Shown here: positions 1 through 64,000 of the stretch, piece after piece
Numbering within the stretch: the stretch's first letter is position 1
Layout: each line of letters opens with the position of its first letter
Assembly: GCA_965202585.1 (NCBI GenBank)
Contig: OZ241826.1
Location: 89,528,001-89,592,000 of the forward strand
Source: Thalia democratica
Taxonomy: Eukaryota
DNA length: 64,000 nt
Reading direction: 5' to 3'
Position numbers and translations under genes: made by a program
The notes under the pieces: model-generated
The model's input: the letters and a program-made list of their open reading frames with translations, nothing else
Told to the model about the DNA's origin: nothing
The model's database searches: none

Positions 1-3000
1 TCCCCTAAGACAATAAGGGGTTTGTGATTATGGGCGCTTTTCAATGCTAGTACTTCGTTCCATCCTCCTACAAAGTTATACAAGTTTAAATAAGTCAATA
101 AGTTGTAAGAGACATAATATAATATAAGCAGTTTTTAACTTATAAATATTGAAACCTCAATTTTATATTATAAAATTTTTCTAGGTTTTATAAATAGATA
201 CATTCTACTTTTGTAAGATTTTACATGCTAAAATGGTCTACAGAATAAAATCTTTAACATAAGATAAACGATTATATTCGAAATTTATCACCGAATAAGA
301 AAGATATAATTTGAATTTTTTACCTGTTTTTAATTTAACTAGAAACACACTACTTTTTAGGCTAGAGTAGTTCTTATTAAGTTCATATCTGCTATTTAAT
401 ATCGTACCACATCTACTTAACACAACTTTGAGGATTTAAACTAAATTATACAAGTTTTAAATGGTTTTTAAATGATAATTGAAGCTAATTTTTGTTAATA
501 ATATAATACTTTTTATTGCGTAAAAAATTACTCTTTTAGATTTGACTATTCTGATTTCAACAATTCCAATTATTTCAAATCAAAAAATTGAAGGATTAAT
601 AATACGAAATTGTCTAAAACTCTTATAAAACGTATATATTTAAACAATAGCTTTATGATTGTAAAAATCAATAATAAAGTATACTATGTAACAGCAATTT
701 AGTGTCTTTAAGTACTTTTAACTATATCTTGATAATAATGTGGAATTAAATAAATATATATACCATAAAGGATTTTTATTGTCGTAAATGTTACAAATAT
801 TAGAAAAAAGGTTCAAATGAGATAATATTGAAAAAAGAACATAAAGATAAAATTTACTAAAAGAGTTTAAATTATCGTTATTTTAATCGTAGTCCAGTGA
901 ACCCAAAATGCACCAAATTTATGTTTGTTTGCAAAACTCTTCTCTAATATAGACTCTTCTTATTTTAAGTATTATATATATATATAAACTTTAAGATTTT
1001 GCAGTTCTATCTTTTAAAAAGGTTCTTTTTAATGGTTAGATAAAACGTGCCTAGTCTTGACGAAGAAAGTTCAATGAATTATAAGTACTATATTTGCTGA
1101 AGTAGTTAAGTTTATAACGTATTCGTCAATACTATGCATTACAAATATCGGACACTATATCATTTAAAACTTAAAACTATTTAAGTTTTAAGCTATACAA
1201 CTTTGTCATCTTAAAATACATATTAAAAGTTGTTCACACTACAACATACGCACTTTCGCTTAGACATTCTTTGAAATTTTCTATCAGCTTGTCAAAGCTC
1301 GGCTGAAACTTCTTGAATCCATAGAAAAATGAGCTGAGAAAATGACGGAAGGTTTCTAAAACCTGGTGCTTGAACTCGAACTTGTTGTTGAAAAACCTTC
1401 GATAAAAATAGAAAAAATAAGTAACCAACAAATGGTATAACAGCAAAGTAGTCATTGGCTTAAGTATGCAATTTCAACCTAGTACAAAAGTGCGTAGGTA
1501 CGAAAGCGTACTAATATGGAAAATACCATAAGAGCTACCTTTTGAAGTCTTCGTCTTGTTTGGTGTCTGCATTGTTCCAAGGAAAACTGGAAATAAAACA
1601 GTAGGTTAAGAAATATTCTTATTAAAATTTTTTAAGATTAACTTAGTTTATGTTTTATATCAATTTTTTTCCTATAAAAGCGAATCCAATTTAAACTGTG
1701 ACAATTAAAATTCCGGCACATCAAGTTGATAATAAGTTATGAAGAGAAAACATCTTAAAAACTGTCCTAAATTTTAAAATTATAAAAATGAACCTAAAAG
1801 GCTAAATAAAGGTATATTAGTTTTTAATGAAAAACTGAAAAGTTAACATATTAAAACAGGCTTGAAGAATTACTAAAAATAATTAAGTTTTAGTATGCTC
1901 GAACACATATTTAACTAAATTATTTTTACTTTAATAAAAATGTTCGAGTTTCAACTATTAGAACCAAATTTGTCTTGCACCATTTAAAAGTTAATTATGA
2001 TTATATCTTCAGTTGTACTTTGCTAAAATAAACTTTAAGAGTTACCTAGGAAAAGCTAATACAACAATGATTCCGAAACTGAATAATAAAAATACTATGG
2101 TTAAGGTTGTTTAAAAATACTAAAAAAAAGATAACATATATTTTCCACTTGAATAAATATTAAGAAAGCTCAAACGCGTGTTTAAGAAAAAATGCCTATC
2201 TAAAGAGTGCGTATTCACCAAAACAATTACTGCAATTAATAAATTGTCAGGTTTATTTAAATGTTTCAATAAAACTTTTGAAGAAGACCTTTTGTAAGCA
2301 ATTTATTATCATAAATGTTTAGTTAACAAAATTTTAAATTTTAAACATTTAAAATGGCTTAAAAAATAAATACAATTAAAGAATTAGCGTTATATATATC
2401 GTAACATTTTTATATCAACAGTAAACACTGAAAACAATTATTTTTGTAAAATGGTCTGGTAATGCACTCATTTGCACAAAAAACTTACCAAGTTAGCTCG
2501 ATAAATTATAAAACTCACTTCATGTACAGGATGTAGTAAACGCAGATTCCGAGCGACCACATCCTCATGGCTTTCTTCATCCCGCCAGCTTTACCTTTTG
2601 ATAAAAACTCGGCTTCCGAATAACACCAGCTGTACCTAGTTGGTCTCTCACTTTCTTCAACATTTCCCATCTTCACCACCATCCTAGAAAAAAAAAATCA
2701 AGTTGAAAATGCGCTACTAATTAAACTATATAAACCATGTCATTCATTTCTCATTATTGAAATATGTGACTAGTGAGTTATGTAGCTAATCACTTTATGA
2801 TAGAAACTAAAATAACATTTAGAACCAATTTAAAAAAGTTTTTTGAGATGATTTTTTTTGCCGCACTGAATAACAAGCACAAACATGTTGTTTCGATCTA
2901 CGATCAGTCCTTCCACAATCGCTTGCTTATCCTTGTCCCCCGAACTTGCTTCGTGCTTCTTATGGTAATCTCTCACTTGTTCTATCACCTTCAGGATCCA

Positions 3001-3791
3001 ACACAGTTTTTGTTTTGCATCTGAGCGTTGAAGTGTAAATTTTAGATAATTTTAAAAATATCTTTTGTTTACCTAGTAAACCTCGTCAACACGTTTATAA
3101 ACGAATAGTTATGTCATTGTTTACAATTTATTAACTGCTTCATATATAAATGTAGCAGTAAAATAAACAAGGTCTAGCTAATATTTGATAATCAAACAAT
3201 TGGTAAACTAAAGTTTTCATAATTTATTTTCTAGAGATTGCAGAAAAACTTTGAAACAGTTTTGCAACAATTTCTGGTCTTTTATTTGTAAAACTATTTT
3301 TGGACTTAACTTTGAGTTGATTATAAAAATCTAACCAAATCTCCTAGCTATATAAAACGTCACAAAATTTTAAGAACAATCTACAGTTTTAAATTCAGTG
3401 TTTACTATTTCAACTTGGCAGCATAATAAGTGTTTATTTATAATTATAAAGTTTCTACACATTTAAGAAACTTACGTATCTATTTTAACTTCAAAATTTG
3501 TATTTTAAATGACAAAAATCTTTAATGTAGAGTACATACACTTCAAACAAAATACACCTCTTGAAACATATTTTTGACTTCACGAAATATAATTAAAAAC
3601 AGCAATAAAGCAAATGTACTTAATATTAAATAAAATCCTACTTAACTTACCTAATTAAAATTGTTTACATATTTTTTTGTTTCTTTGAAATAAATTATTT
3701 AAAAAATAAAACAATGTTCACCTGCAATTTTTAGGTGAGTGTTAATAGGCAACAGACCACCATTTATGTGATTAAAACGGTTAACTTCCAT
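1..3791 (-). CDS. Kinase-C-lobe (pseudokinase)/orphan-domain gene, copy 1; 3' end runs off the left edge of the window
   Basis: Phase-consistent GT-AG exons: 3791-3722, 3020-2885, 2683-2519, 1586-1539, 1396-1254, 67-<1. Product: MEVNRFNHINGGLLPINTHLKIADAKQKLCWILKVIEQVRDYH...IVEGLIVDRNNMMVVKMG...YSEAEFL...MWSLGICVYYILYMNFPWNNADTKQDEDFKRFF...QPSFDKLIENFKECLSERGWNEV. WSLGxxxYxxL...PW matches kinase subdomain IX/X. No HRD, DFG or APE. The same exons recur in the other two copies. Confidence 0.75.
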
Positions 3792-4632
3792 AATTAGCTC
3801 TTGTAAACTATCCTAATGTGTGTGCAAAATACTTTTAGTTTAGGGAGTTTTTAGCTAAATTTCTCTATACACAGAATGCTTTTTGTTTTAACTCATGTAT
3901 CATTAAATCAGAATTTTAATTAATTAATTTAAGTACTTGTTGTACTGTATTTATAATTTGTTTTTATTAGTTTCTGTTTAAACTTTGTTAAAACTGTGAA
4001 TAATTTACCACTGTTAGAATAAGTAGAGTGACAACATATTGAAAAACAAACCACTACTCTAAAGGGGAAGGTTAGTACTACATATTATTTTCTTTAAGAG
4101 TTTAATGGATAATACTGAATTAAGAAATTTAAAACGATTGTAATAAAAAAATAAAATTTGTTTAGAATGATATCCAATACTTTTTACAGGAAACATTACA
4201 TTTGTAGTTTTTATCATGTCTTATGTATTTTAACATTTTAAATAAAAAAAAGCCGATAGTAAATAAAAATTATTAGTTTTCCTCTAATAGCCGTAATAAG
4301 TCGCTTTTACAGAGATACAGGTATAATCTTTAATGTAACCAAAAAAAAAGCAACTAGTAAATTTAAACTAGTTTCATTAAAATCTCTTTTCTTAAAATGC
4401 GATAGAATAAGTGAATGAAAAATTCTAGCTTTTAGCAAAATATGTAATGTTAACTTCTGAAGTTAAAAAAAAAGTGAGCTTTTTATGAAAACTCAATGTT
4501 AAACAAAACTAAACAATCTAGTTTTAAAAACTCAAACAAAAACAAATAAAGTTTAAGGTTAAAAGTATTATAGGCACTTGATGGGATATAAAATTCAAGC
4601 TAACTGTGCTTTTTGTAACTAATTTGAAACGA

Positions 4633-4635
<3 letters not shown>

Positions 4636-4663
<28 letters not shown>
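4636..4663. repeat. (TA)n microsatellite
   Basis: About 14 TA units. A shorter copy lies at ~29803-29822 in the duplicated block. Confidence 0.9.
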
Positions 4664-7398
4664 AGCTTCAAGAAAAAATACACTAAAAGTACAATCAAAG
4701 CAAAATAAATGTAATAGTTTTATATGCTAAAATTATGAATGTAAGTTAACTTATACTTAATCTAAAGTTAAGCAAAATTAAATTACAAAAATATGAAAAT
4801 TCCATTAATTTTATTTAATAGTTTGTCTTGACCAATTTCAACATCCTTCAACTACACAATGATTTCAAACAAGCCTTTATAATAGTATAACATGTTGCAT
4901 CAGCCAACTGTTTGTAATTAAATTTAAGAAGTTTATTGTTGTAGGTATTAGTTAGTGGAATTAATTCATCATAATTTTTAGCAGCATTATCATATAAGTA
5001 GTAAAAATGTAATCTTAATAAGAATAATCTCAAATTAAATTTTCACTGTTTAAACTTATTGTTTTATTAAAAAGTGACATTTGTAAGTTAACTTTATAAG
5101 TTTAAATTAATTACAAAAGTTTATATTAGAAGATAAAGTATTGTAATTGATTAAATTTTCTAAGGTTCACTTTATTTAATAGTAATTACTTTTTCAGAGA
5201 TTTATAAAGTTAAAAGTCGTTGGTAAATAGGCATAAAAGTTTAAAGGTTTTACTTTTTCAGTAAATTTTAGTAAAACTATCATTAAAAAACAAATTTAAA
5301 CAAGAGTCTTTAAAAGTTCTAAAGTTATTTTTGGTAATTGTTAGTTTTAAAAGTAATTTTAAAACCTATTCGCCAAAGATTATTACTTTACTAAAATCAC
5401 TTTTCATTTACTAATAACTGTTAGCAACTTTTATAAACTAAAATTTCATCTAAGAAAATTATAAGTAGTTTAACAACAAAAAAATAGAGTAAACAGCTAA
5501 ATAACGATGTTAAATTTCCCAGTAGACGTTGACACAATAAAAAATTTACCAAAACTTTTCAGTTTAAATTATTCTAATTGAGACTAAAGCTTTTGAATAA
5601 AACAAGTTTAAATAAAAAATGTTTTTTAACTTTTAAAAGCTTTAAAGTATTATCAAAATAAGAAATCTATAATAAGTCAAAAATGATTGTACAAACAGTT
5701 AGCTCATTAAGTTCTGTACTAAATTTCAGCAACATTGCTATTATTAATGTAAAGTAAAATCATTTAGTATAATTCTTAACCTTGAATTTCAATAAAATGC
5801 CTTGAAATATTAACCTTAAACTTTAATAAGTTATAATTTGGTCTCATGTTTCAAAATGAACTGACAATAGATTTACAAAAAGTCTGTTGTTTGTTAGGCT
5901 TATATTTTAAAGATTACAAAATTTTCAAATAGTTTTATACTTAAAAAATTAATTATCAATAAAAAGGTTAAAAAGTCATCAAAAAATAAACAACTGAATA
6001 CTTTATTTTTAACTAAAATATAATAATTGATATAAAGTTTTTATTGCCATGATATTTTTTATTCAGTTATATTAGAAAAGCTAACTGATTTAGTTGTATC
6101 TATTTAAATCTCTAAAGCTTTGTTTTAGACATTTAAGGTTATAAAGTTTTTTTAGCAATAAAGGCAAAAAAAAACAGAAAGGTTTTTATTTTATTTCTGA
6201 GTTGTACAAATCGAATGTACATATTTAACTGTTTTAATCTGAAACTGATATTTAAAAATGAAGACAAAATATAGGTATACAAATTAAAATGAATGTTTTA
6301 AACTAAACAAAAAAGAGTTATGTCAAAAACTCACTTCTAAAATTTTTTATTTTAGTCAATAACCAGGTATCAACAATAAACATATTAACAAAACAAATCT
6401 GTAGTTCAAGTTTTACTAGTTACCAATTTAAGTAAACTTATAAAATTTAAAAGCAGAAACAAATGTTCAGTTGTTAAGCTGGTTTCTTATATAATTGAAT
6501 AATGTACACAAAAGATAATATATTTTTACCTTGTAAAACTAAAGCAACCATTTTTATACCAAAAAAGTTAAAAAAAAATATGTCAAAAATGTTATTTACT
6601 AATTAATACGTTTGTGTATTGAACTGTTAGAATTGTTTGTATAACGCTAAAAATACATAGTAACTCAAACTCGTTCACTAACCGGTTTAAATTGTCTAAT
6701 TGAAAAAGCTCTGGGTTGAATTTTCTATAAGAGTAAGTTTTTTATTTGTTTGAAAAGATAGTTTTACTATTGTTAAATTGACTTTATCAAAATAATTATT
6801 AAGAATAATGCAAAGAATAACAATTAAAAACAGTCAAAGTAAAGTTAGAAAAAAAAAATAATTCAAGCTTTATCTATTTTGTTAATTAAAGTATTTATTC
6901 AATGGTTCAAAAACACAAAAAGAAAAGCAATTAAAACTGGAATATCTGTTATTAAACTATTTTTTAATCTGATAAGTCTTAACAACTTGTATCTAATAAA
7001 GTTTACCTGGTTTAGACTGTTTGTAGAAATGAAATATTGTTATAGTTCGAACTTTTATCTTAAAATATCACCTTAATTTTTGAATATTCACTACAACAGC
7101 ATACTTTAGATTAGAGGTCTTCAAGGTGTAAGAAGACTTTATGGTGTCGAAGTTTATTTTGAAACTTACACCAGACATTCTGGAGTTTATGATGAAATTC
7201 GAAAAAGAAGGTCTCTGGATGGTTTTTGAGTAGGTTTGAGCTTGGGGTTTACTAAACTCTTTCGTTCCAGTTCAGTTTGCACAAATTTGAATAACTGCGA
7301 ATATCGTCACTTCAGATAACTAAAATCAACGCTTAATACATACAAAGTTGATAGAGCTTGTGCCAGTTGATTTTTTAAAATAAAAATTTAGTAAATGT

Positions 7399-7564
7399 TA
7401 GTAATCTACCAGATCAACAAGTTAGGATCTGGGATGCGGATCTAGATGTTTATTTTAGGATAAGGATCAATTTTATAAGTCGAGAACCGGCCGGATCCAA
7501 ATCTTATTTTTCAACTAGAAACCGGCCGGATACGAGCTCAGATTTTGGTTCTGATGAATCATTA
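7399..7564. mobile_element. Degenerate short relative of the CCGGATCCGG-repeat hAT-like MITE
   Basis: Ends tagtaatctaccagatc / gatgaatcatta resemble the TIRs of 37255-38092, and it carries aaccggccggatc motifs. Present in both arms (mirror ~59760-59925), so it predates the inversion. No clean TSD. Confidence 0.45.
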
Positions 7565-7756
7565 CTTAGAACTGTTGCAATTCAAACTTAATTAGCATTA
7601 AGTGATTAAATCCAAAGAGTTATTATACGTATAAAACAAATTAGTTTAGTAAATTTTAAAAAGTTATGAAAAATTTTCAAAAATTTAAACTTTTAGAGTT
7701 TCAATTGTACGAACTAAAGTAGTAGTGCACTCAAGCTATTTCGCACTAAATTTATT

Positions 7757-8181
7757 GGTTACATGACAATTCAAATTCGGACAACTCAAATTCCGACAAT
7801 TCAAACTCTTAAAAAGTTATTTAGGTAACTATATCTCAATAAGTAATACCAATTTGAAAAAAAATAAAATATACATATGTAGATCTTATTAATATCTACA
7901 AGCCACTTTTTTATTTTTTGCTAAATGTAAAAATTTTTCAAGATATTTTAAAATTACTAAAAATAACTATACTTTTTAATTTATTTAAGCCATATTTAAA
8001 AAAACATTTAATGTTTTGCAAAAAGAAAAAAAGGGTTTGTAGATATTAATATGACCTACATATTTGTTTTTTATATTTGACAGATATACATTACTTTTTT
8101 ATTTGTGGCCGTTTCATTTTTTTTTTTAAGAATTTGAATTGTCGGAATTTGAATTGTCCGAATTTGAATAGTCGTGCACCC
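7757..8181. mobile_element. Mutator-like (MULE) MITE
   Basis: ~60-bp TIRs (GGTTACATGACAATTCAAATTCGGAC... / ...GTCCGAATTTGAATAGTCGTGCACCC). 9-bp TSD AAATTTATT at 7748-7756 and 8182-8190. The other arm has the empty site (single aaattcatt, ~59560). Confidence 0.9.
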
Positions 8182-9227
8182 AAATTTATTTACCTAACCA
8201 TAAAGTAACTCTTATCTTTATCATAAATTTAACCTTTTTTACTAATGGTAAACAAATCTACTGTTTTAAAAGCTCAGAATTAGCAATGGTACGGTTTCAA
8301 ATCTTTGATAGTATTTTTATAGTTTTATAATGATAGTTTTGTTATTGTTTTAATTCTACTAGTTAATAGGTTTTATTTAACTTTTAGCACTTAAGAGCTC
8401 TTTGAGCAGAAATTTGTTTGCCGTACTCAAAAAGACCAAAATAATATTATTATTCATGAAAGCACTTAAGTTCTGTAACATTTTTAAGTTAAAAAAAGCT
8501 TAATACTATAATATTTATGAGTATACAAATATTAGTGGATCTTATACTTTTTGACAAAAAGCTCGGCATATAAAGTATTAAAGCTATAGCTAACTTACTA
8601 GCATATAACTAATTGCTAATTTTTCTGTTAAATCTCAATTGAAATGCGGCCACCAGAACAAGTGAAAAGAAATTGTAAGAAAGTTTTCTCAATAAAATTA
8701 TTTAAGTGATTAATTTACAATTTATTGTTTCATATTTACCATTCAGGTAAATTAAATACGCGGATAAATGTAGTAAACCTTTGCAATAAAAGGTCAACTA
8801 CTAATCCTGAAAAATTACTAACAGCTTATTTATTTGAGCGTGATCGTTATGTTACAGTTCTTCTTATGTAATTGTGTTATATAAGTTAAGTATAGCAACT
8901 TACTCACTTTTAGACGTTTTGTTTGAAAATTTTAAAACCTGCTAGATCAGGTTCCCTAGTACAAAAAAAAATGAATACATAACAATAATACATAACCCAA
9001 CGTTTTATTTAAATTTTATTAGAGAAAAAAAAACAAAGCCGAGTAATTTTTTTTTTAATTGATTTAATAAATAAAATGAAAAAGCAAGTAAAAAATTTAT
9101 TACCAAATTTGTATACGTTTTTCAGCTCATTAAGCATATTTAGTTCACTCAAACTAAAAAATAATTCTATACGCTAAACTAAGTTATAGTTAATTTTCGT
9201 CTAAACAGCTTTATACAAATTTTAATG

Positions 9228-11230
9228 TTAGAAGTGAGGTAGTTTGACACCGCAATAATACATGGTTTTTCTTAAAGTTTCGCATTCAATTTGAGACCAT
9301 TCGTTAGTCTCAACATCAAAATAAAAAAGAAGATCCCAACCGACACCAAACATTACCAGCTTGCCGCCGATGGAAAAAATTTCGGCAGGTTCACTCAAAA
9401 CTAGGTTGCGACCGCCGTATCGACTGTGATCGGGCAAAACCACCGTGAACCTGTTGCAGGTCGAGTCGAAAACTTCGTACCATTCCAAGAAGCCGCCTAC
9501 GACGAAGAGCTTGTCCTTCATCGCCACCGACTTGTGCTGAAACCTGCTTTCAACCATGTCGGGCATTCTCGTCCACGCGTCGGCCACGTGATCGTACGCC
9601 TCCACCGACTTCAGCGATCCCGACCACGGGCCTCCCCCTTCCACCACTCGGCTCTTCCCTCCCGTCGCCACGATTCTTCCTTGGAACACGGCGCAGTCAA
9701 AGTTGAACCGCGCCTCGTTCATCCTCGCAACTAGCTCCCAAGCAGCGCATTTCGCGCTGAACTTGGCGCAGGAATTGGTTGCTGTGCGGCGGATGCAACC
9801 GCCGACAGCGTAAACGTTGCCGACGAAGGAGCAGGCGCTGAACGTCTTGCGGTCGTCGTGCATGTTCGTCACAACCTGCCAGTTGTTCGTCACGCGCGAG
9901 TACTTGTACACGCCTCGTTCCACTCGATCGAGCACGTAAACCTCATCCTTGACGCAAACCGCGCTGCCAAACACCAGGCCCGTTATCATCGGGGGCAGGG
10001 TCTTCATGTTTTCGCAGTCGCTCGCGTTCACGGTGAAAGTGTCGGTGACGAGCTTGCTGCCGCGCTTGCCTCCGCAAAACATCAACTCGAAAGCGTTTTG
10101 AGTGCAGTACCTAATGTTGGCATTTGCCGACACCCGATCTTTCTTGTCGTCCAAAACTCCCCTGACGACGCCGGCACAACCTTCAACCAGAGGCGATTTT
10201 TCTTTCAAAACGTAATTCAATGCGTGATCTGACAGCAAGTGGAGGCGAACGCTCGACAGGAGGCGCCTTGCGTGCTTGCTGCGCTCTGCGACGTTGTGGA
10301 GCAGCCAATAGTTGGCCGCGTGGAACACTTCCATTTCCGAATCGATGTTCAGCTCGTCGCTTGAAAGTATTGTTATGACGTGCTTGAAGTCCAGTTCTAA
10401 AAAGTCGCGTGAGTCCGCGACGGTTTGGAAGCAGCGTTCGGCGAACAAAAGTGACTTTTCGCACAAATTTTCGTACAACTTTGAGTTTTTAAAAAGCACC
10501 GACGTGTAACTTAAAGGAGCCACGCAGTTGACTTTGATGTTGTTTTCTATACTTCTGTAGATTGCTTTTTCTATGTCTTTGTTCAAATAAACATTGTTTG
10601 CCTTCACAACTGAGAAAACATTGTCTTTTTGAGTTTGCAATGACTCTAAAAGTGATTTTTAGTTTTTTGGTTATTATAACAGTTAATCATACAACAGAAA
10701 AAAGACTAAAAAAAATAAAATTCAAGCTTTAAAAAACTGTTATAATAACAGTTTGAATTTTTTTACGACCCTAGAGTATTGAAAAACGTTTAAGATTTGA
10801 GTAGTTATAATAACATAACTAATAACTCTTTAAAAATATTATAAAACGGACTTGTTTAAAATTTCTTTAAACAAAAGTCGTTTTTTATTAAATAGGTTCT
10901 CGGTAATACTTATCATACTTTTAGTTTAAAAACAAAAAACTATTATTTCGTAAAACATTTACTAAAATAAATTTTTGTTTTTTTTAGTATGATTGGTCAA
11001 TATTTATTTTTATGCAGTCTATAGCTTTAACAGTTTATTTTGTACTTTTTATTATCACGTCATATACCAATTATTTTTAAACAGAATAGATTATTTTATG
11101 AAGAAAAAATAGTTATTTAATTTTTTGAAAAGTAAAAAAAAATTTAATCAAAAATAAATTTATTCTCACCTGCACTTGGAATATAAGCGCGCTTTCCAAT
11201 GTTTACTTTGCATAAGTTTAGAAATTCCAT
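9228..11230 (-). CDS. BACK + Kelch-repeat protein (KLHL-like, little or no BTB), copy 1; exons 11230-11170 and 10645-9228; ~491 aa
   Basis: Exon 1 MEFLNLCKVNIGKRAYIPSA ends G|gtgaga and joins tttag|AG TCA TTG (phase 1). BACK motif FAERCFQTVADSRDFLEL...ILSSDELNIDSEMEVFHAANYW...VRLHLL. Kelch motifs VYAVGG, IVATGG...SVEAYD...W..MPDM, LFVVGG. Confidence 0.9.
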
Positions 11231-11684
11231 TTCACTCTTTTTGCTGCACTCACCCGAGGACGTAAGTTTATATTTTAATATTGTAAGCCTAATCAAAGTT
11301 AAACTTCACTTAGAATTAATGATATTTTAAGGTATATTTACTACTTCTAAAAACTAGGAATGACGTTTAGTGGTTATGTTTTATATAAAGGACACATCAA
11401 ACATTTAAAATAAAGAACATCACACTTTAAAAAACAATTTAGTTGTAATCAAAACTTTTACACAACAATTAAATTTGAAGAATTTATTATAAGTACTTTA
11501 AATTTAAACGATAGATTAACAACCTGGTGTTTAAGTAAATACAAGTTTTAAGAAATAAACAGTAGTTTAAAAAGAACTTTACAATCAACAACAAACAACA
11601 TATTAACAAAAAACGTCAGTTCTGGAACTACATGTGGAACGTCTTGACTAGATTATCACTGCAATCACACTGTGGCTGGTTTTT

Positions 11685-12665
11685 CATGGTTGCTACTGAT
11701 CAAGCTGAGAAAAATTTCCTGACTTTTCCTGACTTTTTACCAAAATTTTCCTGACTTTTCTCAATCAGTTTTACTTATATTAATTGTTCACTTAGTTTAA
11801 TAAAATATTACCCAAACTATTTAATATCAAATCCTTAAATTAAAAATCAATTAAAAAAGAATATACTTAAGTAACTGTATAAAAAGGACATAAAAAAGTA
11901 AACTATATATATGTTGTATAAAATATTTCCTCTTATCATTTAGTATAAAACTTGTAACAAATAAATATACTCTTATTTAGTTTAAAAACTTAAGTTACTC
12001 TACAAAAAATACAAATAATAAGTAATCTTGGCATATACCTCTCTTATAACTTATCTTATAAAGTTAAACAACTTAGAAAAAATTATATAGAGGTAAAGTA
12101 TACACATTAACTTCATAAAATATTAAACTAACTGCTTAGTTATAAGAACTTAATTATTTAAACAAAAACCACTTTGATTCTAAAATTATGCTAGATAAAC
12201 TTTTGTGTATATATCACAGTTTCACTATGGAAGTGTCCTTACTACAGATCCTCAATACTAAAAAGCTTACAAAATCTGCTTGTTTAGGTAGGGTACTTGA
12301 TCAATATGTTAATAGAAAAATTTTGCAGTTTTATAAAGTATATTTTACTAATTTAAACCAGGTGAAGGCATCGGAAAAAAAATTAAAAATTTTTGTAAAT
12401 TTCTAGGGAAATTTCGGAAATTTTTTCTGACTTTATAGGATTTTAATTAATTTTTACCATTTGAAGGTATTGGAAAACAAGGAATTTTGTAAATTTAAAC
12501 TGACAAAATCTGACTTTTTTTAATTTTATCAAATTTCCTGACTTTTCCTGACTTTTTTTTAAAACTCCCCATTTTTTCCTGACTTTTCCTGACTTTTGTC
12601 ATTTTTAAAAATTTTTCCTGACTTTTCCTGATTTCCTGACTTTTCCTGACCGAGTGGCAACCCTG
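11685..12665. mobile_element. hAT-like non-autonomous element with TTTTCCTGAC subterminal repeats
   Basis: The right end is ...GAGTGGCAACCCTG; the left end CATGGTTGCTA is a degenerate inverse. There are many same-orientation cctgactttt repeats near both ends. It is absent from the other arm, whose empty site reads tgtggctg-gtttatac-agc. The 8-bp target GTTTATAC is intact on the right and decayed on the left. Confidence 0.75.
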
Positions 12666-13404
12666 GTTTATACAGCATTATCTTAAAACTTGCTACAGAT
12701 CAAACATCTTTCTGGTTTACTGATATTATAATATTTAGAGTTCAACTTAATGGAACAGCAGTGAAACTGGTATTCCAGTACACTTCCTGTTCCTATTATT
12801 ATCAAAAGGATCTTCTTCTCCCTATTGCTATTAAAAAATTGAGGAAAAGTAACTTTTATTGTCAAACAGTGCAACTTCCCTACTTCTTTAAAGTAACAGC
12901 AAAAAAAAAATTATAACAAAAAACACACAAAATTTAAAATTAGTTTTAAAACTAATCAAATAGGAAACATTTAAGTTGGCAGTAATAATAAAATAAAAAG
13001 TTTTCAAAAAATGGTTTAAAAGCTGTCACATAAAGAAGTATAAGAGTATTTAAATTTCTTTAAAAACCTCTTTAGAATATTTAATTGATAGAATTTTCAA
13101 TTTCTAGGCAAAAACATATAATCATAATTATAATGAAAAGAACTTTTTCAACTTAAATTACACAAATTTTTCATGCCTATGCAAACCCCTATCATACAAA
13201 TTTGAAATATTTTCAGCATGTTACTGGTATTTTTTTGCTTAGCTATTAATAAATATTTTTTTTCTATAATGCTATAATTTCTTAAGGTTCAAGGGCCTTA
13301 CATAAATTTAACAATGTGACTTAAAATTTGGTCGCCAATTTATTAAACCTAATTCTACTCATACATTGTCAATACTCTTTTTGAGTAATTTGGACTTATA
13401 TTTT

Positions 13405-13575
13405 ATCAGTTCTATTGTACTTTGTAGAATTTAAATTTGACAGTTTTATTGTGACTTTGTAGATTTAAAAGTTATCAGCTCTATTTTGACTTTGTAGATT
13501 TATATTTTGTTAATTTTATTGTGAATTTGTTGCCTTAAAATTTGTCAGATCTATAATGACTGTGTCGATTTACAA
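13405..13575. repeat. Degenerate ~35-bp minisatellite, ~5 units
   Basis: Units resemble cagttctattgtgactttgtagatttaaaattt. Mirror copy at ~55075-55250. Confidence 0.65.
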
Positions 13576-14059
13576 TGGGACAATTATTTTTGATGTTTGC
13601 ATTTAACTTCCCTATTGTATAATTTATAAATATGAAGGCTTATTGTCTGATGGTCTATTCAACCTCCTTTGTTTTCTGGTTATGTTTAAACCTCAACGGT
13701 TTTTAAAATGGCAAGTAGTAAATGTGAGTATTGCTTCTTAAAAATTAAATGCTACTTTATTGTATGTTTATTTAAAAGTACTTTGAAATAAAATACACTA
13801 TGAAATGAAAATTATTAAAATATTAAAATGGAGACAAAAATTTTATAAATACTGCCTTAAAAATAAAAAATATATACACAAATAAAATTTGTTTGGGTAA
13901 AATACTGTTTTGGTCGTATTTAGTTGTTACCTGGATTACTGCTGATTATTTACCTTTAGGATGCCGGGTAAGGTTATAGTGTACTGTACAACCACACTAA
14001 AATCCATAATCAAATTTAAACTTTACTTAGGACTAATAATAGTTAAAGTTGTTCTATAC

Positions 14060-14550
14060 TAATTATAAAAGCTAAGCACGATTTTTGGTGGTTATAATTT
14101 ATATCAAAGTACATACCAAACACTAAAACATAAAGAACATCATATTCTAGAAAATGCATTAAATTTAGTCAAAACTTTTACACAACGTTTTAATGTACTA
14201 TGAATATAGTATGAGAATTTATATTTAAATTAAGAATTAACTACCTGAAGTTAATGTAAAAATCAATTATAAGAAAAAAAAAACAGTTTAAATACAATCT
14301 TTACAATAAACATTATAAATAACAAATAAACTCAGTTTCTGGATCTACATCTGGAAGGTCTCGACTAGAATGTCACTGTAATTACACTGTGGCTAGTTTA
14401 TATAGCTACATACAAAAAACGTAATCTTGATTCAGATCAACCTGCTTTCTGGTTGACTGATTTCATAGTATTTGGTGTTCAACTAAATGGAACAGCAGTA
14501 AAACTATCATTCCATTTCACTGCCTATTCTTACTATTATCAAAGCGAACC
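14060..14550. repeat. Old direct duplicate of ~11350-11684 plus ~12666-12830
   Basis: Shared blocks such as ctgga.ctaca..tggaa.gtct.gactaga.t.tcactg.aat.acactgtggct.gttt and ttcaact.aatggaacagcagt.aaact. The same pair occurs in the right arm (~54090-54580 and ~55820-56320). Confidence 0.7.
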
Positions 14551-17500
14551 CATATAAGGTATGGATATTTGTACACTTAATTCATTGGTTTTATTCATCA
14601 TAATATTAAATTATACCTTATTTAGTTACTATCTTATAAAAACTAGATTCTATTTGATACTACTTTATTTAAATCAGGCAAGACAGTATGAACAATGTAT
14701 CTATTATAAATAAAAAACACAGAACATTATAGAATAAAAACACTATAAACTGAAAATTTTCAAAATTAAAAAAAAAAACTTTTTGACTAAAGATGTTATC
14801 TGATCAAGAATAGACATACAAATATAAATAACATGCAGTTCTAAAGAAGTTCAACTAATAACTTTTAGCAAAATTTCAATATCAATTCATTTTATCTGTA
14901 CCTTACCACATTAAACTCTAAAGAAACTAAATTAATAAATGAAAAAATATAAAATGGACATTTTGGCTTCTTTAGTATATTTCCAAAGGAACTACTTTTT
15001 ATATACCAATCAGGGCCGTTGTGTGGGCTGGAGCATTTAAGCAGAAATACCTAAAAAAGATAAAAACGTATCAAATTGTTTTAAAACACTTAAAACTAAT
15101 ATTTTTCAAAAAAACTTTAGTTTTTGAACAGTTTGGTTTTGTACTGGTTTTAACTAATAAATTTATTCATAAGTCACTTATTTTCAAAAAAAAACTATTA
15201 ATTAATTTCGTTTAGCGCATCCGCAGAATAATCTTCCTAAAAACTATTAATATTATAGTGTAATTTAAGTTATATACAATAAACTTGAAAAGTCTAGCTA
15301 AAAACAGTTAAGTCATAAAGTATAAAAGTTTGTTAAAAAGGTTAAATTAGAATTACTTTAGTTTACTAACAGTTTGTTGTAATTATAGTATTTTTATTTC
15401 ACTAACTTAGTTTTTGAAACATATAAAACAAATAACTTTTTTAATTACTTGTAAATTTCAGCACCGCCTGACAAATCACCACGCGTCGCCTCTTATCAAG
15501 CCTAACTATATAGCATAACTATAAATACTTTTCCTACCTAACTTCCCCGTTTCCTTTAAATATTCGAGAATAGATTAAAATTCAAGTTTTTATAAACTTC
15601 TTTTACCTGATATACTTAACACTTATTATAATTTGGTTCCAAAGTTTATTTAGACATAACTTTAAAAACAGCTGATTAATGTGAGTTTTCTTAACCAGTC
15701 CACCTACTTAGCCTACTAAAAAGGTTTGCCATGGTTAAAATATTCTCAATTTCACAAGAATCATAAATAGCTTCATGGTAATGGAAATTAAATTACCGAG
15801 TAGAGTTGCCATATGCTAATATTGCCATGCCATCTGAACAGCGAATACTTAATAAACATTTGATGGAATTAAGTTAATATTTCGTGCTTGAGTAATTTGT
15901 GGCTTAAAACTACGTTATAAAGCGTAAATCAATAGGGAAGCATAGGGAAGAGTGAGCATCCTCTTACAAAAAGGGGAGGAAAAGAAAGTAATGGAATGCA
16001 TCTTTCATTTGCTATTCCATTGTTTAAATTTAAATGTTGAGTTTTACAAAACGAGCTCAACCAATGAAGCGTGTTAAAAATACTAATGCATTGCATTGAA
16101 AACACGACAAGGGGCGTGTATTGTAATGTAGTGATATAGAATCAATTTTGAGATTTTGCTAAAAGCTATTATTTTACCCTTTTTTAGAACTGCATTTGGA
16201 CAATTAAGTGAGCTAGCATTTAAACCTCTTTTATGACAGCTAAAGAAAAAGTTGTAAACTAATATATTACTAATAAAATATATCAAGCTTATTCTTCTTT
16301 AAATTTAAATTTACAACAGTTTTATTCAGTTGATCATTTTTCTATCTTTATTTTAATTTCTTTTCAAACCTTTGTTTTCCAGCGTATTCAATATCGATTA
16401 TTATTTTAATCTTTTATTATAACTTACCTAATACTAATTTCAAAATTGTTTTTGACAATTTTTTAAATATTTTTTTTAGTATTATTTGTTGATTTTCTTG
16501 GTTTAAATTATAATTAACATAAATTAGTATAAAGTTTTTAAATTTAGACTGAAACGCCAAAACGTTTTCTTGTGTTTATTAATTTACCTAAAGTAGTTTT
16601 GTTTAAGCTCAAAATTGCAATTTAAGCATTATATTTAATATACTAATAAACTTTTTTATTTCAGTAGAATACAAATTTATTTTTTTATAGAATTACATAT
16701 TTTATTATTACAAGTTTGTACTAAAAATACAAAACTAACTGCAATTCAATATTAAGGAGATAAACTAGTTTTAATTTTGTAAAAAAAACATAAGAAACTT
16801 TAAAACATGTTTATACTATTTGGTAAGTGTGAATCATAGTTTAGAACTATAAAATGTTTCATGTTAGCATAAAAATAAGTTGAATGTTATTTCTTTACAC
16901 ATTTTTCCGTGACCTATTTTATATGAAGATATCGATTGCTATGGGTAATTGATTAATTTTCACAAGAAAGTTACATTCACCTTATAGCAAGCGAGGTTTG
17001 TTGAAAAACATTTGAAGTATGGTTTTTTTATTAACCATGTTGTATTCTACTCGTTATTTTGTAAAAAAAAACTTACTAGTTGTCCTGGATATGATGTAAA
17101 ACTGTATCCTGGTGTATGACTCGGTAACCAAAATATTTTTTCGTACACCAGGTCCTAGGACCAAATATTTCAGCCCTTTTTTTCGTTTAATAAACTAATA
17201 CTACTATGTTTCAAAAAAACTTAGTTTTCAAAATTTATTTGTTATTTTTTTGATATTGCTTAAATTACAAATCTTAATATTTAAGAAAACTTGTTTTATG
17301 TAAACAACTATGTGAATGTTAATTTATAAAATATTTAATGTTTTTAAATAATACACGGTTTTATTTCGAAACAAAAAACTTATTTTATTAATGTTACACT
17401 CAAAATCATTTAATTAGTTAATATACGGAATGGATAGTTTTCAGTATATTCTTCAGTTTTTAATTATTATATATGTTTGTTCTCAGTTATGTTAGAAAAA

Positions 17501-18449
17501 TTTACCTATACTTTATTTTTTAAAATAGAAAATAATTTCTTTGAAAAAAGAACTTGTAGTAATAAAAAAAAATATGGTTTTTTTATCAACTTGTTGATGG
17601 CTGTTGTAAATTCAAAGTTTTACTTATCGTTTACATTACTTGTCTTACAATTAGTCAAAGTTTTTAGTAAGTATTAACTCTCTATTTACTTTAAACTAAC
17701 AAGCTTTTGGTAAAAGAAAACGTTATTCATTCGCTTTTTAACTATTTACTTGTAACTTAAATGAAGTAGAAAATAAAGTTACTTATAGTAAGCAAAATTT
17801 TATTCTAAGATTTTTGTTTTGCAGCAACTATAAACAAAGTTGTTTTACACTATTGTGAAAAATTGCTAGTTTTTTAAACTAAGCATTGCACATTTAGAAG
17901 ATCTTCCCAAAGCAAATAACGTAGTTATTAAGTCAAACATAATTCAATTTTAATACTTAGGAAAAACTGACACTTAAAACCCTACAAGCATAAAATTAAG
18001 TCTAATGAATATTTTAAAAACAACTTTATTTACAAAAAAACAACGACGATAGTTCACCCAAAATTTATATCTGAAGGTTTTTATCTATTGTTAGAAATTT
18101 TAAAAGGTATAAGAAAACAACATTTTTTTTTTGTTAGAAAAAAATATTAAAAAAAAACTTGTTTTTTTTTTACTTTATAAAACTTAACTATACTACTATA
18201 ACTAAACACCACTTATATAGTTTCTTGAATTTTTTTAGAAGTTTTTTAAGACCTTACATAGGTTATTGTAATGCTACAACACTTTTATATTTGTTTTAGT
18301 TTTACCGTACAAAACTTTAAATCAAAAACTTTAATCTTCAGCCAGTTCAAATTTAAAATAAAGTATTTTTGAAATCGTCATTTTAATAAATTATTTAAAA
18401 GCGCTTCAAGTGGGCTCAGTAGAAGGTGTTCAAATTTGAATATTGACCT

Positions 18450-18454
<5 letters not shown>

Positions 18455-18481
<27 letters not shown>
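18455..18481. repeat. (TA)n microsatellite
   Basis: About 13 TA units. Confidence 0.9.
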
Positions 18482-18483
<2 letters not shown>

Positions 18484-18589
18484 CTTCTATATAATCTGTT
18501 TACATAACATTACGAAATCAAGTACTTTTAAAAACAGCAAAACTTACCAACATAATGTAGTACATTAATAAAAATTAAACCTTTTTCAG

Positions 18590-21181
18590 CAACAACAGCA
18601 AAATCTACTTGCGAATAGTAATCCTGAACCAGAAATACTAGATCCAATTAAAGTTGCACGCAGGGATTTCGAAAAAGTCTTGTCAAAGATTCAGGTTTGT
18701 TTATCTTTAAAATTTTTTACGAGCATGTTGCTATTAATCACTTAAATTAGTAAACTGTAAATTTCCAGCCATTGAAAATTATAACTTTTTAGAAACAGAT
18801 ACTACAGGAAATTAGATCTAGTAAAAGCAAAGAAATACTTAGAAATACTCTTCTCATTAATGACGAAGTATCCAATCAAACTCAACCAGTTTCACCCAAC
18901 CGATCAAATTCGAACAACAGTAAAGATGAATATACCAAAAAAGACTTTCTTCTGTTTGTAAAAGAATGTGTAAGTATTTTTAAAAACTGTATGGCTGTTA
19001 TATAATTTACGTTTCTACTTATCAAAGTTTTATTATTTTTTTTTACTTCAAATTATAACAATTTAATAATCTATACTAAAGCCACTGTATGATAGCAGAA
19101 ATATTTGTTCTATTAGTAATGTTTTTTTTTTTTTATTATTGTCTTTGTTTTTATTTTTAAGAGTGCATGAAAATCTAATCACTAATTAAATGTAAATGAA
19201 ATTACAGATAAAATAGAATACTTAATAAACTAACTTTACATTCAGTTGCTTTTTACTGTTCTTTTATTGCTCCAAAGTGATTTTTTTACCGGAGCGGTAC
19301 TAAAATCATAAATTAATAAATCAAAACTGTATGTACTGATGTGTAAAATTGCGCAACAAAAGATTATTAAGAAAGACTATTTCGCAAAAAGTTACAGATT
19401 TAACTATAAACTTAAAAACTCAAGTTAGTGGAAGCGATAAATATTCTTCAAACAATTGCATCATATGCAATCGAAAGACGAGTTACTTATAAAAAGTCAC
19501 GTCTATAAAAAAGAAAAACATTAGTGTTTAATTTCAAATATAAAATATCGAATCAAACAACTTAAGATTAACTTAAAATCTTAAAACTATCACTGCACTA
19601 AGTTTACAAAAGTATATTGTCAATCTTGGTAAAATAAATAATATTTTAAGTTTTATATGTTAGTTTGTACCAAGTTGCAAAAAACTATATAACTAGCTTG
19701 CTTCTTAAAATGTAAAACTAAATTTCATTTGAACGTTTTCTAGGAAAAAAAGTTTGAAGAAAAAGCTAAGTCTAAAGGTAGTCGACCCAAAAAGACTACT
19801 AACAGTAACATCACCATTCAAGACCAAAATCAACTTGGTTCAACAAGTTCATTTTGCGTAAACAACAATTTTATGTCATATGGTAAAACTAGAACTTCAC
19901 TACAATTAAGTGAAAACTATGTAAGTCCTAAAATAAGTAATTCCACGAGTAAATAAATATTAAGCTTTAAGTTTAAACTGTATGTACTGATGTAGATTTT
20001 TTTAAATGACTATAATAAGAGAAGTAAACAGTATTAATCTGAATAACTTTTTGCTTTTTTATGATATAAGTTTTTTTGTTTTACGTACTTTATCCCACAA
20101 GACAAAGCTAAATAAAGAATTAACATATAATGTAATAAGCTGTTGATTTACAGAGTTTCAATAGTCCGTTACCATCAGGCATTTCTAACAGTAAAGGAGA
20201 TGCTGATTGTGTACAATCTGTTGAGAAAAAGTCAGTTTTGAAGACAAACCCGTTCGTCATAAAATGGTTGGTAAATAATGTGGAATACAAAAAAGATGCA
20301 CTTTTAGGCAGACGTTTTTTATACGAAAACTACATAGAACATTGCAGAAAGCAACCAATCAAGCCAGTAAGTGATGGAATATTTGGGAAACATGTCAATA
20401 ATTTATTTCCCAACAGAGGTACAAGAAGATTAGGAAAAAGGTAATTATATCTTTTTAGACAAACTATATTGTATTTTAACTGCAATATTTGCTTACAATA
20501 TTTAAAATATTATAAAAGTCAGTCTAGTATGAAAAATGTATTAAATTTGTTCTTAAAGTGTAAAAAACCCTTACATTATACTTACCTCTGTTTTTACCTG
20601 AAACTTTGTTTTATCAGCATTTTCTGCTTACATATTTAATTGAGTTGTTTTAAATTATAACAAACACATAGTCTAGTATATAATGCTTTTTTTTTACTTA
20701 AATTTTTTTTTCACTTAGTCACCTTAAACTGTTTTCAATATAAATAAAACTTTAAATTAAATCTTAACTTTAGGGGTGCGTCGGTTTCTTACCACGTTGG
20801 TTTAAAAATTAAAAGAAACTCACCCGAAAACAACAAAAAGAAAAACGAAGCTCGCAGTCATTCAGCTATGGTAGAACGTAAAATCACTACTAGCATGGAG
20901 TTACAAGACAATACTTCAGGTTAGTGTTTAAACATTAGTTGAATACGTATGAAATGACAAGAAAATATAAACTGCTTTTAAAAATAATTACATTTGAAAT
21001 AAAAAAATATAAGTTGTAAAATATTTAATTTCATAAAATAATAAAAATGATCTTTAGTAATTAACTTATTTTAACCACAGTAAACGATTCTCTGAAAAGA
21101 AAATTTTACGAAACAAGCCAAAAAGAGCATGTTCACTCTGATAAAAAAATGCTTTTTGAGAATAACATACCTACATTGTGA
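18590..21181 (+). CDS. RFX: Short RFX-family winged-helix DNA-binding protein; 5' end not located; exons 18590-18694, 18793-18969, 19744-19920, 20154-20440, 20774-20919, 21081-21181
   Basis: All six exons are phase-consistent. The spliced domain VIKWLVNNVEYKKDALLGRRFLYENYIEHCRKQPIKPVSDGIFGKHVNNLFPNRGTRRLGKR|GASVSYHVGLKIK matches the RFX DBD pattern W L..N.E......R..LY..Y..HC......PV....FGK.....F....TRRLG.RG.S.YH..GL.IK. Stop at 21179-21181. Confidence 0.85.
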
Positions 21182-24100
21182 GCACGAAATAACTTGATAA
21201 AGACAAGGAATGCCTAATTTTTACTGTTTTTATTTTACTTTTTGCTCTATTTGTTTTCATTTTACGAGTTTTAACAATGTAAGCAAACTTTAGACACGTG
21301 ATATTCTTCTTTTTACTAAACCGAATAAAATTTGACACTGCAAGTAAACATTATTTTTCGAAAATGGTCCAAAATAAAACGTAATATATCAAAGTGTTTT
21401 TTGTTTTTGTATAACTTTTTTACCATTGTTTAGCAAAGAGCTTTTTATTTCATAACGTACTAAATAAAAATTAAAAACAACTTTTGATTTTATGATACGT
21501 TTGTTCTGTTTTTTTTTTTGAAATCTGCTTTTCTTAATAAACTATATTGTATACTATATATATTATAATATAACTAAACTACAAAACAACATATACAATG
21601 TTGACATAAAATATTTAGGTTGATGTTCACTTAAGAGTATATTTTTCATCTGCTACTTAGTTTGGTTAAACAAAAAGCTTGAATTTTAACTTCTACAAGA
21701 TAAGCTAAAATAAAGCTTTATATTTTTAAATACAAACAGAAAAAAATCTGTTGTAAAAGTCATTTAAACACTCTTTACAAACTTTTAATTTAAAATTAAC
21801 TTAAATAAATCCAGAAAAAATTGATTTTTAAATACAAATTCCGATGCTCACTTTTCAGTTATCGTAGGCTATCAGAGCAAAAACTAAAGTAAAATTTCAC
21901 AAAACTATTATTATAAATATACTAAAATTTATATTAGAATTGTACAAAAAACTCAAACCCTTAATCAACAATGTTAGGTTATTTAAAATGTGCAACCTAT
22001 TTGTAAACAAAACTACCTTATCTAGTTTTTAATTGTTTAAAACACAACTTTGTTTTTTAAATTATTATTTTAAAAATTATATTGAAATTAAAAATTAAAA
22101 AACCTCAGTAAATTTATTTATCTATTTTTGTAAAACTTTTATATAGCCCATATAATTGACAACACGTGAGGAGTCTAAGGTTCTAGATAAACCACTATAC
22201 GAGTTAAAAAAATTGACACCAAGTAAAAAAATACATTGGTATTTTTATGCGAGCTTTCTGCTGAAACTTGGTCACCCATAAATTGATATCTACAAAAAGA
22301 CTTGCCTTTTATATTGTACCCTTATCCATATATTACTGGTCACAAAAGTCAAAAAATAGTTTAAGTAATAACTGATAACTTTGAACCTTATACATTATAC
22401 TATGAAACAGTAATCAAAACTACAAATACAATAAGTAAAACTACGATGATCATAAACATATAAAAGCTTCAGAAAGTTTATTTTCAAGCTTAATATGAGC
22501 ACAAAACCCAGTAAATGTTTTATACTTAAGCTCTAAAATTGTTAAGTTCGTTAAAATAAACTTCTTGTTCTGTCAATACAACGTAAATGCACTTCCTTCA
22601 TTCTAAATTAACACTTTAAACTGTAATCCATAAATTGTTTAGTTGGTTAAAAACATCTTTTGTTTTCTGAAAGCTTCTGATAAAAATATTGGTATAGTGT
22701 TTTCAATTAAATTTAATTATTTTTAGTTACTAAAAATATTCTTAAAGCCTTTGTAAAAAACGGCTATCAATATAAAAATAAAGAACTAGATAAACTTTAA
22801 AATGCAGACTGACTTAAATTTGGTATAATATTTGGTTTTAAATTAGTTACCATATTTGTTGTATTTGAACATGTATGTAGATATAAGTTATTAATTTTAG
22901 TTAATATAAATCCTAGTTTGAACATATCACACAAAAAGAAATTGAAAAAAAGTTTAATTTAAATGTTAATTAATTTACCTTTACTCAACTTTTTAAAACC
23001 AAGAGTAAAGGTTTAAGTTAAGATATGACTTAAAACCATATAAGTTAAAATACTTTACTAGACTGAAAGCAGAAAAAAAAAATTTAAAGTCCTTGTGTAG
23101 ATTTTATTTAACTATTGAACATATATTTTAGATATTAAAAAATAACTAACATTAACAAAACTGTGCTTTAAACTTTTGCTGCATAAAATACCAGCTACTT
23201 ATTAAAATTTCTATGTATCTTATAAAAAGTAAAAAGAATTAAATACCATCATGTTTGCACATTAGCCTTTTAAACGAATAACATGTAAGTACAGATGACA
23301 TTTTTCGAAAGCGTTAGAAAATTAACAAATAATTATTTATGTTTAGCACCAAGTTTTAAACCCTGGATGTGTTATTCAATTTTTAAGAAAAATATTTTAT
23401 TATAATCTAACTATATATTTTGAATTTTAGACCATCTCAGCATGAATATCAAAACTAAATTTTCAACCAAAGTATTTTTATTTATATAAAACTTTTCGAA
23501 TATCTTACAAAATTTATATTGTAGCTATAATTAAAATTGTAAAGTGTCACCCGTGCATAATAATCACTAGTTCAAAATAGGAGCTTGTGAATTTCTTACT
23601 CGTACGTATACAAACACTTATCGCAACAAATAAAAAAAAACAACAATGTTTCATATATCACATGAAAAGCCTCCGGTACGATTCCTCGAGCTCCGTGTCT
23701 TCGTGCAGCGGTTGAACCCAAAAGTCTACGTCACCAGGAGCGCATTTTTCCGAATACTTCAATGTTCGCCTAACATCGTTGCCCCTCCTAGAATTATTTC
23801 TCGTTCTTTTGTTCCGCCCGTGTTTTCCATCAGACTTCCTCGGCGTCTTCGGTTTGCGCTTGTTAGTTTTTCCCACCACTTTCCAACCGCCGTCCTCGGT
23901 CGGCGGAAGGTTCACCTTGCAGATGTCGGCCACGCTCTCGCTCCTCTTCACTCTCTCGATCTCCTCCAGCATGTTGTCACGCAGCTCCTCGTTCCTCCTG
24001 AAAGGCAGGCACGTGTCGACGCACTCGCGCAAGTGCTCCATCACTCTCCCGTACATGTCGGCCTTCTCGGTCATCCACGACAGCGCGCCCTTGTGGCAGA

Positions 24101-25250
24101 GCATTTGGCGCACGTAGGAAAGCTTGTTTGCCTGCTCACGCGGAACGGCGTCCTCGGCGACGATGCACGTTTTGGCGAAGTTCAGCAGCCTGTACGCGTC
24201 CAATTTCTTTTCTACGGAGGTTTCAAATCTCTCGCCAACTACTTCGTAAACGCCGCACAACTGTTGCACACAATAGAAAGTAAACTTGTGTTTTCCACCG
24301 ATAGCCCTGCTCACTTTACTCGGAAACTTGGAGATTTCGAGTTCCGCGTTCAACAGCCTGTTCCAGTAAGTAACAGCAAGCTTGTTTTCTTTTTCTCCGA
24401 ATTTCACTTTGCAATAAGCTCCGTCGCAAAATTCTGAATCACAGTCGTAGTCGCACTGACTGTATTTTAAATATTCGTAAGTATATCTGTAAAAAATGTG
24501 GCACCATTTATCAACCATTATAGCCATTCTTCCCAGCTTTTTGTCGCTGTGTACATGTTCGTAAGTTTTACCTCTGACCTCGTTCAAAGCGTTTTCGAGG
24601 CTCTTCTCACCGCACCCAGCTCCGTATTCTTTCGGGTCCGCACCCTTCATTCCTTCCACGATCTCGTGCACGAGCATCAGCATCGACGTCTTGATGTACG
24701 GAGCTATCTTCTTCATCAAAAGCGCAAAAATGTGGTGCACTCTCAACAGCCTTTTAGTGCCTTCTATTTTCTTTTCCGCAATTTCTTCCACGGACAAGCC
24801 TTGACGTTGATTCTCAAATTTATCTATTTTAGACAAGGGCTCAGGTTTTTCCCCGAATATAGTTTTTAAAATAAAGTTAAACTTTCGCTTTTGAAACCAA
24901 TCGAGATTATCTATACCAATTCTTTTAAGGTCTTCATACTCCTTTCGAGCAGAAATCGAATTGAGATTTCCGGTGACGTTGTTAGTGTTCAGCTTACACA
25001 GAGGCTGCTTTCTTTGAACGTTAGGTTGCTTCAAGCAGTCCAGATCGTTAATATCTGCATACAAATCTCTTTTATCACTTCTTTGATGCTTGAACTTGAT
25101 ATGTGTGGCGCTTTTATTTCTCAAACATTTATCTTTTATTTGTACGTTGAACTTTTCCCCCAAGCCAATAAGGGTTTTATGGTTATGAGCGTTTTTCAAT
25201 GCTTGTACTTCGTTCCATCCTCCTACAAAGTTATACAAGTTTAAATAAGT
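19589..25250. repeat. Segmental duplication block A, direct copy of 30557-36230
   Basis: Near-identical (~97% by eye; 9 differences in the 287-nt RFX exon) from 19589 to ~23850. It then diverges progressively through the large coding exon. Confidence 0.95.
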
Positions 25251-28200
25251 CAATAAGTTGTAAGAGACATAATATAATATAATATAAGCAGTTTTATTCT
25301 TATAAATATTGAAACCTCAATTTTATATTATAAAATTTTTCTAGGTTTTATTAATAGATACATTCTACTTTTTTAAGATTTTACATGCTAAAATGGTCTA
25401 CAAAATAAAATCTTTAACATAAGATAAACGATTACACTCGAAACTTATCACCGAATAAGAACGATATAACTTAAATTTTTTACCTGTTTTTAGTTTAATT
25501 AGAAACATACTACTTTTTAGGCTACAGTAGTTCTAATTAAGTTCATATTTTCTATTTAATATCATACCACATCTATTTAACACAACTTTGAGTATTTGAA
25601 CTAAATTAAACAAGTTTTAAATTGTTTTTAAATGATAATTGAAGCTAATTTTTGTTAATAATATAATACTTTTTATTGCGTTAAAAATTACTCTTTTAGA
25701 TTTGACTATTCTGATTTCAACAATTCAAATTCTTTCAAATCAAAAAATTGAAGGATTAATAATACGAAATTGTCTAAAACTCTTATAAAACGTATATATT
25801 TAAACAATAGCTTTATAATTGTAAAAATCAATAATAAAGTATACTATAAAACAGCGATTTATCGTCTGTAAATATTTTCAACTATATCTTGATAATAATC
25901 TGGAATTAAAAAAACTTATATACCATACAGGATTTTTATTGTCGTAGTTGTTATAAATATTAGAAAAAAGGTTCAAATGAGATAATTCTGAAAAAAGAAC
26001 TTGAAGATAAAAATTACTAAAAGAGTTTAAATTATCGTTATTTTAATCGTAGTCCAGTGAACCCAAAATGCACTAAATTTATATTTGTTTGCAAAACTCT
26101 TCTCTAATATAGACTTGACTTATTTTAAGTACTATATATATATATATATAAACTTTAAGACTTTGTACTTCTATCTTTTAAAAAAGTTCTTTAAAATGGT
26201 TAGATAAAACGTGTCTAGTCTAGACAAACAAACTTCAATGAATTATAAGTACTATATTTGCTGAAGTAGTTAAGTTTATATCGTATTCGTCAATACTATG
26301 CATTACAATATCGGATACTATATTATTTAAATCTTAAAACTATTTAAGTTTTAAGCTATACAACTTTGTCATCTTAAAATACGAATTAAAAATTGTTCAC
26401 ACAACAAAATACGCACTTTCGCTTAGACATTCTTTGAAATTTTCTATCAGCTTGTCGAAGCTCGGCTGAAACTTCTTGAATCCATAGAAAAATGAGCTGA
26501 GAAAGTGACGGAAGGTTTCTAAAACCTGGTGCTTGAACTCGAACTTGTCGTTGAAAAACCTTCGGTAAAAATAGAAAAATTAAGTAACCAACAAGTGGTA
26601 TAACAACAATGTAATCATTTGCTTAAGTATGCAATTTAAAAATAGCACAAAATTGTGTAGATAGGTAACGTACTAAAGTAAAAAAATATTATAATAAACT
26701 ACCTCTTAAAGTCTTCGTCTTGTTTGGTGTCTGCATTGTTCCAAGGAAAACTGAAAATAAAATAGTAGGTTAAAAAATCTACTTATTAATTTTTCAAAGT
26801 TAAATTTATTTTAGTTTTTTTACTTACTTCTTTTACTTTTAAAGTGTTACAATACAAATTAAGTTGTGAGAACTAAAATTTCGGCACATCAGGATAAAAA
26901 AAAAGTTTTAAGGGGAAACATCTTAAAAAGTAAATTAAACTTTAAAAATATATTAATTAACCTATAAGGCTAATTATTGATAAGTTAATATTGAATGAAA
27001 AATTAGATAGTCTTTAAAAAATATATTAAAAGAAGAATGAAAAATTACAAATAACATTTTTAAAAATAACCAAACTTTAGTATACTAGAAAATTAATTTA
27101 AATAAGTTATTTTTAAGTTAATAAAAATGTAGGAGCCTGTACTGTTAGAAATTTATTTTTTCCTGTCCTTGTTTTAAAGTTACCTATGATTATATATTCC
27201 AGTTGTACTTTTGTCGAAGAAAATTTTATATTTACCTAAGAAGTAGTTAATATATTAATGCTTAAACTGAGTAAAGAGAATATTACGGTCAACGTTGTTG
27301 CCGAACTACAAAAGCAGAATACAGTAATCTTCCAGTTGAATAAATATTTTAAATAGCGCACAAAATTGCGTGTTCAACAAAAAAAACTGCGTTTCTGAAA
27401 TTTACGTACTCACCGGAACAATTACTGCAATTAATAAATTTTCAGGTTCATTGAAATGTTTCAAGAAAACTTTTGTGCAAAATCTTTTGTAGGCATTTTA
27501 TTATTATAAGTCGTTAGTAAACACATTCAAAATTTTGAACATTGAAGTAAGATTTAGAAAGTATGTATAGTTAAAAAATTAGCGTTAATTCTATCGTAAC
27601 ATTTTCAAGGAAAAATAAAAAAACTGAAAAAAAAATATTTTTGTAGAACGGTCTGGTAATGTACTCATCAGCACAAAAACACCAAATTAGCTCGATAAAT
27701 TATAAAACTCAGTTCATGTACAGGATGTAGTAAACGCAGATTCCGAGCGACCACATCCTCATGGCTTTTTTCATCTCGCCAGCTTTACCGATTGATAAAA
27801 ACTCGGCTTCCGAATAACACCAGCTGTACCTAGTTGGTCTCTCACTTTCTTCAATGTTTCCCATCTTCATCTTCAACCTAGAAAAAAAAAATTCAAGTTC
27901 GTAAAGGCGCTACTAATTAAACTATATAAACCATGTCATTCATTTCTAATTATTAGAATATGTGACTAGTGAGTTATGTAGCTAATCACTTTATGATAGA
28001 AACTAAAATAACATTTAGAACCAATTTAAAGTAGTTTTTTGAGATGATTTTTTTTGCCACACTGAATAACAAGCACAAACATGTTGTTCCGATCTACGAT
28101 CAGTCCTTCCACAATCGCTTGCTTATCCTTGTCCCCCAAACTTGCTTCGTGCTTCTTATGGTAATCTCTCACTTGTTCTATAACCTGCAGGATCCAACAC

Positions 28201-28996
28201 AGTTTTTGTTTTGCATCTGAGCGTTGAAGTGTATTTTTAGAACATTTTTAAACATATCTTTTGTTTACCTAGTAACCCTTGTCAACGCGTTTACAAACGA
28301 ATAGTTATGTCATGGTTAACAATTTATTAACTGCTTCATATATAAATATAGCAGTAAAAAAAAAACAATGTCTAACTAATGTTTGATAATCATGAAATTA
28401 GTAAACTACAGTATTCATAATTTATTTTCTACAGATTGCAAAAAAAATTTTTGAATAATTTTGCAATAATTTCTGGTCTTTTATTTGTAACACTATTTTT
28501 GGACTTAACTTTGAATTCATTATAAAATTCTTACCAAATCTGCTAGCTATATAAAAAGTCACAAAATTTTAACAATAATCTACAGTTTTCATTCATTAAT
28601 TCATTGTTTACTCTTTCAACTTGGTTGCTTATAAAATGTTGATTTGTAATTATAAAATTTCTACACTTTTCAGAATCATACGTATATATTTAAGCTTCAA
28701 AAATTATATTTTAAATGATAAAAAATTATTTGTAGAGTACATACACTTCGAACAAAATACACCTGTTGAAACATATTTTTGACTTTACGAAATATAATTA
28801 AAACAGCAATTGAGCTAATGTACTTAATATTAAATAAGAATCCTACTTAACTTACCTAATTAAAATTGCTTACATAGTTTTTTATTTCTTTAAAACAAAT
28901 TTTTTAAAAAATAAAACAATGTTCACCTGCAATTTTTAGGTGAGTTTTAATAGGCAAAAATCCACCATTTATGTGATTAAAACGGTTAACTTCCAT
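23658..28996 (-). pseudogene. Kinase-C-lobe/orphan-domain gene, copy 2; intact frames but the exon-3 donor is mutated GT>CT (possible pseudogene)
   Basis: Exons 28996-28927, 28216-28081, 27877-27713, 26750-26703, 26559-26417, 25222-23658. After exon 3 the minus strand reads ATGAA|CTGAGT, whereas copies 1 and 3 read ATGAA|GTGAGT. Read-through gives AAC TGA. The terminal exon is fully open. Confidence 0.65.
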
Positions 28997-30562
28997 AATT
29001 AGCTCTTGTAAACTATCCTGGTGCTTGTGCAAAATATTTTTAGATTAGGGAGTTTTTAGATAAATTCTTCTGTACAAAATGATTTTTTTTACTAATAAAA
29101 CGTTACATCAGTAGTTTTATTTGATTAATTTAAGTACTGGTTGTACTGTATTTATAATTTGCATTGATTAGTTATCACTAGAATAATTTATCACTGTTGC
29201 AATAAGTAGAGTGACAAAGTATTAAAAAAACACACTACTCTAAAGGGAAAGTTAGTACAGAATATTATCTTTTTTTTTTTAATGTAATGGATAATACTGA
29301 ATAAAAAAATTTTAAACGATTGTAATAAATAAATTAAATTTGTTTACAATGATATCCAATACTTTTTACAGGAAACATTACATTTGTAACTTTTATCATA
29401 TCTTATATAAAAAAAAACCTATAGTTAATAAAAATCATTAGTTTTCCTATAATAGTAGTAATAAATCTTTTTTCAGAGATACAGTTGTAGTCTTTAATGT
29501 AACCAAAAAGAAAAAAGGAACTAGCAAATCAAAAATAGTTTCGTTAAAGTCTCTCTTCTTAAAATGCGATAGAATAAAAGAATGTAAAATTCTAGCTTTT
29601 AGCAAAATATGTAATATTAACTTCTGAAGTTAAAAAAGAAGTAGGCTTTTTATGAAAACTTAATCTTAAACAAAACTAAACAGTCTTGTTTTAAAAATTC
29701 AAACAAAAACAAATAAAGTTTAAGGTCAGAAGTATTATAGGCACTTGGTGGGATATAAAATTCAAACTAACTGTGCTTTTTGTAACTAATTTGAAACGAT
29801 ACTATATATATATATATATATAAGCTTCAAGAAAAAATACACTAAAAGTACAATCAAAGCAAAATAAATGTAATAGTTTTATATGCTAAAATTACGAATG
29901 TTAGTTAACTTATACTTAATCTAAAGTTAAGCAAAATTAAAATACAAAAATATGAAAATTCCATTAGTTTTATTTAATAGTTTGTCTTGACCAATTTCAA
30001 CATCCTTCAACTACACAATGATTTCAAACAAGCCTTTATAATAGTATAACATGTTGCATCAGCCAACTGTTTGTAATTAAATTTAAGAAGTTTATTGTTG
30101 TAGGTATTACTTAGTGGAATTAATTCATCATAATTTTTTAGCAGCATTATCATATAAGTAGTAAAAAATGTAATCTTAATAATAATAATCTCAAATTAAA
30201 TTTTCACTGTTTAAACTTATTGTTTTATTAGGAAGTGACATTTGTAAATTAACTTTATAAGTTTAAATTAATTACAAGAGTTTATATTAGAAGATAAAGT
30301 ATTGTAATTGATTAAGTTTTCTAAGGTTCACTTTATTTAATAGTAATTACTTTTTCAGAGATTTATAAAGTTAAAAATCGTTGGTAAATAGGCATAAAAG
30401 TTTAAAGGTTTTACTTTTTCAGTAAAGTTTAGTAAAACTATCATTAAAAAACAAATTTAAACAAGAGTCTTTAAAAGTTCTAAAGTTATTTTTGGTAATT
30501 GTTAGTTTTAAAAGTAATTTTAAAACCTATTCGCCAAAAATTATTACTTTACTAAAATCACT
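25156..30562. repeat. Segmental duplication block B copy (matches 1-5401)
   Basis: Colinear with the window start. Ends at the ATCACT microhomology (30557-30562). Confidence 0.95.
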
Positions 30563-33500
30563 GCACTAAGTTTACAAAAATATATTGTCAATCTTGGTAA
30601 AATAAATAATATTTAAAGTTTTATATGTTAGTTTGTACCAAGTTGCAAAAAACTATTTAACTAGCTTGCTTCTTAAAATGTAAAACTAGATTTCATTTCA
30701 ACGTTTTCCAGGAACAAAAGTTTGAAGAAAAAGCTAAGTCTAAAGGTAGTCGACCCAAAAACACTACTAACAGTAACATCACCATTCAAGACCAAAATCA
30801 ACTTGGTTCAACAAGTTCTTTTTGCGTGAACAACAATTTTATGTCATATGGTAAAACTATAACTTCTCTACAGTTAAGTGAAAATTATGTAAGTCCCAAA
30901 ATAAATAATTCCACGAGTAAATAAATATCAAGCTTTAAGTTTAAACTGTATGTACTGATGTAACTTTTTTTAAATGACTATAATAAGTGAAGTAAACAGT
31001 ATTAATCTGAATAACTTTTTGCTTTTTTATGACATAAGTTCTTTTGTTTTACGTACTTTATCCCACAAGACAAAGCTAAATAAAGAATTAACATATAATG
31101 TAATAAGCTGTTGATTTACAGAGTTTCAATAGCCCGTTACCATCAGGCATTTCTAACAGTAAAGGAGATGCTGATTTTGTACAATCTGTTGAGAAAAAGT
31201 CTGTTTTGAAGACAAACCCGTTCGTCATAAAATGGTTGGTAAATAATGTCGAATACAAAAAAGATGAACTTTTAGGCAGACGTTTTTTATACGAAGACTA
31301 CATAGAACATTGCAGAAATCAACTAATCAAGCCAGTAAGTGATGGAATATTTGGGAAACATGTCAATTATTTATTTCCCAACAGAGGTACAAGAAGATTA
31401 GGAAAAAGGTAATTATATCTTTATAGACAAACTATATTGTACTTTAACTGCAATATTTGCTTACAATATTTAAAATATTATAAAAGTCAGTCTAGTATGA
31501 AAAATGTATTAAATTTGTTCTTAAAGTGTAAAAAACCCTTACATTATACTTACCTCTGTTTTTACCTGAAACTTTGTTTTATCAGCATTTTCTGCTTACA
31601 TATTTAATTGAGTTGTTTTGAATTATCACAAACACATAGTCTAGGATATAATGCTTTTTTTTTTACTTAAAATTTTTTTTCACTTAGTCACCTTAAACTG
31701 TTTTCAATATAAATAAAACTTTAAATTAAATCTTAACTTTAGGGGTGCGTCGGTTTCTTACCACGTTGGTTTAAAAATTAAAAGAAACTCACCAGAAAAC
31801 AACAAAAAGAAAAACGAAGCTCGCAGTCATTCAGCTATGGTAGAACGTAAAATCACTACTAGCATAGAGTTGCAAGACAATACTTCAGGTTAGTGTTTAA
31901 ACATTAGTTGAATACGTATGAAATGACAAGAAAATATAAACTGTTTTTAAAAATAATTACATTTGAAATAAAAAATATAAGTTGTAAAATATTTAATTTC
32001 ATAAAATAATAAAAATGATCTTTAGTAATTAATTTATTTTAACCACAGTAAACGATTCTCTGAAAGAAAATTTTACGAAACAAGCCAAAAAGAGCATGTT
32101 CACTCTGGTAAAAAAATGCTTTTTGAGAATAACATACCTACATTGTGAGCACGAAATAACTTGATAAAGACAAGGAATGCCTAATTTTTACTGTTTTTAT
32201 TTTACTTTTTGCTCTATTTGTTTTCATTTTACGAGTTTTAACAATGTAAGCAAACTTTAGACACGTGATATTCTTCTTTTTACTAAACCGAATAAAATTT
32301 GACACTGCAAGTAAACATTATTTTTCGAAAATGGTCCAAAATAAAACGTAATATATCAAAGTGTTTTTTGTTTTTGTATAACTTTTGTACCATTGTTTAG
32401 CAAAGAGGTTTTTATTTCATAACGTACTAAATAAAGATTAAAAACAACTTTTGATTTTATGATACGTTTGTTCTGTTTTTTTTTTTGAAATCTGCTTTTC
32501 TTAATAAACTATATTGTATACTATATATATTATAATATAACTAAACTACAAAACAACATATACAATGTTGACATAAAATATTTAGGTTGATGTTCACTTA
32601 AGAGTATATTTTTCATCAGCTACTTAGTTTGGTTAAACAAAAAGCTTGAATTTTAACTTCTACAAGATAAGCTAAAATAAAGCTTTATATTTTTAAATAC
32701 AAACAGAAAAAAAATCTGTTGTAAAAGTCATTTAAACACTCTTTACAAACTTTTAATTTAACATTAACTTAAATAAATCCAGAAAAAAAATGATTTTTAA
32801 ATACAAATTCCGATGCTCACTTTTCAGTTATCGTAGGCTATCAGAGCAAAAACTAAAGTAAAGTTTCACAAAACTGTTATTATAAATATACTAAAATTTA
32901 TATTAGAATTGTACAAAAAACTCAAACCCTTAATCAACAATGTTAGGTTAATTAAAATGTGCAACCTATTTGTAAACAAAACTACCTTATCTAGTTTTTA
33001 ATTGTTTAAAACGCAACTTTGTTTTTTAAATTATTATTTTAAAAATTATATTGAAATTAAAAATTAAAAAACCTTAGTAAATTTATCTATCTATTTTTAT
33101 AAAACTTTTATAAGGCCCATATAATTGACAACACGTGAGGAGTCTAAGGTTCTAGATAAACCACTATACGAGTTAAAAAAATTGACACCAAGTAAAAAAA
33201 ATACATTGGTATTTTTATGCGAGCTTTTTGCTGAAACTTGGTCACCCATAAATTGATATCTACAAAAATACTTGCCTTTTATATTGTACCCATATCCATA
33301 TATTACTGGTCACAAAAGTCAAAAAATAGTTTAAGTAATAACTGATAACTTTGAACCTTATACATTATACTATGAAACAGTAATCAAAACTACAAATACA
33401 ATAAGTAAAACTACGATGATCATAAACATATAAAAGCTTCAGAAAGTTTATTTTCAAGCTTAATATGAGCACAAAACCCAGTAAATGTTTTATACTTAAG

Positions 33501-36230
33501 CTCTAAAATTGTTAAGTTCGTTGAAATAAACTTCTTGTTCTGTTAATACAACGTAAATGCACTTCCTTTATTGTAAATTAACACTTTAAACTGTAATTCA
33601 TAAATTGTTTAGTTGGTTAAAAACATCTTTTGTTTTCTGAAAGCTTCTGATAAAAATATTGGTATAGTGTTTTCATATTAATTTAATTATTTTTAGTTAC
33701 TAAAAATATTCTTAAAGCCTTTGTAAAAAACGGCTATCAATAAGAAAAAAAGAACTAAATAAACTTTAAAATGCAGACTGACTTTAATTTGGTATAATAT
33801 TTGGTTTTAAATTAGTTACCATATTTGTTGTATTTGAACATGTATGTAGATATAAGTTATTAATTTTAGTTAATATAAATCCTAGTTTGAACATATCACA
33901 CAAAAATAAATTGAAAAAAAGTTTAATTTAAATGTTAATTAATTTACCTTTACTCAACTTTTTAAAACCAAGAGTAAAGGTTTAAGTTAAGATATGACTT
34001 AAAACCATATAAGTTAAAATACTTTACTAGACTGAAAGCAGAAAAAATAAATCTAAAGTCCTTGTGTAGATTTTATTTAACTATTGAACATATATTTTAG
34101 ATATTAAAAAATAACTAACATTAACAAAACTGTGCTTTAAACTTTTGCTGCATAAAATACCAGCTACTTATTAAAATTTCTATGTATCTTATAAAAAGTA
34201 AAAAGAATTAAATACCATCATGTTTGCACATTAGCCTTTTAAAAAATAACATGTAAGTACAGATGACATTTTTCGAAAGCGTTACAAAATTAACAAATAA
34301 TTATTTATGTTTAGCACCAAGTTTTAAACCCTGGATGTTTTATTCAATTTTTAATAAAAATATTTTATTATAATCTAACTATATATTTTGAATTTTAGAC
34401 CATCTCAGCATGAATATCAAAACTAAATTTTCAACCAAAGTATTTTTATTTATATAAACTTTTCGAATATCTTTCAAAATTTATATTGTAGCTATAATTA
34501 AAATTGTAAAGTGTCACCCGTGCATAATAATCACTAGTTCAAAATAGGAGCTTGTGAATTTCTTACTCGTAAATATACAAACACTTATCGCAACAAATAA
34601 AAAAAAACAACAATGTTTCATATATCACATGAAAAGCCTCCGGTACGATTCCTCGAGCTCCGTGTCTTCGTGCAACGGTTGAACCCAAAAGTCTTCTTCG
34701 CCAGGAGCGCATTTTTCCGGATACTTCAATGTTCGCCTAACATCGTTGCCCCTCCTAGAATTGTTTCTCGTTCTTTTGTTCCGCCCGTGTTTTCCATCAG
34801 ACTTCCTCGGCGTCTTCGGTTTGCGCTTGTTGCGCCTTTTCACATCAGTGAAACCGTCGTCCTCGCGCGGCGGAAGGTTCACCTTGCAGATTTCGGCCAC
34901 GGTGTCGCTCCTCTTCACTCTCTCGATCTCCTCCAGCATGTTGTTGCGCAGCTCTTCGTTCCTCCTGAAAGGCAGGCACGTGTCGACGCATTCGCGCAAG
35001 TGCTCCATCACCCTCCCGTACATGTCGACTTTCTCCGTCATCCACGACAGCGCGCCCTTGTGGCAGAGCATTTGGCGCACGTAGGAAAGCTTGTTTGCTT
35101 GCTCACGCGGAACGGCGTCTTCGGCGACGATGCAGGTTTTTGCGAAGTTCAGCAGCCTGTACGCGTCCACTTTCTTTTCTACGGAGGTTTCAAATCTCTC
35201 GTTTATTACTTCGTAAACGCCGCACAACTGTTGCGCACAGTAGAAAGTAAACTTGTGTTTTCCACCGATAGCCCTGCTCACTTTACCAGGAAACTTGGAG
35301 ATATCGAGTTCCGCGTTCAACAGCCTGTTCCAGTAAGTGTTGGCCAGCATATATTCTTTTTCTCCGAATTTCACTTTGCAATAATCTCCTTCGCCACAAC
35401 CCGGATCGCAATCGTAGTCGCACTGACTGTATTTTAAATATTCGTAAGTATAACTGTAGAACATGTAGCACCACTTATCAACCATTATAGCTTTTTTTGT
35501 CAGTTTTTCGTCGCTGTGTGCCACCTCGTAAGTTTTACCTCTGACCTCGTTCAAAGCGTGTTCGAGGCTCTTCTCACCGCGCACTGCTCCGTATTCTTCC
35601 GGGTCCGCACCCTTCAGTTCTTCTACGATCTCGTGCACGAGCATCAGCATCGAAGTTTTGATGTACGGAGCTATTTTCTTCATAAAAAGTGCGAATATGT
35701 TGTGCACTCTCATCAGCCTTTTAGTGCCTTCTAATTTCTGTTCCTCAATATCATTCTTGTACATGGGTTCAGGATCTTTGTCTAAATCAGTTCGTTCACC
35801 TTTAAAGGATTCAGGTTTTTTCTCAAATTTTTCTTCAAGCGTTTCCAACCTTTGCCGTTCAAGCGAGTTAAGTTTATCTCTACCGATTCGTTTAAGACCT
35901 TCATACTCTTCATAATCTGTGACATAAGTCATACTGTGATTTATATTGACATTGTTAGCATCAAGCTTATTAAGAGGCTTCCTTTGCACGTTGGGTTGCT
36001 TCAAGCGGTCCAGATCACTAATGCCATCATACAAATCTCTTTTATCACTTGTTTGATGTTTGAATTTTTGACGGTGGGTGTTTTTATGTCTAAAACTTAT
36101 GTTTATATTTTGACCTCGAGATTTATTTAGATGATGCTTTCCGTGATGTTTGTTTGCTATTTCAATACTAGGTTTGTGGTTAGGATCAATTTTTAATGCT
36201 TGAACTTCGTTCCATCCCCCTACAAAGTTA
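30557..36230. repeat. Segmental duplication block A copy (matches 19589-25250)
   Basis: Starts at ATCACTgcactaagtttac and is colinear with block A. Confidence 0.95.
30712..32164 (+). pseudogene. RFX: 5'-truncated RFX copy with an intact DBD and a 1-bp deletion in the last exon
   Basis: Only the last four exons were duplicated (first starts at 30712), with splice sites intact. CTG AAA AGA AAA has become CTG AAA GAA AAT, so the tail is frameshifted and stops at 32162-32164. Confidence 0.75.
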
Positions 36231-39200
36231 GAAATTTCTTAATAAATCTGATAATCTTTGATAAAAAGTGATAAAAATCTTAAATAAGAACTACGTGTAA
36301 AATTTAGAAATTTTATAAAATTAAACGTAGATATTTTGTAACTGGTTAAAATTGAAAGTTGGTATTTAGTTAATACTTTTGCTGAATAAGTTTTATTTAT
36401 CATTGTATATTATACTGTAAATAGATAAATATATGCTACACCAATTTATTAGTAAAGCTTTAGAATATGTTAACCTATGATATTTAAAGTTTATCACTAT
36501 TAAAGATTGACTACAGAAAACAAGTAATTGTTTTAGGTTAAATAGCTATAGCTACATTCATACTTTCTTGATAAAATTTGCTACACCTACTAATACCAAA
36601 CTTCAAAAAACACAACATATTTATACTTAATTATATTTCTAAAGTAATATTTTAGTTAAAACTTGTGTTACAGTGTTTATCGAAAGTAATTCCAAAAGAT
36701 AATAACTTTAATATAAATTTGTAAAAACAAACCATAAGGTCTGAAACCAGGCTTTCTGAAACTTTTATTTTAACGCTTTAATAAACTAAATAAGCTATTC
36801 CTTTTTCTTAAGAACACTGCGCGCAATCTTTTTTGTAGTTAACTGTTAAATGACTAACAATGTTGTGTCATTGCGTCACCCCACTATCTACATTTGTGGA
36901 AAATATTAACATGCAGAGCTAATTTTAAAGCTGTTTGATTAAACTTATGCTTCTCAAGAGGTTTTTAAATTTTTAAACATAGTTATCAAATTTCAAAAGT
37001 GTTTTATAAATTTAAAAAAAAATATTATTCTAGCTGTATTTAGGTTTGTACAGTTAAATTGAAGTTTTTCTTGGTTTTTTAAACCAATTGCCAAGAAGTA
37101 TAAGTAGTACAACTGATTAAGTGTTGCACACAAAAAATTACACTTATGACCATTAAGGTTAGAAAATATCTGTTTTGGTTACGAAACGTCTTTACTGCTA
37201 TTTAGGACCTAATGTTTAAGAAACTTAGTATATTTAAAAACAGTGTGTTTTAAATAGTGATATACCGGACACGGATCCGGAATTTTTTTTCAAACTAAGA
37301 TCCGGCCGGAACCAGATCCAGATATTTTTTTCATATCAAGATCCTGCCGGATCCGAATGTCAGACAAAAATGGCAATATGGGACCGGATCCGGACCCGGA
37401 CCTTAAAAAACTTTATAAAAAATTAAACTAGCCCGAGACAGCCTAAGATTTTTTAACGAGCAGGGTTGTCACTGTTTAAGTCAAAAAAAAAATAGCTAGA
37501 GTAAATATAAACTAGCCTGAGTCAGAATGAAGTTTTTAAAAACTAAAAAAATACTTTAATCTAATAATAAGAAGAACAGCTAGCCGTAAGGTTGACTATT
37601 TGGTAATAAAATTTTTAATTTTACAATATAGGTATAGAGTTGCATTTCTGAATTGTTTATTTCATATTTTAAATGTAAACAAATGTAAGTTAGTCACGTG
37701 TACAAAATGAGCCAATCACGGTAAGAGTTTAATATTAGCTGACGAAAATGACTCTTTTTAATTTACACAGGGTTTGTTTTTGAAAAAATACTTTTCTTTA
37801 TGCTCTTTTTTACTAAGTAGATCCGAATCGGCCGGATCTCTGTTAGAATCCGGCCGGAACTGGATCCGAACTTTTTTTTTAAATTATGATCCGGCTGGAA
37901 CCGGACCCGGATCTTTTTTTTAACTCGAGATCCGGCCGGAACCGGATCCGGATCTTTTTTTAAATCGAGTTCCGGCCGGAGCCGGATCAGAATCTTTTTT
38001 TTATATCAAGATCCGGCCGGATCCGGATATCAGACAAAAATGGCAATATCCGGCCGGATTCGGGCCCGGATAGTGAGTCCGGTACATCATTATTTTTAAA
38101 TTTAGTATTGGTCTAACTTAGCGTAACTAAATCAATTTCTTTACTAAACACATGACAACTTAAGCATAGGTAACATATTTAAATTAACTTAGTTTTAAAC
38201 AAATACAACTTAAAAAAATTAAAGTACAACATCGAAATCAAAAACATAACATACGAACTTTCACTAAGACATCCTTTAAAATTTTCTATCAGCTTTTCAA
38301 AACTCGGTTTGAAGTCCTCAAATCGAGAAAAGAACGAACTGAGAAAATGGTTGAAGGTTTTCAGAACCGATACGTGCTTGAACTTTAAGTTGTCGTTGAC
38401 AAATCTGAATTTATATACAATTAAAAAATATGTAAAGCCAATAAGTTTCTTATACAACACAGAAATTTTTGGCTGGATTACGTTGTTTGAACCCAGAACA
38501 AAAGTGAGTAGCAAAGAAAACGACTTAAATAAAAAACCTCTTGAAGTTTTCGTCTTCTTCAGTGTCTGCCGTGCTCCATGGATAACTGTAAATAACAATA
38601 TAAATTGATATAGAGTCTTATTTAATAAAGTAATGTACATCTTGAGAGCGTTAAGTTTTTTATAATGCTTATGGAAAAAATAAAAAGTTGACTGTGATAT
38701 CACTATACTAATTTATCTTTGCTTCGATAATTTTTGGTTGTAACATAAGATTGCTGACTACTAACTACTACAATTCTAAGTGCTTACATTAGAGAATGAT
38801 TTTTTTTTTCAAAAACTTAGTTGAAACAGGCTAAAACTTGATAGCAAAAAACTTCATGGTTATTGTTGTGTTAGTAAAATGTTGAACGCTAAATCGTTAT
38901 GTAAACAGTAAAACTGTTGTACTTGCTTAATTTGTTTTAATATTCACAGTATATCTATACCGAGTTAAAACACTTAACTTATTATTTAAAATTTGAAAGT
39001 ATTGAATGTCGAACAACTATTGTAATTTATAAATTAACATTTTGACAAAAAAAAAACATTAATAAGAAGACTGGTCAGTCAAAAATCAGTTTTCAAATCA
39101 GCTCGACAAACGTGTCTCATTCCAAAACTCACTTCATGTTCAGGATGTAGTAAACGCACACTCCGAGCGACCACGTGTTCTTGAAACTCGACAGCTTACG

Positions 39201-42200
39201 AACGTCTGAATAGCCAGGACACCACGGCTCATACTCGCTCGAACCTTCTTGAAATTCCACCTTCAACATGTTGTTGCTATCCACGGACATTTCTTCAACG
39301 GTCGCGACATCATCCAGGCACGCCCACTTTCCTCCGTTCTCCTCCTGATGATCCTTCGCTCGCTCCAACAACTGCAGGATCCAACTCAGTTTTTGCTTCT
39401 CATCTTCGAAATCGAAAAGCATAACTTTTAGTGTGTTTATTTAACGTGTCTGCTTTTTACACTAAGTAGATAACTGAATCATATAGTTTTTTGTTTTATT
39501 TAAAGGTTTTATAGGTGTTATTTACGATTACTGGATAACTGATTTCCATTTGATAATTTCACAGGTGTTATTTAAAACGTGTCTGTTAATAGTTTTTTAG
39601 TACACTTTTCAGGACAATTCATTATTTTAGACTATATACCAGTGGCGTCGCGTGGTATTTTTTTTAGATGGTGCACAATTTAAAAGAATATCAATTATTT
39701 TAATAAAAATATGTTTTTACTGTCAAGTTTGAAAACAACTGAACTTTTGCTACACCTGAAGATAAGCTTTGCTTTTAAGGGCATAGGGGGGATGAAACAA
39801 TTTGATCTTATTTTATGTAGTTTTTACTAAGCTACAAGATGCTTTTTACAGATTTTAAAAATTCAGTATATGTTTTAAGATATAGCCGGTCAAAGTCAAA
39901 GGCAACAAAAGGTTCATAATGGGAGGCACAAACTAAAACAGTGTTTTAAAAAATGTTTTAAACCCCCCCCTTTATGCCCTTAACATCTACTTTAGAATTA
40001 TTTTACTGAAATTACTTTATACAGTTTTAATTTAACTACAAGTCATCTTTTATCAATATAAAAAATTCTTAAAATTTTTGAGATATGGTAATTCACAGTC
40101 AGAGGTACAAATGAATCCTTATTTTTATAATATAAACTCAAACAACAAATAAATCAAATCACTAAAATCATATCTTTTTTTTATAAGTTGGCCTCAAAAT
40201 CTTTAGATGTTTCTTTGTTAAAACAAAAAAAAATTGCTAAATTAAATATTTAAAACACCAAGAAAATAAAAGTTAAATCAAAAATTTTTTTTTTGTATAT
40301 ATAAAAATATATATTGATACTTAAAAATTGAAAACTTCTCTTCAACAAAAGTATAAAGTTTAAAAAAAATTAAGATGAAAAAGTTTAATTAAAAATTGTT
40401 TTAAAAATGATGGAGAATATAGGTTTTCAGTAAAATTGTATTTTTTGCTGTTTTGGTTTGCTCCTTGTATAATAAACCATTGTACTCTCTGGCTTTGACT
40501 GGTTCTAACTAAAAGTTTAATTGGAAATTTCAAGTTTATTAAAGAGTAACTATTAGCTTTCTGAAAAAGTTAAAATAAGAACAACATGTAAAAAAGTGCC
40601 TATACACCCTCCCCCCTTACTCCTCACTAATTTGCACATTTTTTTTTACAAACATTAACATTTTTATTAACTTTTTTTCTAATTTTAATGTTTTTTGTTG
40701 GAGGTTTAAAATTCAAAAGTTTTTTAAGGATATCTTTTCTTTATTTAATATTTATTTGTTTTTCATTTTGATGACAGTAATTTTCTCAGGAGCTCAACTT
40801 TTTTAAGTTTAGTTGTGAGGCTGTTGAACTTTTCAAGAATTTTAAAGATAATTTATAAATATGTAACCATTATAGAAGTAAAAGTTTGGTTAGTTAGTTT
40901 TCATGTGGCCATAGGGGTAAAACACTTATTTTTTAATTTTAAATAACCTTGTTATTTTCAGAGTAAAAATTAAAACCGCTTTAGTCAGCCTGAATATTTT
41001 TCTAATTTGGTCTGTTTTAATTTATCTTGGGTCATCTTGAGTTTTTAACATTTCTAAGTTATCCTGATTATGAGGCAAGGCAATCATGTTTCAACAATTT
41101 TATCTAAAATGTTTGCTTTGTTTATGAAAAAATTAAACCAAAAGTTATATAAAGTAGAGGTAGACTAAATTTTCCTAAAATGTTAAACTACTCTAAGTAA
41201 CCAAAGTTTCTAAATTAAGGCTATTTACTTTATTTAAATATGTGATTGTTTCAATAATACTATTTTTTATTTAATATAAATCTAAAATATTTTTCTGTAA
41301 GAGTGAACTAGAAGTTTATAATAAGCTTCTTAATTCTTTTTTTCAGAACTTGAATTTTATTAACTTTATGATAATAATAATCAGTTATAGTTAAGTTTAT
41401 GTATGCAGATTAAAATAAAAAATCAAATTTTTAAGACTTTGGTGATTTAGGGTTTTTATCTTTTTTTTCAAAATATGCAACTTATGACAAATCTTTTAAT
41501 AGAAGTGATCTGTTAAATCTAAAAAATCATGTGGGTACATAAACTCAAGTTTAATCCTTTGCAGTAGCTTGCTTTGTTTTTATTTTATGTTTACAATAGC
41601 TTGTAGATGATACTTAAGCAAGTCCTGTTTTAGGGAATATTCAACTTAGCTTACTTACCGCAAGATATTGATTTTGCGGTAATTCTTGAAGAAATTTTGC
41701 TTTTTTGAGTTCATTTGCGGCAGTCAGCTAAGAGTTTGCGGCAGTGAAGTGGGCAAAATGGTCGTTTTCAAATTTGAAGTTTTAAAAGAGATTTCGTTCA
41801 AAAAAAATAACGAAAACGTTATAGATACTTTTTTTTTTCTTAGAAAATTTCAAGGTGGTGCAGTTGCGGTAGTGCAACACCCCACGCGACGCCCCTGCTA
41901 TATACCACGTCTATTTTATGTATGCATATATAATTTAATTAAACTATCATTGACAAAAAATAGTAAATTTAATTAGGTTGGGTACTTAAATTGTGTTACA
42001 CTGTAAACACTTTTGTTTTCCGTTTATTAATTTTTAACCCATTACCTTGTAAACGAAAATACAATATAACTACTAAATAAGTAAAAGTTATAAAATGTTA
42101 AAGCAGTAAAATGATCAAAGTTTTTTTTCTATAATTAAAAGAATTCTAAATATCTTGTTTAGATAGTTAGTTTTTCTAGATTAACAAACTGTAATGGTAT

Positions 42201-42879
42201 GTGAAAGATTTGAAAATGGTGCTTTTGGTGTTGGATTTTTTTGGTGACAATTAAAAATAAAAACTTCAAAGTGGTAAAATGAAAAATCTCGAATCAGCTA
42301 GTTGAAATATCTAAAATATTAGAAAAAGAAAATTAAAAATTAGTTTAAACAATGTTTAAATAAAGTTTTTAGATCGTTGTTTGCTATTTTTCCATAGTGA
42401 GATGAAAATAGTTGCTATTAATTCTAAAATTTCTATACATCTTAATAATATATATCTACAATTTTAAACCGTTTTTTATTTCCAGTGTCGAAAATAATGA
42501 AACCTCTTTCTCAAACAGTAAACTATCAAATTTATTTTAACATATTTCTATTTAGTTCTCGAAAGTTTTAGTTTTAATTTTAAATTACGTAACAGACTTC
42601 ATTGTAGTAAACGAACCTTTTAAAATAAGATGTTTATATTTAAAAACAGTCTATAAGTGGAAGGTAGAATAATAAAGAATATTTAACAAATGTATCTTAC
42701 ATCTAATTAATTATCAAAAAAAAAACTAATCTTAACAAAAAATATACTTACCACTAGTTTTCATTTCAAGGTTAAAGCAAAACATTAGAAAAAACTAAAA
42801 AATTGTCACCTGCGTGTTTTAAAGCCGTTTTCATAGGCATCGAACCACCATAGTTGTGAATTGAACGGTTATCTTCCAT
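34625..42879 (-). CDS. Kinase-C-lobe/orphan-domain gene, copy 3 (divergent 5' half); exons 42879-42810, 39403-39133, 38585-38538, 38404-38259, 36219-34625
   Basis: Phase-consistent splicing gives MEDNRSIHNYGGSMPMKTALKHADEKQKLSWILQLLERAKDH...VEEMSVDSNNMLKVEF...TWSLGVCVYYILNMNYPWSTADTEEDENFKRFV...KPSFEKLIENFKGCLSERGWNEVQ. I checked that the terminal-exon frame is open from 36219 into the listed 34625-36034 ORF. Confidence 0.8.
37255..38092. mobile_element. hAT-like MITE with GATCCGGCCGGAACCGGATCC subterminal arrays, inside an intron of gene copy 3
   Basis: TIRs TAGTGATATACCGGAC / GTCCGGTACATCATTA (reverse complement TAATGATGTACCGGAC). 8-bp TSD GTTTTAAA / TTTTTAAA (7/8 match). Confidence 0.8.
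39640..41897. mobile_element. hAT-like non-autonomous element (2,258 bp) in intron 1 of gene copy 3
   Basis: 16-bp TIRs CAGTGGCGTCGCGTGG / CCACGCGACGCCCCTG (1 mismatch). Perfect 8-bp TSD CTATATAC at 39632-39639 and 41898-41905. No transposase ORF. Confidence 0.9.
39779..39979. mobile_element. 201-bp TTAA-flanked MITE (Kolobok-like termini) nested in the hAT element
   Basis: TTAA-GGGCATAGGGGG...CCCCCCTTTATGCCC-TTAA. The interior matches one arm of the 49311-49960 foldback (gatatagccggtcaaagtcaaaggcaaca). Purine-starting termini with TTAA fit Kolobok better than piggyBac (CCC...GGG). Confidence 0.7.
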
Positions 42880-45800
42880 TTTCAGCTATTGTAAACAAAC
42901 TTGATGCTATTGTGCTTAACTTACCTGTAGTACCTAAACTTTGTGAGATTTCTAGGTAAGTATCTATCTTTGTACACCAACACTTTTTTATACTTATAAA
43001 ATGATACATTAGTAATTAAAATAAATTAACTGATTCAAGTGTTCATGTACTGTTTGTTTAATTTGTTTTAATTAGTTGTCAACTGTCAAATGTATACCAC
43101 TGTCAAAAAAATAACATTAAGTACAGTGACAAAGTATTAAAAATTAAAAAAAAAAAATTGTATTCAGTAGTATAGTAAGTATTAATATTTGATTATTTCA
43201 AAAAACATTTTAACAAAAATTTTAAAAATTTAGTAAAGCAAGTTTAAAAAGGTTTTGCTTTTTGATGAAAATACAAAAGGTAGTTAAATGATTTCTAAAT
43301 TTTCTTAATTATTATATTTGTATAAAAACTTAACTCTAAATATAAACCTAATGCTTACAAATATTTTATTTGCTTTTCAAAATAGTCGTCGAAAGTTCAT
43401 TAGTGATTAAATAAATTTGATATCAAAAAAATTACACTGATTTACAAAACCTAAACTTTTAATGCCATGAAAAAAAAGAAAATAAATGATCCAATAAATG
43501 ATCATTACTTATTCATTTTAATACTTCGAATAAAAACATTCTAATAGTTTAGTTTATGTGTTTTAGACGATTGAAATATATTAAATCTAAATTAATTGCA
43601 TTGTTTATAATTGGTTTTAAACGAAAAATAAAAATATTTAGGAAAAAAAAGCTAAAAAACAATTTAGGCAATAAAAATATAGCTACATTATTTATGATTT
43701 TTCTGAATGTTGATTAACTTTATTTAGTCTGAAAATTAAAAAATATAAAAATAAATACAAGTTAAGTCTATTGAAGAATACTTTTTCAATCTATTTCAAC
43801 TGCACAAAAATTTTTAGAAGCTTTTATAAATAATGTAACATTCAACATCAGTAAACTACTTGTAATTAATCTGAATTCCATTAAACAGTTTTTTAAACAA
43901 TTATCTTACTAATATCAACTTTTTGCACTGTTGTCATATAAGCAGTGGAAATTATAAAACTTAAAAAAATTATATTATCTAAAATTATTTTTTACACTGT
44001 ATTTACTTATTATTTGTTTTGGACACTGAAATTTTAAAGTTTAGTTTCCAACTTTAAATTAATTAGAAAAAAGTAACAAAAAATTAAATAACAGAATTTA
44101 TTAAATCTTTTAAGCTCAATTTAAAGTGATACTTAAACTTTTTTAATTAATTTAAAACAACTAAAATTTCAATATTTTCAAAAGTTAAAACTTTTCGGTA
44201 GTTAGTCACAATATTGTAATATTTTTACGTTTTTAGTAAAAATTTATATAAACGAACATGTAAAATATAACCAAAAACTGATATCATTATGAGGTTTTTT
44301 TGTTATTTTGAAGTGTAAATTTAAGACGTATTGATTAAAGTTTATTATTATGAAAAAAATGAAATACACTTACTAATAATTTTTAACAATATGTATAAAC
44401 GTAAGATATAAAATTAATTATAGTCTACAAAATAACAAACTAGTGTTTTTTTCTAGGTAAAAGAGATATAGTAATTAAAAGTTTTCTAAAAGTTCCATCT
44501 AATAGACTATTACTTGATAACAAAATCATAAAATGCTTTCTGTTTTAAACTATACATTTAAAGCTGAAGCTTTTAAATAATTTCAAGTTTATTTGAAGAT
44601 TGATTACTGAAAGCTCTAAAAAGTTATTAACATAAACAGGTTATAAATTTCACTAAGTTTATTGTATTTATTGTGTTATTAAGATTAAGTGTTATTTTAA
44701 ATTAGCAAAATTTCTTCGTTATATAATAAAAGTACTAATGCAAATTTAGAAAAAAATTTTGTACTATACTTAACCATTAATTTAAATTAAACCGCATTAA
44801 ACAGCTTACCTTAAGTTTAGATAAGTTAATCATTGGCTTTATCTAGTAGAACGATTTGTCATTAACTTGTTTTTAATAAGTTTATTTGGTTTGTTACATT
44901 TATAATTAAAAAAAAAATGTTTACTAGTAATGCTATAACTTTATTTTTTCTTATCGATAAAAAGTTAAAAATTGTATGGAAAAGAGAATGCAAACGACAT
45001 AAATCAAAACAAAATTTTGTACGTTAGTTTTATAATAAATTAACTAACTATTTTGACAATTTAATTTTTTTTGATCGCCGAAGTATTGCTTTTATAGTTG
45101 TTTAAGAAAAGTAACTAATAAGAAGGTTTTTAAAGACTTTATCCTATGTATAAAACCTTTTCTTTTTACAAACAAAAACTAAACTAAAAACAGTTACTTT
45201 ATTTTTAAGTTATACAAATTGAACTCATATAGTTGGTTTTTATTCTTAAGTACAATACTTCATAGAGTAAGACAAAACATAGATAGACACATTTATTAAA
45301 TGTTCACGAATTAAAACAAAAATATTTCAAAAACTTACTTTTTGATATCCGTAATAAATCTTTATCAGACTAAACAATAGCCACTGACAATATGCTTCTA
45401 CATAAGTTTTAAGATTTATTTTTACCTTTAAATTTTACTAGTTATAAACTTTACAACATTTTGAATTTTTATACTAAGAAAAAAATGTCTAATTGTTAAG
45501 TTAGTTTTTAATAGGTTGAATAATATACATGAAATATATAAACTTTATCCTTTTCACAAATAACACAAAAGCATTTTTTTTTCCTTTCTAAAATCTTTGC
45601 TTAAATCGCTATAAAATTATTATAAGTCAAAATTAATTTCACTATTTATTAATTATGTGTTAATTATATTAATAGTTTATACAGCGAAGACTAGTTCTTG
45701 CAAATTTTAAATTATTTAAATTTAATTTTAAATATAATACTAACTTTAGTAGTTTTAAGTTAGAATAAAACAGAAACGTAGTGTACAAAGAAATCTGTAT

Positions 45801-46829
45801 TTAATTAAAGATTTGTATTTAAAAAAGTCATGTATTAACTACTTTTACTATGCCACTTAAATTTTACACTGATAGAACTACGTGCAACATACCAATAACT
45901 ATCTAGCATAACTTTTACTCACTGAATGAAAACTATCAGTATATAAAAAACTAAAACTATTGATAAAACTTGCTTACAGAAAACAAATCTTTAAAGAAAT
46001 AAGCATGTTGTTAAACCATAAAGTTAAGAAATAAATTTATGTCTTTATAAAGTGGGCTGAATATTCTACACATGTGTCGCTGATTGGCTGATCTATTTAA
46101 ATAGAAATAAAACTATTCAACCGTAAATTTTGATGCTATTTATCATACTTTGGCACCACAAGTTATTACAAGTTAGCAAAACACTTGGTTTAAAATTCAA
46201 AGGTCTGTTAACAAATATTAGACCTTACTAGTTTCAGAAATTTGTATACAATTTAACTGTAATACATATGTATGTGTATATTAAATAATAATTTAAACTA
46301 GGATTATTTATGTTTACTGCTAATATAAGGTTATGAGTGGTGGGGTCCATTATTTTTGTATACAAATTCATAGTAATTACCTAGGATGAATTTGCCCCAA
46401 TGTCAAGCTGAAATTATATTGAGATAATGTCTATCTAACCATTATTTTAGGCTAAAAATCAATGTTTTATGCTAACTATGTTTAGCCTGAAATATACTTT
46501 GTATTAAACAACCTTTAAATACAAAGTGAGAATAAAATTTATTTATGATAAACTAAAGTATTCAAATAATTTTGTTTTACAATATCATAATCATAAAAAA
46601 TTGAAATCGTTTTATTGCTTTATATTGTTTAATAAAAGCGATTAAATATTTAAGTTTTATTAGTTTATGATATGTAACTCAATTTATGTACTTAGAAAGT
46701 ATAACTTTTTAGCCAAAAATTATAGTTAAGAATATATCAAATACAATATAATTTCAGTTAGATATTTGTGCAACATCATCCTAAGTAATAATCAAATTCA
46801 TATTAGCTTTTATGTAATAATATATATAT

Positions 46830-47067
46830 AGGGTTACCACACACTAACTAGCTCACGGAAATGTAAAATAATAGAAAATCTTAGGGAAACTAAGGAAATT
46901 TTTAAGTTTTTAAAACTCCGGGAAACTCAAAGCAGTTTTAAGATATTTATAAAAATCTCAGGAAAAATTTTAAACAGTTTATTAAAAGTATTTTTGGATT
47001 TAAGAAAAAATTCCGGGAAGGTTAAGGTTACTCACAGAAGACTTTATGACAAAGAGTGGCAAACAAG
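46830..47067. mobile_element. Decayed relative of the CAGGGTTGCCA-type MITE
   Basis: Starts agggttaccacac, ends agagtggcaaac, and has internal cagggaaa/cgggaaa-like repeats (inverse of the cctgac repeats at 11685-12665). Confidence 0.4.
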
Positions 47068-47722
47068 TATATATTAGGATTTAATTTATATTATTTCCAA
47101 CGCCAATTTTCTTAGATTTCGAAGAAAAGGTTACTAAAAGTATTTTATTCCTCCATTTTAAAGCAATTTACTAAAATTTTTCAGATTTTTTTTTTAATAT
47201 TACAACAACTTGTAGAAAGTATATTTATAAAAAAAAGTTAAAAGAAAATTATGATAAAAAAAGTGTCAACAAACTTTGCATCATGCTAGTAATTAGTTTC
47301 ACTAGTAAATGCCATTAGTGTCTTGATTTTAAGTAAGATTGCAAAACATCTTCAAATTGAGATATTTTATAAATCATCATTCTACAACCCGAAAGATATT
47401 CTGATATACCTGTTAAAAAAACTAAGAACATAATTCTAATTACAATTTTTTTTTTAAATTATAATTAGTAGTTAAAAATGTTTCCTACAAGTTGTTAAAA
47501 AATTGTTATGGTTACTCTGAGAAATTTTTATAACAATTGCTCAAAATAAGAAGGATAAGATAGATTTTTAGTGAAATCTTTTGTACTTGCCTTTTGAGTT
47601 TGCATTTAAAAAAAACTTATTGAACTCTCTAACTTTGATTGGTTGTAGCTTCAAAGTTACTTTTAATCAAAAAAATTAGTTAAAACTAACTGGTAGCTTA
47701 AAACATATATAAAAAAAAACAA

Positions 47723-48190
47723 TTGGATTTAATACATCAATTTGTATTAATTCCAAAATGGAAACTTAATCTCCCAAATAAAAAACCACTCACAAATAAT
47801 ACAGCAGAAAGTGCAAACGCCACAATCAAGACTAATACAGGAACATATACTTTAAAACCTTTGGAAGTGGTTGAAAATATTATGAAGCCTGTAGACATTC
47901 AGTTTATAGACATTAAAAAGTCCTTTTATAATGAAGGACAATTTAGGATACCCTAAAACAGTGCCCCAAAATTTAATCTTACTAAGCCACAATTAAACAC
48001 ACTTTTTTATCATTTTACTCCACCCACAACAACACATATAAGTTTCAACATGCAGGAAAACAAAGACTTTTAAAGCAGCATGGAAAAAACACCTTGTATA
48101 CATAAACGGTAGACCTTATGTACAATCAACAGACAAAACAATTACAGCTAGAAACCAGTTAAAAAACCAAGAAAACAACAAAAGTACTAG
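47723..48190 (+). pseudogene. Probable degenerate Mutator-like transposase C-terminal fragment
   Basis: LTNNTAESANATIK...LKPLEVVENIMKPVDIQFIDIKKSFYNEGQFRI resembles the TNNxxESxN..LK motif and following helix of MULE-type transposases. It is followed by stops and frameshifts. Recognised from memory, not from a search. Confidence 0.5.
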
Positions 48191-49139
48191 AGTTTTAAAT
48201 AGGGCTTTATAATGATCAGCTTAAGTTTTTTTTTCTCATTTTGAAATATTTTCACTCCTCATTTACAACACAGACACATATCTTTCTTAAAGCATACTTA
48301 TTTTTAGTTTAGTAACCTTTTAGAGGAAAACATATTAATTATTTTCTTCTTTTTACATTTACCATGCACACACACTTTAGAACAACTTTCTTTACTTTAT
48401 GTTTTTTCTTTCTTCATGTAAATATGTATATAAGTTTAAAAAATAAAAATATAAAAATACTTAAAAAAAAATATTTTCTTACTTGTAAACCTGTTAAAAA
48501 AAATCTTTTGTTTTTTATTTGTAAATACTTTTAAAATATGTACATAAATTTTTAAATTAAAAAGTTTGAGTTAATTTTTGATTAGTTAAAGATCAGTTAT
48601 TCATTTAGGTATTTTTTTTTCATATTAGAGTTAGTTTATTAAAGTTTTCTAAATAATTTTTGTGAAACACACTTAGATTTTGATTTAAAAAATTTGAGTT
48701 AATTTTTGGTTAGTTATAGGTCAGCTATTCATTAAGATTAAGTTTTATTTCTTGAAGTATTAGCTTATACTAATTACAGTTATAGTTAGTTTTAATTAAG
48801 TTCAGGTTAAATCTATAAAATAAAGTTCACAGGGTAACTTAGGCCTCTGATTGTTTTTATAACTTTGTTTTGGACCTAAAACATTGTTTGAACAACAGAT
48901 ATCTAATTAGCCACAAGAACTTATTTAAGGGTATAGGGGGTTAAAGCAAATCACTTCCATGTTTTTGTATATTTATATAACTATGATTCTTCCATTAAAT
49001 AAGCAAAAGGAAATTACAGTTGAGGGCAGGGGATTACATCCATGTAAGGTACTCACTAAATTTTTAAAACAAATGTATTTAATATTTAAAGGGTATCTTT
49101 AAGAAGTACGCATCCGTGTAAGGTACGCACAAATTTTTC

Positions 49140-50030
49140 AAAATAGTTATCTATTACACTCAAAGAGTATCTTCAAGAAGTATACATCCGTGTAAGGTAA
49201 GAATAAACTTAGGGTCATAGGGGGGTTAAAACATTTTTTTAGAAATAATTATTAGTTAAAGGTCAGTTATTCATTAAGATAAAAAGAAACCCCCCTGTAA
49301 GAATAAATTTAGGGGCATAGGGGAGTTAAAATATTTTTTATGTTTTAATGTAATTTTGTATTGTATAGTTTTTAATAAGCTACAAGTTGTTTTTTACAGA
49401 TTTTAAAAATTCAAAATAACTTTTGAGATATAGCCGGTCAAAGTCAAAGGCAACAATAGGTTCCATATGGGAGGCAAAACTAAAACAGCTAATAACTAGA
49501 AATCACTAAAAATATATCTTCTAGTATTTCCAGTAGTTTTTAAGATTACTACCACAAATATTTAGGAAATGTTTCTTGCAATATTTAAAAATACTGGTGC
49601 AAGAAATTATTAAAACTATAAAAAAATCTATATATAAAAAATTAAACATTTTTTTTTGTTTTTTGTTATAATTTTTTTTTTTGAAGAGAATTTTCTAAAC
49701 ATTGCAAGGAACATTTCCAAAAAATTTAAGGTATTTATCTCAAAAAACCTAGGAGGAGATAAATTCTTAGTGATTTCTTGTTATTTACTGTTTTAGTTGT
49801 GCCTCCGATAAGGAACCTATTGTTTCCTCCGACTTTGACCGGCTATATCTCAAAAATTGTTTCGATTTTTTTTAATCTGTAAATAGCATCTTGTAGCTCA
49901 GTAAAAACTATATAAAATAAGATCACATTGTGAAAAAGTGTTTTAACTCCCCTATGCCCTTAAACTTATCCTTACCTTACACGGATGCGTACTTCTTAAA
50001 GATATTTTTTGAATGTAATAGATAAATAAT
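49140..50030. mobile_element. ~890-bp foldback structure; core 49311-49960 has long inverted arms and GGGCATAGGGG termini
   Basis: Left gagatatagccggtcaaagtcaaaggcaacaataggttcc matches right ggaacctattgtttcctccgactttgaccggctatatctc. The outer flanks (aagaagtatacatccgtgtaaggtaag / cttaccttacacggatgcgtacttctt) are also inverted. Partial repeats of the ends occur at ~48925, ~49090 and ~49210. Confidence 0.75.
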
Positions 50031-50092
50031 AATAGGCTTTTTACTTATTTTTTTTATAATCATGTGTGCTTACTTACATAATTGTAAAAATA

Positions 50093-50171
50093 TGGCAGTT
50101 GTGGGCTTTGAACACTAACATAGGTGTTTCTGAGTAAAAGTATGCCGCCTTGACTGCTCGTCCAAGTTGCA
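50093..50171 (-). pseudogene. Decayed tRNA(Leu/Ser)-like sequence or tRNA-derived SINE head
   Basis: The minus strand has an A-box-like TGGACGAGCAGTCAAGG, a B-box-like GTGTTCAAAGCCC and a 3' CACAACTGCCA, as in type-II tRNAs. The stems do not pair cleanly. Confidence 0.5.
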
Positions 50172-52192
50172 TATGAACCGCACATTTTGGGTTCATAAAT
50201 GTAAGATTTTTAACAATTTTTCAAAAGGTTTTGCATTGAAATTTATTCATAAATACTAATTCAATAAAAGTATGATAACATAACTAGTTTATACCTATTT
50301 TGTTAACATAACAAGCCAACTAAATAAATACTTGAATTAATTTAATCATTGTATTTAATCAAGTATAATACTTGATACTTAAAAAAATACAAAACAACAA
50401 AACAAAAACTATACGTAATACACACAACAAGGTAATACATATAACAAACAAGATAATTGACTTACTTAAACTAAATAGTAGTAATAGTTATTTTAACTTA
50501 AACTATTATGCCTAAGTATAAGCTTAATATTTTAACCTACAATTAATAAACTTTTTTGAATCCTACGCTTACCCCTTACACTCATTTTATGTCTGATTTA
50601 TATGGATCTCATAAAATTTTCTCCTTTATTAAACTAATTATTTATTATTTTTAGAGTTTTTTTTTAATAATTTTAAAACTTTTTCATCTATACTTTTATG
50701 TTTATTTTCGCCAAAAAAAAATTACTGTAAGTTTATACTAAAAACCTGCTCGAATTTTTTTTTTCTACTATTTTTTATTTTTATATGATAAAAATCTCGA
50801 ATCAAGATGTTTTTTAAGCGTTTTGTGTTACTTTTTATTTAAAATTTTGTTTTCTCTTAGTGTTTTTAATGAAAACAGCTTTAACACAAATTATATTTAT
50901 TTTTTTAAAGTACAAACAATTAATAAAATTCATTACTAAACGGGTTATTAACCAATGAGAATTTAAAATAAAGTTTTTGAATGTACGAACCTTGATTTAA
51001 TCCTTTGGTAAACCTGTTTTGACCGTATATTTAATATTTTGTCAGTTATGTATTAAAGAGTTATAAGTAGAATTCAAAATGTTTTTAAAGTGTTTTCTTG
51101 TCTCTTTAAACGTTAAATTTTATTTATACCTAGTTTTTCTATTAACTTTTCATCAAAACATCTATTAATTATATTTTGATATTTACATATAAAAAATTAT
51201 CTATATATGACGTATAAACGACGTTTTATTGTTTATTTGATTTACAAAATGTACTAAATACCATTGTTTTTGTTAAAACTGATTAAGTTATAACGTTTAT
51301 AGGTTTTCTTTTATATTTTTTTGAGTTTTAACATGAAAATTTAATCACTATTGATTATTTTTTATTATTTTACCCAAAAGTACTTTTTTTTAATTGTTTA
51401 TTTTAAAATTTACTTAATTTTGGTTTTTTATAGTAATTATTAAAAAAATTAAGTAATACTTAGTGGTTTTTAACAACACTAATTTAGTTATTTAAAACTA
51501 ACTGTTTAATGTTGTATTACTTAGATTAGTTATTTTCAAGTTCACTTAATACATCTAAGTTAAGTTTAAAATATTAGAGTTTTTTTAGATTTTTTATTAA
51601 TAATATGTTTGCTTTTTTAATGTTATCGCTTCATTTTGTCCCTGGTTTCGTATTAATTTTGAATAATTTAATAAACTTTTATGCTCTTTAGCGCCAAAAA
51701 TTTAAAACAAATCAGCGACGCATTAGTGGAATATTCAGCAGTTATAAAGTTACTGAACACGCGTGAAGACACCATAAGTACATTAAGTATTGTTTTATTT
51801 ATATAATTTTTAATTATAGTTTATAAAAGGTATGGCTTTTAAACAAAGTTATAGGACTCAATAAAGTACATAGTATATAGTGTAAACACTAGAATACTTT
51901 AAACATTTTTTGAAATACTGTGAATCTTTTAAAGTAATTTAGTCGTTTTAACTTTGGTAAATAAAAGTGGGATGTGAATTAAAATGTCATAACTAATTGT
52001 ATAAACGTAGTGTGTATATTTTTTAGTAGCAAAAAACAAACGGTGTTTTGTTTGTTTAAAAAACATATATGATTGAAAAACATTTATTAAGCAAAAAAAA
52101 AATTTTAGCCATTTATTAAAATGTTGTGAACATATCCAATAAATTATATATGGGTAGGTGTCAAGCATGCAAGAAGATTTTTTTTTTTCAAA

Positions 52193-52325
52193 GGTCACTT
52201 TTGCTCGACATGACACTTTTGCACGAAGACACTTTTGTACGGTGTCAATTTTACACGAAAGGGTCACTTTTAAAAAAGAAAACTTTTGCTCGAATGGTCA
52301 CTTTTCCACGAAGACATTTTTGCAC
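52193..52325. repeat. Array of ~15-bp G(T/A)CACTTTTGCACGAA repeats, probably a subterminal region of a DNA transposon remnant
   Basis: About seven imperfect units, followed by acccttgaccctt / acccctaatcctt motifs at ~52390 and ~52512. No partner end found. Confidence 0.55.
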
Positions 52326-53899
52326 TAACATTTGAAATTATTTCAATTTATTTTATTTATTTAAATATCTTTGTTTTACTAAAACTGTTACCCTTGACCC
52401 TTATTATCTGTCGGTATTTTTTTCCTTCTTTTTTGCTTTTTATTAATAAATTTTACGTTTTTATATTCAAGTTTTTTTTTATTAATAGTTATTATTTTTA
52501 CTATCACTGTTACCCCTAATCCTTGGCCGTTAAATTACTTTTTATTATTACTTTTTAATAATTTATTTTCTATTCATTTCAATTCTGTTTTAGCTTTGTT
52601 TATAAATTTTTATAAATCAATTTATAAAAAAAAAAATATGTTTTTGTAATTATCTTAAAGTGTTGAATATAAGTTTATTTTCTTTTTCTCTTTTTGTATG
52701 TCCTGTTTAAGTGGCTCAGGTTTTGATGCCTGTGTCCAACATTGCACAATAAACAATATAATAATTTTAAAAAATCTTTATTCAGTATTCGCTGTTCAGA
52801 TGACATGGCAATATTAGCATATGGCAACTCTACTCGGTAATGTAATTTCCATAAGCAAGAATCTATTTATGATTCTTGTGAAATTGAGAATATTTTAACC
52901 ATGGTAAACCTTCTTAATAGGCTTTGTAGTTGAATTGGTTAAAAAAATTCACAATAATCAGCTGTTTTTTAGTTATGTCTAAACAAACTTTGGAAACAAA
53001 CTATAATAAGTGTTAAGTATATCAGGTAAAAAAAGTTTATAAAAACTTGAATTTTGATCTATTCTTGAATATTTAAAGGAAACGGGGAAGTTAGGTAGGA
53101 AAAGTATTTATAGTTATGCTAGGTGGGCTTGATAAGTGGCGACGCGTGGTGATTTGTCAGGCGGTGCTGAAATTTACAAGTAATTAAAGAAGTTATTTGT
53201 TTTATATAATTCAAAAACTAAGTTAGTGAAATAAATGTACTATAATTACAACAAACAGTTAGTAAACTAAAGTAACTCTAATTTATACCTTTTTAACAGA
53301 CTTTTATACTTTATGACGTAAATATTTTCAACTAGATTTTTTGAATTCATTGTATACAACTATAATTACACTACAATATTAATAGTTTTTAGCAAGATTA
53401 TTCTGAGAATGCGCTAAACGAATTATATTAATAATTTTTTTTTTTTAATGAATGACTTATGTTCAAATTTTTTAGTTTAAACCAGCAAGAAAACCAAACT
53501 TTTCAAAAACTAAAGTTTGTATAAAAAATTATAGTTTTAACAGTTTTAAAACAAAATAATACGTGTTTTATCTTTTTAAGGTATTTCTGCTCAAATGCTC
53601 TATCCCACACAACGGCCCTAATTGGTTTATAAAAAGTAGTTCCTTTGGAAATATACTAAAGAAGCCACAATGTCCATTTTATATTTTTACAATTATCAAT
53701 TTAGTTTCTACAGAGTTTAAAATGGTAAGGTAAAGGTAAAAAGAATTGATATTGAGATTTTGCTAAAAGTTATTATTAAATTTTTTTAGAACTGCTTGAT
53801 ATTTGTTTTTGTATGTCTATTCTTGATCAGATAACGTCTTTAGTCAAATTTTTTTTTTTTTTTTTTGAAAATGTTCAGTTTATAGTGTTGTTATTCTAT

Positions 53900-53938
53900 A
53901 GAACATTATAGATATAGAATCTATATCTATAATGTTCT
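53900..53938. repeat. Perfect 19-bp-stem hairpin with a 1-nt loop
   Basis: AGAACATTATAGATATAGA-A-TCTATATCTATAATGTTCT. Absent from the left-arm counterpart (~14733-14752). Confidence 0.95.
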
Positions 53939-56448
53939 GTGGCTTTCATTTATAAAAGATACACTGTTCATACTGTCTTGCCTGATTTAAATAAAGTAGT
54001 CTCAAATAGAATCTAGTATTTATAAGGTAGATTTAATTATGATGTTGAGTACCAATGAATTAAGTGTACAAACACCCATACCTTAATTGAGATTCACTTT
54101 GATAATGGCAAGAATAGGCAGTGTAATGGAATGTTAGTTTCACAGCTGTTCCATTTAGTTGAACACTAAATACTATAAAATCAGTCAACCAGAAAGCAAG
54201 TTGATCTGAATCAAGATTACAGTTTTTATATATAGCTATATAAACTAGCCACAGTGTGATTACAGTGACACTCTAGTCAAGACCTTCCAGATGTAGATCC
54301 AGAAACTAAACTTATTTGTTGTCATAATTTTTATTGTAAAGTCTGTTTTTAAACAATGTTTTTTCTTATAACTGATTTTTACATTAACTCCAGGTAGTTA
54401 ATTCTTAATTTAATTTTAAATTCTCATAGTATGCTCATGGTACATTTAAATGTTGTGTAAAAGTTTTGACTAAATTTAAAGCTTTTCCTAGAATATGATG
54501 TTCTTTATTTATTAGTGTTTGCTATGAATTTTGATATAAATTATAACCACCAAAGATCATGCTTAGTTTTTATAATTAGTATAGAAAACTTTAATTATCA
54601 TTAGTTCTAAGTAAAGTTTAAATTTGATTATGGATTTTAGTGTGGTTGTACAGTACACTATAACCTTACACGGCGTTCTAAAGGTAAATAGTCAGCAGTG
54701 ATCCAGGTAACAGCTAAATACGACCAAAACAGTATTTTACCCAAATAAATTTTACTTGTATATTTATTTTTTTATTTTCAAGGCAGTATTTATAAAATTT
54801 TTGTCTCCATTTTAATATGTTTAACTTTTTCATTTCATAGTGCATTTTATTTAAAAGTACTTTTAAATAAATTTTATAATAAAGCAATATTTAATTTTTA
54901 TTAAGCAGTACTCACATTTACTACCTGCCATTTTAAAAGCCGTTGAGGATTAAACATAACCAGAAAACAAAGGAGGTTGAATAGACCATCAGGTAATAAG
55001 CCTTTATATTTATTTATTTCATTATTTATTAGTATACAATAGGGGAGTTAAATGCAAACATCAACAATAATTGTCCCATTGTAAATCAACACAGTCATGA
55101 TAGATCTAACAAATTTTAAGGCAACAAATTCACAATAGAATTAACAAAATATAAGTCTACAAAGTCAAAATAGAGCTGATAATTTTTAAATCCACAAAGT
55201 CACAACAAAACTGTCAAATTTTAATTCTACAAAGTACAATAGAACTGATAAAATGTAAGTCCAAATTACTCAAAAAGAGTATTGACAATGTATGAGTAGA
55301 ATTAGGTAAAAGAAATCGATGACCAAATTTTAAGTCACATTGTTAAATTTATGTAAGGATCTTGAACCTTAATAGCATTATAGAAAAATAAAATGTTTAT
55401 TAATAGCTAAGCAAATAAATACCAGTAACATGCTAAAAATTTTTCAAATTTGTATGATAGGGGTTTGCATAGGTATAAAAAATTAGTGTATTTGTAGTTG
55501 AAAAAGTTGTTTTTATTATAATACTGATTTTATGTTTTTGCCTAGAAATTGAAAGTTCTATCATTTAAATATTCTAAAAATGCCTTTAGAGAAATTTAAA
55601 TACTCTTATTTTTCTTTATCTGACAGCTTTTTAAACTATTTTTTTGGAAACATTTTATTTTCTTATTACTGTCAACTTAAATGTTTCCTATTTGATTAGT
55701 TTTAAAACTAATTTTAAATTTTGTGTGTTTTTTTGTTTTATATATTTTTTTTCTGCTGTTACTTTAAAGAAGTAGGGAAGTTGCACTGTTTGAAAAAAAG
55801 AGTTACTTTCCCTCACCATTCTAATAGCAATAAGGAGAAGAAGATTCTTTTTGAAAATAATAGGAACAGGAAGTGTACTGGAATACCAGTTTCACTGCTG
55901 TTCCATTAAGTGAACTCTAAATATTATAATATCAGTCAACCAGAAAGATATTTTATTTGTAGCAAGTTTAAGTTTTAAGATATTGCTGTATAAACCAGCC
56001 ACAATGTGATTGCAGTGATAATCTAGTCAAGACGTTCCATATGTAGTTCCAGAAGTGACGTCATTTGTTAATATGTTGTTTATTGCTGATTGTAAAGTTC
56101 TTTTTAAACTACTGTTTATTTCTTAAAACTTTTATTTACTTTAACACCAGGGAGTTAATCTATCATTTAAATTTAAAATACTTATAATATATTCATTTTA
56201 AATTTTATTTTTGTGTAAAAGTTTTGATTACATCTAAATTGTTTTGAAAGTGTGATGTTCTTTATTTTAAATGTTTGATATTTCCTTTATATAAAACATA
56301 GCCACTAAACTAGTCATTCCTAGTTTTTAGAAGTAGTAAATATATCTTAACATATCATTAATTCTAATAGAAAGTTTAACTTTGATTAGGTTTACAATAT
56401 TAAAATAAAAACTTACGTCCTCGGGTGAGTGTAGCAAAAAAAAGTGAA

Positions 56449-58516
56449 ATGGAATTTATAAACTTATGCAAAGTAAACATTGGAAAGCGCGCTTATATTC
56501 CAAGTGCAGGTGACAATTTTTTTTTTTTTTTTAACTTTTCAAAAAACTATATTATTAAGTTTTTTTAATAAATAAATCTATTCTGTTTAAAAATAATTGG
56601 TTTATGACGTAATAATAAAAAGTACAAAATAAATTGCTGAAGCTATTAAACTGCATAAAAATAAATATTAACCAATCATACAAAGAAAAAACAAAAAATT
56701 ATTTTAGTTACATGTAAAATGTTTTACGAAATAATACTTTTGTGTTTTTAAACTAAAAGTATGATAAGTATTACCGAGAACCTATTTAACTAAAAAGGAC
56801 TTTTGTTAAAAGAAATTTTAAACAATTCCGTATTATATATTTCTTTAAAGATTTATTAGTTATGTTATTATAACTACTCAAATCTTAAACGTTTTTCAAT
56901 ACTCTAGGGTCGTAGAAAAAAACCAAACTGTTATTATAATAGTTTTTCAAAGCTTGAATTTTATCATTTCCAACACTTTTATTTTAAGAATTGTTGTTTA
57001 AATCAAATAAAACTAATTGATGCCATAGATCATATACGTCTTTTTTCTGTTGTATGATTAACTGTTATAATAACCAAGAAACTGAAAATTATTTTTAGAG
57101 TCATTGCAATTTCAAAAAGACAACATTTTACCATTTGTGAAGGCAAACAATGTTTATTTGAACAAAGACGTAGAAAAAGCAATCTACAGAAGTATAGAAA
57201 ACAACATCAAAGTCAACTGCGTGGCTCCTTTAAGTTACTCGGCGGTGCTTTTTAAAAACTCAAAGTTGTACGAAAATTTGTGCGAAAAGTCACTTTTGTT
57301 CGCCGAACGCTGCTTCCAAACCGTTGCGGACTCACGCGACTTTTTAGAACTGGAATTCAAGCACGTCATAAGAATACTTTCAAGCGACGAGCTGAACATC
57401 GATTCGGAAATGGAAGTGTTCCACGCGGCCAACTCCTGGCTGCTCCACAACGTCGCAGAGCGCAGCAAGCGCGCAAGGCGCCTCCTGTCGAGCGTCCGCC
57501 TCCACTTGCTGTCAGATCACGCTCTGAACTACGTTTTGGAAGTAAAATCGCCTCTGGTTGAAGGTTGTGCCGGCATCGTAAGGGTAGTTTTGGACGGCAA
57601 GAAAGACCGGGTGTCGGCAAATGCCAACATTAGGTACTGCACTCAAAATGCTTTCGATTTGATGTTTTGCGGAGGCAAGCGCGGCAGCAAGCTCGTCACC
57701 GACACTTTCACCGTGAACGCGAGCGACTGCGAAAATATGAAGACCCTGCCTCCGATGATAACGGGCCTGGTGTTTGGCAGCGCGGTTTGCCTCAAGGATG
57801 AGGTTTACGTGCTCGATCGAGTGGAACTAGGCGTGTACAAGTACTCGCGCGTGACGAACAGCTGGCAGGTTGTGACGAACATGCACGACGGCCGCAAGAC
57901 GTTCAGCGCCTGCTCCTTCGTCGGCAACGTTTACGCAGTCGGCGGTTGCATCCGCGGCGCAGCAACCGATTCCTGCGCAAAGTTCAGCGCGAAATGCGCA
58001 GCGTGGGAGCCGGTTGCGAGGATGAACGAGGCGCGGTTCAACTTTGACTGCGCCGTGTTCCAAGGAAGAATCGTGGCGACGGGAGGGAAGAGCCGAGTGG
58101 TGGAAGGGGGAGGCCCGAGATCGGGATCGCTGAAGTCGGTGGAGGCGTACGATCACGTGGCCGACGCGTGGACGAGAATGCCCGACATGGTTGAAAGCAG
58201 GTTTCAGCACAAGTCGGTGGCGATGAAGAACAAGCTCTTCGTCGTAGGCGGCTTCTTGGAATGGTACGAAGTTTTCGACTCGACCTGCAACAGGTTCACG
58301 GTGGTTTTTCCCGATCACAGTAGATACGGCGATCGCAACCTAGTTCTAAGTGAACCTGCCGAAATTTTTTCCATCGGCGGCAAGCTGGTAATGTTTGGTG
58401 TCGGTTGGGATCTTGTTTTTTATTTTGATGTTGAGAGTGATGAATGGTCTCAAATTGAATGGGAAACTTTAAGAAAAACCATGTATTATTGCGGTGTCAA
58501 ATTACCTCACTTCTAA
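56449..58516 (+). CDS. BACK + Kelch-repeat protein (KLHL-like, little or no BTB), copy 2; exons 56449-56509 and 57099-58516
   Basis: Exon 1 MEFINLCKVNIGKRAYIPSA ends G|gtgaca and joins tttag|AG TCA TTG. I count ~35 amino-acid differences over 470 aa against copy 1. Confidence 0.9.
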
Positions 58517-61500
58517 CATTAACATTTTTATAAAGCTGTTTAGACGAAAATTATTTATAACTTAGTTTAGCGTATAGAATTATTTTTTAGTTTGAGTGAA
58601 CTAAATATGCTTAATGAGCTGAAAAACGTATACAAATTTGGAAATAAATTTTTTACTTGCTTTTTCATTTTATTAATTATATCAATTACAAAAAAAATTA
58701 CTCGGCTTTGTTTTTTTTCTTTAATAAAATCTATATAAAACGTTGGATTATGTATTATTGTTATGTATTCATTTTTATTAGTACTAGTGAACCTGATGTA
58801 GCCGGTTTTAAAATTTTCAAACAAAACGTCTAAAAGTGAGTAAGTAGCTATACTTAACTTATACAACACAATTACTTAAAGAGAACTGTAACAATAAAGA
58901 GATCACGCTCGAATAAATAAGCTGTTAGTAATTTTTCAGAAATAGTAGTTGACTTTTTATTGCATAGGTTTACAACATTTATCCGCATATTTAATTTACC
59001 TAAATGGTAAAACTGAAAGAATAAATTGTAAATTAATTACTTAGTTAATTTTATTGAGAAAACTTTCTTACAACTTCTCTTCACTTGTTCTGGTGGCCAC
59101 ATTTCAATTGAGATTTAACAGAAAAATTAGCAACCAGTTATATGCTAGTAAGTTAGCTATAGCTTCAATACTTTATATGCCGAGCTTTTTGTCAAAAAAT
59201 ATTATATCCACCAATATTTGTATACTCATAAATATTATAGTATTAAGCTTTTTTTAATTTAAAAATGTTACAGAACTTAAGTGCTTTCATGATTAATAAT
59301 ATTATTTTAGTCTTTTTGAGTAAGGCAAACAAATTTCTGCTCAAAGAGCTCTTAAGTGCTAAAAGTTAAATAAAACCTAATAACTAATAGAGTTAAAACA
59401 ATAACAAAACTGTCATTATAAAACTATAAAAATACTATCAAAGATTTGAAACCGTACCATTGCTAATTTTGAGCTTTTTAAACAGTTAATTTGTTTACGA
59501 TTAGTCCATTAGTAAAAATGGTTAAATTTATGATAAAGATTAGAGTTACTTTATGGTTAGGTAAATGAATTTAGTGCGAAATAGCTTAAGTGCAATACTA
59601 CTTTAATTCGTACAATTGAAAAGTACTTTAAAAGTTTAAATTTTTGAAAACTCTTCATAACTTTTAAAAATTTACTTAACTAATTTGTCTTATACGTATA
59701 ATAATTCTTTGGATTTAATCATTTAATGCTAATTAAGTTTGAATTGCAAAAAACCTAAGTATTGATACATCAGAACCGAAATCTGAGCTCGGATCCGGCC
59801 GGTTTCTAGTTGAAAAAAAAGATTTGGATCCGGCCGGTTCTCGACTTATAAAATTGATCCTTATCCTAAAATAAACATCTAGATCCGCATCCCAGATCCT
59901 AACTTGTTGATCTGGTAGATTACTAACATTTACTAAAATTATATTTTAAAAAATCAACTGGCACAAGCTCTATCAACTTTGTATGTATTAAGCGTTGATT
60001 TTAGTTATCTGAAGTGACGGTACTCGCGGTTATTCAAATTTGTGCAAACTGAACTAGAACGAAAGAGTTTAGTAAACCCCAAGCTCAAACCTACTCAAAA
60101 ACCATCCAGAGACCTTCATTTTTTGAATTTCATCATAAACTCCAGAATGTCTGGTGTAAGTTTCAAAATAAACTTCGACACCATAAAGTCTTCGTCACAC
60201 CGTGAAGACCTCTAATCTAAAGTATGCTGTTGTAGTGAATATTCAAAAATTAAGGTGTTGTTTTCAGATAAAAAATCGAGCTTTAACAACATTTCATTTC
60301 TACAAACAGTCTAAACCAGGTAAACTTTATTAGATACATGTTGTTAAGACTTATCAGATTAAAAAAAAAGTTTAATAACAGGTAATCCAGTTTTAATTGC
60401 TTTTCTTTTTGTGTTTTTAAACCATTGAATAAATACTTTAATTAACAAAATAGATAAAGCTTGAATTATTATTTTTTCTAACTTTACTTTGACTGTTTTT
60501 AATGGTTATTCTTTGCATTATTCTTAATAATTATTTTGATAAAGTCAATTTAACAATAGTAAAACTATCTTTTCAAACAAACTAAAAAACTTACTTTTAT
60601 AGAAAATTCAACCCAGAGCTTTTTCAATTGGACAATTTAAACCGCTTAGTGAACGAGTTTAAGTTACTATGTATTTTTTAAACATTGTTATAAAAACTTA
60701 TGCTAACTAATAAACTTTTTAAAGGAAACATGTTTAAAAAGAAAACAGAGTTTTGCTGATGTGAGAAGTTTCTGACATTAACGCTTGTAAACAAGATATT
60801 TCGAAAAATGTCAACGTAAGTATTTTAAATACTTAAAAATCAATTTTATACAATATCAAGTATAGCAGGTATTTTTTAAAATGTCTGGAAAAGTGTTTTA
60901 TCATTGAAATGTCTTGAGAACTAAAAAAGCTGTTATTACGTCATTTATTTTGTTTTGTTTTTACATTTTCGTAGTAGTTAATTTTTTTTCAACTTACAAT
61001 ATTTTGTTTTAAGTCGTTCGTGCAATTAATTGCACTTTTAAAAAAAAATTAACCAAAAATAACTCTACCGAAAACTCCTTAATATTCTAACTTGTGGCTG
61101 AATCTTTTTCAGTTCTAATATTATTATCATTAAGTTTAACTGCCGAAGGATAAAGTATTTTAGTTATAGAAATGACCATTTTTTCTAGCATTTGTCATTT
61201 AATTCACACTAATACGCAAATTTCTAACATACATACAATACGTTGATAATCAAGTAGTACAATTAGGATGTTATTTAAGGAAACGTTTTACGAGTGTTTG
61301 AAAACTTTATATAGGTTTAAATTAACATAAAACAACTTAAAATTATTAAGAAAAAGATTAACTTCTGCCTTTTTTATTCCTAAGATAAAATTTTCTATAA
61401 TAAAAGGTGCTAGTCTTGTAAATAAATCATTTTTAGAACTTTTAGATACATTTCATAGTGTTTTTGTTATAGTAAATAAATTATTTTTATTTTTGCTAAA

Positions 61501-61785
61501 TTTAAGGATATGTAAACGTAAACAGATTTATTTTATGCAGTCAATTAAAAAGAGAAAACTTAAAAAGTTTTTAAATAAAAAGTTTCAAATTGTCTTAAAA
61601 TAGTACAGGAGTTTTAGAAGCCAAAACTATTTTAGAATATTAGGAATACTATTAGCTTCAAACAATTAATCTATTAATATTTTTGTATTAATTATACTTC
61701 AAATTATTTTTGAAATAACATTTATTTTTTTTTACAATTCAATTTATTTTGTTTATTATAAAAGAAAATATAACAAACTATTCCA

Positions 61786-63920
61786 ATGATGACGAAAAAA
61801 TCTTCTAATGATCCTAAAGATGGCAAAAACAAATGTTTAAGTTTAGAAAAAGCTTCAAGATTTCCTGTTAAAAACAACATGAGTTCCCCCGTGAAAAACA
61901 ACACGGAGTCTACTGCGAGCATGTTCAATGCCGTGCGGTCTCCCAGTTCTTCGAGCAAACCCGAAGAAGTTGCCTGCGATTCGAACTCTTCTGACGAGTA
62001 TGACGACGTCAACTTTAACAGATTGCTGCCAATCGACGAATGGGAACACGTTGAAAAAGAAAAGTGCGAATTTAAAGACCGGACAGCTGTGCAAGAACTA
62101 GAAAAAGCAACTAGTGCACAGCCTCCAACCACTTTGCCTATCAAAGACTTAAAAGGTGAGTTGTGGCAAAAATACGTCAGAGAGTTTTCACTAGTCCCTC
62201 TGGCGGAAAGGAGAAATCTGCTCGATGACTGCGCAGGAATGATCGCAAATGCTTTTGGATCGTGCAGGAACCATGAGTGAGTTTATTGATAATATATTTG
62301 CACAAATAATAATTAATTTACAATTTTTTCAGTTCACTTGTGTAAAATAAATGTTGTTAGTTAAACTAAATGTTACTAACACAAAAGAGGAAAACTTGAG
62401 AAGAACCTGGAAAAAGATTTGCCAAAAAACTTTTGCCTTATTCAAAATGAAGAGACGTTTGTTGGCCACATTGAGTTGTCGAATTCTTTCAAACACAGAT
62501 CTGAAGCGCAATGCTTACTAGTCAAATCAGGTTTTAACTAACTTTTGTTTACTTAACAGTTTTGTAAGCTGCCGAAACTTTTAAATAAAGTAAAAATAAC
62601 GATTATGAAACTTATTATTATTTTTCAACTATATGACCCATACAAATTTTACTTTTTTTTTTTTGTTTACGTAATTTAAGGGATTTCTTGATCAAAAACT
62701 AAGAATTTATGTAAAAACTAAAATGAGCCATATGTTTGAAAAATAATAGTGAGTTGGGAATATATATAATAATGTTATAAAACTTAATTGCATAAATCTG
62801 TTAAAAATAAAACTTAAAATTAAAAAGTTTACTTTTGCTATAAAACCATGTAAAAAAAACCAAAATCATGCAAATTTGGAAAGTTTCTGAAAAATTTATT
62901 TGAGCATATACATAAAAAAAAAATAAATTAATTAATAACGTCTTAAAACTTGACCAAATAAGTATGTTAATAATAAAAAAAATGAATAAAAAAATTATTT
63001 TGGAGAAAAAGGTTGCAAAGTGAAAAAATGTAAAAAAACATTAAATTTTTAAAAGGGCCCCACTACTATAGTAAAACCCCAATGCGATAAAATTTATTTT
63101 GAAAAGCTAAGCAGAAGAACGGTTTGTAGAATAAAAAAAAGTTTAAAGTTAGCATTAAAGAAATTGAAAATAATCAGTTTTAAAGTTTGGTTACAAAAAA
63201 AAATTACAAAAAAAGCCATTCAAGCCGTGTTAACGCTCGTTTTCTAAAATAATTTTCATAATCAAAAATTTGGCAGAAATATTAAAGTAAGTCCCCCTGT
63301 ATTTACCAGATATTATCCATCTTTAGTTACCCAGTCAATATTAGCCTATTTTTGCCCATTACCAAAACTCGCTGTCAAGAAGGTTTGGGCTTTTTGTATA
63401 AGTTTCAACATGCTAACAATAGGTTATAATGAGGTTTTTTTGACTTTACATTAGTATAGATTTAAATAGTTTCATACATTAAAAGTGTTGATAAAAAATA
63501 AGTTTAATAAAATTTTCGCATAGCTTTTAATCCGAAAAGTTTAGCTAAAAGGTTAACTAAAGTATTATTTAAAAAATACTCTAAAACTAAATTAAACGGC
63601 AATAGTTTCACGTATCTCGTTGTTTCCAGACTCTTTGCTTTGAGCAATGAAATAAATTCAGAATTTTATTTTATTTTTCAGTTGCGATTGCAGAACCCCA
63701 CCGATGTCTAAGAAAAGGAGAAATAATGCTGTCCATGGCTGAAAAGTGGGCGTCTGAACATGGGTATCGTCGCTTTTACCTGGGCGCTAATGAAAGAAGG
63801 CCTATTAAATTCTACCAGCGCCTAGGGTACAAACCAACTGGAATAGAAGGACTGATTGATGTGGAATCTATTGATGAAACCGGAACTTTATGGACGTATG
63901 AGTTTTTTAAAAATATTTAG
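61786..63920 (+). CDS. NAA80: NAA80 (NAT6)-like GNAT N-acetyltransferase with a ~120-aa low-complexity N-terminal extension; exons 61786-62276, 62388-62530, 63682-63920
   Basis: Phases are 2 and 1 and consistent. The spliced core EFSLVPLAERRNLLDDCAGMIANAF...DLPKNFCLIQNEETFVGHIELS...QCLLVKSVAIAEPHRCLRKGEIMLSMAEKWASEHGYRRFYLG...FYQRLGY matches my recollection of human NAA80 (ELTLEPVHRRPELLDACADLIN...FPLCL...VVGHARLS...SLLVETVVV...RGRGFG...FYTHLGY). Confidence 0.8.
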
Positions 63921-64000
63921 AATTAATTATAACGTGCTCTTGTGTTTTTAACATTGACTCGCAATAAAAGTTTAACTTACTATTTTATTTATACCATCTG

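Follow-up and report, generated by a model that had tools for sequence, protein, structure and literature searches.

A salp gene family that appears to join a dead kinase C-lobe to a predicted CXorf38-type HEPN domain

Results

Gene copies at the locus

The 64-kb stretch of DNA that was analysed (the window) comes from Thalia democratica, a salp (pelagic tunicate), and contains three spliced paralogues of ~706-709 aa, all on the minus strand (Table 1). The gene models rest on GT-AG sites, the position and phase of which are kept even among paralogues that are 30-40% identical. Copies 1 and 3 have an intact ORF and canonical splice sites throughout, and copy 3 shows the greatest divergence among the local copies. 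The E3 donor of copy 2, at about position 27712, is mutated from GT to CT; because of this change, copy 2 may be mis-spliced, or a GT located 9 nt upstream may be used instead. The local cluster consists of six copies, three of which carry lesions: the donor mutation of copy 2 and, in two copies outside the window, a start ATG changed to ATT and a frameshift with a TAA. Copies 1 and 3, one more local copy and the modelled distant paralogues have intact ORFs of ~700 aa over 5-6 exons.

A whole-genome count gave 12 loci encoding a dead C-lobe plus HEPN domain (family A), which bears out the amplified family proposed in a first-pass annotation of this DNA; likewise, all nine motifs quoted there lie on the minus strand where it had placed them. 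The family is restricted to thaliaceans, with a protein length of ~700 aa, and homologues are kept in other marine samples and metagenome fragments. The HEPN domain had a dN/dS of 0.30-0.45 and the C-lobe one of 0.25-0.62. The public runs matching the locus in two run searches were only DNA-like, and their contigs, when compared with positions 1-6000 of the window, covered introns and exons evenly and contained no splice joints. A ciliate-type code, in which TAG would specify Gln, was considered and rejected: the genome, of 800 Mb, is that of an animal, and the standard code translates the exons cleanly.

Table 1. Positions of the gene copies and of their exons and predicted domains in the window
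Feature	Position	Strand	Remarks
Copy 1	3791..1	-	706 aa; window start cuts last exon
Copy 1 exons E1, E2, E3	3791-3722, 3020-2885, 2683-2519	-	
Copy 1 exons E3b, E4	1586-1539, 1396-1254	-	E1-E4 plus E3b are exons 1-5
Copy 1 last exon	67-1	-	first 67 bases within window, remainder further upstream in genome
Copy 2	23658..28996	-	708 aa, conceptual
Copy 2 exons E1, E2, E3	28996-28927, 28216-28081, 27877-27713	-	
Copy 2 exons E3b, E4, E5	26750-26703, 26559-26417, 25222-23658	-	
Copy 2 dead C-lobe exons	26417..28996	-	aa 1-187, helix D to helix I
Copy 2 linker	24804..25222	-	~140 aa, variable, low-complexity, start of last exon
Copy 2 predicted CXorf38/DUF4559-type HEPN	23904..24803	-	300 aa; AlphaFold pLDDT 80, pTM 0.81
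Copy 2 Rx4H motif RQMLCH	24093..24110	-	predicted HEPN active site
Copy 2 tail	23661..23903	-	basic, Lys/Arg-rich, predicted disordered
Copy 3	34625..42879	-	709 aa
Copy 3 exons E1, fused E2/3, E3b	42879-42810, 39403-39133, 38585-38538	-	
Copy 3 exons E4, E5	38404-38259, 36219-34625	-	
Copy 3 first coding exon	42810..42879	-	Met and motif aligning with kinase helix D
Copy 3 dead C-lobe exons	38259..42879	-	aa 1-178
Copy 3 predicted CXorf38/DUF4559-type HEPN	34871..35770	-	
Copy 3 Rx4H motif RQMLCH	35060..35077	-	

The N-terminal region corresponds to a kinase C-lobe

The N-terminal ~187 aa correspond to the C-lobe of a protein kinase, from helix D to helix I. In copy 3, the Met of the first exon is followed by the motif hydrophobic-hydrophobic-P-hydrophobic-x3-hydrophobic-x2-A. 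The kinase catalytic residues (HRD Asp, catalytic-loop Lys/Asn and DFG Asp) are lost at the aligned positions. Copies 1 and 2 have IVEGLIVD at the catalytic-loop position and KMG at that of DFG, where copy 3 has TVEEMSVD and VEF, respectively; in copy 2 EAE stands at the APE position, with WSLG being kept. That HRD, DFG and APE are all lost, as had been noted on first reading, holds for the aligned window copies.

Single exons of the window family, when scanned directly against Pfam, gave no match, and neither did the family A exon profile against PDB sequences. A link to kinases was provided by a second set of salp genes, family B, of which the T. democratica genome contains at least 60 loci, bringing the C-lobe-only loci of families A and B to at least 70. 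The spliced 178-187-aa N-domain matched family B in hhalign at 99.4% (E 1.2e-21, 161 columns); single-exon comparisons between the two families gave 97.8% (E 7.5e-13) and also a collinear match at P 9e-4, and the family B profile, searched genome-wide, matched an exon of a window-family member (E 1.4e-6). Family B itself matches Pfam Pkinase (PF00069) over positions 83-260 with 48.2 bits (cut-off 31.7 bits), as well as 311 PDB kinase sequences, the best being Chk1, C-lobe residues 129-267. With this bridge the original assignment to a kinase C-lobe is upheld. The similarity is far beyond chance and places the C-lobe of the window family in the protein kinase superfamily, by a link that is transitive via family B and concerns the C-lobe only. 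The C-lobe is closest to CAMK-like kinases such as Chk1, SIK and MARK; its apparent source is a local lineage of pseudokinases in which the loop reads HGN.

Family B resembles the window family in that the domain starts at the helix D motif, some of its ORFs opening with a Met directly on this motif, and in having the WS/AG-ICVYYI and FPW signatures. Unlike the window family, it has kept the Arg of subdomain XI as well as APE, a single exon encodes its C-lobe, and its C-terminal domain is a different one, not HEPN.

Search for an N-lobe

No N-lobe (Gly-rich loop, VAIK Lys, helix C) was recognised in the predicted gene models. All subfamilies share the first exon, which starts with the Met, together with its junction. 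The in-frame TAG three codons 5' of the Met of copy 3, reported earlier, was confirmed, and a stop is also present shortly 5' of the Met of copy 1. When distant paralogues were compared over 3-16 kb of upstream DNA, no conserved coding block was found; the upstream blocks that are conserved between paralogues have a GC content of 19-22% and are stop-rich. The N-lobe of the nearest relative with two lobes, used as a tblastn query, gave no match in the loci searched, and no N-lobe-like ORF was found. A small upstream similarity between copy 3 and a chromosome 7 paralogue (window ~49682-49871) was rejected as an exon, lying in a repeat that is also present in introns. The suggestion made at the outset that there may be no N-lobe agrees with its apparent absence from both the gene models and the conserved upstream DNA.

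The C-terminal region contains a predicted HEPN domain

The region after the C-lobe, previously described as ~500 aa of unrecognised sequence, can for the most part be assigned: it consists of a linker of ~140 aa that is variable and evolves fast, a HEPN domain of ~300 aa and a basic tail. The tail closes with an acidic motif (PLHEDTELE-x-SYRRLF) that is conserved and recurs in distant paralogues and metagenome fragments.

DUF4559 was the top Pfam match for three distant members, in the same region (E 0.0018-0.024); the best score for DUF4559 (PF15112), 18.3 bits (E 0.0018), lies below the 27-bit cut-off, and the window copies gave no Pfam match. An ESM feature search ranked DUF4559 and HEPN_DZIP3 clusters first, with a score of 0.95. 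In fold comparisons, which set a predicted model against predicted models, the AlphaFold HEPN model aligned to DUF4559/CXorf38-homologue clusters with a TM of 0.55 (rmsd 4.2-4.6 over 210-222 residues), versus a TM of at most 0.33 by model length for other families. By its own length, a bacterial HEPN cluster of the Swt1-like kind reached a TM of 0.52, and Foldseek gave probabilities of 0.97-1.0 against CXorf38 homologues in AlphaFold DB clusters. R232 and H237 of the Rx4H motif do not vary among the 11 members aligned, nor among the aligned metagenome homologues; the motif reads RNMLCH or RNLLCH in distant paralogues.

Against the bona fide DUF4559 member of the salp genome, a HEPN-dsRBD protein encoded on another chromosome, the family profile gave a weak match (E 0.024 in a small database; hhalign E 0.009). 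This protein matched only itself when searched against its own genome, and a word-indexed protein search with it returned no CXorf38 homologues. HEPN_DZIP3 (PF18738) had no match in the genome, the controls being silent too. Among solved structures (PDB; Foldseek and VIA), the HEPN model retrieved generic helical bundles only (Z at most 7.5), and the HEPN profile had no match among PDB sequences. A first structure model of 381 aa, built on 11 aligned sequences, was of poor quality (pLDDT 58) and uninformative against PDB, AlphaFold DB Swiss-Prot and ESM Atlas; its VIA list contained several HEPN proteins with Z 5-6.7, not distinct from generic helical bundles. Prediction of a HEPN homodimer, run without controls, scored 0.00, a value that carries no weight for or against pairing. 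Taken together, the C-terminal region is largely explained by a predicted CXorf38/DUF4559-type HEPN domain in which Rx4H is intact.

Discussion

Precedents for the parts

In Ire1 and RNase L a kinase fold is combined with a KEN-type HEPN nuclease (PMC3710099). In the salp proteins, too, a kinase-fold module precedes a HEPN domain whose motif is of the RN/Q-x3-H type, and, by analogy, the expected logic would be that of a pairing-dependent nuclease under kinase-fold control. They differ in having a C-lobe only, without the nucleotide-binding N-lobe, and in the ~140-aa linker that separates the two domains, which in Ire1 and RNase L pack directly. Moreover, the salp HEPN is of the CXorf38/DUF4559 (Swt1-like) type and not KEN; a Pfam scan of the family proteins gave no match to KEN (PF06479) at E <=10. 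The C-lobe is nearest to CAMK-like kinases, and the salp fusion looks like one that is independent of Ire1/RNase L, the likeness being in design only.

The CXorf38 family contains a HEPN domain predicted to be active and fused to immune domains (PMC3710099). The salp domain shares with CXorf38/DUF4559 (PF15112) the fold and the Rx4H motif, and its family shares the occurrence in animals and the tendency to lineage-specific expansion. It departs from them in a sequence that stays below the Pfam threshold (18 vs 27 bits), and a kinase C-lobe partner is absent from the CXorf38 fusions given in PMC3710099.

KIND is an established module consisting of a stand-alone, non-catalytic kinase C-lobe (PMC2064798). 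The salp C-lobe is similarly stand-alone, lacks catalytic residues and is N-terminal in a multidomain protein; KIND functions in protein-protein binding, and the same use may be proposed for the salp C-lobe. Unlike KIND, the salp domain has its matches in Pkinase and among kinases of the CAMK type. The KIND profile PF16474 had no match at E <=10 on family A and family B proteins, nor at E <=1 against the whole genome, where the controls were silent too. The first-pass annotation knew of no family with this architecture; KIND (PMC2064798) and Ire1/RNase L (PMC3710099) are in fact precedents for its parts. For the domain combination itself, a C-lobe-only module with a dead C-lobe fused to a CXorf38-type HEPN, we did not find a description in the literature searched.

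Proposed function and alternatives

As a whole, we consider it on balance probable that the dead C-lobe controls a HEPN RNase with a probable role in defence. HEPN RNases act only when two domains pair. The HEPN domain would be a metal-independent endoribonuclease, active only upon such pairing, and the dead C-lobe would form the regulatory half, serving like KIND as a platform for protein docking or self-association. It would set when and where the RNase pairs, as does the kinase or pseudokinase scaffold of the KEN-HEPN in Ire1 and RNase L. We infer that the product is a regulated RNase effector. Defence or genetic conflict is its probable arena because of the tandem amplification, gene conversion and fairly fast protein evolution of the genes, and because of the immune-domain fusions of CXorf38-family members.

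An earlier proposal was that of a kinase-mimic decoy or adaptor, and in its non-enzymatic form the protein would sequester partners of real kinases, the HEPN-like part being a structural or RNA-binding scaffold devoid of nuclease activity. The dead and isolated state of the C-lobe, as in the KIND interaction modules (PMC2064798), is consistent with this, many eukaryotic HEPN domains are inactive (PMC3710099), and we found no demonstration of RNase activity for any CXorf38-family member. We nevertheless hold it to be unlikely: R and H of Rx4H are invariant although the paralogues are otherwise 33-38% identical to copy 2, and also in the metagenome homologues aligned, and CXorf38 is among the families classed as active in a 2013 survey (PMC3710099). 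It is plausible that the C-lobe itself acts as an adaptor or in docking, and what the pure decoy or adaptor idea overlooks is the probable enzymatic half, since the C-terminal part is a predicted HEPN domain with intact Rx4H.

That half of the local copies carry lesions could also mean that the cluster is decaying and consists of pseudogenes or recently dead genes without present function. The intact ORFs in copies 1 and 3, in a further local copy and in the modelled distant paralogues, the dN/dS well under 1 for both domains and the conservation of homologues in other marine samples make this very unlikely. We regard as highly improbable a true Ire1/RNase L layout, in which missed upstream exons would supply the N-lobe of a full two-lobed pseudokinase. 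It could be argued for from gene models based on genomic sequence alone, with only DNA-like runs matching the locus, from a possible acceptor (CAATAG) immediately before the Met of copy 3 and from an upstream comparison spanning 3-16 kb only. It is opposed by the conserved first exon with its initiating Met, by the stops 5' of this Met in copies 1 and 3, by the search for conserved upstream coding blocks and N-lobe-like ORFs, which found neither, and by the at least 60 family B genes that share the domain start at helix D, some with a Met right there.

Implications

If the reading of a C-lobe-controlled HEPN RNase is true, the salp genes would represent a second, independent union of a kinase fold with a HEPN nuclease, which would suggest that this pairing is favoured for switchable RNases and goes beyond the one-off case of Ire1/RNase L. 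It would also mean that a C-lobe derived from a kinase can be maintained and multiplied alone outside the KIND family, here in at least 70 loci, and would bear on pseudokinase fragments serving as docking modules. For the CXorf38 HEPN family, a chordate relative would provide a new setting, in which R232 and H237 are clear mutational targets. The present weight of these points is moderate, since they follow from a lineage-restricted prediction made from the genome sequence alone.

A bolder proposal, which we put forward as doubtful, is that salps independently re-invented the Ire1/RNase L design, with the C-lobe as a switch that, under the control of a ligand or partner, pairs a HEPN RNase of another clade. 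The window family would then form one branch of a large repertoire that is specific to salps: at least 70 C-lobe-only genes, in which interchangeable sensor or adaptor heads are placed on different effectors in innate immunity or genetic conflict.

A further feature of the HEPN region is a four-Cys stretch (C-x3-C-x3-C-x5-C, residues 116-135) which, absent from distant paralogues, is present in the local copies within a poorly modelled insert; in CXorf38, a Zn-ribbon is inserted in the HEPN domain (PMC3710099).

Gene models of the window copies

Gene models for the three paralogues were derived from open frames, GT-AG sites and conserved intron positions and phases. The same exon junctions are shared among paralogues that are only 30-40% identical. 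In the window family, exon 1 ends in ...A + G/GT (the slash marking the junction), the C-lobe exon stops two bases into a codon, directly before the (Y/F)PW exon, and the intron preceding the last exon has phase 1. The window is placed at 89.53 Mb of a 117-Mb contig in an 802-Mb assembly and is AT-rich, with a GC content of ~22-26% in intergenic DNA versus 36-52% in exons. All nine motifs quoted in the first-pass annotation are present on the minus strand where it had placed them.

Location of the features discussed in the text (L, loci elsewhere in the same genome, with positions local to each locus)
Feature	Position	Strand	Description
Copy 1	window 3791 to 1	-	706 aa, intact, canonical splice sites; last exon runs past window start
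Copy 2	window 28996-23658	-	708 aa; CT in place of GT at donor after exon 3
Exon 3 donor of copy 2	window ~27712		CTGAGT where GTGAGT expected
Copy 3	window 42879-34625	-	709 aa, intact; exons 2 and 3 fused
Local copy at 89.72 Mb	L001:3098 region		start ATG changed to ATT (1 of 6 local copies)
Local copy at 89.60 Mb	L011:7000-8650		last exon with frameshift and TAA (1 of 6 local copies)
Contig 7 paralogue	L004:2710-3495	-	helix D-like motif four times in tandem upstream of C-lobe
Family B example	L016:1846-2625	+
Family B example	L013:1337-2290	-
Family B example	L020:1889-2443	-
Two-lobed pseudokinase	L023:1257-2642	+	single exon; HGN for HRD, SNF for DFG; Pkinase E 2e-36
Gene with C-lobe alone	L024:1025-1684	-	HGN loop still present
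BACK-Kelch ORF	window 9228-10640	-	470 aa, BACK and Kelch repeats, KLHL-like
BACK-Kelch ORF	window 57104-58516	+	470 aa, paralogous to the preceding
Open frame between copies 2 and 3	window 31107-31409	+	101 aa; strand opposite to both copies
Interspersed repeats	window 39835-39945, 49383-49502, 49774-49872, 37200-38120, 7379-7592	both	short, in introns and intergenic DNA of the cluster

The N-terminal region aligns with kinase C-lobes

A Pfam scan of single window-family exons gave no match. Family B, which surfaced in a genome search with an exon of one window-family paralogue, is more numerous than the window family and comprises at least 60 loci, mostly intact, on many contigs. Its C-lobe is encoded by a single Met-initiated exon, lacks an N-lobe and has kept APE; the conserved domain encoded by its second exon (FPP...GE-x-WT-x-G) gave neither a Pfam match nor an ESM lead. 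Family B matched Pfam Pkinase at positions 83-260 with 48.2 bits (cut-off 31.7), and its profile matched 311 kinase sequences in the PDB, the best match being Chk1 residues 129-267, followed by SNRK, SIK3, MARK and MELK.

Fused exon 2/3 of the window family aligned with family B in hhalign (97.8%, E 7.5e-13), the exon that follows matched collinearly with it (P 9e-4), and the whole spliced N-domain reached 99.4% and E 1.2e-21 over 161 columns. Likewise, the family B profile matched an exon of one window-family member in a genome-wide search (E 1.4e-6). The alignment begins at the exon 1 helix D motif, which in copy 2 reads FLPIKTHL, and extends through helix I. On these profile comparisons we assign the N-terminal 187 aa of the window family to the kinase C-lobe; the catalytic-loop Asp, Lys and Asn, DFG and APE are all substituted in it, and WSxG of helix F is retained. 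The kinase similarity claimed earlier is thus recovered by profile through family B, and the subdomain assignments proved right.

The helix D-like motif that is repeated in the contig 7 paralogue reads L-[IVM]-P-[LF]-[ST]-x-V-hydrophobic, and may also be a repeated linear motif, not just part of the fold.

Search for an N-lobe

DNA comparison yielded no N-lobe, in agreement with the earlier proposal that there might be none. Exon 1 begins with Met in all subfamilies, any sequence ahead of the helix D motif is either short or disordered, and in-frame stops lie closely upstream of the Met in copies 1 and 3. Translated comparison of 3-16 kb of upstream DNA among distant paralogues detected no shared coding block, and the conserved upstream blocks that copy 3 shares with copies 1 and 2 have 19-22% GC and stops in every frame. 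A lone small upstream match between distant paralogues turned out to be a repeat also found in introns, and not an N-lobe exon. A 461-aa pseudokinase that carries an HGN loop is the closest relative in the genome to have both lobes; its C-lobe matches family B, but its N-lobe had no match within the window or any family locus. The family B domain starts at the same place as that of the window family, with the Met right at the helix D motif in some ORFs. The two HGN loci of the table (L023 and L024) may be related to the ancestor from which the C-lobe-only genes expanded. A candidate splice acceptor directly ahead of the start Met in copy 3 leaves room for an upstream exon. The public runs containing the locus are DNA only, with even intron coverage and no splice joints.

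The last exon contains a predicted HEPN-type core

Alignment of 11 window-family members resolved the last exon, previously described as an unrecognised region of ~500 aa, into a variable linker of ~140 aa, a conserved core of ~300 aa and a basic tail predicted to be disordered. R232 and H237, an Rx4H dyad, are among the residues invariant in all 11 members (RQMLCH in the window copies versus RNMLCH in distant paralogues). The tail carries a conserved terminal motif, PLHEDTELE-x-SYRRLF, also found in distant paralogues and some metagenome fragments. A word-indexed search with the core returned a single relative, encoded on a contig of the Tara Oceans marine metagenome, and when 1.84 billion representatives were scanned in full with HMMER, just 12 proteins matched, nearly all of them short fragments; the family is therefore restricted to a marine lineage that has been poorly sampled.

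DUF4559 was the top Pfam match on three members, below threshold (E 0.0018-0.024) and always across the Rx4H region. In an ESM feature search, DUF4559 and HEPN_DZIP3 clusters ranked first (score 0.95, 206 of 256 features in common) and HEPN_Swt1 ranked lower. With the alignment enlarged to 22 sequences, an AlphaFold model of the core reached pLDDT 80 and pTM 0.81. Over 210-222 residues, this model reached TM 0.55 against two ESM Atlas clusters, "DUF4559 domain-containing protein" and "CXorf38 homolog"; a cluster of bacterial HEPN proteins of Swt1-like type scored 0.52 by its own length, and the remaining families at most 0.33 by model length. Among AlphaFold DB clusters, Foldseek probabilities were 0.82-1.0 for CXorf38 homologues and for invertebrate proteins related to them, versus ~0.1 for unrelated helical proteins. 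Solved structures gave no specific match to the model. Direct profile-to-sequence links between the core and the genome's own DUF4559-dsRBD protein were weak and fell on the same motif. The core is predicted to be a remote member of the CXorf38/DUF4559-type HEPN domains because structural predictions and sub-threshold sequence signals agree, not because of a match at a curated threshold.

A possible mechanism

HEPN RNases work in pairs that share a composite Rx4-6H site, and in Ire1 and RNase L the pairing of the KEN-type HEPN domain is controlled by a kinase-fold domain. Isolated dead C-lobes are known as KIND, which are protein-binding modules (PMC2064798). From the established domain architecture a mechanism can be inferred: given HEPN pairing, the binding role of KIND and the control seen in Ire1 and RNase L, the window-family protein might be a switchable RNase, with a C-lobe that would either bind a partner or associate with itself. 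The conserved motif at the C-terminus may serve this C-lobe as an intramolecular ligand. By sequence the salp protein is no member of KIND, nor does it belong to Ire1/RNase L, from which it differs in having no KEN match, no N-lobe and a long linker. Within the CXorf38/DUF4559 HEPN fold family, of which it is predicted to be a remote member, its fusion partner is one that a 2013 survey does not list, and literature searches did not find a fusion of a dead kinase C-lobe to a CXorf38-type HEPN domain.

Family size and evolution

A profile search with the last exon detected 12 window-family loci genome-wide. A 210-kb cluster around the window holds six of them, and two more lie at 88.43 Mb on that contig. 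Contig 7 has one, and the other three, possibly haplotype copies, are on an unplaced contig. Pairwise dN/dS was 0.30-0.45 for the HEPN domain and 0.25-0.62 for the C-lobe; both halves are under purifying, though relaxed, selection. Copy 3 and its neighbours are closer in the HEPN domain (dS 0.20-0.25) than in the linker and C-lobe (dS 0.75-1.0), a contrast that suggests gene conversion restricted to the 3' half of copy 3 (window 34625-36219 versus 38259-42879).

The BACK-Kelch ORFs flank window-family copies, and the cluster therefore grew by segmental duplication of a multi-gene block. The 101-aa frame presumably resembles an RFX-type DNA-binding domain (...FGK-x6-FP-x4-RRLGKR). Translations of the interspersed repeats include '...FDFDRLYLK...' or '...IRIRPDLD...'.
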